Notes: generated by a model from the sequence alone, not told the origin. 64,000 bases of DNA from Eutreptiella sp. 'Long Island Sound 2002' (GCA_964036045.1 OZ038378.1:188294001-188358000); one strand, 5' to 3'. Shown: positions 1-64,000, numbered from the stretch's first letter. A program made the numbers and translations.

Positions 1-400
1 ATGGTGCTTACAAGGGCCGCTTACACAGTGCTGTACTTATTTTTGGTGGAAGAGGGACAAGCTCAGGGACAAGACGGACAAGTTGACGGAAGCCCAACAA
101 GAGTATAACACTAAACAGAGGGGGCAGGAGGGGGGGGTTCACTGCAACATGCACGCAGTGCCCACGGTGTGCCCACACAGTGCGCATGCAGTGCAAAAAT
201 TTGGCCATTGTTTGCCCATGAGACCACAATGGTCGACATCCTTTGAAACTGCTCCGGCAAACTGCTCGGTACCCGAGCAGCCTCAAGCCTCCACATGCAT
301 TGTCTTGCACATCTGACACACAGTATCTGGCATTGAAATGTTCTTTTGGACAAAGTGTTCTGTGTGCAAGCGGAGGCTGTGTGTGTGTGAGGGGGGCATA
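1..400 (+). pseudogene. PIF/Harbinger-like (DDE_Tnp_4-type) transposase C-terminal fragment, degraded
   Basis: Bases 1-130 read DGAYKGRLH...KLTEAQQEYN with a frameshift, matching DGAYKGRIH...TLTSRQQCYN at 11110-11200. A CSVCKRRLC Cys motif follows near 355-385. Confidence 0.55.
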
Positions 401-3400
401 TCAAGCAGGGCAGTCTACATGTCAGGTCTGCGGCGCTCTTATGCAAGTGGGATGGAAGAAGGGTTAAGGGAATGGCTGGACCATGGGGTCAGACCCGGCA
501 GATGTTGTGTCATTTGCCGCCCCCGGGGCAGCCACTCCTCGCAGTCCTGCGTTCCGGCGCAGCCTTCGTCTCTGGCATCGCAGAAGGGGCAGCTTGGATC
601 CTGCCGGAGCCCCTGCCTGTGCGCCCTTTTTCCTGCGCGCTGTCTGGAGTGTGTGGTACCCCCTCCGGCGCATGGAATGGCCTGATGCGTTCAGGGAACG
701 CACGTCGCCAGGTTGTGTGTCAACAACGGCGTTTCCCAAGCAAAACCTCAAGTGTTGGGTATTCCAACCTCCGGTACCTTTGCTGCCTTGGGGCTTATGC
801 ACCCGAGGGATGCAGAGGGGTTTGCTGGTGGTGCACGCAGGAGTCTCTGATGCTGTTGATGGACCGCTCCGTCCGTAGTCCATGAAGCCCCGCGGGTTTC
901 ATCATGCGGACGCTTGTGCCCCACCATCTGCAACAGGATCTGGTCACGCACACACGCTGAGCGTTGTGTCAGAAGGCCTGCCCCCCCCCCCCCCACGCCG
1001 GGGGACTGACTGGGGCAGCAGGCGCACGCGGTGCGTCGCCTCGCAGAAAAGGTCGTTTCCCAGCAACAGCTCTGTCCTGAAGGCCCTGTTGAGCCTTCTG
1101 CGCTATTTGGGGAGAGGGGTCGCGAGTGCGGCCAACTGTTGTCAGTGATGAGCAGGGCAACGGACGTCGATGTGGAATCCTTGTCCTGTGGCATGCAACA
1201 AGGAGGGATGGATGTATGCACGCCTGTAGTAGCCAGTTTCGAACGCGGTACGAGTGTTCGCAAAGCCAAGGGACCTAACCACTGAGCTACCCTTTTAAAT
1301 CGCCGAGTTGGGCGGCGCTCCTTCAGGTTTGGACGCTCAAGACCTCCTCCGTGTCATTCAGTGTGACAGGCTGGGAGTCGAACCCATGGCGAGATGTCTA
1401 CGATTTTACAATCAATTGTTGTCAGCCAACCGCAAAACTAGAGTTATGCAAATGACTTTAGTTTTGCCTCAGCAGTGACAGACACAGGTCATACTGACAG
1501 TGGGTGAAGGGACAGAACACCCTGGGTGATGAGGGTCCAGTACCATGCCACACCTTGCTGTGTGCCTGTCCTCAGTTGATGTTTTGTAGTGAGCTGCCAG
1601 ACAGCTTCCATTGGCCTGCACGCTGCCATTCACTGTCTAGCGCCAAAAAAATAGGCACCGGATGCCTAGGCGCAGAGCCATGAACTTTGGCTCTATCATG
1701 CTCTTCTTGAGCCGGAACAAAAACCAACTGCTGGCGGTTACCGCCCATTTGTCAGTTAAGGGGAATGCCATGCATGCAGTGCGAAGTTTTGGATGTCGGC
1801 AAATACTCGCACCCTAGCTACCTTTTGATGGTAAAACATTGATCCTGTGCTCTTGGTTTCCTATAAGAGCCAGGGGGGGGGGGGGGTCATGCAGGCGTAG
1901 TGTCCGTCGAGCCATCATCATGGCCACTTATTAAGAGGTGTTCGCATGGAGGGGCAAGGCGCTCAGCCCATGGGCTAAGCTCCGAAATATGATATCGTTC
2001 CACCACTGCCCACTGGTGTTCTCAATCTTGGCCTTCTTGTTTTGCCATTTCGAATGTGATATCGGGAATTCTTGCCCTACTCAGTGTCAGTACAGCATCC
2101 AATCGGCCTGAAAATGGTCAAGTAACCAGAACCTGCGAAATCATTTCAGTCAAGAGCGACCTTTTGTGTGGAATCCATCATGAGGCACAACTGAATTGCC
2201 GAGATCGACAAATGTGTGCATGACTGAGCTCCTCAGGGATGACGCACCTTTGTGGGAATAAGAGCCCTCTCTCTCTTCCAAGCCAAGTCAAGCCAAATGG
2301 CTTCATATGCACTTCTCGGGAGAAGATGAGACGCTGTCATTTCATCATGCTCCCAAACAAGCTGAAAGTGTTCGTTTGTCTGTACCACTATGTTTGATAA
2401 CTGCTGTTGTCCGATATCAGGCAGTCCCAGGGCTGCGTAGATCGGAGGGGGTGGCTTGTACCAGCCTTGTTTCTAACTGTAAATGGTGAGACAGTCAAAA
2501 GTGTACGCCAATGGTTTGATTGTGGCTCACTTGTTTTGCAGAGGGGGTGAATCATTGCGTATGGTGGTGGTATGTATTGGGCTGCCCGACCACAAACTGC
2601 TGGGTGGCCAGCACACCAACCACACAAAGCCCGGCATCAACAGCACTGAGCGGCCACAGGCTGTGTCCCCGCCTTTGACTGCAACACCGGTATTCAATGG
2701 GGTCAATAAAGTGCCCATTTTCTTCCAGAAGCAAAGCATGATTGGCACTTCCTGTGCTTCGGGATTTCTTGTGTTTGTTGCTGCCTGACACCGTTGCTGG
2801 GACAATGGCATGCAGGAAGTGATGTCCGTCAGCGTGTTGCAGAGCCACAGTGCATCCGTCAAACCCATCATTCGGTCCTCACTACGGCTGTACTGCGCTT
2901 CAGATATCCTCGTTATTACTTGCTGGAGCACATGTCGTACACATGCGCCACTCATGAGGCAGTCTGCTTACGGTGATACATGGTCCTTGCCATCGACTGT
3001 GCAAGCCGTAAAGACTCCATATAGATAAGGCAGCTAGTCCCTAGCTGCAGTCCTGGGACTCTTTTCATGCGGTAGTGAAACGGGGCCTTTTCCTAGTAAA
3101 AAGGTCCAAAAGGTGCGTATGGTGCAGTTAGTCCCCCTTGCATGGACAGTCTGAGGGAAAGCAGGTTCATGGTGTGCCAGGAACACAACCGCCACCACTG
3201 GCACCAAAAGTCACATCCCATTCTGCCAAGCCATTTTGGAGTTGCAACAGTAAATCAGGAAGTTCCGAAATTCCGGCGGCATTGCTGACTGCACCAAAGT
3301 AGTGAGGTCCATATTGTTATTTGTGTACGCACACATGCGAGCGCGTGTGTGCTGCCTCTTTGGCAACCCTACTGCGTAACCCACAGGTCCTAGGTTTATT

Positions 3401-3981
3401 TGGTTCGTCCATTCCTCCAGGGGGCGTTGCCCGGCGTTGCTTCATTTTTCATTCGCTGTATACTTTGTGTTCTATAAGCTGAAAGGGGGTGGGGCTGATG
3501 CTCAGCCCCCTGTCCCCCTGCTGCCTTTCACCCCTTGTCATTCCCCTGGAGGGGGGGGGGGTTTTGCAGGGACCATCATATTTTTTGATATACTATGTGT
3601 TGTCCGATTGTGTACAAGGGATGTCCGCGGGCCGATGCCCATGCCTCCCTTAGCCCAAGAACTGCTTGTCCAAACAACTGTTGTTTTTCGCAAGTTTTTG
3701 GAACCAAGAATTGGCAGTTCTTTGTTTTCGTTCCGGTGCATAGCCATTGATGTTGTTTTGTATGATTTGCAGGTGATTTGGGTGGCGCGTTGTATTTGAC
3801 CAGGGAAATGATGGATGATTCATGCGTTCCGGCCCCACAGGTTGCCCCATGGCTTGGCATGTCCACACATCACAGGGCGTTGTTTTCGAACCTGGCCCTT
3901 GTACCGTTGGTTGGACATGGGGGTGGGGGATGGGATCGACTCCAATGTGTGCTGCATCAGATCTCTCCAATGGCACTGTTG

Positions 3982-4005
3982 TGTGTGTGTGTGTGTGTGT
4001 GTGTG
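3982..4005. repeat. (GT)n microsatellite
   Basis: Directly visible GT dinucleotide run. Confidence 0.95.
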
Positions 4006-4101
4006 CACCAACTGCGTTGCGATCCCGCTAACCCTGCTTTCACCTGTTACACCGCCTGCAGAGAGCCAGCAAGAGGCATTTCTGGCAGAGCATTTGTCTC
4101 A

Positions 4102-4833
4102 GGGGGAACGTTAGTACGCCAGGCGCGCACCGTGCATCTTTTTAAGCCGAAATGCCCCCGACCAACACTATACTAAGCAACCAAGAGCTATGCATCTTGA
4201 TTTGTGCTCTGGATATCCGAGGAGGCAGGGATATGTAGCCACGTGGATTCCTCTCCGCTTTGTGGAAATCATGACAGCGCTGGTTACGTCACCACTTTTG
4301 TTTGCGTCTGCTCATCCTTCTGGTGCTATTGAGGTCAACTGGCCCATGTTATTACACTCCACGTGGGAGACACTGAGGAAGCAGAGGTTTTGTAGCCCAA
4401 TTCAGTTTCAGTTTTGGCTTCAGGTCTGGCACCCCCACTACGGATCATGGGAACACATCCCCCCTCATGTCTGGACTATTGTTGATGCAAGCAACTCAAC
4501 TGCCACGCAGGATGACAGAGTGGATGAGGTTGACGTTTGTGCATTGTGCTCCCAGAAGCACACCACCACAGTTTGTGGCGAATGTAACGGCGCGCTAGTT
4601 TTGTACCAAGTATCCCGACTTTACGCTACCCTAGAGAAGCCCCCCAAGCAGACCAGAATCAACCCCAACCCTTCCTACGGAGCACACAAAATGAAACCAA
4701 AGCTGTGAACCCCACTTCCTCAACACATGTGACATGTACAGATGTTTTGTGCCAAATAGACAGTGCTGTGCCCACAAATGTGTGGGTCAGCACAAAAACT
4801 TTCATCGGGCACGCACCGAGCAAACACTCCCCC
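4102..4833 (+). mobile_element. Non-autonomous TIR element E1 (732 bp), GGGGG-terminal family, PIF/Harbinger-like
   Basis: Left TIR GGGGGAACGTT vs reverse complement of right end GGGGGAGTGTT (9/11). TSD TCA at 4099-4101 and 4834-4836. Direct subterminal repeat GGCGCGCACCGTGCA / GGCACGCACCGAGCA. Confidence 0.85.
4190..4620 (+). pseudogene. Transposase fragments plus Cys-rich finger inside E1
   Basis: HPHYGSWEHIPPHVWTIVDAS is homologous to HTPYGP..WEHIPPH at ~10465-10515. DEVDVCALC...CGEC is homologous to DEAEVCVLC...DECKEHYC at ~11275-11370. Confidence 0.5.
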
Positions 4834-5319
4834 TCAAGGCAGGCTGTGCTGGCCTCAACCCGGTATGACCCAAAGTCAGTGCAGGCAAGACCTTCACCTG
4901 TGCACCACACGATGGTGTACAGTATGATTTCGCCCCGGGGTGATGACGACATTGCAGGCAGCCATGGCCCAGCAACAAAGGAACCAACCTGATGCTGCAG
5001 AGCGGCAGCTTCTTGCTCTGTCGGCATTAAGGGTGGCTTCTCTCATGCAATCGTGATTGGGAGAGCACGAGAGTGGCTGAAAGCCCAATGGCCCAAGGGT
5101 TCCTGAATATGCTCTGCTTCATGTGTGTGCCCTTCCTAAACAAACACACTTACCCGCCCCCTCCCCCTGCGCAACCTACATTGGAACTGCTGAGGCGATG
5201 AAGGCCGTGGAAGGCAGGCGCGGCTGAAGCTAAATGGCAAGTCCACACCTGACCTTTTTGACGCCCCCTGCGCAAGCACTGCCGTGTCCAAGCACGAGAG
5301 CCCGTCTGACCGTTGAATT

Positions 5320-5480
5320 TTTGATCGCGCTCCATTGGGGCAACCTTAATTTGTGATTGCTCCCCATTGGGGCCACCGGGATTTGGGATTGCCCCCATTG
5401 GGGCCACCAGAATTTATGATCGCCTGCCATTGGGGTGACCTGAACCTGTGATTGCCCCCCATTGGGGCGACCCGAATTCT
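5320..5480. repeat. Degenerate ~31-bp tandem repeat (core CCCCATTGGGGC), ~5 copies
   Basis: Repeated ccattgggg cores at ~31-bp spacing. Confidence 0.8.
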
Positions 5481-8025
5481 TGATGTTTTCCTGACCGCTC
5501 CTTTTGCTGCTAGCCAGCAACACGGAGATCAGAAGTATATTTCTTTCCATGTTACCTGACATGGAGAACTTTGCTTTCAGGTCACAATCTGAGTGCACAT
5601 GACACATTTACACTGTGTCCCCAAGCTTGATTGTTACCTCTGTCCCTCACACAGGCGCACCGCATGAAACACAACAACGACAACACCCATGCAATGGTTC
5701 CGGACTGGTACAAAAATTTTGCATCAAATGTTGTGTACACGTGTATCTTGGAAAACTGAAGTTTAGCAACAAATAAATGGACCATGGCAGTACAGAGTTG
5801 GGACATTGTGTATGTCAAGAGTGCGGGGGTCAAGGGGGTGTACAACCCCCCACCGATTTTGCATGGGCTGGGTCACCATGGTCAGATGTAGTAGGTTGGA
5901 CCGGTGCTGCAACCTGCTCAACAACACACGCATGCACGAGCGGCGGCGGCTTTGTTACTTTTTCGTTGTGGTGGCCTTCGCCAAAACAAAGAAAAGGACC
6001 GCTTTGTGGTGCAGGACTAGCTTTTTGGTGCAGGAGTAACGCCCTGCCACGGTCCAAGGAGTCGCTCGATGAACATTACACGTGCATGCCGTTGGCGATG
6101 TTGTTGCCCCTCAACAGCCTGCTGCCACCAGCCCTCGTTCTCCTACTGCCGCACACCACCACCACCCCGGTTGCACCGCCGGAGGCGCCACCACAGCCGT
6201 ACTGCTGCACGTGTACCTGGCCAGTCACAACCGATGGCGTTGTTTGCACGCGGTCCCGGTCATGGTGTGGAGTGGGGCCGTGCAGGCACCGGCCCGCCAA
6301 GGGGGGGGGGTCTGAAAAGTAAAACGTGGGTTGGGTTTTTCAAAAACCCCCCTTTTTTTGGACCCCCTGAGTAATTGGGAAATGGGGGGGGTTTCGGTTT
6401 TACCTATTGTTTGCTTTGTGGCCCCCACTGCCTTGAGGTAGAGTTGCCCCAATAGGTGGAACACATTGAATGCTTGTTGAGTCTGTAGTAAAACGTAGTA
6501 AAACTTTTTTCTTCAAAAAGATTTTTCCACTAGGTAAATTTACCTAGTAAAAAAGAAGAAAAAATTTCCCCTTTCCTAGGACGCCAACTACCCCTCTCCC
6601 CCCTCCCCCCTAGCGCTTGGGGGTACGACCGTGAGATGGGCCGCTACCACTGGCATGTGCTGGGGTTCTACAACAAAATGGGCACACCAGTGGCTACTTG
6701 GCTGAGGACCTTAATGGAGTCTCTCAACCATGCTCCAATAATGGCAGCACCTCCACGGGGGGCGTTCAGACTTAAATCTTGACATCAACCCCCCCCCCCC
6801 GGCTTGTGCAAACCCCCCCTTCCTTAAACTTCTGGGCCCTGTTGAGTGGGGGTAGGGGTACAGGGTCCTTGGGGGGGTTGGGGAGTCCAATGGGGGGATC
6901 CCGGGTACGCCGACATATATACCTCAAAATGATCCGCTCGTTGCACTCATCATTTTGAACACGAATATGTGGAGTTTTTGAAAAAAAATTTCTCCTCGGG
7001 CCCCAATAGCCACATTTGGCTAGGGGGCTGGGGGGAGGTCAGGGTTGATAACTTTTTCTTGTTATGCATGCATATTTGAATTCTCCATAAAATTCTGAGC
7101 ATTTTGAGCATACACATAGAGGGTGAAGTCAATTTTTAACCCCCCCCCCCACCCGTATGCCAAAAAAAGGATTTCTAGTGGCAGGTTTGGGCCAAATGTG
7201 GTCCAGACCTACTCAACACTTTGGACCTCCCGGGGGGGGGGGGGGGTTGAAGATCCGAGTCTGAACGCCCCCCATGAACACCTCCCAAATTCAGTGGAAA
7301 TCCGGTGTGGAGCAAGAAAGTGTGGTGGGAGGTTCATTTGATCTAGTGCATTCAATGGAGTACCAAACCAGGGATCCCTTGGTGATGTCTAGTAGCACTA
7401 GGTAAGCTCCATCACGCCCATGGACTGTGTTTTGCATGTTAGGTACGCCCCATCACGCTCTTGCTCCGTTGACAGGTTATGGCTACACCCTGCGTTATGC
7501 ATGTGCTTTGTCCGTTTTTGCCAGCTTTGTTGTCAGGTACACGCAAGCCGATTAAAAGTGGGGTTAGGGCCGGGGGCCAAATCCAATTTACGCTGTAAAT
7601 TACGTAAATTTTTGTAAATTGCGCAAAAAGTGGCGTGAATTTCTGTAAATTTTTGTAAATTCGGTGTAAATTCGGGAACCCATGTCTTTTGCATGCTACT
7701 AGATGTTGGGAAATATCATAAACACCCCCCCACATTGCCCACATGTGATGTATATTTTTGTTTTTACCATGTTTGTACCATGTTGCTGTTGCCTACTTGG
7801 TACATTGCAGCATGAACTACTACTGAGCGCCAGATTTCGCAAGACGAGGCGCTATACAAATGTCGTTTGTTGCGAGGTGCTTTCAGCGCGGATTAGCAAG
7901 ACGGGGCGCTATACAAATGGTTTGTTGCTACCTGAAGATCTTGCATTCGGAGCAAAACCCCGGCCCGAGTGTAGCGCCAATTTCTTTCTGGGGCGAACAC
8001 ATTCGTTCAAACTTTCTTTCTCCTT

Positions 8026-8425
8026 CCCACGCTTTGTTGCGTGGCCCCTCGAGTTGGGGTTAGGGACTCAAAATCCACGCTTTGCTGTGTGGCCCCTCGA
8101 GTTGGGGTTAGGGACTCACAATCCACGCTTTGTTGCGTGGCCCCTCGAGTTGGGGTTAGGGACTCACAATCCACGCTTTGTTGCGTGGCCCCTCGAGTTG
8201 GGGTTAGGGACTCACAATCCACGCTTCGGTGTGGCCCCCCCAGTTGGGGTTAGGGACTCTCAATCCACGCTTTGTTGCGTGGCCCCTCGAGTTGGGGTTA
8301 GGGACTCACAATCCACGCTTTGTTGCATGGCCCCTCGAGTTGGGGTCAGGGACTCTCAATCCACGCTTTGTTGCGTGGCCCCTCGAGTTGGGGTTAGGGA
8401 CTCACAATCCACGCTTCGGTGTGGC
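8026..8425 (+). repeat. 48-bp tandem repeat, ~8 copies, each containing GGGGTTAGGG
   Basis: Unit GTGGCCCCTCGAGTTGGGGTTAGGGACTCACAATCCACGCTTTGTTGC starts at 8041, 8089, 8137, 8185 and onward. Confidence 0.95.
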
Positions 8426-8564
8426 AAGCTTAGGGCCGACAGGGTAATGGGGTTATGGGTGTATGGGGTCCAGTCCACGCTTTTGGGAATTCCTCATAGC
8501 CACTAGGTTGAATCAAGTATGGGGTTACGTTCAATGTTCTCTGCCGCCTTAGCTTTCTCATGTA

Positions 8565-8900
8565 ATGTGGGCGCGGAAGCAAGACCCGGCTGCAGAGTGG
8601 CAAGAGTTTGCTACCCCTGCTGCTGCTCTCCGCCATGTAGGCACTACAGATGGGACTGGCAATGTGACTATGCGGCAGGCGGACGAGCGGAGCATCCCCC
8701 CAACAGGTATTTTCTGCTGCCCTGCCACCCTGCCTGCCTGCAAGTGCCTCACTTCCCCCCTGCCAGGTTAATGTTTCCTCTTGTTTGCCCTGTTTGCAGG
8801 CCATCCAGAGGATCGTCTTGACCCTGCACAGGGTCTGGAAGCGTGGATCGAGGAGGATCCGGAGGCCCTCGAGTCATGGCTGCGGGGCATCAAACAGTGA
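8565..8900 (+). CDS. Putative two-exon mini-gene (80 aa, unknown function) inside the hAT element
   Basis: Exon 8565-8706, GT-AG intron 8707-8799 (donor AG|GTATTT, pyrimidine-rich TTTGCAG acceptor), exon 8800-8900. Splicing removes an in-frame TAA and gives MWARKQDPAAEWQEF...PPTGHPEDRLDPAQGLEAWIEEDPEALESWLRGIKQ*. Confidence 0.4.
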
Positions 8901-9869
8901 TGCCATGCAGCTAGCAACATAGGATTTCTGTGGCGTTGTGTTGTGTCGTTCTCACTTGTCTTGTTCTGACCTGTTTCCTGTACTGCCTGCTTTTTACCTC
9001 CTGACTGTAACCTTTCCATGTATCCTCTGACCCTCCCACCCACATCGCGAAACTAATGTACGTACCCCACCCCAACCACCCTCCCCCCCTCTCCCTTGAT
9101 GAATGTGCCGCTCTTTTTGCAGTTTGCTGTGCAGTTTTTTGCAGTATTTTTCTGTCCTTGTGACAGCACAATTTTTGGACCACAACCTGGGTCCATGGTA
9201 CATTTTCCCAGCCCACGATACCCCCTCCACCCCCGGCAGTGCTTGGGCAAACCCACCTAAAAAAAAAACCCAGCCTGCCGGTCTATATAAGTATGTACAC
9301 ACAAACAATTTTTTAATCCAAACACGAAACCAATCATACAAACGGTGGGAAAACGCCACTTGGGGTCACAATGCCCAAGCAACCAATGTTCAAAACACCA
9401 TATTACAGTGTTTTGAGTTTTTGTAATTGGTTGAGCTGTTGAGTGACACCGTCCGTTTTTTAAATTTACACTATTTTTACAGAAGTTTACGCCACTTTTG
9501 GGAAAATTTACAACAATTTACACCATGTGGGGGCCGGGGGCCAAAACCACTGTAAACCCCCGTAAATAATCGGCTTGGGTACACGGAGGTTCTCATGAGT
9601 TGTATTGCAGGTCCTATTGTGTTCATATCAAGTTGTATCTTAGCGACTAGATGTAGCATAGCAGTTTGATTGCTTGATGACACTTGGGACATTGGCTGGG
9701 ATTGCCTGGGCGGGGGCATCCAGTATCTGTTACCGACCATGATTGAGCCTTGGGGGTGTTGTGCACCTTAAATGCTCAATGGCAGTCTTGTGTTCTGGCA
9801 CATACTTTTATTGTTATTTGTTGTTATTAGTCTTGCCGCATATTATTATTGTCATGCGGACAGAGTGGG

Positions 9870-10620
9870 TTGAGACACGACTAGGCATTGGCTCCCAATA
9901 CAACGGGCATCTTTTTCGGCCAAAGCCTCACCGGCCAACACTATACCAAGCGCTATCCAAGACGTGCCCACCCTAGGGACCCCGAGAAGGTGTCGGTCAT
10001 GTAGCCATTTTGATTCCTCTCTAGTTTGGAGACGTCAAGAAGGCATGGAGAAGGACACACGCAAGGAAGGCAAGTGCATGCACGGGTGGGTATCCATAGG
10101 TCCTAGCACTGTGAGGGCACGCTATGACCAAGAGTATAAGACATATCAGTGTGCACAAGATGATAGAGTATAGTTAGCACATGTGTTTGCCTATCATATG
10201 TTTCCCTATTAATGTATCATGTTAGCAGTGTTCCTGGTCTTTGTCTTCAGTTTGAAGGCATGGCCGTGGCCGGGCGGCATACTTTGTAGTTTTGGCGGGA
10301 GAAAGCAGTGTCCCCTCTCTTTGCGAGGGGTAGGCCTGCTTTAAAGATACTATATGAACCGGGTGGAGCACCCGCGGTGTAGCATAGCACCCGTGAACTC
10401 ACCTTCGCAGCTTCCGGACTATGTTTACTAAGAAAAAAAAACAATAGTTATTGGAAGCAGGCCCGTCACACACCTTATGGACCATGGACCATGGGAACAC
10501 ATCCCTCCTCATGCTTGAGAGGTTACCAATGCAAGCAACACATAGGGCGTTTTCGCACAGCATGCGCAAGTCGCCAATTATTATGTTGTTTATCCTGGGA
10601 ACACGCCTGAAAACCACCGA
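9870..10620 (+). pseudogene. Scattered fragments of the same Harbinger-like transposase family
   Basis: GHLFRPKPHRPTLY (~9905-9945) matches VHLFKPKCPRPTLY (4130-4175). WEHIPPH at ~10490 matches 4447. Confidence 0.4.
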
Positions 10621-10957
10621 CCTATAGAAGCATGCATGATCAAGTCAAAACAGCATGGGTTGCAGAGTTCAGGACCCTGGGACCGGTGGCAAGCATTTGA
10701 CTTGAAAAAAGAATCCCTGTTGTATTAGCAAGGGCTGTAGGGTGCAGAATTCAGGACCCTGGGATCCGTGGCTACCGGTGGGAAAAACAGCGGAATTTTC
10801 GCACAAGAAAATCGAGGAGGTGATGTTCAGGTTTGCACACTGTGCTGCTAGAAGCACACCACCAGACTTTGTGGTGAATATTTTGTTCTTGGACCCTTCC
10901 GGCGCGTATGGGGGAACGTTAGCGCGCCGGGCGCGCGCCGGGCATCTTTTGTGACCC

Positions 10958-11269
10958 GTGCCCTACCGGTGGACTGTTGCCGTTGATATGTTGGGCCCCA
11001 TTATATGGATTTGCCCCTTGGCCCCCGGGACATCAGCAGATGTTTTGATTTTGGATGGGTATGGACCTTCTCGTACCCGAGGTGATTTCTTTGATTTCGA
11101 AGTTGGGGGCCATGATGGTGCTTATAAGGGCCGGATTCATGTCATTGTGCCATTCATTGGAAGAAAGAATGGCACTTTGACATCCCGCCAACAATGTTAC
11201 AATGGCGTGCACGGGTGGTATAGGGCACGCATTGAGCAGCTGTTTGCTCGGTTGTGGCACGCAAGATGA
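10958..11269 (+). pseudogene. DDE_Tnp_4 (PIF/Harbinger/IS5-clan) transposase catalytic C-terminal half
   Basis: VAVDMLGPIIWI..APGTSAD ... DGAY.G ...P ... LTSRQQCYN..HGWYRARIEQLFARL follows the D...D..Y...N..H...R..IE..F..L pattern of this family. Confidence 0.7.
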
Positions 11270-11389
11270 GGCAGAGGATGAGGCAGAAGTGTGTGTGTTG
11301 TGTTGCCAGATCGCTCCACCGTCGCAGTTGGTGATGAGTGTAAGGAGCACTATTGTACTGAATGTATTGACACCCACACTTGTGGGACC

Positions 11390-11555
11390 AATGTTATGAT
11401 GCAGCTCTACTGTTCGCGATACCTCAATAACGCCTATCGCTTCTACTGGAGATCGATACGGTTGTGCTATCCTAACCCCCCATTCTCCCAACTTGCTAAG
11501 GTGTTGACCAAGATCGCCCTTAAAGGAGCGAGAGTGGTACTGTGTACCCCAGTTT
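11390..11555 (+). pseudogene. DIRS-type DNA N6-adenine methyltransferase (NPPF) domain fragment
   Basis: YPNPPFSQLAKVLTKIALKGARVVLCTP resembles the YANPPF...VL.KI...GA.V.L..P motif of the MT domain in DIRS1-group tyrosine-recombinase retrotransposons. Confidence 0.65.
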
Positions 11556-11789
11556 GCAACTTTCTTGAGCTGGGGCAGTTTGGGTCACCTAATTCTAAGG
11601 GCGTTTCTAGGGGGTGTGCTTGGGAGCTCTTCGGGGGGAACATAGTCTAAAAGTAGCGCGCCGGGCGCGCGCTGGGCAAACATTCCCCTTATGTACTTCC
11701 CTGCCGTGCATGCCTGCCTTCAATAACTATTGTGCAAAATGCATCAAAATACGGACTGGCTGATGCAAGTCATTTGGACCGCAACACCA

Positions 11790-12005
11790 CATGTCTCTAA
11801 GCAAAGCGGCTACGAAACATTGCATTCTCGGGGTCCCCAATAGCGGTTGATAGCTCGATGGTTGGGTGTACAAGTACTGGTTTACACAGATGATTTGGCG
11901 ATGATTACCCTTGGCAGGGGCAAGGAAGGGGGCAGGCACACCCTAGAAGAGCCCCGTGATCTCCAGGGTTGTTGGGGTTTGCAGTCAACAACAAGAAACC
12001 GGCGG
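11790..12005 (+). pseudogene. Reverse transcriptase fragment, DIRS/LTR-type
   Basis: GVQVLVYTDDLAMI, followed after a frameshift by LGFAVNNKK: the YxDD motif plus the downstream LGF.IN.KK motif. Confidence 0.6.
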
Positions 12006-13024
12006 TTTTCTGCTGGGCTTATGGTATGCCAAGGACACTGTTGCTACAGGAGGGGAAAGCTGAGTTGTGGCAGTACGATCTACTCCCATTGGATGGATGG
12101 GAACACACAAAGCTGATCAACACATGCCTCATACTGAGGTGGGTTTATCGACGCATGTTAGTCCTGGACGGCTGGACCGTACAGGACATTGACCGCATGA
12201 CCATGCAGTGTGTCAAGACGAAAGGGATGGGGCCAAGAAGAAGCAAGTTGAAGGTGGTGACTTATCGTGCCCACAATGGCATGGTGCTACACCAGACCTT
12301 CTCCAAGTGGCGCCAAAGTTGGTTACCACTCGAGAAGAGATGTCGAGAAAAGGAACACAACGAGATCTGGCCACCATTAACATCTATATCGAAGTCGTTG
12401 CCCACCTCCACAATACGTGGACCAGACCTGTATCACTCTGAGGACAGTGATGAGGGGCTGGTACATGAAACAAAGTGGGTGTCTTTGGGTGTAGGGTGAA
12501 GATACATTACCCCTTAAGTGTACCATAGAGATGTGATACCCCCCCCCCCAACGGCCGCAGTGTCTCTGAGTATACACCATTGCCTGAAGCTGTCCAAGCA
12601 GCCCAACCACTGGTGAGATCAAGCAACAGCTCTCACATGTGCGCGTTTCACTGTTTGCACTGTTTGCATGCACTGTCTTGCTGTGTGCCACGTGTTACTT
12701 GTTTTTCCATCAGGGGTGCAAGGAACCGTAATTTTTGCCATGTTCTCTTCGGGGTGTAAGGAAACTGCTGCACAGTCGATTACATAGCAAGGGCGAGGGG
12801 GATTACTGGACTGGCTCTGGAAGTAAAGCCGAAGGGCCCAAACACTGCCCCAAACTCTGCCCAGAGATTGTGTGTCCACGCCCGAGGTTTGTAGCTGTTC
12901 AAGCCTCAACCCCTCTGCTGGCGTGTCACAGGGAGTTCGGCACAAGGATTCCCCATTGAATTGGAAGATTGGAAATGGGTGTCCGTCGTCTGCCTCGGCT
13001 TTCACCGCAAATGTATCTTCACAG

Positions 13025-14302
13025 ATGCTTCTCCGTGCTGCTCTGCTGCTCACCCTCTTCTGTTGGGCATCGCCCAAACTGGCGACGGGGGCCCACGGCC
13101 TAGAATGGCTGAAGCAGAACCATTGGTTGATGCCTTCCGTCACAAAACCCGCTTCGACGCCAAGAACAAGACACTGCAGCTCCTCCGGATGCTCGGAGCA
13201 CATTGGAACTCCCAACGGTGCGTTCTCAGTCCTGTTCCCCTTCCTCCAGGACCAAGTATTCTGTGACATTGGGTGCCGCAAGGGGGAGCTGATGCAGTTT
13301 GTCCAGCCGCATGCAAAGGAGGTGTACGGCCTGGAAATCAACCGAGAGTATGTGTTAGGGGGGCAGAGGCGAGGGCTCCCCGTCTTCTTCGGGGACTTCA
13401 TGAGGGACCCCCTGCCCTCCGAGTGCCAGGTCGTGTACTTCTGGATCGACCCCTCCTTCGACGAGCGGTTCGTGAGCCGCGCCAAGGCCTGGTTCGCCAA
13501 CCAGACCCGCCAGGACAACGTCGTGCTGCTGCTCCCGGCCGAGCCGGTGGAGCCCTTCGAGCTCCGGTCCATCGAGGCGGTCCAGAGGCGCCACGGGGGG
13601 GTCATCCTGAAGATCCCTTTCCATGAGGGGCCGGGGTACCGGCACTTCGGCGTCCTGTGCATCCTCGTGATTGTGCTGCGGAAGCCCGACGCGCGCGCGG
13701 CGACCCCCACCGAGGCTTTTCACACCCTCCTGCCGTCGGATCCGCAGGCGCACAGGGCACTGCAGCAGTTTGGGTGGCTCTTCTACCCGCAGAAGCGGGC
13801 CACACGCGTGCGCGCCGACGCGGACAGGGAGCTGACCATGCCCTACCCTGCCACCCTCGCCCTGCGGGACCTGACCAAAGGGAAGGTTGTCTGCGATCTG
13901 AATCAAGGGACCGAAGAGCTTTGGCGCAGCATCATGGGCACTGCCCCGCAGCACAAGGCCACATTGAATACCACCCGCTGGGCTAAGACCGTGGGGCCGG
14001 GCTGTGGGGCTTACTACGTCCCGCATGACTGCAATGCGATGTGGCCCAGGCTGATCCGGAGAATTGTGCGGCACTGTCTGAAGGGCGGGTGCGTCGATGC
14101 TCCGCTAGTGATTGGGCGGGACGTGCTCCCGTGCCAAAGTCTCACGGAGGACCAGAACAAGCAGAGTATCCTGGGGCTGTTTGAGTTGGTGGAGGACCAC
14201 GATGTGCCGCTGTACAAAGTGGTCTATGAGGAAGGCCCCGATGGAGGCCATGGACTATTTCTCTTGGCTATCTTCGGCCAAAGGACCATGGCCGTCTCTT
14301 AG
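13025..14302 (+). CDS. Class I SAM-dependent methyltransferase-like protein (~425 aa) with predicted N-terminal signal peptide
   Basis: Inside the 476-aa ORF. ATG at 13025 directly follows CTTCACAG. The leader MLLRAALLLTLFCWASPKLATGA is hydrophobic. Motif I VFCDIGCRKGE, motif II VYGLEINREYV, motif III VFFGDF, then QVVYFW. Strong third-position G/C bias over ~13260-13890. An alternative AG acceptor at 13248-13249 (phase 0) cannot be excluded. Confidence 0.8.
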   Translation: MLLRAALLLTLFCWASPKLATGAHGLEWLKQNHWLMPSVTKPASTPRTRHCSSSGCSEHIGTPNGAFSVLFPFLQDQVFCDIGCRKGELMQFVQPHAKEVYGLEINREYVLGGQRRGLPVFFGDFMRDPLPSECQVVYFWIDPSFDERFVSRAKAWFANQTRQDNVVLLLPAEPVEPFELRSIEAVQRRHGGVILKIPFHEGPGYRHFGVLCILVIVLRKPDARAATPTEAFHTLLPSDPQAHRALQQFGWLFYPQKRATRVRADADRELTMPYPATLALRDLTKGKVVCDLNQGTEELWRSIMGTAPQHKATLNTTRWAKTVGPGCGAYYVPHDCNAMWPRLIRRIVRHCLKGGCVDAPLVIGRDVLPCQSLTEDQNKQSILGLFELVEDHDVPLYKVVYEEGPDGGHGLFLLAIFGQRTMAVS

Positions 14303-15479
14303 GCATCAACTGCTTGCATGCTGTCAATAGAATTGGCGGCACGTCCTCTGCCGCCATTTCTGACTGGAGGTACACTGTATGTGGACTTGGGTGTTCCCAA
14401 TTCCCCAACGCGGTGCACGCGCGGTGCAGTAGTTACCAGCAACCATCCAGAAGCCTCCTGCAGCGAAGTGGAGCGAAGTGGCCACCCCTGACCAACCGAT
14501 GGCCTTGCCCAAGCACGCTAGTGCCGTCTGACCGTCCTTTTTCTGGTGGTCATGCGAGATGACACGCTTGGAAGCCGGTTGTAGTGGAGGGGGAAGGGGT
14601 TGGGTCATGCCTGGGCACCATATCAGCTGGAATAACTGAATTTGGTGAACACTGATGATTCGTTGTGTGAGCTCACGAGAGAGTACCGCTACATCACATC
14701 CAAATCCATGCAACAAATCAAGTGAATGCAGGAATGTGGTTGCACTGTTTGACCAAACAGCGCCTGTCAACTCAACACATTTCCACATGTGTGTTCCTGC
14801 AACCCGAATCCAATCGTTAACATGCAAGACAAACGGGGCAGGGGTGTGAGATCCTCACCGCTAACACTCCGGGCTTCTATGAACTTTCTATCATTACTGC
14901 ACTTGATGGCCATGACATTTAGGAAATGTCAGATGCAGTACCCCTGAGCTGTAACACGCCAAAACACCAACACCCTGAGTGTTAAAACCCCACAGTGTGA
15001 CGCAGTAAGTTTGCCTCACTTCACCTCTCCAAAGTAGTAATTGGCAGTCAGATTGGAATTTTTTCCCTGGAACTCACGCTGACACTCCAAAAAGAACAAA
15101 AAAAAATTCTGTATGTTTTTTCAGTTGTTATGCGAATACTCGCGAAACATTTTTCAACACTCCGTGACATTTACCCGGAGTGAAGACGTGGCCTGTGGCA
15201 GGGACCAGCTTAGCTACCCATTGACAACCCAGAACCCCCCCAGCCCTGCCCAAACTAGTCTACTGATGGACAGGCTGCGCGGCCAAACGGGGCCAGCGCT
15301 AAGCAAATGTATCCCAACGACAGGGCAAAGCTACTTGAGGTACAGCATGTACGCCACGACCCCCGACTCAGTCCATACTGGATGTGCATCTCCCGGTGAC
15401 AGTGGCGCGTGATGCAAGGCAGTGCCAGGGAGGACAGGGACATAAGCAATGGTCAGCTCATGAACGTTGAGCAGACAAG

Positions 15480-15830
15480 GATTGAGCTGAGATTGCAGTG
15501 AAGGCTGTGTGAAGGCAGGCACGGCTGGTGCACAGTGGCGGGTCCACACCTGACCTTTTGAGGCCCCCCGTGGTGAAGAAGCACATCCCTGAGCTTGGTG
15601 CCTTTTCGGAGCAAAGGGGCAAGAGAAAGAGCCTCAGCACCCATGTCCCTGGGATCCCTGGCCACGATGTCTCGGATTATGACGGTAGTTCCTTGGAGGG
15701 AATCACACATTGCGAACATTGCTCAGCAAACTCTCGTGCATGGATTGAAGTCCGATTGCAGTGAACACTGTGTGAAGGCAGGCGTGGCTGGAGCACAGTG
15801 GTGGGCCGGGACCTGACCTTTTGAGGCAAC
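15480..15830 (+). repeat. Two direct copies of an ~85-bp dispersed repeat (third partial copy at ~5205-5270)
   Basis: GTGAAGGCAGGC...CACCTGACCTTTTGAGGC at ~15505-15565 and ~15770-15828, and similar at 5208-5268. Confidence 0.75.
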
Positions 15831-16539
15831 AGGCCCGCATCCCCATGACGACGAATTACGAATTACAAATCTGCGTGGACCACTAATAGTCCGCATCGGA
15901 GCTGCAATCGGTCTCCAGTCCCCTCTGCCCTGAGGTAAAACATGCAGCAAGGAGCAATGTGCAATAATTCCACTGAAAGGGTGCCAAACAGAGTCCTACA
16001 GCTGCTTGTTCTTCACACATTTTGCCAAAATTCAACGAACTTCAGACGCATTGCTGTCTGAGGGATGAGATTTCAGGCTGGATAATTGATTCATCACGAC
16101 CTGAAGAGCCACACAATGAACTAAAATCCGTATGAAGAAGTTGTGGATGACAGTTTTGAATTTTGTGAGGTATGCAAGAACGCTGGTGGTGTTTCAATGT
16201 GATTTGCGACCCCCCAGAAAAATTGAGTGTACATTCTTTCTGACCCTGGCACGGACAGTGAGATGCCATCTTTGAGCAGAATGGCAGGCCAGCAGGATTG
16301 CAGAGACAGTCAATTACCACATTGGTGGCTTGTTGAGACACCTACAAAGGGGTCACCATGGTCACAATTCCAACCAGTCATACGCGGCAAATCATTTTGA
16401 GCCACAAGCACATGGCATGCTCGTGAAGGAGCCTGACTTCTGCCCTCATGGGGACTTGAATTATCCGGCATGCACCAGGGAGCAAGCATATGGAATACCA
16501 TGGGCGAATCGATTCAAGGTCATTGGGCACCCATTGCGT

Positions 16540-16680
16540 TCTGTTGGTTTCGAATGTGAATAGCCAATGTTCCATCTGCATACGAAGTCTCCAGCCAAAA
16601 TCGTACTTCGATACCATGCCAAGCTTATAAGGATATACAATGGGGGGGAGGAGGGGTGGTCTGCGTGGGTAGATGACAAA
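16540..16680 (-). pseudogene. Possible non-LTR retrotransposon AP-endonuclease fragment
   Basis: STILAGDF resembles the conserved IILAGDFN motif. No other support. Confidence 0.25.
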
Positions 16681-16871
16681 TCTGTGACCCACCAGATTTA
16701 TCATTTATTTATCATTGATATATAAGTATGTGATATGAATATATAAATTGCTACACCCCTCTCCCCTTAAGCAAGCAATAACAACAAGCACGTCTCCTTT
16801 CTGTTTTGGCCATTACTCCATCCCACCGCTTCGGGCTCGACGCTACTCTAGCCATCTTTGGTATTGACACA

Positions 16872-17042
16872 GCACTGTAGCCGTGTACCGAAGGGGTACC
16901 ATTGCCCACTGCCCCAATGCAGTGAGGTAGTGTACAGAAAGAGTTCCACTGCCCACTACCCCAATGCAGTGAGGCAGTGTACAAAAGGAGTTCCACTGCC
17001 CACTGCCCCAAGGTAGCAATGCAGTGTACAGAAGGAGTTCCA
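16872..17042. repeat. ~40-bp tandem repeat, ~4 copies
   Basis: GTGTACAGAA(G)GAGTTCCACTGCCCACTGCCCCAATGCAGTGAGG repeated. Confidence 0.85.
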
Positions 17043-20000
17043 AAGATGACCTCTGACCGAGGGAGCGTGATGGGAAGAGTAGCAGTGGTCCCTAGGGCTG
17101 GGCTTCGAAGAGCTCGAGCGGCGATTCCATTTTGTGTCTGGGGCCTATCTGGACCCCAATGGGGTCACGACGTTGTCTCAGCTCCACCGACCTCCCAAAT
17201 GCACCTCGATCCAGTGCAATTCAGTTTACCTCCGCTCTCCCTCCAATTTGCCTCCATTATACCTCAAGTGTACCTCAAGTCCACGCCTAGCGTCACCAAG
17301 GATGCATTGGAACGTGGGAGCACCCCCCCAACCCCCCAGCCCTGGAAGTACCAACCGGCATACTTGTCAATCCTTATGGCACCCCCTCCCCCTCATGGCC
17401 CCCAGCTGCTCTCCTCCTGGCCGCAACCGCAGACTTCCATGGCATTTCTGACCGACAGTAACCGCCCTTAGTGGCTTTGGCAACCTTCTCCAAGCACCTG
17501 TCTGTCCGCTCCTGGAACCCGCTCTGAGGCCCCTTCACTTCTAGTGTATCCCTAAGCCCCCCCTCCCTCTTGCACAAGCACAGCTGAACTCAACCCCCCC
17601 CCCCCTCTTGCAAGAACAACACCCTTGTCAGAACAGCATGAGGTGTTGCTTCTGCGATGTTGGGAAGCGGTCTTTGGCCCTTCCACTTTATGGTTGTCCG
17701 TAAAAACCAAAATTTTTCTGTGGTTTGGGGCGGGGATGGCATTTTGGGGATGCTGATGACTGTCCACTGCTTATGTGATTTCAGGGTGCACATAAACGAC
17801 GCCTTGTCAGAACATCCATTTCATCATTTCCAGTGCTTTTACCGTTGGCCTCACAAAGGGGGGCTGGGGGTAATGGTTGCATCAACCCAAATACCCTCCA
17901 CTGCAGATCCAGTACAGACAGGGCATCTTTCCCGGCAAAAACGAAATACACTTTGGTACCTGGTACCTGGTGGTTGTAAGATAGCAGACAGCCAGAGGCT
18001 AGGATACTGATGGCATTTGGAAGGGCCAGGGCGGTTTAGCAAACAGAAAACAGAAAGAAAGTGCATCCTAAAACACCTGCGCTCGGCCAAAGCACCCGGC
18101 TCATGGGCTGCTTGTCTACACTGCTATAAACCTGTTGCCTGCATTATAACACAGCATCTCAGACACTAGAAGTGCTTTGAAGAAGTTGCTGTTCAACTGT
18201 TTCAATCCACTACAGTGCTCTGGACCCCACTGTACCTGCGTGATCACTTGCAGGCACCACCACAGCAATACCCATTAGCACAAGTGCTAGGGCGGCCTCA
18301 AGGCATCCCACAACAACCAGCACGGTAATATGGTCTTTCATGGTCGTTTTGTGCATGCTATGCCCTTGTTTTGTGCTTTTGTGCTTGTTTTGTGCTGCGT
18401 CTTCTTTGAAATTCCCTCCGTGGGGCAAGGGAGCTGTCACTTTTGGCCATTTTGGCCATGTCCCCATGTCCCCACCGGGGTGTAAGGGAAGCGTCGCAGG
18501 CCAGCGGGTACATGGCAATGGGGGGGGGTTATATCCATTTGGAAGATGTGGCATACATTCAGATTAAACTTGTGGTGCTTCTGATACACCCAACTGCAAA
18601 TTCATCTCACATCACATGGGATGATGATGTGCGGTTTTTTTTTGGTTTTTGTGTGCTCTGTTTTGGTGCTGGTGCTGAAATGGTTGTTGGAGCTGCATGC
18701 TCAGTTGTCATGTGAGGGGGATTGTGTGTGCAAGTTGGTAGTGATGTCTTGCGATGGTGTTATATTTTTTTTTACACTATTGAAACACTTTAATTTTTGA
18801 CGTCGGTCAGCATCTTAGAACAAGCATGCAGGTATGTTAATCGGCTGTAGAGGAATCTCGTCAATGAGACATTGTAGCGCTGGGTTTGCAAGCAACATAG
18901 TCATTCGATTAGCGGATGGTACAGATATAAATGGCACCTGTATGCATTTGGCTCCATCCATATTGGCTTCAAAGGGGACAGCTACCAATTGATGGATAAA
19001 TTTCCTCTACAGGCACCAACTGAGCAGTGGGAAACTCACTACGTTTTTTTATGCATTGGCGATTGGCCACCACATGTGCGCGGCACTCGTTTCAATCAGG
19101 TCACTCACTCATTGCGTTCCACAATTAATGGAACGGTAGGGCGGAAAGGCAACTAAACAACGCAGATCGGGAGGTCCAAGAGGCGTGTAAGACCTGGAGA
19201 CAGCTGCAGGTGTGCGTGCGACGCGTTGGAAACTTCAACATTGGTCCTACTATTTCAAGGTAGAAAGGCACCAAAAATTTGTCTGCAAGGTACAAGGAAC
19301 ACAAAGCAGAAAAATCAAACCACGATTGAAAAGATTTCTTCAACAGTTGACCTTGAATTAAACTTACAAGATAAAATGGAGCAAATAAACCCGTTTAATT
19401 CAAGTGTAAAATGTGACCCATATTTTCTTAGATGCCAATGCCATTGTATGCATGTGTGAATATTAGAAGTTGAATTGTGTAAAGGGCTCAACAAACATGT
19501 TCACAAGTTGCTGTCGTTTTGGGAACCTCTAGCACATTGTGTTCAGTGTTCATTCTGTTCAGTGCAAAGTATTCTCTACCGTTTCTTGTTGCGTTCATTT
19601 GGTATAGGTTAGGTCAGTTCAACATCAAGCCATCGTCATGTTCTACCCGTTCCTGAAATCCATCGGACCAGCCAGACGACGGCCCCCTAGGTTGGGACCA
19701 GCCAGACTATGTCACATTGACCAACCATGACGATAACCCCCACCAATCAGGTTGAACGCTGTATTTGATCGCACAAAAAGGGGGGATGCCAGTTCAACAT
19801 CAAGCTTCCATTAAGACAGAGAGTAGGTTGTAAAGGACAGTCTCATCAATGCACCTGATGCTCACTTGTGTATTTTGCTTCAACTAAGTGTCAAAAGACT
19901 TGCAAGCACTTGTTTTGCCTGTTGTTTCTTTCGCTGGTTTTCAACACACCAGCACATGTTGCACTATGCATTCCAAGAGTCACTGAAACTGTGAGCGCAA

Positions 20001-20803
20001 TTCGAGGAAGATGGGAGCAAAAAAGCAGCGGATATTTTGTTTCAAAGTTGATTCATGAAACCAATATGAAGGCAATAGAGATACATACAACAGTGAGCAA
20101 GGAATAAGCGGCCAAAAAACTGTATGTTTGCAGCTTTTTATGCATTACCTTGAAAGCTCCATGGCGGTGCCGGTGTTTGGAGGTAGAGGTCATACATTAT
20201 TGTTCAAGCAGTCGTGCCTTTTGCTAAGCTGTTGACCGCCATTGTGAGATGGTAAACTTTAGAGGATTGAGATGTCATACAAAAGCTAGAGAAAGGGCAA
20301 GCAAACGAGGTGCAGATGTTGTGAGTGTTAGGCAAGGGCAAATGCGAGGCACAAGGCCAACCAAATATCCCTTTGTTTGCTTTTCGGTGACGTGCTTTGC
20401 CGTGTGTGCATGGCCTCTACACACATGCTTGATCTCACACAAGCACATCACTTGTTTTTTGAACCACAAGCCGTGAACCATGGTAATCCATGGTGGATGG
20501 ATAATCATGTCCCAAATGAGGGTATTCATATTTTCACTGTTTTGCACCTCCTTCTCAAGGCACTATGCTCATGAACAATGATGAGCAGATTAGCAAAGCA
20601 AGCAATTACGGAAGGAACTCATCAAGGCACTATGTGTGACAAGAATGAATGAATGTATCATTGGCGATGAGTTGCAAAACATTTTTAGATTCTCCTTTTT
20701 GCCAGCATTAGGCAACAAAGCACCCCTGAATTTGGCAGCATGGGCTATCTAGCCTAAGCAAATAACTTTCCTGCAAGTCAACCAAATGCAAACCACCCCC
20801 AAC

Positions 20804-21038
20804 AAATTGCCCTGGGCCCCAGTAAATTGCCCTGGGCTCCAGGAAATTGCCCTGGGCCCCAATTAATTGCTCTGGACCCCACTCAATTGCCCTGCGCCCC
20901 AGTAAATTGCCCCGGGCCCCAGTAAATTGCCCTGGGCCCCAGTAAATTGCCCTGGGCTCCAGTAAATTGCCCCGGGCCCCAGTCAATTGCCCCGGGCCCC
21001 AGTAAATTGCCCCAGGCCACAATAAATTGCCCTGGGCC
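20804..21038. repeat. 20-21-bp minisatellite (AAATTGCCCTGGGCCCCAGT), ~11 copies
   Basis: Directly visible tandem array. Confidence 0.95.
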
Positions 21039-22929
21039 AACCAGGGGGGTCGGCTCCCCAGTAGCCTCAAGGGAGTCGCCTCTGGGAGCCAAAATAGGGG
21101 ATTTGGCTCCCCAGGAGCCGTAGGGGACTGGCTCCTGGGGAGCCGGAGCTGGGGAGGCTCCTGCCAGGGGAAACAATCTACCACCACCCAACTTTGCAGC
21201 AAGCACTCAAAGATTGCCTTCAGACTGCTCTTCACAAGAAGAAAAGTACACAGAGTTAAATCTGAACAAATGACCACCATGGAGCCAGCAAAGGTTGACG
21301 CTTGAGTGAAAAGCACCTCCATGGCAAGACCCACTCATCGCAGGGCTTTCTTGATGAATTGCCCATTCGTGATCCAACTGTTCCATTGGTGTTTTCCACT
21401 GGTGGACTTTATGTTGGTTTTGCAATCTTCAAGAGTCCGAACCCTTGGGTGCGAGTAGCAGCACTACAGTACCAACGCAAAGCGACCAATCACTCCATGA
21501 CATTGATGTCCCACTCCATTGGGCTAATGTAGAATCAATGCACCTGAAATTAGAAGTTCACAAACACGCAATTGATTAACTAACTGTACCTAACAAGAAA
21601 TCACTAGCTAAGCAAAACATTACTTCATCAGAGCTTCCAAACCAAGCTGCATTTTGAGAATCCCAATTCAAAGCCCTTTAAGCTCTGCAACTTGTGGCAC
21701 CATGTCTGTCCCTTTTGCCACAAATCCCCAATTGACTCATCGCCTAGCTCATCCCCAATCCCTAATCTTCTTCATAAATTTACTGGCCCATTGCCTCATC
21801 TTTACTATCCTATTTCAATTTAGTCCAAAAGCAACGTCTTGGATGGCGCGAATTGCACTGTTTTCCACAATAAAATAACAATTTTTTGTTGGTTGTGCAC
21901 AGTGTCTGAGCCAACTTGCCTGGGTGGTGTGTTTTTGGGAAGCATTGCAATATTTTCAGTTTCTTGAAAATTGCAGCGGAATAAAAAAATGGATAGCCGC
22001 AAATTGGGTAAATCGTGCAGTGATGTTATTTTCAATGGGATCAAAGTATCTAGGTACCTACCCCAGGTTAGTACAGCCGCTCCCTGCCAGGCATCATGAA
22101 GATACCAATGACCAATGTGTGGATGTCATCTGGGCAAAGGCAGCCAGGGGTGTCTGGGGCTTGGCACATGTCTTCAACAACAAGATGTTTTTCACAAGGG
22201 ACATCATGGATGATGATGCAGTCCCCAAGCATTTTAACGTCCCAGAACCCAAGCCTAAGCCTAAGCCAAAGCCAGCTCCAAAGCCCACCGCAGCACCGAA
22301 GCCTGGCCCCAAGGGGGGCAGCACAGACAGGAATTCAGGATGGTGTATCATAGGAAGAAGGGTTTCACGTCTCAGCCAGTTGAACAGTAGATCATCCCAT
22401 GCAAGTTGGAAGGCACGCTACAGCCCAGTCAGCTGAGATTCACTCCTTTGGTGTTCATTTGTCAACATGGTTAATTGTGGGAAAGGAGAGGGCACGCATG
22501 TCCCGGCGCAATGCGCCGGAAATTTTTTTTGCCACGGTATGGGGCTGGCACGGTCATGCGCAAGAACCAACCCCTGGTTCCGCGGTCGAATTTTGGGGGA
22601 AAAGCATGCGCAAGAACCGACCCCTGGTTCCGCGGTCGAACATTGCTGGTTCCTGGGCACGGGGGGGGGGGGGTATCACAAGTGCACCTCTATCTCGGAT
22701 TTGGTGGCCTTTTCTTGAGGGCTAACAAGGTTTTTAAGAGGGGGGTGCTGCTTGCAGCCAGGGACCGCAAGAATCATGCATTGCTGCTGCTCTCATGGTA
22801 GCTTGTCATCAGGCACAAAAGCCTTTACGATACAATGAAGGCTGGTGCATGTTGTGCATTTCTGTAGGATCTTCCAAGTATTTTAATATTAAATTCTATT
22901 GCCCTTGGCCAAGCAACTTAAAAAGGTGC

Positions 22930-23090
22930 AACCCACCCGTTGCATCCCAGAACACATTTCTACCACATTGAGAATGGTCTTGTCCATAGCCACACCTGCT
23001 GTGTTAGGTGCAAAAACAGTTTCTACAAAACATGCCGCACATATAAAACGTGGTGTTGCCACGTGTGCAATGAATGGAAACTGTGGTTAC
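22930..23090 (+). pseudogene. Possible piggyBac-type C-terminal Cys-rich zinc ribbon remnant
   Basis: THFYHIE...CCVRCK....KTCRTYKTWCCHVC resembles H.P....RC..C....T.Y.C..C. No TTAA/TIR boundaries were found. Confidence 0.35.
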
Positions 23091-24291
23091 AGGGAAACAC
23101 GACAAGCGATGAAATTCCTAGCAAGCAAAGCACCTCGTGGCCAAAGCACCTAGCAGCCAGTACATAGTCCCCATGGGTGCCAGAGTACCCATATTGTCAC
23201 CAAATGATGACCCAAACCCATCCCATAGCCCAGAGAAGGTTTTTGGAAAAAATCAAAATTCGAAAATTTCCAAGTGCTGTGCCTGTTTGCCTTCGCCAAT
23301 GGCGGTGTGCGCATCTGTTGGGTGAGTGTTGGGTGAGGCAAACTTTTTGTTTCAGAAGCCCCTGCCTTTAGCACACACGTCCGCCCTATGACCGAACGCC
23401 GAACCCCATGTCACCATAGATTTCAGGTCTTTTGAACATGACGGTCATGGACTCCTCCAGATGCCCCAGCCGCAACGCCCTGTGTGATCAGTCTGTGAGC
23501 CCCTTTTCAATGGAAGCGTTCTCCTATGAATTGATTGAGGGCTTCAGTTTTGGTGCTGGAACCAGAAACTGCAGCCGCGGCGACTGCGGCGTCAACACGA
23601 CTGCCTTGTGGCCCGATGACGGCTCCGAATGTGGTATGCCTTCTCGGAGTCCGTCGGAGTGCTTTGAGCTCGATGACGCTGGGTCTCCACCAAACAAGGC
23701 GGACTGGACTCATGCCCGACGCCCAGCGCTGTTTGGTTGGGGCAGTCGGAAGTGCCTTGCCATTTGTGAAGAGGCGGACCTGGCCCATTCCCTTGAGAGC
23801 TGGTGCGGATCCGATGATGCAACAGATCTGGCGCCTGCAATTTCATCGGTGTTCTCGCCTCAAGTGCGCGGGGTCACCAACTTCTAAGTGCGTTGCAACT
23901 GCGACCATAGCAACCACAGAAGTGAGGACGAGAGACCACCGCATAGGATGACGTCATCTTCTCAGGTCGTTTTTCGGTGTTTGTTTACGTTTGTTGAATT
24001 CTTGAACAACCGTCCAACGGATGTGCAAACCCCATCAGCTGGATGACTACTGCCCCCAGCTTGTCCCGGTTGGTCTATTGGCTTACAGCCGCCCCTCCGA
24101 AGCAGAAAGATGATGTCTTGTCCCTGTGCTCGGACACGGAGGTGGCGTCCGGACAGGCCAGTATTAATTGATAAAGCGTCTCTGTTGGAGCGAAGCGCCG
24201 CAAAAAGCGCCACACTGGTCTGCTTTCAATACTCTTGAGTGGCAGATTGAAAATTGCTTCTTTGTTGTTTTTTCGTTGAATTGCCATTTTG

Positions 24292-24428
<137 letters not shown>

Positions 24429-24639
24429 CTTATCGACGGAGAGAGATGTCTCGGTGTACCCAAGTTGTAGCTGTCCCTGGGCACCGACGTTGTCTGATGC
24501 TGTAGCTGCTTTTAGTTATCATGGGTTCTGCACTATTGGATCCCTATCTTTGCATAATGTCGCTATGGACATGATGTCAGTTCTTGTTTTTCTGTTCCTG
24601 TGCGACGATCTTTCCCCCCACCCCCCACCCCACGGAAAG

Positions 24640-24735
24640 CCCGTCGTCGCCAGACGATCCCATGCCGCTGCTGTTTGGACCATCTTGCCGGTCTGACAAG
24701 ATTCATTCTGCTGACCAGTGCCTGTCTGTGCTGGG
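24640..24735 (-). repeat. Dispersed ~100-bp repeat, inverted copy at 57177-57280
   Basis: The reverse complement (ACAGACAGGCACTGGTCAG...CAAGATGGTCCAAACAG..GCGGCATGGGA.CGTCTGGCGACGA) matches 57177-57280. Confidence 0.85.
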
Positions 24736-25009
24736 GGAATGCCGTTCACATAGTGCGCATACAGTGCAAACGTTTGTATGTGGACAACCATTTGAACCCT
24801 AGTGTGCAGAAACGTCCCGTAATTTGATTGTTCATAGGTGCATTGAAGTTCAAAGTTGGATTGACAGAATGTTTCACCTGTTCCTGTTGCTGATTTGCCC
24901 TGTTGTACAGTGCTGGTGATTTTGGGTGGGTTTCCGTTTTGGTGTGATTTACTGCATATGCGCACAGTGCATAAACATTCCCTGGGGCTGGTATAGGTCG
25001 TGTCGCTCA

Positions 25010-25057
<48 letters not shown>

Positions 25058-26000
25058 TCCGACCCCTGTAAGTACACCTGCTACACCCCACACTGTTCTG
25101 CTCTTGGCTTCAACCTGCATAGAGGGCGCGACGGTCAGGGTACAGGGAACAACCCACATCCAACCGAGTGCCCTGGACAACAACTGGTGTTTAAAATTGG
25201 GCCCCTCATGACCCCTGCCCTCCATGACCCCTCCTACCTGCCTTGCATCTTTGCAGGCGTCCTCAGCAACGCCAGGCCGTGGTGCCAATCATGGGGCGGG
25301 GAACTCTTGTCTGTTGCAGTGTGGCAGCAAGTGTCACGGTTGTCAGGGTTCCCCTCAAGAAAAGTGGCAAGGGCGGCACATGCAGCCATCGTCTGCAGCC
25401 TTTCCACCAGTCCCCATGACCATCACACGATGGCCCAGTACATGTATTTCATTACACCACACTACACTATCAACATGACGCTGTGGTGGCTGAAAAAACA
25501 TGCACACTGGCGCGGAGAAGCCTACAGTAGTTGGGTCATCCACCCCTCCCTGTCACCAGACGGCACAATAGGGTCCTGGAACCACGATGCTCCCCTCCTG
25601 CAAGACGTACAACAACACTCCCGCCCTCAGGGTCACCTCTGTCACCTGCCCCCCTGCCATGAAACTGAACAAATTGTGTGTGCGTGAGTAGGCGGTCACG
25701 CTTGTCTCCAAGAACTCGAAGCAACATGTAAACGGTGCTGTGCTTACAGGTGAATCATCTTCCCTCTCTCCCTCTCTTTGCGAATTTGGTGCCCAGGGGA
25801 GTGGCTGACCATGAATCAACCTGAGGGGGTAGATGAACTTGCAACTTGCTCCCCATGTCCCCATCCTCGCTACAGAACGGCGCCTAGCCACATGACTTTC
25901 CCTGTTTTGATGGCCTGATGAGGTGTTTTGAAACCAGAACCTTTTGAATGCCAGCCTGTGCTCGTCAACATTGGTCATCGGTTCGATGGTTTCTCTCACA

Positions 26001-26031
<31 letters not shown>

Positions 26032-28253
26032 CATGTTTGTGTGTGTGTGTGAGTGTACACCTGTTCGTCTCGCTTTAATCGTGTGTGTGTACATATGTGT
26101 GCATGCGTAGTGATGAGTCTCAATCCCCCCTCCATCCTCTCTGTTTCTGTGGCGCACTGCTTTGGTCTGATTGGCAATTGTTGTGGTCAAGAATGTGAGA
26201 TGACATGTGTGTCGGCCGGTGGTAGTGGGGAAGATGTGCTGGGGGTCATGCCTCTGCGAAGACTTACTCAGCCGACGACAACCTTCTGCTTGGAACTACA
26301 ACCCATTTCTGAACGATTGGACGCAACTTTGAGGGAATGTTTGCTGCATTTCGGCCTAAACCCCTTGCCTTTGTGTGGCGCATGTGAACGGGATCCCCAG
26401 GGTCTTACGTCGTCGTTTTACCTGCCTCGGGCCTTGCTTGCGCAAGGGGTCGGGGAGGGGTGCAAGTAGTGAATGTTCTCAGCTCTCTGGAATACTGAGC
26501 ATCGAGCCCATCTCATAAGCACCAGCCCATTTCAATTTCAGACCATTAGATTCATTAACACGGATCCCAATCAGCTGCATTTTCCCGTCAGTTCACTGGT
26601 TCAAGGCTGAATACCCAAATGCAACTGTGACCCTTGTCTTTGCGAATGCAAGTCTGTTTTGTTGCCCATCATTGTGATCAGAGGACAGGCACACACAGGG
26701 GGCAAGAAACAGCAGGCAGGAAGGAAAGAAGCTGACGGCATCGCTTGGAACACACTTGACCCTTAGGCCGACCGCAACAAGACAAGTTCCAGACCCCCTT
26801 CTTCCCCATCACTCTGGCCTCCGAGGGCCGCAATGCAGGCCATCCTTAGTGTGTGCCTTTGCAACAGCAGGGGGGTGACCCCTTTGCAAGAACAGTGCTC
26901 TTTGTCAGAATAACACAAGGTGTTGGGTTGTTCCGCAACTGTTAGGTGGAACAATCGAATTGGAAGCTCCATTTTCTGGTTGAGAATGAAGATCAAATTT
27001 GTTCTGAGATTTGGGGCTGGACCCCCCCCCCCCCCCGATTAGTACCCACACATGCACCCATGTATTTCCCCAGGGCGGGGGGGGGTCATTTTGAGTTCTT
27101 CAATTTTAATTACAAGGTTGGATATTGAGGTTCTCCTGTGTGTATACCCCTTGGACAATGCAGTGTTTTTGGGGCATTGTTGTGTAATTGGAATTTCTTG
27201 CATCTAAGGCAGTATGCATGTCGATCAGGATTCCTGGGAACAGGTCCTTTGTCTTTCCGGGGGGGAGGGGGGGTCGGGAACTGTCACTTTGGCTATGTTC
27301 CCCTAGGGGTGTGGGAAAACTGTCGCGCGCAGCTGGGTACTATTCAAGGGGGTGTTTTCCTCCCTTGCTTGACAACACTTTTGCTTACTCTCTGTTTGAA
27401 ACTAACCAGTCTTCCGATTCGTAAGGCCGAATGGGTGCCAGCTTTGCGCTTTGCAGGGGTTAAATATTATTTTTCTGGTGTGTCGAGTTCAGGTCTCAAT
27501 CAGCAAGCTCCTTTCTGGAGGGACCATATGTGTATACTCCTTGAGCGCCCGCTTTGGTGCACCCATGCAGATGTACATTGATAGTAGAGCACCCCAAACA
27601 AGAAGGGGACACATGGGAATTTGGCTGCGATCATGTTGACACGTACCCAGCTGGTACTGTTGTCAATTTCTAGCGTTCAGAAGGCAGTGTTGTGTTTGCC
27701 AAGATTGTGGGCCCCTCAAAGCGTGGTACCCACTCCCAGTCTATCACATATGAGCGCTCTGGTACTATGGTGACACATACAGGAAAAAAAGGGCAAAGTT
27801 CCTAGCCCTCCTCGTCAGTCAACGGCTAAGTGGGCTAACAATCTGGTCTAAGGGCTGAAATTGTCTGTGCTCAGTAAGCTGTTGCACAACAACAACGTGC
27901 AGAACAGTGCAGGACTGAACGCCAATGCGCTGTGTGGCAGGCAGTAAGAGCAAAGCAAAGCATCGTTGAGGTCCACACAACGTTTGTGGGGGGTGCAGTG
28001 GCTCGGGTGGCCCGTCCCTGCCGCCCCCCTTGAGGGGAGCAATGGTTGGTTCTGACCGACGGAATGTCCCCGCCAGTCTTCGTTTGTGGGGAATTAATGC
28101 CAAAGGGGGGGAGGATCTGGGTGGGTGGGTCTGCAGTCTAGGACCCCCCCTTTCACTTATAATGATGGCTTGGGTGGGTGGTCACAGAGCAATTGTCGAA
28201 AACAATTTCACGGCTCAGTCTGTACATGGTCCCGAGCAGTGGTGTGTCGGTCA

Positions 28254-28325
28254 CAGTCAGTGACCCAATGGATAGAGCACTAATTTTGCACATGGCTGAT
28301 GCTGGCTCAAATCCTACAGGGATCA
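28254..28325 (+). pseudogene. Degenerate tRNA-derived sequence (tRNA pseudogene or SINE head)
   Basis: A-box-like TGACCCAATGGATAGAGC and B-box-like GGCTCAAATCC at tRNA spacing. The acceptor stem does not pair. Confidence 0.5.
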
Positions 28326-28859
28326 TTGATCTCACCAGCCTTGGAGTTGTCAATGTGATTTAAAATTGGTTTTTTCATGCACACACAAGACGTCAAATGC
28401 TCACCCTGGGAGACCCCCTGAAAGGTTTATAAAGGGAGGGGGATCTGGGTGGGTGCCTTAATCTTGGGTGGGTGGGTGCCTCAAAACCCCTCTGCCCCCC
28501 CCCCCCCCCTCCCTTATAAACGAAGACCGCCAGTAAGAGGTCCGTGTCACTCAATTCTGTGGACTCACTGGTCGACTCAAGAACCCAGAAATGTTGTCCC
28601 CAACATGATCATGCACCATGATGTTGTGAGGTCATCATTCCACGGGAGACCGCGAAGCATCTGAGATACTGCAGAGCACTTGAAACTCCACCCATTGCAG
28701 TCTGTCACATCATCCACTGGGATGAACACCGAGAACTTCTCGCACTAATGTGCATCCATGCCCCCATGCCCCCCGTGTGTCTGTGCATAATGCACCCCTG
28801 GCGTTTGTACAGAATGCAGCCCCATTTGCACATTGTGCAAATGTCACAAAAACGAAACA

Positions 28860-29170
28860 GTGCAGATTCGGGGATTATGCCAAGAAGTGGCTCTGGAAAG
28901 CTGTCCCATGGCACTCCATTGGCGGTCTCACAACCCACGGTGCACCCTCAGCACCCGTACCTGAGACTCACTCCTACTATCACTCCTTGCCTGCAGTGTG
29001 CAGCGAGGCAGCCATTCCATATGCATCACAGTGCCGACGCCATATTGGCGGGCCTGGGGCGGAAACTGCTGACGCAGTTGTGCATGCTAAAGGACGGTAT
29101 ATTTGTTAAAACACGAGCCAGAACAGCAATGTTGTTCTGGACAGCCCTCCACCAGAAAGACACTGCACCC
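28860..29170 (+). pseudogene. L1/Tx1-like retrotransposon C-terminal zinc-binding (zf-RVT-like) remnant
   Basis: DYAKKWLWKAVP...VPETH...C. A related segment lies on the minus strand at 29520-29750. Confidence 0.4.
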
Positions 29171-29519
29171 TAGAACACTCCATGAAAATCATAGTGCACT
29201 ACCCCCCTCTTCTCTTCACCTACACCTTCGCTTAGCTCACAGAGTGGGGGCTATGCTCGCATACGCTACTGACATCATGTTGGCTTCCCTCCAGTGGTGT
29301 AATCAGTGCACTTGTGACGTGTGCGTGGAGTACGAATAGGTTGCCAAGTCCCTCATGCGACACCAGCGCTGGGACATGGAGTTAAGTAGTCGCTTCCTCC
29401 GGTATGCTCAATCCATGGAAGCCTCTCTTCTACAGCCCTTTTACAAGCGCATGCGACAGTGTTACGGATTTTAACGCCAACAACGGCTGATCCAACAGCA
29501 ACTCCTGCAGAGGCACTTG

Positions 29520-29750
29520 CTACCCCGCCGGCGCCCGCACCGGGCCAAACGCCTTGTGCACTGCATCCGTCGCAAAACCCATGAACTTGCAAAATGCAAC
29601 CGCATGTCTTGTCATTTTCGGCACCGCACTGAGAATGCAATTTGGCTGGTGGTGCACATGTTGTGTGCGCATTTCCACCGACAGCTTGCTCCACAAAGTG
29701 TGCCGCATGAAGTCCTTAGCCCTGCCCGGTAATCGAAGTGTATCAAACAC
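29520..29750 (-). pseudogene. Second zf-RVT-like LINE C-terminal remnant
   Basis: KDFMRHTLWSKLSV...PNCIL...TRHAVAFCKF fits the RDF..K.LW.KL.V...C....ET..H...C.F pattern. Confidence 0.4.
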
Positions 29751-30131
29751 TTCAGAGGCTTGTCGCTATGGCGGAGACCCCAGCAGTTTCAGGTGAGAGA
29801 AAAAAGCCCCCGATGCCATGTTTGACGAAATAGGAGGCAGCCCCTTCACCGGGTGCTGCTGCCACCACTGCATCTGTTGCTGATACACCTCTTGCCATGT
29901 CGGCGGTAATACTTTGATATTGCACTGCAACACTTGCTACAACGTCGTCACACCTCGTCGCACTAGCGCCCGGGAGTAATAGATGCCGAGTGCAATTTGG
30001 CGTTTCTAAAGAATATATTGTGCCACACAGGCATAGTGCGTACCTGATCAATCTGCAGCGGGGCCGGGGCTCCACGTCATAACGGAGAATAGCATTTGCA
30101 TGCCCTCGGCAGCAGTGAACGTACCCCCCGT

Positions 30132-30700
30132 CCCCCTTGCGCAAGCACAGCCGCGGTCCCAAAAGTCATGTGAAAACGGCAGTTCAACGCCCACCCCGTG
30201 CTTAGACAAGGCCGTGCATGCGCGCGACACACGTGACAGCAAACCAAAGGTGTGGGGGAGCCCATAGATGGGAATGGCGAGGGGCTGTGAATGGGTAAGA
30301 GCACTTTATCAAAAGCGGCATTATGCTCAATCTCCTTCCCATTCCGCATGTACTTCAAATGGATGTAGTTGTCCCCATGATGAAAGGGACCAAAAATATT
30401 GGCAGACACATGTTCCCCTGTGCTCCGAACGTACGTGACAGCCATGCCGGGAATAACATTATTAGCCATGGCTGAAAACACATCAGAACCAACAACATGG
30501 GGTTGCAATGTGCGGTACAATGTTGTCATGAATACAATGCACAATCACAAACACGACTGAGCACCTTTTCCCTGTACAAACACTCTACAAACACCCAATC
30601 CTCCATTCTGGACCACAAAAACAGCGGTCCCAAAATTTCCTCAAAACGGCGGTTCAATGCCCACCCCGTGCTTAGACAAGGCCGTGCATGCGCAAGGGGG
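30132..30700. mobile_element. Non-autonomous TIR element E7 (569 bp), CCCCC-terminal type
   Basis: Perfect 12-bp TIR CCCCCTTGCGCA / TGCGCAAGGGGG, flanked by GT on both sides. An ~50-bp direct subterminal repeat AAACGGC.GTTCAA.GCCCACCCCGTGCTTAGACAAGGCCGTGCATGCGC lies at ~30173-30222 and ~30644-30693. Confidence 0.8.
30290..30469 (-). CDS. Tudor/KOW/SH3-like small beta-barrel domain ORF (cargo of E7)
   Basis: MANNVIPGMAVTYVRSTGEHVSANIFGPFHHGDNYIHLKYMRNGKEIEH aligns by eye with the ORF at 31808-31996. The fold call is inference. Confidence 0.4.
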
Positions 30701-31543
30701 GTACCCCTTTAACAATGGCTAGCTGACAAAACGGCAAGAAATCTGGGGCTAATGAAGACCCAACCTGCGCCGCCCAACGCACACAGTCCGCCGCCCACGG
30801 TCCATGATACTGCTTGCGATTCTTGACGAATGACACCATAGCTACGCAAAAATGAATTTGGCATACGCCGGCAGTGGTTGCATCTGCAGCACCTCTCCAC
30901 TACGCACTTCCGCAACCATGCTAGGGCCCAACCCCGGGGTGTGACCAGCAATGGAAGTGTGTAGGTTTGTGCACCCAAGGGCTAATCATGTGGGCGGCGG
31001 TGCAGGTGTTCTAGCGTTTGCGGTGTGATGCGGTGTTCAAGGATGCTTTACCAAACCTGCATGAGTTTGTGTCCAGATGGTAGTCAGTGTTACTCTGGGG
31101 GGTCACATCCGATGAAACTTCTTTGCATAGACAGGAAGCAGTGCATGTCTACCATGAGGTACAGAATTTTCTGCATGGACAGTCAATGTTTGCTGGGGGG
31201 GGACTGTGGCCCCGCAGAAAACAATCGTACCACATTGCAGCACAAGCTGCCCAAATGGATAAAATGGGCATCGCTATTGCCAAATATGCAGCGAGTCATT
31301 GATGAAAAGCTAGCCAACGGTTTTATGCCTACTCTATGTGATACTCGTGTCCTCTAGGTCCTTGATGGTTGCTCTATATCATAACCTTCTTCTCAAGGCC
31401 CCTGCTGGCTGTTCTATATCATACTCGTGCCCTCCAGGCCCTTGATGGCCATTCTATAGCATACTCGTGTGCTCTAGGCACTTAGTGGCTGTTGTGTATC
31501 TTACTCTTGTCCTGTAGACCGTTCATGGTTGTTCTATATCATA

Positions 31544-32183
31544 GGGGGCGCCTTAAGCGAAGTGCGTGTGCAGTGCGCGCACAGTGCAACTATTGTTGTT
31601 GTTTGGTAGTAGGTTTTGATGCATTGGGGATCTGTCTGTTTTGGATGTTCACCGTGTTTCACCCATTTCTACTTTTTTGCACACATTTTTTGCCCATTTC
31701 CACCACATCTACTCTTTTTCTCGGTTGATGGATATGGTGATACACTTTGAGGGTGCCTGCTACAGGACATCATATTTCCCTCCTCATTCCTCAGGCCCAC
31801 TTTCTCCATGGATCTCAAAACTGGGGATAGGGTGTTCTGCACCCGCTCCAATGGCCCGCGACCTCGTGCCACGGTGGTTGGGACGGCTGAAGACGGACTC
31901 CTCCACTTGGAATACTCCCAAGATGGGTTGAGAGTGGTGAATTGGCAATGCAAGATGGAGTCCATCTCCTTTGCCATCCCAAGACTTGCCACCTGACTGC
32001 CCTCCATCTCCGCTGCCCAACACACAATCAAGTTCCCCCCCAAAGGCCCTTGGTCCTTCACCACAAGAACCGGGAAGGTCCCCCTCAAGAGGTCCCCTCC
32101 AGTCCACTTTGGGTTGCCTAATTCTAAGGGTGTTTCCAAGGGGCGTGCCTAGGGGCTCTTCGGGGGGAACATAGTCTAAAAGT
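31544..32183 (+). mobile_element. TIR element E3 (640 bp), GGGGG-terminal family, right terminus missing
   Basis: Left end GGGGGCGCCTTAAGCG is identical to E4. The 3' module CTAATTCTAAGGG...GGGGGGAACATAGTCTAAAAGT is shared with E2 and E4. Flanked by ATA/ATA within the tandem repeat unit (TATC-ATA-CTTG). Confidence 0.8.
31808..31996 (+). CDS. 62-aa Tudor/KOW/SH3-like microprotein ORF (cargo of E3)
   Basis: Intact ATG-to-TGA ORF MDLKTGDRVFCTRSNGPRPRATVVGTAEDGLLHLEYSQDG..., with the G.RV....G....ATVV.......HLEY beta-barrel pattern. Homologous to 30290-30469. Confidence 0.45.
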   Translation: MDLKTGDRVFCTRSNGPRPRATVVGTAEDGLLHLEYSQDGLRVVNWQCKMESISFAIPRLAT

Positions 32184-35100
32184 ATACTTGTCTCCTCCAG
32201 GCCCTTTCTGGCTCTTCTATGGTGCTCGTTGTGTGCCTATGACTGTCATTGGGCACTCCGACATAGCCAAGTCACAGGGCTTTCCTGCAGCACGGCTCTC
32301 CCCCCTAGTTGAATGGGGGTGACATTGGACAACCGAGGTCATCGTGCACCCCGGTAGTGTATTTTGTAGAAGAAGTTTAGACCTTCGGAGCTCGTGCACG
32401 GCGCAAGGAGTAACGAGCCATCAAGGGTCTAGAGGACACAACATCAGGGGCCTAGAGGACACTAGTACGATCTACAATATCCATCATGGGCCTAAAGGAG
32501 ACAAGTATGAAATAGAACAACCATCAAGGGCCTAGAGGATACCATACGAGGATACGAGAGGAGACGGGTATTATGTAGATTAGCCACCAAGGCTGTAGAG
32601 GATACAAGTATGACCAAGAACACCTATCAAGGGCCTACAGGACACGAGTATGATACAAAACAACCATCAAGCACCTAGAGGACATGAATATGATATGCAA
32701 CAACCACGGATATGATATAGGAGAGCCATCAAGGGCCAAGAGGACACAAGTATGATATAGAACGGGTATCAGAGGGCTTGAGGAGACGGGTATGATGTAG
32801 AACACCCATGATGGACCAAGAGGACACAAGTATGATATTGAACAATATATGGGCCCTTGGTAGGCTGCCGCGGCTTTTCCAAGCCCACCATTCAAAGTAG
32901 GGAGGTTGTTATTGGAGATGATTTCATGTAGGGGGGCAGGCCAGGGCATGGTGCCTGGGAGGAGTGTCAAGAGGCACACATGCTCAGGCAGTGGAATCGG
33001 CTTGGACATCCAGTCCATTATCATCCCATCGGATGGGGGATCCCGTGAGCTGGACGCCATCCGTGAAGTGCAGGGTTGGACGTTTTGGGGACCCCGTGAG
33101 TTGTTTAGCGCAGGTGTACCCCTGAGGATTGGTGCAGAGACGTTTGTTAAGCATGCCCCCTCGCGACGGAAGCCGTTTTCGTTTGAGGAGGAGGCTGTGG
33201 ACGATTTCGGATTCCACGGCCAGGTGGCGTTCCTTGTAAGACCGGGCCTTTGTCAACTAGTTGAACACTATCAACCACTGCATAACGTGTGTAGTGGCTA
33301 CGAACCCCCCCCCCCCCCCCGGCGCAGCCGCGTCGGATGGGCCTGGACAGGGGGCCTCCACCACCGGGTTTCGCTTCAGCAGATACCCCTCCCGGGGAAG
33401 GTGCGATTCGGATGGGGCAGCGGTACCACTGCCATAACAAGTGCTGCACATCGGGAGCTGCGGTGGGTGTGATGTCCTCTGGCAAGCCTCACTAGTATCA
33501 AAACCTCCCGGTCTGGTCCTGTGGTCCAGTGGCTCGACCCTGACCTCATGCATCATGTCTCGGACTGTGCACCACTGCCCGTGTGTCTGTGATGCCATGG
33601 CACAGTGTGGGATCTGCAATACTGCCACTGCTTGCGGGTGAGCGCAGATACTCCACTGACTGCTAAGCGTAGGGCACACAGTGCCCCCGGTTAGTACCAT
33701 GAAATGACATGGTGTGTGTGTGTGTGTGTGTGTGTGTGTACATGTGTATGAACGACGATGGAACACAGAAGGGGGATACACAGTGCGCTGAAAAGAGCAG
33801 AGTGTGTCCGGATTCACTGTGCCTTGGTCGCCCAGGTTCAGCGGTGTCCTGTTACCCCCGAGTCCAACGCGGGGCAGCCTGCGACGCCGTGACAGGTCAG
33901 CAACAGGGTCTCAGAGCCCGTCGCTTCAGGCAACGTCAATACTAGTGCTGGACACATTTCCATCCATCCCATCCCCCCCTGCAGCGTCCCCTGCATGGAG
34001 ACATGCCTCCCCCGCATGAAGCTGTAGGTTACCCAATTCATGTTGTACATACTCTCTGGGCCTAAATGCCCACGCACACCGGAGGCCACATGGCCTAAAC
34101 TCAGTCCGGTGTCAGCAACAAAAACAAACAATACATAGGCCCTTGGTAGATAAAAAAAATGGTCGAGATTTGTCGTTTTATAAAACCTTTTAAAATCCTC
34201 AACACTCCGCCGTCAGCGCCCGGCGATCCCGATCGCCGCACCCGGCGATTCAAATCTCAAATTTGAAAAAATTCTGAGATCCTTTGAGTAAAATCGCCCT
34301 GCAAACCCCGATTTCATTACAGTAACCCCAAAAGCTGGATCTATTCCTATCCGAGTGAGGTAAAATCTCCGAAGTTACCTTGAAGACTGTGCGAGACGTT
34401 GGGGGGCACCCCGCTACACATAGGTGGACCATGGGGAGTAGGAAGGGAGGGGGGCGGGGGGTTATACCCACCTTAATCCATGATCCGGTTCATTTTCAGG
34501 GGGGTTGGGGGGGTTACCACAAATTTTTCAAGCAAATATTTCAACAAAATTTTTTTCAACAAAATTTAATATAAATTTCCAAACTGAAATTTGTGTCGAT
34601 TTTCTACCTTTCATCCATCCGGCCTTTCTCCCATAATTTGTTGCGTTTTTCGTCCCATTTTGCCCCCACCTTCTGTCTCATGGTGAGTAACTTTCCTCCA
34701 CCAATTCAACAAGCATCGCACATCTCTCTGTGGATTTCACCATTGCAAGTGAGATGCACTCCTTTGGTTGGGGGCTTCATGGATCAGAGGGATGCTTGTG
34801 GTGGTTTGTGGCTCGCCCATGGGGGCCCCACATAGGACGAGGACAAGCCCCCTCCCCGGGCGATGGGTAATTTCATATCTTTCATAAATTTCGTAAATTT
34901 CACCACTTTTTCCACCCCGAAATGTCGATTCCTAAACTTCATGAAAATTTTGAATCCTAGGTTACCACCACTCCGATCGATGCGGATCCATTTTTAATGC
35001 ATGTGATCCATGTTTGCCAATCGGTGGTGTACATTGTTACGATGATGTAAACAACATCGGAATTCTGTTTTTTTTTTATGAACTGTTCTTTAGCATGTTT

Positions 35101-35771
35101 TTTGGATCAAGAATTTAGGTTATGGACGAACAAGTTTGTTGCAAGTGACTTAAGAATTTTGTTGTGTATCAATGACTTGCTTCACGGTGTTCTTTGGATC
35201 AGGTTTGTTGCAAATTGTGGATGAATCATTGTGTTGTGAATGTAGAACTTTGTTGTTCACCAATGCTTTTCCTCATTGTGTTTTTTGGGTCAAGAACTAA
35301 AAACTCTATTGTGGAGTAGCCGCATTATCGCCGAGCAATAATTGCATGTGCCAAAGACCTTGATTTGAATTTGTTTGCTTTGCAACTTGTGCCCCAAGCC
35401 ACATCAAGAACTTTTGTGGTTCCACTTTTGTTTCTCATGTACTTGATTTTGTTTCTGGGTTGCCAACCTCTTTGTATTTTTGCACTCTTACTTAGATTCA
35501 GAACGAATTATGAGTGATGTGCCCAATGCTACTTAGGAAGTTCACCTTCTTCCATCCAATTTAGCAGGCTTTGAAAGTCATCAATCATCTCAATTTCCTT
35601 TGTTTGTGCATGCCCATTGCGGCTGTACATTGGAAGGTTGGTGTAAGAAGTGGTGAGCTCGGGGCTACTGGTAGTCGGCACACCGCAGCTTTTTGGAGAT
35701 TTTTTGGGTTTGATCCATTTTGGAGGGTAGGAATGGGGGAGTGGGAGGGTCCACCTCCAACCCTAATCTAA

Positions 35772-36522
35772 GGGGGCGCCTTAAGCGTAGTGCGCGCGCA
35801 GTGCACGCGCAGTGCAACTATTTGGGCGTCTGGCTGTACTGGAGACCCATGCTTTGAGATCATAGGGGCATCATTGTTACCCTGTTGCGTAGGTTTTGAT
35901 GCTTCTTCCACATTGGGGATATAGCATTTTTGGATTTTCACCCAATTTCACCCATTTCCACCCGTTTTCACATTTTATTTGTATTTGCAAGGGCTATTTG
36001 GACCATGTCTTTGTGCAGGATACTACCCATCTCTTTGAATTGGGCTATGCCTGTGATTCCAAGTCAAGTCGCATTCGAATTGGCCATCAAATTCTCGTCC
36101 GGCCGGTCGCATCAACTTACGAGGGTTGATGTGGCTGGTGAAGCGAAAGACCCGCTATAGGGTGAGTAGTTCAACTCCGAATAATCTCGTAGCAGAAATT
36201 GCCTCCGCGGGGCTGTCACCACAACGGTCGTCGTATTATGTCGACAAAGGTTTCGATGCACATACGAAAGGAGGTACCCCCGGCCGCCTCCCCCTCTACA
36301 TTAGAGGGTGTTGAGGGTGGCAACCAATACGCTGTTCATGGCTTTTCCAGATGTGCATGATGTGTGTTATGTGAAGGGAAGGTAGTTTGCAACTTTCTTG
36401 AGCTAGGGCAGTTTGGGTCACCTAATTCTAAGGGCGTTTCCAAGGGGTGTGCCCTGGGGCTCTTCGGGGGGAACATAGTCTAAAAGTAGCGCGCAGTGCG
36501 CGCGCAGTGCAAGGATTCCCCC
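35772..36522 (+). mobile_element. TIR element E4 (751 bp), GGGGG-terminal family
   Basis: TIR GGGGGCGCCTT vs GGGGGAATCCTT. TSD TAA at 35769-35771 and 36523-36525. Direct subterminal repeat TAG(T)GCGCGC.CAGTGC.CGCGCAGTGC at both ends. The empty site CCCTAATC-TAA-GATCCGG resembles the intact repeat near 34470. Confidence 0.85.
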
Positions 36523-37569
36523 TAAGATCCGGTCCATTTGGGGGGGTGGGGGGTTACCACCACCCTAATCCAGGACGGATCACATGGCCAGTCCCCCATG
36601 TCTAAACTTCGTTGCTGGGGCATTGCAACCTCGGGGGAGGGGGCCCTCTAAGCCTGTCCGAATAAGGGGGTGGGGGGTGTAACAAATGGGCTCGAAGGGC
36701 CAAGCTGTCAAACTTTCGGTAATGATGTGTTCCCAATATGTTAGGATGAGGGCAAAGGCATGGAACACACATGGGCTGGGTGTGGAACGGGGTAGAGTAC
36801 TATTGAGTGTACCTCACTACTTGGGATTTGAATCTTGCCAATCTTTTCTGATAGTTGCCCAATTGGGGTTACAAGTGATTATTCCAAATATTTCGAAATG
36901 CTCTGTTCTTTTCCAAATATGAGAAGCAAGGGTGTTCGGGTGATGGTCTGTAGCTTTTTTTTCTAATTTGTTGTGAGCGAATTTTCTTGATGTTGTGGCC
37001 TCTTTGCATTCAGTCATATCGGCTCCTCATGAGTTCCCATCTTACCAAACCCAACAAGAGATTGAAAAAGGAGGGAACATGGTGGTTTTTTTCTAGCGTG
37101 CACCGGCAGCGCTCAAATTGGAACAACACGGGCGAGCACTTGTACTTGACCACCAAGGGACAATTGCATCATTTGCGATGGCACCTAGAGGCAAGCCAGC
37201 AACAGCAGGCATCTATAAGGCAGAATCGCCAGTAAGCATACCAAATCCTGATAGAAGTACTTGGGGGGATACACTTGGAATGGCACCATTTGGCTCAGCA
37301 CAGGTGTATCATTTTTATGGGTGTTATAGTTGCAGGGACCCTTTTGCAGGCTAGCTGGAGCGGATGCCATATGTCTATAGGAACAACAAGCATCCTAGTC
37401 ACCTCCAAGAAATAATTGCAACCAGTGAAAGATCCATGGGAAACAACAACCACTAGTCAGTGTCCATGTGTGTCGGGTATTTTGTACCAAAAAATTCAAT
37501 TCTATTTGAAAAGCTAGCGCCAAATTTTCTTTGCACCAAATGTTGCCACTCCAAATTTGGCAATACCAC

Positions 37570-38480
37570 CCCCTGGCCCCTCGGTAGCAACAAGCAGCCA
37601 AAATCCTCCTGCAACCATTAAAAAGCCTCCAAGAAATATTTTGGTTAGGGTGCATTGGAAAGAGGTAGCCCCCCCCCCCCCCCACAAAAAATCGGGGTAG
37701 GTGTTTTGAATCAGTGGGTGTAGCAGCAACTAGGGGGCACTGTGTGTTTGAGATATGATTTGCCAAATGTGTGCGGAATGTGGAATGGCAGAGTGTGGGG
37801 TCATGTTGGTGGGCCTAGCCCCGAGAGTCTAAGGGGTTGGGGTGTTGGGAAACAGGCTTGGATCGCCCTCCCCCGTGGAGGCAGGTGCTGAAGACAGGCA
37901 ACATCGTGCTCAGAGGACTTTCCCATGAGCTGCACATTGGACAGCTCCATGTTGTTGCTCTCGCTAATTGTTTCTGTGACCGTTGCTTATGCTGGTGCTG
38001 TTCATGTCGATCTGACTGGTGCTGATCATGGCGGTCTGACTATGGCTATGGCTATGGCTATGGCTGCTGCTGTTACTCCAAGATCCTAGAACAACAACCT
38101 CTGTGACACCAATGTCGAACATTGCCACATATGCATACCAAGACCTGCATGTGTGGTTCATTCTGTGGCTTGCATGTGGCCCCGGTAGCAACAAGCGTCC
38201 AAAAGCCTCCCGCAACCATGAGGAAGCCTCCGAGAACATTTCTGGTTTAGGGGGCATCGAAAAGGGGCAGACCCCTCGCACAACTAGGAGGTAGGTGGTT
38301 TGAACTGGTGGATGCAGCGCCCTTCCCGAGGGGGGGGGGGGGTGGGCACTGTGCATTTGAGGTATGATTGTTGGAATTCATGTGTGAGGTCATTAGTGGG
38401 CCCAGCCCCGAGAGCCCAATAAGAGGGGGGGGGGTGAGAAATAGGCTTGAAGGCCCCCCCCACCCGGAGTTGCAATGGAT
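37570..38480 (+). repeat. Diverged direct repeat pair (~300 bp)
   Basis: CGGTAGCAACAAGC...GCAACCAT...AAGCCTCC...GGCACTGTG..TTTGAG.TATGATT...GCCCCGAGAG at ~37580-37830 and ~38180-38420. Confidence 0.7.
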
Positions 38481-38744
38481 CCCGGGCCCTTGATTCATAC
38501 ACCATGTACCTATGGTTGATTCAATGAACGCAAACACGGGCAATGCTCAACAGGGGTACATTTTAACCAGAAAGCTGAGAGTCACATTGGCATGGTCATT
38601 GTAGGCTCCGTGAGATTGTACGTATGCAAATGCATGTATGCGTGCTCATGCCTGCATCTTACTCCTGGCACATGCTCTTTCGCATTGCAAGTGTATATCC
38701 TTTGTGGACACATCGTGAATGATTCATGAACTGAAATTATCACA

Positions 38745-39360
38745 TCATGTCAGGGGCGGGGTGTCTGGGGTTCTCCCCGCCCTGGCTGCTGCAGACGCCA
38801 TGTTGAAGAGGCGTAGTAGTTGTGCAGTGTGCGTATGATATGGCGTGTGGCGTGTGTGGTTGAGGAGAACAGTTTTCAGTTTGTTCTCCCACCGGGCCCT
38901 GGGGTAACCCTTGGCAGTCAGTTCCTGATGTACTACCGTGGCGTTCTGGATGAATAGGTCTGCAGTGGACGCGTACTGTACACACTTTTTGGCCAGGGCA
39001 GGCACCAGGGACTTGAGGGTTGCACATGCATTTGGTGAGTATGCATCGGGGTATCTGATGAGTCGTTGGCCTGGCGTCAGTCCCTGGCCATCCATTTTAT
39101 TTTTCATTGAGATGTCAACATGCCCTGACAGGGGCTGTACATGAAGTACTGCCTCAAGGGTGGGCAGGTGAGTGTTCACCCCCTCCTCCTGTAGTTGTAG
39201 GGTAAATAACTTTTTGAAACAAGATTGGACAGCCGTAGGTCCTGTAGTGCAAACCCCTGACCCACCAGGTTGTCTCGAAACCGAAAAGGGCGTAAAGGCA
39301 CTGTATGTACAGGGAAGAACTTTGAAATCAGTTTTTTCTGTGGCGTTGTAGGCTCCGTGA
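38745..39360 (-). pseudogene. Penelope-like element RT C-terminal (thumb/linker) remnant
   Basis: RLIRYPDAYSPNACATLKSLVPALAKKCVQYASTADLFIQNATVVHQELTAKGYPRARWENKL fits the PLE pattern (RYP...S......V....R....S....F......L...L...GYP). The upstream part of the 436-aa ORF is unrelated repeat sequence. Confidence 0.55.
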
Positions 39361-41739
39361 TTGTACATATGTCCGCAGTCCGCAGTCCCATGTGCTAGTG
39401 GGGGGTCGCTGTAGGCGAAACGCCAACGTCTCTGGAAATTTGCCTTTTTTTCACCGTTTGCCCCATTTTTGAGGGGTTCTCGGGGTTTAGAGCACCATTC
39501 GACCCCGAACATACATGAAATATCCCCTGGCTTTGGGTTTTCTTCATTATTCTGCACTTGCATTGAAGCTGGTTTGGATGCCATGTTGCTAAAGGGCACA
39601 TGGGAATGTGAGTTTGTTGATTTTTGTAGAGAATCGCCTGGTGACCGTCGGCGATCGATACAGGCATTGGGGCATGCACGCTTATGAGCCCCATATGCAT
39701 GCGTAACGTTCATGCTTGGTTGTTCATTTTTTCTGTGGAAGTTGTCGAATTTCTGAAGCGATTTTCCAGTCGCGGCCAGCCGCGTTGAAGTTGCCAGTGC
39801 AAGTGAAGATTTTAATCGTGAACAAAAGAGATCCTGGCCTGATTGCCACTGATGCAAATCCAATGCACCGTCCCGGAACAGTCCCGGAACAGTCCGGGGT
39901 AGTATTGGTGTCGATCCAGAACAGTTTTCGGTGAATTGCTCAGAACAGCTCAGAATAGGACCACCCACATGCACATTGCGCAGTGCGCAGTGCAGAGCGC
40001 ACAATACATTTGCACACGTGTTGTCCCATTCCATGCTTTGATTGCCAGCAAACATTCAGGGGTGGAGAGGGGGGGGGGGGCGGCTGGACCCCCCCCCCTC
40101 CTCCGCCTCCGGTCTTCTAACACGTCCCTCGGGGTGGGTCCTAGGAGACCAGTACGGAACAGTTTTTTTCGGGGGGGGGGGGGTGGCCCAACAGCGTTGC
40201 GTGCCAACCGTCCCACAGGGGGGGGGGGGTGTTAGAAATCTGGGATTTCATGCGAAACGGAACGGAACGGCGTGCCTGGCACCCATGGCCGTCGCGTTCT
40301 CCGCATGGTTGCTGGTGGATTGGGTTTGCAAGTGAGAAACAACATCCTTACGCCCCTCCATGCATCTGTAGGTGATTGAGGAAGTTGAATTTTTTTTTCG
40401 TTTCGGTCCAATGTCTTGCTCATAGGCAACACTCATGGTTGGTTGCCGTACTGGTGGCACGCCACGCCACCCATAGCCGGAGAAGAGGAGGTTGGTTCCA
40501 TTGCGATGCAGTGTGATTCCATCCAAAACCAAGGCCTAAAGGTAAGTTGCAACACAAGCCACTTGTTTTTTGTGCAGGGCAAGTTTGAAGATCAAGGTCA
40601 TGGTACGAGCTCTTGGGGAACGTGGGATATCCAGGGCTAGAGCCCCTATGTGCGCCACGCAGTGCCGAAGGCAACGAGCAAAAGCTTGTGCAGATGCTGC
40701 TGAAATCTCATGTGTTTCCCAAAAGGAAATGTGTTCTTTCACAGTGCATTGAAGAGTGAGGCACTCCATTGTCTGGGCAATACTCAAACAAACGAAACAC
40801 ACTACATTTTGGCCGACACCAGGTCAAGACTAGGATGCAAAATGTGACATACTTGTCACTTGGCAATCCCACCAATCGACGCAACGAAGGACCGTAAGAA
40901 GAACCACAATTTTTGCTTGCTGCCAAGCCGAGATGTTACGTGTTGTTAAGCCCTAAATTGGGGACTAGCCAGAAGGGTTGTGGGTTTTCTTTCAACTTTC
41001 TTGATCCATTTCAGGCTGGGGATGGGGGGTTGTACACCACCATATTTCTGTTGGCGCGCATGCCTATCTAATCCACTTTGATCCACTTTGGCCAACTGGC
41101 CAATTGGCCAACAAGTAGAACTTACCCCAGTGTCTTGTTTGGAATACAAAGTTCGTTGTGCATCAAGAATTCTGGTGTGCATCGGCTGCAGGGGTTTTCT
41201 TGGTTAGCTCCTTTCGGCATTGTCAATGATCTCAATGTACTTTTTGTCATGTGCCTGTCTCATGCATATGAAAGTCCATGGTTGCTCTACATTGGAAGGT
41301 TGGCGTAAGACTGGGTGAGGTTGGGGCTCCCATGGTAGTTCACGTTGTGTGCCATGGCTTTCGGTGGACTTTTGAGCTTCAATCCATTTAAGGAGGGGAG
41401 GGAGGGAGGGGTGCATGGGGGTTTACCTCCATGTCCGATCCGATCCGTGATGCAACCCAATTTTTTTTGGGGGGGGGGCTTTGGGAGGGCAAGGGTTCTC
41501 CACCTTGATCCCTGGTGGATCAGATCGCCGAATCCCGATTAGTTTTTTTTTGTTCCTATCCACCACCACCACCACCATTAAGCCCCATTGCATCGGCGGC
41601 CAACATCCTCTGAAGAGCCGTGTCCGGTTGACCGCCCAATATCAATGCGTTGGAAAACAAAGTTGCCTTTAGTAAGTACATGAATTTGGAGATTGTCCCA
41701 TGATGCTGGCCTGTAGCAAAATTTTCTTTTCCGCATGTG

Positions 41740-42400
41740 GCGGGTGGGGGGCTGGATACGGGCACGTTTGTGGGAATCCTGACCGACGGAGCGTAGATTT
41801 GGGCACTATGCGTGCTCATTTCATCCCCACTACGATCGTTCGTGCCGCTTCAAGTTTTAGTTGCATGGTTTGTATGGGTGGGTACAAGTTGGGACAAGTC
41901 AAGTCCAATGATGTGCCAACCTGCTCACAGAAGCCACCATCTGTGACAAGTTTGTCTGGTCCTGATGGCGAACAATTCATCGGGAGTGCAGAGGAGTCTG
42001 AGGTGCGTTTGTGTAGGGTGGTTTGGTTGCGGCTTAGCCATGTGGAGAAAGTTCGTGATGTTGCACAGTGCAGTCCAAGCCCTGCTCGGGTTGGATTGTG
42101 ATTAACGAGTGTGAGATCGCTGCCACACCAAAGACCATTGACAAGTGCTTCGTAGACGTGAACTCCCTCCCCTCCTACAAATTGCCCCCTCCGATTCTTC
42201 CTGGTGTAGGGATGCCCGAAAACTCCCAAGGCAAGCTCACACGGAGAGGTTCGAAGTAGAGAGGCAAAGGAGCATTGGATCGCAGCTTTGCGGAAAAAGG
42301 TGTATTGTTGGGTTCCCGTGAACGCCCTCCCCTCTTCCCTCATGACACTGTACAACTCCCTTGGCGTTGATTTTGTGCGCACTTCGCACCAACCCTCGTG
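41740..42400 (-). pseudogene. Merlin/ISXO2-like (IS1595-type) transposase remnant
   Basis: VFG..YTRKNRRG..V...GVHV, RNQTTL, KLVTDGG and frameshifted THSAQIYAPSVRIPTN match the order of RK..RG / R...TL / TDG / NHS....TN motifs. Confidence 0.5.
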
Positions 42401-42804
42401 TCGTCCTCAGTAGTGACACTGCTTTGGGGTTTGCATCACGGCACGTTTGCACCGGTCCATGCGGCTTGACCTTGCAGTGCAGGATGGGCGAACCAGCAAA
42501 ATCACAGATCTAGTCAAGTGCTGTGTGGGGGCCAAAGATTTGACATTGCTGCAATTGAGTATTTTGAACGCTCTTGTACGCCGACAGGTTTTGTGTTGGG
42601 CATCCCCTCGGGCTCTGCCACATCCTTGAACGCTTTAATGCAAGAGCAAATTTTTCCCAACACCAATGTTTTCCCATGATGATTCCAATGATTTTGGTAC
42701 CAACAAATTGACTTTGGTGGAAAGATTTTGATCCTTAAATGGGAATCCAAAGGAAATGTGCCACAGGGGCCCGCGCGGCTTGTCATGAGCGGATACGAAG
42801 CGAT

Positions 42805-43355
42805 GGGGGTGGCTCAAGTCACGGTACGTCACGCTACGTCAAGGTAATGAACAATTGATGCCCCGAGACTAATTTCGTCATAACGGGTTGGGTAGAGTGT
42901 GCAGGTGTGTAGTTCCGTGTAGTTATGCCCTAAGGGTGAAAGGAGCCTAAGGGTGAAAGGAGCTTGACAGATGAGGAGAAGAGGATAGGCATGGTGATGG
43001 TTGAAGCTAGGCCTCCAAAGATCGACACCCGTAGTGGGAAACCATTTCCTGATTTTGCTGGAGCCGCTGCAGCACTTCGATCAAGCCCATACAATTGGCC
43101 ACTACCCTATGAGACCTTGCTGGAGTCCCTTAGGGCTGTGTGTGAAGGAAACAAGGGGCGTGACAAGGAGAGGCACAAACAGTCTGCAGAAATAGCAGAT
43201 TTGGCGGCCTAGGGGCACACTTCGGTCCCCAACCCAAGTATCCTGGCAGGAGGCTTTTGCATGGTTCATATCAATCAAATTTTCACACTTTTACTTCACT
43301 TTACTTTTTTACTTCACGGTACGTCATGGTACGTCATGGTGTATGAGCCACCCCA
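42805..43355 (+). mobile_element. TIR element E5 (551 bp), GGGGG-terminal family
   Basis: TIR GGGGGTGGCTCA vs TGGGGTGGCTCA (11/12). TSD GAT at 42802-42804 and 43356-43358. Direct subterminal repeat TCACGGTACGTCA at both ends. Contains the open frame 42964-43212. Confidence 0.85.
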
Positions 43356-43466
43356 GATGGGAGTTGGCAAGACGGCAGGAAGCGGTTACAAGTGGTTACT
43401 GTCAGTGAACAAAACCGGTTGGGGTGTGTGACTGGGGAAGGGAGGCTGAACAATGCGTCACCCCTA

Positions 43467-44035
43467 GGGGGCGTTTTGCGCGCTGTGCCCGCGTTGTGCA
43501 CAAAGTTTGTTTCTAGTGCATTGGTATGTGTTGTTGTGCATCCTTTTCTATAGGTTTGTGGTATCTTTTTCGAGATTTGCCCAGTACATATCCAGTGGCT
43601 CTACTGTAAGTGCAAACAGTTCTGATTCGTCCTCCTCATCAGCCGGCAGCACGGAAATCACTAGTTGAGCCTCGCCCCAACTGTTGTTTGCACTCCATAC
43701 TTAGGCAGTTTTCCTGTCTTCTTTTCATAATAAGTGCCATGGACGGGCATGAAATGCAACGAGCCTCAGAATCACATCAGCCTCACGCTTCCGCTGAGCA
43801 GAGACTCGCGGAGCAAGCCAGAGAAACTCAGCAACTACGAGAGCAGCTCGCCCGGGCGCCTGTGAAGGAAGGTCCGACACTCCCTCCCCTGTCCGTTCCA
43901 GAGCTAAACAAGGAAACATCAGGCTGTCCAACGTTGTGGGGGTGTAGTATGGTTTGTATCGGCAAGAATATTGCCAATTGTAGCAAAAACCCCCAATTTT
44001 TTCCTGTCATGTGCGCGCTGTGCACACACGCCCCC
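43467..44035 (+). mobile_element. TIR element E6 (569 bp), GGGGG-terminal family
   Basis: TIR GGGGGCGT at both ends. TSD CTA at 43464-43466 and 44036-44038. Direct subterminal repeat TGCGCGCTGTGC. Carries the coiled-coil-like fragment MDGHEMQRASE...QQLREQLAR. Confidence 0.85.
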
Positions 44036-44099
44036 CTAAGCACTTACAGTGAGGAGGGGTCCCATCAAGGCGAGATATTGTGCCGGTTGCTATTTTCAG

Positions 44100-47000
44100 A
44101 TGCGCGTCCTGGTTCGTGCCTTGGAAAGGAAATTGCGACTCTGCATGTCCCAGGCGGTGGGGAAACGTTTTTGGTGGATGGGAGTGGGACAGTTGTCCCA
44201 CTGCTCCCAAGTGCTGCTTCTGCTCCCGTGGCGTCCATGCCGCTGCCGGCGCCGGCAGCCTTCGCAGTCAGTCAAAGTTGCGCACTTTGCACGGGCCGCG
44301 TGGACGGTGCGAATTGAGGGGGCTCTACACAACCCAAGCCAAGGTTGCCGGGGCACGCCCAGTGGCCCCCAAATGCAGAGGGGGCGATGGGGGGGGCGAG
44401 GGGGACGAAACAAAAAAGCTAGCCAAGGAGGCACACACTCATCCACTCACTCCGAAACACGCATAAGCCCTTCAACAACAAACCCTTCACCCAACACCAC
44501 CCAACCCCCTTGGCCAACCCTCACGCGGGGGGGGGGGGGGGGGTTCTCAAATGAAAGAACGAGGCACCCACCTTCCTAAATAAGGAAGGCCCCCAGCCCC
44601 ACCGGGCTCCACTAAGCAAAGGCCCTGTTCTGTATTCTTCGAAATCGCATCATTCTAGCACTTCGCCCTGTGAACACTTAACCACAAACGAGGGCGGCAC
44701 ATACGCCTATCAGAATAAGACACACGCAAAGCACTTCCGCCGACCCTAAAGCGATGGCGCTCCGATGACCCTGTTTGGCTTATCCCCACTGCCCCCTTCT
44801 CGCGGGCTGCCCGAGTGCCGGTACAGCTTTTCTTAGCCCAGAGAAGGGGGCGGGCGCTTCGGTCGGAGCCTCGTGTTGTTTTTTGCTGGCAGAAATGGGA
44901 ACGAGACGCCCTCATTTATGTACATGAGTGTTTGTTGCCTCTATTTTAAGGCACATGGGGCACCCCAGACGAAACGGGCCTCGAAGGACCCCCCCCCCAT
45001 CCTCACCCCAGAGAAAAGCCTCCAACAAAATCTGCAAGGGAGGGGTTCTTGTGGTGCTGAGGGGGCTCGTGTTGCAGGATCAATTGTTGATGGCCATCAA
45101 AAGGAAAGAGGAGGCCACGGTTGGCAAGTTGCGAACGCGCATCCAGGAGCTGCAAGAGCAAGTATGCCAGCTTGGCCCGCCTGCAGCAAGGGACCCTTCG
45201 TGGGGCCCCACCAGTCGTCGGAGTAAACCCGCTGAGCGGATATGCCCACCGAGCCGATATGTCCGGTTTGCTCCAGTGAGCTGGGACCCTTTGTCTGGGC
45301 GATGGGCGCTGAAAGGGGCTCCAACGGGGCTGTATAGAGGCAGTTAAAAAAGCCCTTGCTGCTGAGCAGTGAACTTATGGGAGGCGGTTGTGCAGACAAC
45401 TACCGTTCTTCATGCAGAGGGTGGTTGTAAGCGATTCTCTCCTACCAAAGAAAAAATGGGGGCAAGCAAATTTGGCTACAGCTTTCCGTCGAGCGATTCC
45501 CTGCTTCCAGTCTATCCATGCACCCTCAAAAGCATCTTGTCCCTCCCCCAGCGGAGCATCAAGCAAACGCTTCAGTGGGAAGAGCACTCTTGGATGCACA
45601 GGATGTGCAGGCTCTGGTTCAAGTTTTGCGGACTCAATCAGAAAGGCCCGTTCACTGGGATGTGTGGGAAGGCGATGAAACAGCATCCAGCGCCAAACTC
45701 AGCACTGAAGCAAGACACCTCGTGGATCATTGGACAGTCGAGGTATCAGGGTTATAAATCATCTCCTGCGGTGGTAGGCCATAAGGCGAAGCTTGTGTAC
45801 GCATCCGGTACAACGACAAGCATCATCTTGCAGAGGATTTAACACCAAAAATAGGCAATTGAGGTCGGCGTTTTTTGGTGGGAATTGTGCATGTGCATTT
45901 GTTTTGTTTATTTAACAGGCTGGCAGTGATTTCTGATGGCAGGGTGTGCCGTTCGTCACAGCAAGGGGTCAAGAGTTGACAGTAGTCACACACACACCTT
46001 GGTGGACCTGTTCGTCACAGCAAGGGGTCAAGAGTTGACAGTAGTCACACACCTTGGTGGGCCTGTTCGTCACAGCAACGGGTCAAGAGTTGACAGTAGT
46101 CACACACCTTGGTGGACCTGTTCGTCACAGCAAGGGGTCAAGAGTTGACAGTAGTCACATACCTTGGTGGACCTGTTCGTCACAGCAAGGGGTCAAGAGT
46201 TGACAGCAGTCACACACCTTGGTGGACCTGAACAAGCCCTAGTTGCAGCACGACACCCTGGCCTTTCAACAAAGGGCAAGTTGTGTTCACTCCGTGTGTA
46301 TTATCTGCAACCGTCCCCTTTCTTTGCCACTACATCACCAAGAACAATTTTGGAACGCTATGCTACCGGTATTCCAGTCTAAAACTGACGTTACCACTGT
46401 ATGCCATGCACCAAGGCTGACACGCAGTGCCTTCATTTACGCCTCATTGGTTACGTTTCCTGTGGAAGTGCCTTGGAATTTGTCGACTCGCCTTGGTGCC
46501 AGGCTTCAGCACAGAACCAGTTTTTCCACCTTATCTCCCGCATTAGGAGATCAAGAAGCAGGGTTTCCAAAAGGCGCAAGATTTTCTTCTTTTTTTCCTT
46601 CAAGGAAAGTCAAAAAAAGCGTGGCTTGATAGGTAGCGTTTACCTGGTGGCTGATGGTCAACTGCCAGCAGTCAGTGTACCGCATGTCATGGGGCAAAGC
46701 AGTTTCTTTTCTTTTGGGGGTCAAGGAAAGGGTATGGCCTCGCCACCCTCTCGCACCCCGTATGCCTCAGCTTGCTACGAACGAGGACGAGCGCCGGGAA
46801 ATGGCGTGGACGATTGATCAGCGCAAGGAGGAGAACACCGAATTGACGATGCTTCTGACCACCACCCAAATGCAGCTGCAGTCTTTGGATGCCGACTCGA
46901 AAGACAAAACTGCAGCCGTTGCGGCGCGAGTGAGGCAGGCAGAGCAGCACCGGTGTGCATTTGTCAGGCCATTGGCGCGCTTGGTGGTGGCCGCTGTACC

Positions 47001-50000
47001 ATCCCTATTGCTTCTCCCTCTCCCTCCCCCACCCTGACCATTTCGTCCTCCCGCTGTAATTGGATGTTGCTCTTCTGCATCCATCCGCGGGCCCGGGATA
47101 TGTTAGGCCTCATGCTGGCCTCCACAAAACGGTTCAACCCATTCTAGGCCTTGACAAGGAGGCAAGGGCCATTTTTGCCCCATGTTGGTATGTCACAGGG
47201 GGCTACCCAGTTTGACCCATGCTGTCAAACCCACTTTTCACCACACTTTCAGCAAGCTGATGCCACCCCAATGTCTTCGCGGCAAAAACGGAAGCATTTT
47301 TCCACGTCCCAACGCGTGCACACATAGTTGAAATCCATTCCAGCCAGTGGGCCAGCCAAGGGCCATTCTTGCACCATAAAGGTACATCGCGCAGGGTAAC
47401 CCAATTTGACCATAATTTCCACCCACATTTTTAACAAAGCTGATTTCCCCCAAATTTTGTTCACAGTGAAAACGGAAAAATTTTTGCGTGTCGACCACTG
47501 TGCTATCAGAGTGCCCCCCCTTGGGTGGTTGGCGGTTATTTGACGGCGGTTGGCGATTACCTGACCACGGTCCACGGTGAACCCGCCGGTGCACAAGATG
47601 CAGGGGCGTCCTTGGAACAAAAAAAAGAAAAGCAAGGCTGCTAAAGGACCCCCTGGCCCCATGTACACACGATGATCAGACCAGGGGGCCGCCATGGATG
47701 GTCCACGACACAGTGCTCTACAGGTAAGCGCCTCTAGTTGGCGGCAGCGGTCTCAAGCAAGGAAGGGGAGGTTCTCAGCCTGCTGCCGAGGTCAAGGAAT
47801 TCACGGCCAGGACCACCTTCACTGGCCTTTGGCTCTTGCAGTGTTACTTGGAGATCCTTGAAAATTAGGAAAGCAAACTGCTGGTGCGCTTTTGGGGCAC
47901 TGCAGCACGGGGAGCCGTAGCAAACCATGGTTTTGACCCGTTTTTGAGCCATTTGTGGTCCCAAAGTGGCCCATTTTCAAGGCCTTTTCAGCCTTGAGAG
48001 GGGCCAAAATTGCTCAACATGGGCTCAAAATGGACTCATTCCACTTGTTTGTGCACCCCAAATAGTCCAAAGGTATCTTTGGAAATACACATTTTGATCC
48101 ATTTTTGACTGATTTTTCGTCCCAAAACAGCCCTTTTTCAAGGCATTTTGTGACTGTGGAGTGGCCAAAATGGCTTGCAATGGGCTCAAAAAGGGCTCAT
48201 TTCACTTGTTTAGGCACCCCAAATGGTCTAGGATCATTTTTGGAAAAACCTATTTTTGACCCATTTTTGACCCATTTTTGACCCATTTTTGGTGGCAAAA
48301 CAACCTATTTTCAAGGCATTTTGTGACTTTGGAGGGGCCAAAATGGCTTGCAGTGGGCTCAAAAAGGGCTCATTTCACTTGTTTAGGCACCCCAAATGGT
48401 CTAGGATCATTTTTGGAAAAACCTATTTTTGACCCATTTTTGACCCATTTTTGGTCGCAAAACAGCCCATTTTCAAGGCATTGTGGGATTTTAGGAGGGC
48501 CACAACAGGCCACAACGAGCTCAAAACGCACCAAAAACACTTGTTTTGGCATTCCATGTGGTCCAGGATCATTTTTGGAAAAAAGTCTTTTTTTTTTGCA
48601 CCCGGTGGACCTTGTTGACCCATTTTGGCACCCACCTCTTTGGGTTACCTCTTGCGGCTTGCCGCAGCCCACTAGGCCTAGGTGCGGGGGTCTCGGCGTC
48701 GGTTAGGGCAATTTTGAGGGGTGGAAACCACCAAAAGTGAGTGGTTGCGGGTGGATTAGGTGCGCTCGAAATTGCATTTTGAGCCACGTCGCCCAAAATA
48801 TGGTCTGTTTTTGGTTTGGGGCCGTCGGCGGCGAATGTGCACAAATTCTGGGGCTTTCGGGGGCCTTTTGGGGGCGGTTCGCGGACATATTGTGGAGTTA
48901 GAGGGCCCTAGAGGGCCTTTGGCACGGGGAAGTCTAGCTGCATATGTAGAGTGGCCACTATTTCTTTTCATTTGGCCAATTTCAGCAGGTTCTAGGGTGG
49001 TTTTGGGCAAAAAAAATTTTGGCCCTAAATTGCACATTTTGAAATGGAGGTCCGGCACTTCCCGGCCGCCACCGTTGAGTTTCTTGCTCATACTTTGTGT
49101 GGTTGTCCCTCACACCCATAGATACCATCCACCAAAATTTTGGCCGAATCCGAAGCACCACGACGGAGTTGTGATTTTTCCCCCTTTCGCGCGTGCTTGC
49201 TGCTTGCTTGCTGCTTGCTTGCTGCTTGCTGCTTGCTTGCTAAACCTAGTGGGTCCACCCTAGACACGAAAGAGGGTTATAAAACCAAGACTAGTTCCAC
49301 CAACTTGGTGACCCTAATCAAGACTGAATATTGGGACCGAGCTGGTGGGGGAGGGAACATCAGCTATGACTAGTGAGGGACATCAAGAATGATTTACACA
49401 TTGATGGCTCTTGACAAAGTGGAATCAGCCTGCAAGTGAACCCCATCACCACAAGGCCCACTTTCAAGGCTTTTTGGACTTCTAAGGGGCCAAAATGCCC
49501 CAAAATGGGCTCAAAATGGGCTCATTTCACCCGTTTGTGCACCCCAAATGGTCTAGGATGAGGTTTGGAAAAATGCGTTTTTGACCCATTTTTGACCCAT
49601 TTTTGGTCACAACACAGCCCACTGTCAAGGCATTTTGGGATTTTCGGAGGACCAAAATGGGCCACCACAAGCTCAAAACGGTCCAAAAACACTTGTTTTA
49701 GCGTCGCACATGGTCGAGGATCATTTTTGAGAAAAGTCATCTTTTTGCCCCTACTGGACCCTGTTGACCCATTTGGGCACCCACCTGTTTGGGCTTGAGC
49801 TTGCAGCTTGCCGCAGCCTAGTGGGCCTAGGTATTGGGGTCTAGGCGTCCGTTTGGGTAATTCTGAGGGGTGGAAACCACAAAAAGTGGGGGGTTGTTGG
49901 TGGAGTAGGTGCCCTCGGAATCGCATTTTGAGCCATGTAGCCAAATATATGGCCTGTTCTTGGTTTGTGGCTGTCGGCATTTGGAGCTTCTGGGGGCCTT

Positions 50001-53000
50001 TTTGGGCCGTTTCGTGGACATATCATGGAGTTAGAGGGCCGCAAAGAGCTCGTTGACACGGGGAAGTCAAGCCGCACGTGGAGTGTACCCACCGTTCCCC
50101 TTCGTTTGGCCGTTTTGAATGTGTTCCAGGGCTTTTTTAGTCCAAAATTGGCTATTTTTGGCCCTAAACTACAGTTTTTGAAATTGAGGTCCGCGACTTG
50201 GGAATCCCGTTCCCGGCCGCCACCGTTGAGTTTCTGGCTCAAACTTTGTGTGATTGTACTTCACACCCATAGGTATCATCCACCAAAATTTCAGCCGAAT
50301 TTGAAGCACCACGACAGAATTCTGATTTTTACCCATTTCGCGCGTGCTGCTTGCTTGCTGCTGCTGCTAAACCTAGTAGGTCCACCCTAGACACTAAAAA
50401 GGGTTATAAAACCAAGACTGGTTCCACCAGCTCGGTGACCCTAACCCTAATCCTAGGGCGAACCCTAGGGCTAATCAAGACTGAATATTGGGACCGAGCT
50501 GGTGGGGGAGGGAACATCAGCTATGACTGGTGAGGGACATCAAGAATGATTCACACATTGATGGCTCTTGACAAAGTGAAATCAGCTTGCAAGTGAACCC
50601 CATCACCACAAGGCCCACTTTCAAGGCTTTTTGGACTTCTGAGGGGCCAAAATGCCCCAAAATGGGCTCAAAATGGGCTCATTTCACCCGTTTGTGCACC
50701 CCAAATGGTCTAGGATGAGGTTTGGAAAAACGCATTCTTGGCCCTAAACTGCAGTTTTTGAAACTGAGGTCCGCCACTTGCGAATCCCGTTCCCGGCCGC
50801 CACCGCTGAGTTTCTTGCTCAAACTTTGCGTGATTGTACTTCACACCCACAGGTATCATCCACCAAAATTTCACCTGAATCTGAAGCACCACGACGGAGT
50901 TCTGATTTTTCCCCATTTCGCGTGTGCTGCTGCTTGCTGCTTGCTTGCTTGTTGCTAAACCTGGTAGGTCCACCCTGGACACTAAAAAGGGTTATAAAAC
51001 CAAGACTGGTTCCACCAGCTCGGTGACCTTAACCCTAACCCTAACCCCCCCCCTCACCCCTGGCTGGACGCCCCCCTGACCCCCGACCAGACCCCACCCC
51101 CCCGGCAGGAACCCCCCCCCCCAAGTTTTGAAAGATAGTTGGGGGGTGGGTCGCATCAGGACCGGTTGTAGTCGCCCCCCCCCCCCCCCCGTGGTCTGGG
51201 GCTGGATCAATGTATCCCAAGCGCCTGAACACTACTGGCACATTGATTGCAGTGGCCTTGGAATGAGCTGTGTAAATGTGCTTGCAGAATACTGCACGTC
51301 CTGCTGAAGCACTTTACTCAGCCTTCAATACACAAGCAACATCTTTGTCAACAGCTCGGGAAAACTGCATAAGACCGCCAGGAATGACAGCAACCTGCTG
51401 CAGAAGACCCCTGAAGTAGTACAAAACTTTCTTTGAAATGTGAGAGGAGGCGCTGTCCATCACAACGCAGGCAGTTGCATGGTGCAAGCCGTGATATTGC
51501 AGCTGGGTCGCAATGTCTTGGGCCAAACGGTTCATGAACTTACAATTAATGACACAGAGCCATTCACCTCAAAGAGCAGGCCATGTGGGTTTTCAACCAC
51601 GACCTTGCTTGGACGCTTTGACCCAGAGCGAATGAGAATGGCACGCTTCATGAACACTATTTCCCATGAACCGTCAGGCATCCTCCTTCAACAAATAGTA
51701 GCAATTGCAGTCCCAAAGCATTTCAAATGCTCTGCCTTCATGTTGGCATTTACGGAGTCCATGCCCTGAAACTCGAACTGAACAATGAATTTGCAGCCGG
51801 CAGAGGAAAGATGTACCGGTGGAACTTCTGCAAGCGGGACTCCACCTCAGCATGTTCCGTAGCACAGCGACTTCGATGTATCGCAAGACAATCCCACAAC
51901 AATGGCGCCAGCATTGTCCTCACTTCTTATTGATTTTCTGTCGGTTGGGGCCATCAGCCAATTCAGTGGCTGTTGAGAAGTGCTGGAAGGTGGACCACAA
52001 ACCTTTGAGCACGGCGTTCTCGGAACCACGTTTCAAGCTGGCACGCAACACCAAACATGGCCTCCTTCCATCCCCCATCACGCACTCGTTTTTGTACCCC
52101 TACCAGCAGTTGGCATTGCTCGCACACTGTCACACCAGCGGGTCTGTTTGGTGCAGGTTTGTATTGTTGTTGATAGTGCCTATGCTGGTTACTGGCCTCG
52201 CATGTTTGCGCACCGTGCTTTGGTGTCCCCCTCAGCCTGCCTGCCCCCCCCCCCCCCGTGCACAGTCAAGTCCTCTACATCCAATGTCGTTTCCCAGCAC
52301 CCAGACTTCTCCGTAGGCGCAGTTGGGGGATCAGTAGCTGGCGAGTAGGAGGGCAGTAGGAGGCGGAAGGTCTGTGGTGCCCCGCACAGTGGGTGCAGCA
52401 AAGGAGAGGGGGTGCCATTGCCTGCTGCGCACATGTGGCAGGGAGTACTACGAGAAGAAAACGCTCATTCTCCAGCAGCAGCTCAGCAAGGCCAACAAGT
52501 GGCAACAGACCGCGTTGCAAGTGAAGCGCAGAGGACAGAAACTCAGGGATCGCATGGAGGTGTCCGCCCCTGTGTTTGCGCGCCATTCAGGATTTCTGCT
52601 GCCCCCAGCGGCGATTGCAATCGCCTGGTGGGCTGCACGACTTACGCCCATTCCGGTGGGGGGGGGGGGGTTGCCGGTCCCGGGACGCGAAGTCCCCCCC
52701 CCCCAAAGGGGGGCGCCCGGCCACAGTCAGTTAACAAAGGTCCCGGCCTGAGGAGGCCACAGGGGCCCGCAGCTGCCTACAGCACCTCATTGCTCGCCAC
52801 TTTGGGCTCCAATGCCTCCCCCACTTTGGGGACCCCGGAGACGGCAGGGGTGATGTAGCCCCCCCCCCCCCCCGCGCGAAAAAAAAGGGGGCCTCCGACC
52901 AACAGTCAGTTCGGGGGGGGGGGACTTGGCGTCATAACCGAGGAGTCCCCCCCACCTTCACTCCCACCTTCACCCCTGCGACGCCCATTTTACTGCTGGG

Positions 53001-56000
53001 GAGCGTCAGTCGTAGGTTATGACACCGGGTGCATTTATAGGTCTGTTTTTTTTCGTGTCTTTGTGGTCGACAGATGAAGGTCGACAGCGGCTTGACAGGT
53101 TGACCGCTCCTCAGCATCATGAAGTCCAACCCATAGAGGGTGTTGTAAATGCAATGTGCGCTTGCGGTCTTCAGCCAGCCTCATTTCTTGGCAGTAATCC
53201 CGCACACCCACTTCCCAGTGCTTCGCCAGCTCCGGAGTCACCACACACTTTACTGCCTTTTTTGCACTGGAGGCGTACCTGCGAATCAAAACACGGGATG
53301 CCCCATTACTGGAATTGTGTTGCTCGTTGCGCATTGCGTAGGGAAGAGGCCGCTGGACGGCGTCGCTTGGTCACATCGCGTTGTCATTTGGCATGCATTT
53401 CATTTCCGATTGAGTGAGTCGAGTGCTCAAAGGTGATTCGGTCGGGCCTTCCTCCGTGGCTTATCTGGTCCTGGCCGCAGGTGTGGAAACACTTTCCGCC
53501 TTTGGTTGGCTGTTCATCGGCGGTCAATCAGCAGTCGCCATGTCCCACTGGGCCTGGGTGGCTGGCCCTCGGTGATGTTCTGTGGGGCACGCAGGACTCC
53601 CATCCGGAATTCGGGGGCTGGGGCCCTGGGAATGCGGCTTTGGTAATGGGAATTCCCGCCGGGAATTCCATGTGGGGAAGTCCCAGCCACAGGAATGCCC
53701 CATTGGGCCCTCAAAACAGGGCCATGAGATCGCCCCGCAAAGCACAGGTACCCAAGACCTGAAGCCTCAGGGCCATGTTGTCGGCTCAGACCTGACCCTG
53801 AGCCTTGTTTTTGGATTCCGTCGCCACTGGTCACGGAGGGTGCGGGGGTGGGGGGGTGGGGGAGTCGTATTGTTGCGTGGCTCACGCGTCAAAGCTGGAC
53901 ACAGGGCGTGCACATTGATCCCCGGATCACTGCACCCACCGCAAGAGACAGGGCGCAAACTTCTGCCCTTGGCATGGACATGGACATGCCCAAATCTCCT
54001 GCCGGCGATTGTACCCTTGGAATACCCTTGGATTGGAATGGACCCTTCACGAATGCCCCTTCGGCGGGATATTCCACATGGCAAACCAAATCAACAGAGA
54101 TATGTGGGTGGGTGTATGCGTGCCTGACGCCGGGTCCTTCAGCATTGACCCCCCCCCCCCTCCCCGGTGCCTACTTCCTCAGCCTTTATGGCAACCCCAC
54201 TTATGTTGCAACACGTGGTGGTCCGCAACCCCCTGGCCCTGTGTGACATTTCCCACTTCAGTTGTGGTGGTGAGTGCCCCCCAAGTCAGCTGTCTTGGCA
54301 CGGACGTGGCATGCCGGCGCCGGCGTGGGTGCGACGCCAAGGGCCGGAAGCAAGCTAGTGCAGCCGCAGCATGCCGCAGCATGCCGCAGCACCCTTTTTT
54401 TTGGAGCTGCACATGGGGGTTTTGAAGCATGCCGCAGCATGCCGCAGCATGCCGCAGCGAGCCAAAATTTTCACATGGCGGACTTTTTTTTTCATAACAT
54501 GTCAAACCTGTGAACCGTGTGTTGCACAGATGCCTCAGAACTGGATGGTAGCTCAGTGGTCTACATACCCAGTTTCCACGTTCCAGGGTCCTGGGTTCAA
54601 TTCCTGGAAAGTTCAATGTTTTGCCTGTCAGTTCCTCTCTATTGTTGCACAGATCTTCGCTTTTTTGGTGTATTGGGAAGGTATTGGGGACCACATCAGC
54701 CTTTCTGCCTTGTCTGTCTGCTCCCATAGAAGTGTAGGTACCCACATGTGCAGGCAGAAGCATGCCGCAGCATGCCGCAGCACAAGAAATTTTTCCGAGG
54801 GACCGCACTAGCTTGGCCGGAAGCAGCAACTGTCCCCCTCTCACCAACCCAAAGTGCATTTCCCAGCCGGCTGTGGGCATACAATGCAGACAATTTCCTC
54901 TTGAACTCACACCAATGCGTACAACCGCGCGTGCCAACCGGCCACTTGCTCACCCCCCCCCCCCCCCATACACACTGTCCCCTCCCTGACGATTCCAGCC
55001 CTGATGCCCCCCCACTCCCGACCCATCCCCTGGTTGATTTGTGATTGTCCCTCCTCCAGACAATCAGGCCCCCAATCGATCCCACGCGGTGCTGCCGTGT
55101 GCCTCACTCTCAGGATGTGACGAATGGCGTGCGGACCATCATCGACACGACCCTTGAGCTCATTCACAAAGATGTGGAGACTGCCTTTGAGAACGCCGAT
55201 GTTGCCACGTGGGTGCAACACGTATCATGTCGCAGGCCCCACATTTCTGATACTATACTCAAGGTGTGCCTCGTGGTGGACCGCAGAACGTCTGCATCTG
55301 GGTCATTGAAGGGGGGGGGGGGCGGGGTTGCGCTTGAAGGAGGGGAGGGGCACGCCCTCCCCTTTTTTGAAGTGCCGATCAGCCCTGCCAACCGCTTCTG
55401 TCAGCCCCCAAACGGCCCTCCAACCGATTTGTACCCGCCAGAAACTGCCTCCCAGACGCTGTTCCAACCGCCGGTAACCGCTTTTGTAACCACTCTTGAT
55501 AAACCCCTTCTCCTCGCACATGCCTGGTATGCGAGCACCCCCCCCCCCCCGCTCCACATACCATGCAGCGCTCTCTGGCAAATACGCGAGGCTGCAGGCC
55601 GCAGGTGCGCTTCCCCTGCGGTACCTGCTGCGAGCCCGTGGCAATCCGCATGCGGCGGCCCGGCATCACTGCCATGACGCCATTCCCTGGCCTTACGTGG
55701 GCGCTTCTACGACCACGATCCCGGGTCCGGAGAACCAGGGCAATGGGCTCACTGGGGAGCACGTCCACGTGCAGTGGAGCAGACAAGACACGGTCAGCGA
55801 AAGACAGAGACGTGGCCACAGAGGACAACTCCAGCAAGATCTACTCCAGGCGGGTCTGAAGGCGTCACATGCCGGCCAGAGTTACAACACAGCACAACAC
55901 AAAGCAAAGCAATGAACCACGCTGCTGCGCTATCTTTGAGGGCGAACCCCTTGTAGCCCATGGCAGACACTGTTTGCTTTGTGTTGTTGGTGTTGTGTTG

Positions 56001-59000
56001 TGTTGCGTGGTGTTGTTTAGTGTGGTGTGGTGTGGTGTGGTGTGGTGTGGTGTGGTGTGGTGTGGTGTGGTGTGGTGTGGTGTGGTGTGGTGTGGTGTGG
56101 TGTGGTGTGGTGTGGTGTGGTGTGGTGTGGTGTGGTGTGGTGTGGTGTGGTGTGGTGTGGTGTGGTGTGGTGTGGTGTGGTGTGGTGTGGTGTGGTGTGG
56201 TGTGGTGTGGTGTGGTGTGGTGCCGTGCCGTGCCGTGCCATGCCATGCCGTGCCGTGCCGTGCCGTGCCGTGCCGTGCCGTGCCGTGCCGTGTCGTGTGT
56301 CGTGTGTTGTGTGTCGTGTGGTGTCGTGTCGTGTCGTGTCGTGTCGTGTTGTGTTGTGTTATGTTGTGTTGTGTTGTGTTGTGTTGTGTTGTGTTGTGTT
56401 GTGTTGTGTTGTGTTGTGTTGTGTTGTGTTGTGTTGTGTTGTGTTGTGTTGTGTTGTGTTGTGTTGTGTTGTGTTGTGTTGTGTTGTGTTGTGTTGTGTT
56501 GTGTTGTGTTGTGTTGTGTTGTGTTGTGTTGTGTTGTGTTGTGTTGTTGTGTTGTGTTGTGTTGTGTCGTGGGGTTGTGTTGGGTTGGGTTGGGTTGGGT
56601 TGGGTTGCTTTGCGTTGTCACCCGGGGCAACACGCAAGGCAATCAACTCGGGGCATCGAGCTCTATGATAAGACGAACGTGTGTCAGGGACGCCGTACCT
56701 TGCACGGCGGTCAAAGATCACTCGTCGTCCATGACAACTGCACCTTTGAGTTGGAGAAGCGCAGTCGTTTCCACAAATGCCTCCGCCTCATTAGGCGAGT
56801 GAGACAGCGGCCGCCGAACTGCGGCAGGCTCTCACTGACGCACAAGAGCTGCACCCGGAGGTCCCACATGAGGAGGACGGACCGGCTTCTTCAGAGTGCG
56901 CCGCTCAGCATCCAACGGATGTGCAACGCAGACTGTGGAAAGTGGACGTCGCGTGCACCGAAGCCGCGCAGTACATTCAGCAGCTGAGCAAATATGCAGT
57001 AGACAAAATCCAAAAGGTCTACTCTGTCCAGCCTGAGCCCAATGCCCTGCCTCTTCCCTTGCACCCGCAGGGCCATAGAACACGCTGGACAGGTGGCGTG
57101 TCGGGCCGGATCCGACACCCCGTCTCGCCCCTGTCGAACCCCCAAACCTATGCCAATGGGGAGGAGCAATCGAAGACACAGACAGGCACTGGTCAGAGAC
57201 TGAATCGCGTCAGGCCGACAAGATGGTCCAAACAGAAGCGGCATGGGACCGTCTGGCGACGAGGGGCCTTTCTGCCGGGGGACAGTGAGGGATGAAGACC
57301 GTGATTCCGTTCCACCGTCGGCCGGCCATGTACACTTGCTACTGGCACCCTGGACCAGGTCCGAGGCCGTCACGCAAACAGAACCCCTGCCCATCTGCCC
57401 GCCCCCCCCCCCCCCTAAATGCTTATCACTTGATCTTGGAATCAAGGCACTTCAGGAGCAAGTTGCTGCCCCAAACAAGAGGATGCGCGCCTTCTTATGT
57501 ATTCGCGACTTCTTATTTGGCGTGTCTTCTTCTTTTGACCGCATCCCCCTTGATACCCAGACGTGTTTTGTTTCGGGCCTTTGACACTACTTTCCAATCC
57601 CTTTTGTACCAGCTCCACATGACACACATCATGGAAACATCTGATGCATTTGTTGTTGATGTTGATGAAGCACAGCAGCATGATGGACTTGTTGTGCAAG
57701 TGAACAGACGCAACACTTTCGCGCTTGGGAGACACAATCAATGCATTCTTCTTTTGCTTTTAAGGAAGGGATGGTGCTGGGGCCCTGTGCGTCTTCAAGA
57801 AGATGTGTTCGTCTTCTTATTGTGGCTGCGTCTTCTCAAACGGGGGGGGGGGGGGGCTGGTTTATTGCAACGCAACCCACGGAGTCACACACGAAAGGTT
57901 TCAGGGTATCGCAAGTGCCTGGAGGTCCCATCTCCATGCTGTTGGGAGGAGGAACAAATGTTCCGTTGGGAGGAGGAACAAATGTTCCGTTGGGAGGAGG
58001 AACAAATGTTCCGTTGGGAGGAGGAACAAATATTCATTTGCTATTTGGGGGCGCGGGGGGGGGGGGGGACCTGAGGGATGGGAGAAGGTACAGGTGCTCC
58101 AACTTTCATGGTTCATGCCCTGCCACCCTGGGGAGAGATGGGGGTGTCTGCTTCCAAGGGACAACCTGCTAATAGTAGAGTTGGTTTTCCATGCAGGCAG
58201 ACGTAGCGCAAGGTATAACCGCTCGCCTGTTCACTGGAGCGTGCATGGGGAGAATCCCCTGCGGCTCGCTCTCTTGACAGCTTGAGTCGGAAATGCTTTA
58301 CTTGGAATCCGAAAGGTCGCAGCTGCAGCAAAAGCAGGAGCAGCTTGCACTGAAGCTGGAGCAACACCAGGAAGGTACTCGACTGTACGAGGAGGAGCTC
58401 GTACAATGCAGGAGCAAACTGGCTACGCTGACCCGGAAGTTGCGATATTGTAATGGGGGAGACATGCCCAATCTTGAAGTGGCCGAGGTACTTTTCTGTC
58501 GCAAATCACGTGCTTGGGTTAGGATCCACCGTGCGTAGTTGATGCCTGCTTTGCACGTCTCTGAACTAGTGATGCATCACATGGGCTCGGATCCAGTGTG
58601 CTATAAGACATGAACGACGCAGTGTGGCGCAAATATCATGCCCAATATTTGCCTGCCGGTGGTGCGTGGCTGGGTCTGAGCCCCAAAAAGATTCGTGCAC
58701 CTAATATCAGCCTCAAATTTCCAGCGTTTGTGGCAGATCGTCAGCTTCTCCTTTTTACTTTGCTTGCCAAAATGGGATGTGGGGAGCAACCCCGAGGCCA
58801 CGGTAGGACTTGCATTCCGCACAGAGTAAGTGAATTGCACAAGACCATCAATGTGGATGAACAAAGGATGTGCAGTGGGCCAAAGCTGGAGGGCAATTTC
58901 GGGCTTCCCCCACCAGCCCTGTACAGTACAGTGCAGAGTCCAATCAGCAGCCGCATAAACGGTCCTGGGGCAGGCAGTTTGTGTACCATGTAACGTCCTT

Positions 59001-62000
59001 TCCTGCAACTCTACCCCCTACTGCCTCTCTTCCCCCCTCCCTCCCTCTATCTTCCCTGCCAGGGTTGGCTACAGACTGTGGGACTGTCTGTAGTAGGGTG
59101 TAGGGAAGGAGGTGTGCCATCTACAGACACATGAAGGATAGCATGCGGCTGACCACCGCTGGTGCACGTGGTAGGGGCTTGAAGAGGGGTAAAATCATGA
59201 GCCATGTCCCAACTGGCCCAATCCACTCGATGTGCTGCTCTACATCCGACCTCATTCACAACCACATCTCTACCAACGAGGGATTGCATGGGGCTGACCA
59301 CCTTAGCTGTTTCCCACGCCAATTACAGCAAGGGAATAAGTTAGAAGGAGGGCAGCACAGGTTTGCTTGACCTTAATGCACCCTGTGTACAGTAGCACAG
59401 GCTTGGTCTGTTCTGCACTGGCAGATGAAGAAGGAGCAGGGCCTGATCCATTTTGATGCCCTGCTCTTCAGCGACATGATAGCATAAGGCTGACCACCTC
59501 TGGTGCATCCATGGACAAGGAAGTGGAGGCCATCACAGACACCACGCCAACTGAGTTTGTGCAGCTGCATGAGCTTGGGCTGCCCTGATGTGCGAGATGA
59601 GGTTGTGGATTCAGTTGTCCAACCACTGGTGGCAAAGTCAGGGCCCACCAATGCCCAACGTCACAGCTTTACCCCTTTGGGCATGGTGACCCATCCTTTC
59701 CCCGACTCTTTGGCCCTCTTCTACAGGTTGGAGTGATGGCCGTGTTGCAGGTACGAGACCAAGAAACCATGACCGAAGAACATGGCAGTCTGTTCTCCCG
59801 GAAGTTTGGTGGTAAACAGAAGGCTGCAATGCGAGCAATCACACGAAAGTCCAAACCGCCGCAGGAAGACGTGCCCGACCCGCTGTCACCAAAGGCACTT
59901 GAGAAGGCGGAAACTGCGCATGGGCCTGCAGTCTTCGATTTGCCCCCGCATTCGTCTGAGAAGCTGTCGCCCGGACAATTCAACACCGACGGCAATTGGG
60001 CGTACTGCTACAACTGCGTGCCGAGGGTTTGCTCTTTCCTCCTGGGCACAGTAGTGTTCCAGGGTTGTCGCAATTTTTGCTGGGGGAGGGCAGGCTGATT
60101 GAGACAACAAAATTTCGGTCCGCAGACATGTTAAGCCAATGACCGGCACAAGCACTCTCAACCTCTGTAACCCTGCACAACCCTGTACCAAACAAAGTGT
60201 GCACGAGTAGACAGTGTAGACAAGGTAACCTCCAGGCATCTGGCCCTCGATATCAGACCGGCACGGCGGTCTCTCCCGCCCACATACCGTGCTCGGAAAT
60301 AATCGCCGTCCGCCGTCGGTCAACCCACTGACGGTTGACGTCCAAACCCTGGCAAATGGTATCCAGTCTAGAGACCACAGATACTGGAGGCAGGTGTCTT
60401 CCCTTTGCTCTCAAGGATCCCACTAGATGGGGCTCAGTGCCCCGCTGGTCTGAGTCTCGATGGTGGGGCTGCGACACGAGGGCCATTGATGAATGCTGAG
60501 GTGCACTGCGTTTTCATGGAGTGTGCTGCGAGACATGGAATGCTTTACTAGACCTGACGCAATTTGAGAATGTGATCAGAACCCACGTTGACTTGGTACA
60601 ACTCTGACTCACGCAATGCAGGTAAGCGTACGGCAGGATGGTGAAGAGCGACCCCAAACACAAACGGGCAAACGGTGCGCCAGCCCCATCAATGATGAGC
60701 GGACGGTCGATCTTCCGTGAATGACTGGCTGGTAGAACAGTGGATGGGAACTGGGCAATGAGTCGGTGGGAGGGCGGCTGCCCGATGGGCGGTGCTGCCA
60801 GGCTTGCGAAGGACGCACAGATGGAAAGGGGCTAGAGGGAGGGACTGAATGCAAGGCAAGGGGCAATGGATTCAGGCCATCGGTGCTGTGGGGCTATTGA
60901 TGAACCAAGGGTTGCACTGAGACATGAGCAATGAGGACCTTTGCATGATTTCGCACTGCAATGCTCGCATTCCTCAGCAACCAACGCATTCCGCAGAGGA
61001 AGTGGGATTCCGCATCGTGTTCCTACATGACTGACACGTCAACCCCAAAGCCCTTTGGCAGTGTGGGCGTGGGGCATGGGTGCCATGGGTGTGCTACATG
61101 CGTCGAGGCCGTCCACGCCAGAGTCACGTGTGTGGGGGGGTGCCAGGCATTCGGGCTGCTGACGGGGGAGAGGGGAAGTCGAAACCAGGACATACCCGTC
61201 GGTTTGCCAACTGTCGAAGCACATCCCTGAACCTCGAAGTCCGTCGTCCGCAGAGCATTTGTTGTGTCGCATGTGCCGAGTGGTCCGTACCCGCCACGTT
61301 AGGCCCTGCCGGTCCCGGGCGTCTGCCGAGTCGGGCACTGCCCTCACGTGTGCACGGCTTGCTCTGGTTGGCACCTGCGCATCCCCATCACTCTCAGGAT
61401 TTCCCCAAGTTCTGCCGTGAGTGCAACGACCCTCTTCAATACGGCCCAGGTCCTTCGTCTGCTCACGACTGGGCTGGGTTTTGCCTTTTTTAAGCTGTGA
61501 GGCAACTGCGGAGGTCGACCTCAAGGAGGCGCTCTCGGAAACCCCCCCCCCACACACACTGCACGCTGTGTCCACATGACTGGATCATGCAGACATCAGA
61601 AGACGGAGGGAAATGCCCTGTCAAAGGAAGAGGAATACCAACTGCCTGTCAACAACACCAAAGCATCAACGCAGTGACATTAGCAGGAATTCAGGGTGCT
61701 GTGGCATGCTTCAAATCCCCCACCAACGGTCCCAAAAGTCTGGTGCTATTGCATGCTGCGGCATGCCTCCACCGTTGGTGCTTGCCTGTGGCAAGGGAGG
61801 TGGGGCAAGTGCACCGGGAGCATTAATCTTGATGTCACATTGATATTTTTTCGTGTACCCACAATTTTTGAAGCTTGGCTTTTGCCATCTTCAAACCGAG
61901 GAGTCTTCTGAACAAGAACACACACCAAACAAGGACGCGCAGAAAGACCACATTGCCTAAGAGGAACAAGTACACAACTCGGAATGCTGCAGCCTGTTTT

Positions 62001-63705
62001 CAGTGGGCAATTGGAGTATGCATTTGGTAGTACCTACGGTCTGGTGAATCCCAAAATGCATGTCATGTGGAAAGGGAATTCAGTCGAGTGGTCCACATTT
62101 TGAAACATGATCGCCCGCATATGGAAAAGAAAACAATTCATCCCCAATGTAGTGTGCTCACCTGCAATCTGCTCCGTTGGATTTCGAGGAAGATATAATT
62201 GACAAATTCTTGAGGTGTTTTGGGCTAGAAGGTTTGGCAGCTGGACGGTTCGCAGCCTGGGGTTGAGCAAGTGCTACCTCTGGCCCTGCACCCACGGTCC
62301 GCAGGGAAAATTTGCCATGACACAGCATGCAGCACGCACTGGCATGCTGCGGCACGCTGCGCCATACTTCAAGCTGTTGGTTGGGGGGTAGGTCGCTTGT
62401 CCAAAATCACAGAGGCACCAATAACCCATGCCCTACTCCCCCCGAATGCATCCTCAACCACCTGCAAAGACTCAACACAAAGGAAACAATTCACAGCTGG
62501 TCTTCTTTCTCAGCACACTCCCGCTTCTTATCCATTTTGTGGCCAAATAGCACAATGTCCACCATTTTTGTAGCCACACACTAAGACATACCAAAACGAA
62601 AATGCATGTGTGTTTTTGTTTGTTTTTGTTTTATTCGTCTTTTGGACATACGCATGGAAACCCATGCCCCCATAACTGCAAAGGGCGACTGTTTGAGAGA
62701 GACGCTAGTTACCCCCCGTGGGCGAATGCTCGACGCGATCCGTGTTGCGGCCTGCACATGGGCCACAGACTTATTCCCTCTAGATTTGGTCATTTCTCCA
62801 AAGGTGCCGCGACCCATTGAAGGGTGAGCAACTATTTCAGTCTTTCATTCCAATGTGGACACCAGACGCCAGAATGGAAAGTTTATCAATACATATGCAT
62901 GGATATGATGATACCACCCCTCCTCTTGTACAATAAAACTTCCTGGGGCTTCCTTCCTGGGGCACCATATCGGCTGCGTAGCCACTCTCAGATTCGGTGA
63001 TACCAAGCCACGCCACGCTACGCCACGCCATGCAATACCATGCCACGCAATGCGACGCCACGCTATGCCATGCCTTTTCCCCGCCTTGCCGCGACAAACA
63101 ACGATGGCAAAGAGTGATTCCTGGATGGTGTTGTGGACGCACATAATAGATCAGACTAACACCACCACGATCATCACCGCCCTGCACATAAACCGCTGCA
63201 ACGCATTTACTGTGCCCTAGTTGGTTGCCATATGTTTACTGTGCGTATGTCCAAACTCACTGCTGAGGTGGGTGCGGCACACCTCTGTGTCCCCTGAGGC
63301 CCCTTCAGAAGGAATGCATGTGGCAAAGCGCTGGAACCAGCTATCAACAGATATCACAGTTTCAAGAGGGATCTGGACCTCAGGTTTTTTTGGGGGGGGG
63401 GTTGCTGGAGCCCATTGAGGGAGGGCCAAAGTTGCCACTATTTCCCTGCCTTCTTCATTTTTGCCCCATCCCCCCTCCTCCACCAATGATTCCGCGAGTG
63501 TCCTCGATTCTACCACCAGGATCCTGTTTGTGTACCGCGTGCAGGGTCGGTCGTCCCGCCATCGGTTGTCTTTTCAGAGTTTTCAGATACAAAGGCAGAG
63601 CCCATGAGTGTGAGCGCTGCAGTCACGCTCGCGAATTGTCTCGTGCAGATCGAGAAGGACATGGATGAAGAGAGGCAGGAACTTCAGCGCTTCAACCGAG
63701 ACATT
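44100..63705 (+). CDS. Multi-exon coiled-coil protein gene, unknown family, probably continuing beyond the window
   Basis: GT-AG exons with compatible phases: 44100-44156, 45078-45161, 46771-46929, 47680-47723 (tentative), 52442-52559, 55114-55208, 56932-57016, 58281-58487, 59751-~60000 (donor uncertain), 63649-63705. The spliced peptide is E/Q/K/L-rich with heptad character. Confidence 0.65.
45078..45161 (+). CDS. Exon [28 protein letters not shown]
   Basis: TTGCAG acceptor, GTATGC donor, 84 nt, phase 0-0. Confidence 0.65.
45950..46229. repeat. 55-bp tandem repeat, 5 copies (intronic)
   Basis: Unit GTTCGTCACAGCAAGGGGTCAAGAGTTGACAGTAGTCACACACCTTGGTGGACCT, with internal hairpin GTCAA-GAG-TTGAC. 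Confidence 0.95.
46771..46929 (+). CDS. Exon [13 protein letters not shown]...DKTAAVAAR
   Basis: CCTCAG acceptor, GTGAGG donor, 159 nt, phase 0-0. Confidence 0.7.
47925..51046. repeat. Higher-order tandem array (3 units) with internal ~190-bp subrepeats and (CCCTAA)n at unit ends
   Basis: Units end in GGTTCCACC.GCTCGGTGACCCTAA at 49312, 50439-50450 and 51027-51044. A near-identical ~150-bp module occurs at 49313-49460 and 50470-50620. CCAAAATGG...GGGCTCATTTCAC...CCCCAAATGGTCTAGGAT subrepeats recur throughout. Confidence 0.9.
51300..52150 (-). pseudogene. pogo/Tigger-family (DDE_1) transposase remnant
   Basis: [16 protein letters not shown]....AVIPGGL.QF...VDKDV...LK is the D...H....IPGG.T..LQP.D motif of DDE_1. 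Frameshifts and stops occur upstream. Confidence 0.7.
52442..52559 (+). CDS. Exon (R)[39 protein letters not shown]
   Basis: GGCAG acceptor, GTGTCC donor, phase 2-0. Confidence 0.65.
54360..54790. repeat. GCATGCCGCA repeat family (related inverted copies at ~61700-61780 and 62320-62365)
   Basis: Tandem GCATGCCGCA decamers at 54369-54390, 54428-54457 and 54760-54781. Confidence 0.8.
54541..54612 (+). pseudogene. tRNA-derived sequence (possibly Gly-TCC-like), degenerate
   Basis: A box TAGCTCAGTGGT, B box GGGTTCAATTCC, loop TTTCCAC. The anticodon stem does not pair. Confidence 0.55.
55114..55208 (+). CDS. Exon [31 protein letters not shown](T)
   Basis: CTCTCAG acceptor, GTGGGT donor, phase 0-2. 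Confidence 0.6.
55975..56607. repeat. Compound pentanucleotide microsatellite
   Basis: (TGTGG)n 56021-56220, (TGCCG)n 56221-56291, (TGTCG)n to ~56347, (GTGTT)n to ~56565, (GGGTT)n 56580-56607. Confidence 0.97.
56932..57016 (+). CDS. Exon [28 protein letters not shown]
   Basis: ACGCAG acceptor, AAG|GTCTAC donor, phase 2-0. Confidence 0.6.
57947..58035. repeat. 24-bp tandem repeat (GTTGGGAGGAGGAACAAATGTTCC), ~4 copies
   Basis: Directly visible. Confidence 0.95.
58281..58487 (+). CDS. Exon [31 protein letters not shown]...PNLEVAE
   Basis: CTCTTGACAG acceptor, GAG|GTACTT donor, 207 nt, phase 0-0, strongly coiled-coil. Confidence 0.75.
62060..62220 (+). pseudogene. hAT C-terminal dimerisation domain remnant
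   Basis: [20 protein letters not shown] ... [11 protein letters not shown] resembles VERSFS.L..I....R..M ... LD..EIID.F. Confidence 0.45.
63649..63705 (+). CDS. Exon [19 protein letters not shown]
   Basis: GTGCAG acceptor, GTATGC donor, phase 0-0. Confidence 0.6.
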
Positions 63706-64000
63706 GTATGCCCCCACTTGGAGGCTACTGTTGCTGCTTCCAGTGCACCCCTTCCCCAAGGGATGCTGCAGCCAGCATGCCGCCCGAACGGAAACAGTAT
63801 GGGGCCCTAGACAGTCACAAGCTGTATCCCTGGACTCGTTGATCTTGTTCTTCTTCTTTCCCTTGCTTTTTGCTGTTTCTCCGTGTTTCCATCATCATCG
63901 TTGCCTGCAAAATGGTTGTGCGCCTGCCTTGCTCTTGCCCATCCATGCTGTGCCCCTGCCATGCCCTGCCCGTCGATGCCATGCCCTGCCTTGCCTTTCC

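Follow-up and report, generated by a model that had tools for sequence, protein, structure and literature searches.

The window analyzed here is the whole 64,000-nucleotide stretch of the genome of Eutreptiella sp. 'Long Island Sound 2002' (GCA_964036045.1 OZ038378.1:188294001-188358000), and between positions 4,102 and 44,035 it contains six compact elements with terminal inverted repeats (TIRs), E1 to E6, whose coordinates and parts are collected in Table 1. All six were recovered where the first-pass annotation had placed them. Each begins with GGGGG, as had been described, and the matching CCCCC end was confirmed for E1, E4, and E6; E2 ends in CCCCT and E5 in CCCCA. The E2 family consensus does end in CCCCC, and the final T is particular to the window copy. 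E3 is indeed missing its right end: it stops at ...CTAAAAGTA (32184), and alignment with a complete member of its family (L030:2686-3428, TSD AAT) puts the missing part at ~35 bp, consisting of the subterminal units and CCCCC. E3 additionally lacks ~50 bp following position 51, and the window copy of E6 lacks ~95 bp past position 44. The proposal that every element is flanked by a 3-bp target site duplication (TSD) stands for 5/6 window copies, and the ATA assigned to E3 is a chance match, since a copy that has lost its true right end cannot show a target duplication. TIRs are short in E2 (GGGGGAACGTT / AACATTCCCCC) and E5 (Table 1), and in E4 and E6 they amount to just GGGGG with scattered matches.

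Table 1. Elements E1 to E6 and their component features, in window coordinates
Feature	Position	Strand	Description
E1	4102..4833	+	Old non-autonomous copy; E1/E2-type ends; TSD TCA
E1 interior			Transposase gene, 3' part; takes in the first half of the Cys finger
E1 internal inversion	4588-4789		Inverted compared with every relative; query positions 487-688 lie on the opposite strand in each case
Debris at the E2 insertion site	10440..10909	+	Older decayed transposase sequence (PPYGPWEH motif, first half of finger)
E2	10910..11689	+	Young chimeric non-autonomous family; TSD TAT; final base C>T in this copy
E2 left units	10922..10943	+	2 x GCGCGCCGGGC
E2 DDE_Tnp_4 core fragment	10958..11266	+	Pfam PF13359, E=1.5e-4; ~90-93% identical to transposases P0024, P0025, P0028
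E2 C-terminal Cys finger	11291..11395	+	..CDECKEHYC.ECIDTH..; read against P0025, P0028
E2 foreign insert	11396..11550	+	156 bp; Dam-like (N6-adenine methyltransferase) domain piece with NPPF motif, from a protease-bearing retrotransposon
E2 right module	11551..11655	+	Also in E3 and E4 and in E3/E4-lineage copies that bear a transposase
E2 right units	11656..11677	+	Oriented like the left pair
Debris adjoining E2 on the right	11706..11939	-	Similar to that at the insertion site
E3	31544..32184	+	Abundant-family copy without right terminus (~35 bp); no valid TSD
E3 Tudor/SH3-like ORF	31808..31993	+	62 aa; N-terminus of the clan transposase gene
E4	35772..36522	+	Abundant-family copy; TSD TAA
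E4 left units	35794..35815	+	GCGCGCAGTGC + ACGCGCAGTGC
E4 right units	36489..36510	+	2 x GCGCGCAGTGC, oriented like the left
E4 parental segments	element 1-218; 539-751		Parent's left leader; parent's 3' region
E5	42805..43355	+	Low-copy element; TSD GAT; 12-bp TIR GGGGGTGGCTCA / TGAGCCACCCCA
E5 units	42819-42838; 43314-43333		TCACGGTACG-type, 10 bp, direct
E6	43467..44035	+	Abundant-family copy; TSD CTA
E6 units	43478-43499; 44013-44023		GCGCGCTGTGC, direct

Target duplications were also read at loci elsewhere in the genome, and they support cut-and-paste TIR elements with 3-bp TSDs. Among the properly paired elements with E3/E4-type ends at the loci examined, 25 of 26 have a perfect 3-bp TSD and the other has a single mismatch, where chance would produce a match in 1 of 64 pairs. 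E1/E2-type elements likewise carry 3-bp TSDs, as judged with the ends and TSDs of three further E2 copies. For the E3/E4-type ends, TAA and TTA together make up 10/26 duplications against ~3% by chance, and the target letters are ~13% G+C in a genome of ~52% G+C. The target preference is enriched for TAA/TTA yet relaxed, short of a strict TWA; the other TSDs seen are AAA, AAT, TAT, GTA, TCG, CTC, ATG, and TGG. A simple scan of the window that paired GGGGG with CCCCC between identical 3-mer flanks performed no better than its mirror control (2 matches compared with 4). The support for the elements is their family copies, not the GGGGG...CCCCC pattern itself.

Those family copies changed the picture of what the elements are. 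The first-pass annotation had described different cargo in every copy and had itself named collinear interiors among copies with common termini as the counterevidence; the best 40 copies genome-wide had collinear homologous interiors, over essentially the whole length, in 7/8 element types searched (91-99% identity for E2, E3, E4, and E6). The best 40 genome copies of E2 cover positions 1-779 at 98-99% identity, the best 40 of E4 are full length at 94-97%, and the copies of E3 and E6 are collinear at 92-94% and 91-96%, respectively. E1 belongs to an old family with relatives 72-83% identical, and their layout matches it apart from the inversion in the window copy. Two neighbors met by chance in the flanks of examined loci (L009:2575-3269 and L036:658-1346) are collinear families as well, and the outer element of L014 is 93% alike to L028:2882-3644. 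Every family keeps to an interior of its own and has reached a copy number in the hundreds or thousands, with the exception of E5. That element is low-copy (44 first-look candidates) and modular, and its interior module (element positions 154-440) is found elsewhere apart from the E5 ends, so the description of an ordinary high-copy family does not fit it. The very high copy number predicted from six copies in 40 kb was borne out by a 19-mer of the right module common to E2, E3, and E4, which has 6,116 occurrences against 0 for its control. As to the organism, a 21-mer of the Euglena spliced leader occurs 3,600 times in the genome against 0 for its control. The statement that interiors are largely unrelated is true among the six except for the ~80-140 bp right module of E2, E3, and E4 and the left leader of E3 and E4; the interiors differ because the copies come from different families. 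At 509-780 bp, the elements fall within the sizes usual for MITEs, and no evidence points to a further constraint on length.

Where the interiors can be traced, most are not the captured coding fragments they were first taken for but sequence of the parent transposon itself, from its gene and its untranslated regions. We collected 232 clan-related proteins, which together span approximately the C-terminal 330 residues of the transposase and one N-terminal piece. By tblastn these proteins cover positions 113-604 of E1, 28-738 of E2, 441/640 bp of E3, 22-218 and 539-709 of E4, and 462-569 of E6. Most of the interior of E1, E2, and E3 derives from the clan transposase gene, with pieces of its DDE_Tnp_4 core, its C-terminal Cys finger, and its N-terminal Tudor-like ORF. 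The Tudor-like ORF of E3 has 57% identity to the first 58 residues of P0039, a protein that runs on into the DDE C-terminus and the finger, and the right 108 bp of E6 match the tail of transposase-bearing P0085. The suggestion that a Harbinger-type (DDE_Tnp_4) transposase drives the system is therefore backed by the fragments in E1 and E2 and by related predicted proteins over the Pfam cut-off: P0001, P0005, P0025, P0085, and P0086 score 27.7-33.7 bits, where the cut-off is 24.8, and at least 150 DDE_Tnp_4 matches in the genome exceed it. The link from the families to their parents is made through partial copies and predicted proteins. One such copy (L016:611-1491) carries an E4-type right end with the transposase ORF physically linked to it, and in L028 the DDE core and finger are connected to a GGGGGCGC left end with its leader.

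One piece of E2 has a different source. Its foreign insert has a weak match to Pfam Dam (E=0.012) and is 75-88% identical to P0149, P0157, P0167, P0194, and P0153, several of which have a DTDA..IG protease motif upstream. Four of these five relatives have a weak sub-threshold Pfam Dam match of their own, with P0153 at 25.7 bits and P0194 having none. LTR retrotransposons bearing DAM have been reported in E. gracilis (bioRxiv 10.64898/2026.05.21.726589). A 24-mer across the E2 junction occurs 977 times in the genome against 0 for its control, and recurrence of one junction on this scale indicates a single capture of the Dam fragment. In a 509-bp family whose unit type is not that of E2, a longer version of the fragment has an identical 3' junction. 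The piece was therefore passed between families, each keeping its matched ends; it entered another mini-family first and then reached E2. The resulting chain of interior exchange, from retrotransposon Dam to mini-family to E2, is traceable and would reflect template-switch repair. No host-gene donor was found for any of the interiors, and the single traced foreign piece comes from a transposable element.

We consider it very likely that the six elements represent five or more distinct non-autonomous families of MITE size, all from one abundant PIF/Harbinger-type clan, and that they are ordinary deletion derivatives in which the traceable interior is parental and the E2 Dam piece was captured once. 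Assignment to another DDE superfamily with short TSDs (Zator, ISL2EU, or CACTA/Chapaev) would suit the GGGGG termini and the relaxed, not strictly TWA target, both of which are atypical of Harbinger. Canonical PIF/Harbinger elements are also defined by a second gene, encoding a Myb/SANT/MADF-like protein (PMC9710019), and the partial copies show no Myb-like gene. Such an assignment is nonetheless highly improbable given DDE_Tnp_4 domains over the Pfam cut-off in element fragments and in transposase-bearing copies with the same ends, a TSD of 3 bp rather than 2 bp, and the excess of TAA and TTA. A comparably small probability attaches to the elements being spliced out as Euglena nonconventional introns, in the manner of introner-like MITEs. 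Those introns have terminal inverted repeats and short flanking direct repeats, and it has been proposed that they derive from MITEs (PMC12501133); however, their reported motifs are CAG at +3 and CTG at -8 rather than GGGGG and CCCCC (PMC12501133), and nothing in the window places the copies within exons.

A further comparison is with gene capture. Pack-TYPE elements of plants (Pack-MULE, Pack-CACTA, and Pack-PIF) are non-autonomous TIR elements with a TSD and no functional transposase, as these are, and they likewise carry non-transposase coding DNA that is transduplicated on moving, as in E2 and the L025 family (PMC8903248). Their interiors are captured from host coding genes (PMC8903248), which is not the case for the interior traceable here: the captured DNA is from a retrotransposon, entered in a single event, and was later amplified ~1,000-fold, and interiors are mostly parental and constant from copy to copy. 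The original proposal was a gene-shuffling system, with a Harbinger-like transposase moving size-constrained shells whose captured host gene fragments differ from copy to copy. It drew on the mostly different interiors of six neighboring copies, and the coding fragment in E2 and the movement of interiors between families also agree with it. Against it stand the collinear interiors, the capture junction common to 977 copies, the retrotransposon source, the dominance of the parent's own gene, and an E5 ORF (42964-43209) whose relatives among 1.84 billion representatives are all short, unnamed, and unannotated. This proposal is already largely refuted, and with very little probability left to it the gene-shuffling system fails. 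A version at the level of families is unlikely, though not to the same degree: some of the stretches at E4 219-538, E5 154-440, and E6 45-461 would be foreign DNA, captured once per founder and then amplified. None of the 232 collected proteins has a match in these stretches, the E5 module occurs at other loci for which no E5 end modules are reported, and the Dam fragment of E2 and L025 is one documented capture. However, a parental origin in uncovered or non-coding sequence is equally possible because the collected proteins span so little beyond the transposase C-terminus, the Pfam, Rfam, and Atlas searches of these interiors gave no signal, and the relatives of the E5 ORF offer no named donor.

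The preferred reading, deletion derivatives of one Harbinger-type clan, brings the elements closest to Tourist-like MITEs and other PIF/Harbinger derivatives such as mPing/Ping. Both are ~0.5-0.8 kb deletion derivatives that keep the parent's ends, have a 3-bp TSD with an A/T-rich preference, are moved by a DDE_Tnp_4 transposase acting in trans (probably so for the present elements), and are much more numerous than autonomous copies. The present elements differ in their GGGGG...CCCCC termini with a true TIR of ~5-12 bp, a relaxed target in which TAA and TTA make up fewer than half of the duplications, family-specific 10-11-bp tandem units that are direct at both ends, and a transposase that ends in a Cys finger and in certain lineages also has a Tudor-like ORF at its N-terminus. 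No published account of these elements in Euglena came to light, and about one-third of the repeat elements in a 2.3-Gb Euglena genome are reported as unclassified (PMC11252322). What results is a transposon annotation of at least nine short families in one PIF/Harbinger-type clan, with exact ends, TSDs, and copy-number anchors. The families may arise by internal deletion and template switching during repair of the excision gap and would be mobilized in trans by the clan transposases.

The first-pass annotation had called the orientation of the subterminal motif unusual, and the GC-rich motif does run in the same direction at both ends. The units are 10-11 bp long, usually two per end: GCGCGCCGGGC in E2, GCGCGCAGTGC in E3 and E4, GCGCGCTGTGC in E6, and the 10-bp TCACGGTACG in E5. 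Under rotation, 10 of the 11 bases are self-complementary in the units of E2 and of E3/E4, so a single base sets their orientation. Direct orientation is unambiguous for the units of E6 (8/11 self-complementary) and E5 (6/10), for which no reverse-orientation match was found at ≤2 mismatches. Left and right unit types agree in all 11 elements examined, which span four unit types. Recognition would involve the ~12-bp terminal sequence together with these units, which have a spacing of one helical turn and share their orientation between the two ends. Short repeated subterminal motifs also occur in zebrafish Harbinger3_DR, where they are binding sites for a Myb-like protein (PMC9710019), and the present units are likewise probable docking sites for a DNA-binding protein encoded by the element, differing in being 10-11-bp tandem, family-specific, and identically oriented at both ends. 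It is possible, at somewhat less than an even chance, that they form a family-specific address code read by a single-gene Harbinger-type transposase having a Tudor-like N-terminus, a Cys-finger tail, and no Myb helper. The ends would thus be non-equivalent in the transposition complex, interiors would be swapped by template switching with matched units kept, and foreign coding DNA would occasionally be transduplicated. Units that are family-specific, oriented alike at both ends, and always matched offer a testable case for how a Harbinger-type transposase distinguishes the ends it should act on from sister-family ends.

All six short terminal inverted repeat (TIR) elements, E1 to E6, were found where the first-pass annotation had placed them. 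The window comes from a eukaryotic assembly of 2.28 Gb, in which it sits near the 188-Mb mark of a chromosome 201 Mb long. That annotation was largely right in its observations, but its central claim of a Pack-like system with different cargo in every copy proved wrong. The elements reflect ordinary transposon biology and come from an apparently undescribed clan of PIF/Harbinger-type transposons. Two features are modestly unusual, namely the same-direction, family-matched units at the element ends and the traceable exchange of interiors between families. As a check on the host, the Euglena spliced-leader 21-mer occurs 3,600 times in the genome versus 0 for a reversed control, and on this basis the host is regarded as a Euglena.

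Positions of the elements and of other features in the window
Feature	Position	3-bp flanks	Subterminal unit (tandem, ~12 bp inside each end)
E1	4102-4833	TCA	
E2	10910-11689	TAT	GCGCGCCGGGC
E3	31544-32184	ATA (coincidental)	GCGCGCAGTGC
E4	35772-36522	TAA	GCGCGCAGTGC
E5	42805-43355	GAT	TCACGGTACG
E6	43467-44035	CTA	GCGCGCTGTGC
Inverted segment in E1 (200 bp)	4588-4789		
Dam-like insert in E2	11396-11550		
ORF in E5 (82 aa)	42964-43209		
Roughly 143-bp tandem repeat, either side of E3	31341-31517, 32442-32845		
Tandem array, period roughly 48 bp	8027-8425		
Tandem array, period roughly 20 bp	20797-21038		
Tandem array, period roughly 55 bp	45943-46230		
Tandem array, 160 bp to 1.1 kb	47931-51043		
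Tandem array, short period	55979-56618		
Dinucleotide microsatellites	24290-24428, 25010-25058, 26003-26056		

The proposal of different cargo in every copy is contradicted by interiors that are collinear genome-wide, the very outcome that had been named as counting against it. The best 40 genome matches of E4 are full length with 94-97% identity, and the best 40 genome copies of E2 are 98-99% identical across positions 1-779, which makes E2 the likeliest of the six to have been active recently. Family copies of E3 and E6 are likewise collinear (92-94% and 91-96% identity), with ~50 bp and ~95 bp, respectively, missing from the window copies. E1 belongs to an older family (72-83% identity) with a single fixed layout. 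The exception is E5: it has few copies (44 first-look candidates) and is modular, its left, interior, and right pieces being separable from one another. Two elements met by chance in the flanks of the genome loci analysed (L009:2575-3269 and L036:658-1346) also represent collinear families at 92-98%, and a further two from such flanks resemble each other at 93%. A 24-mer across the junction of the C-terminal Cys finger and the Dam-like insert of E2 occurs 977 times in the genome (≤2 mismatches), and for a 19-mer from the right module common to E2, E3, and E4 the count is 6,116; the control gives 0 in both cases. The interiors therefore differ among the six elements because the copies come from different families. 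The inverted segment of the window E1, which begins midway through the Cys finger and reaches as far as the first unit on the right, is inverted in 0 of 40 relatives scored.

Matching 3-bp flanks at both ends, also reported in the first-pass annotation, stood for five elements and failed for E3. The window copy of E3 ends at ...CTAAAAGTA, and complete family members, such as L030:2686-3428 with a target site duplication of AAT, go on with two units and GGACTCCCCC. Its ATA flanks are thus a coincidence, since the copy is without the right end seen in complete members. Copies of the roughly 143-bp repeat on the left of E3 are oppositely oriented to those on its right (73-80% identity). Both the flipped repeats and the lost terminus could stem from an inversion that broke at the right end of E3. 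A suggested scan of the window for GGGGG...CCCCC pairs with equal 3-mers, at 400-1000 bp spacing, did not rise above its mirror control, and family copies were therefore used as the test instead. When E3/E4-type ends were sought 300-3500 bp apart in the loci analysed, 34 pairings were obtained, 26 of them proper (adjacent or nested). Perfect 3-bp duplications flank 25 of these 26, with one mismatch in the remaining pair, and the two nested insertions among them each have their own duplication. E1/E2-type ends behave in the same way, and the CCCCC consensus terminus of E2 identifies a C>T change at 11689 in the window copy. The duplicated triplets are A/T-rich (~13% G+C). With TAA and TTA together making up 10 of 26 duplications, the Harbinger TWA target preference is present yet relaxed. 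At L025:1398-2659 and L014:949-2433, an E4-family copy is nested within another clan element, and each element carries its own 3-bp duplication.

The same-direction orientation of the subterminal motif was borne out, as the left and right units share orientation in each family. The units of E2 and of E3/E4 are self-complementary under rotation at 10 of 11 positions, so a symmetric dimer would barely sense their orientation. Those of E6 (8/11) and E5 (6/10) are non-palindromic, which makes the direct arrangement unambiguous. Across four unit types, left and right unit types were matched in all 11 elements examined.

Most of the traceable interior sequence comes from the parent transposon's own gene. 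When the DDE-plus-finger ORF of a partial copy that bears the transposase (L016:611-1180) was used in a word search, 112 proteins were retrieved, all from one ENA source; several of them exceed the Pfam DDE_Tnp_4 cut-off. Genomic PF13359 hits include some with open frames of 400-500 aa. E2 contains the middle of the DDE core, ~90-93% identical to predicted proteins P0024, P0025, and P0028, followed by a ~75-codon deletion and then the finger. E1 retains the last ~60 transposase codons, which cover the PPYGPWEH motif and the finger's first half. The 62-aa Tudor/SH3-like ORF of E3 corresponds to the N-terminus of P0039, which continues through the DDE C-terminal part to the finger. E3 and E4 both begin with ~200 bp of a leader with which P0002 also starts. 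At its right end, E4 has 213 bp equal to the 3′ region of the L016 copy that bears the transposase, and E6 ends in 108 bp matching the tail of P0085. The L016 copy has the same end units as E4, a ...GATTCCCCC terminus, and a TTA flank. Locus L028 holds another deletion derivative, in which a GGGGGCGC left end is joined to the leader, DDE core, and finger.

The Dam-like insert of E2, the sole foreign piece traced, encodes MMQLYCSRYLNNAYRFYWRSIRLCYPNPPF... and has a weak Pfam Dam match. A word search with this fragment found two groups of relatives. One comprises E2 copies (93-98% identity), the other singletons (75-88% identity). Most of the singletons have a weak Pfam Dam match and several a retropepsin-like DTDA..IG motif upstream; they represent a retrotransposon polyprotein. 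For E. gracilis, LTR retrotransposons carrying DAM have been reported (bioRxiv 10.64898/2026.05.21.726589). The outer element at L025 belongs to a 509-bp family whose ORF (P0127, in a 68-member cluster) carries a longer and less diverged Dam fragment than E2. This fragment begins 16 codons earlier than that of E2 and shares its 3′ junction (..VVLCTP/VCNFLELGQ, the slash marking the junction). The units at both ends are CAGTGC in the 509-bp family but CCGGGC in E2; the right module adjoining the E2 units belongs to the E3/E4 lineage. The two families share a 3′ junction yet bear different end units, so the capture was a single event and the Dam fragment was later copied between families, with the recipient keeping its own termini. 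Gap repair following DNA-transposon excision is an established process, and template switching during such repair would give this pattern.

Three stretches, at element positions 219-538 of E4, 154-440 of E5, and most of 45-461 of E6, had no match among the 232 collected proteins (transposase and Dam-fragment sets) and matched no Pfam or Rfam family. Rfam also gave no match for the whole window at the gathering threshold, nor for E4 and E5+E6 under permissive settings, so known RNA genes, ribozymes, and SINE heads do not account for these interiors. The stretches may be parent sequence lying outside the coverage of the collected protein set; that they are further single captures seems rather unlikely. 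The E5 ORF may be a genuine coding segment from a repeat not yet described. A word search linked it to two short proteins (P0234 and P0235, 51-76% amino-acid identity), and a full HMMER search of 1.84 billion representatives found five matches of 72-102 aa, itself and four relatives at 44-74% identity, with no long or named relative; it has no Pfam domain. The ORF of E6 is probably not a real domain, as Pfam returned nothing and an Atlas search scored it at 0.79, with recognition low.

The DDE_Tnp_4 domain, the 3-bp duplication, and the short TIRs support placement in PIF/Harbinger. The TWA preference is only partial. The elements work like the Tourist-type miniature elements (MITEs) of this superfamily. 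In contrast to Pack-TYPE elements (PMC8903248), they yielded no host-gene fragment and their cargo is invariant between copies, and on these grounds they are not Pack-TYPE. A solo LTR, SINE, or retrozyme is ruled out by the 3-bp duplications, TIRs, transposase remnants, and lack of RNA-family signal. A link to Euglena nonconventional introns was also rejected, as the published motifs differ from these termini. The literature on Euglena Harbinger, PIF, or MITE elements yielded no account of these elements; in the published E. gracilis assembly, 32.7% of repeat elements are unclassified (PMC11252322).

Both E2 copies and the shared right module are concentrated in the outer chromosome regions and thin out in the middle (C1-C3; on C1, dense at 0-26 Mb and >141 Mb), and the window sits within a dense zone. 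Certain pairs of elements, together with identical flanks, are found again ~20 kb away or at several sites, both on C5 (L009, L011, and L012 at 55.20, 55.22, and 55.24 Mb) and on C7 (L019, L020, L026, and L027). Larger blocks have been duplicated here, segmentally or in tandem, taking clan elements with them.
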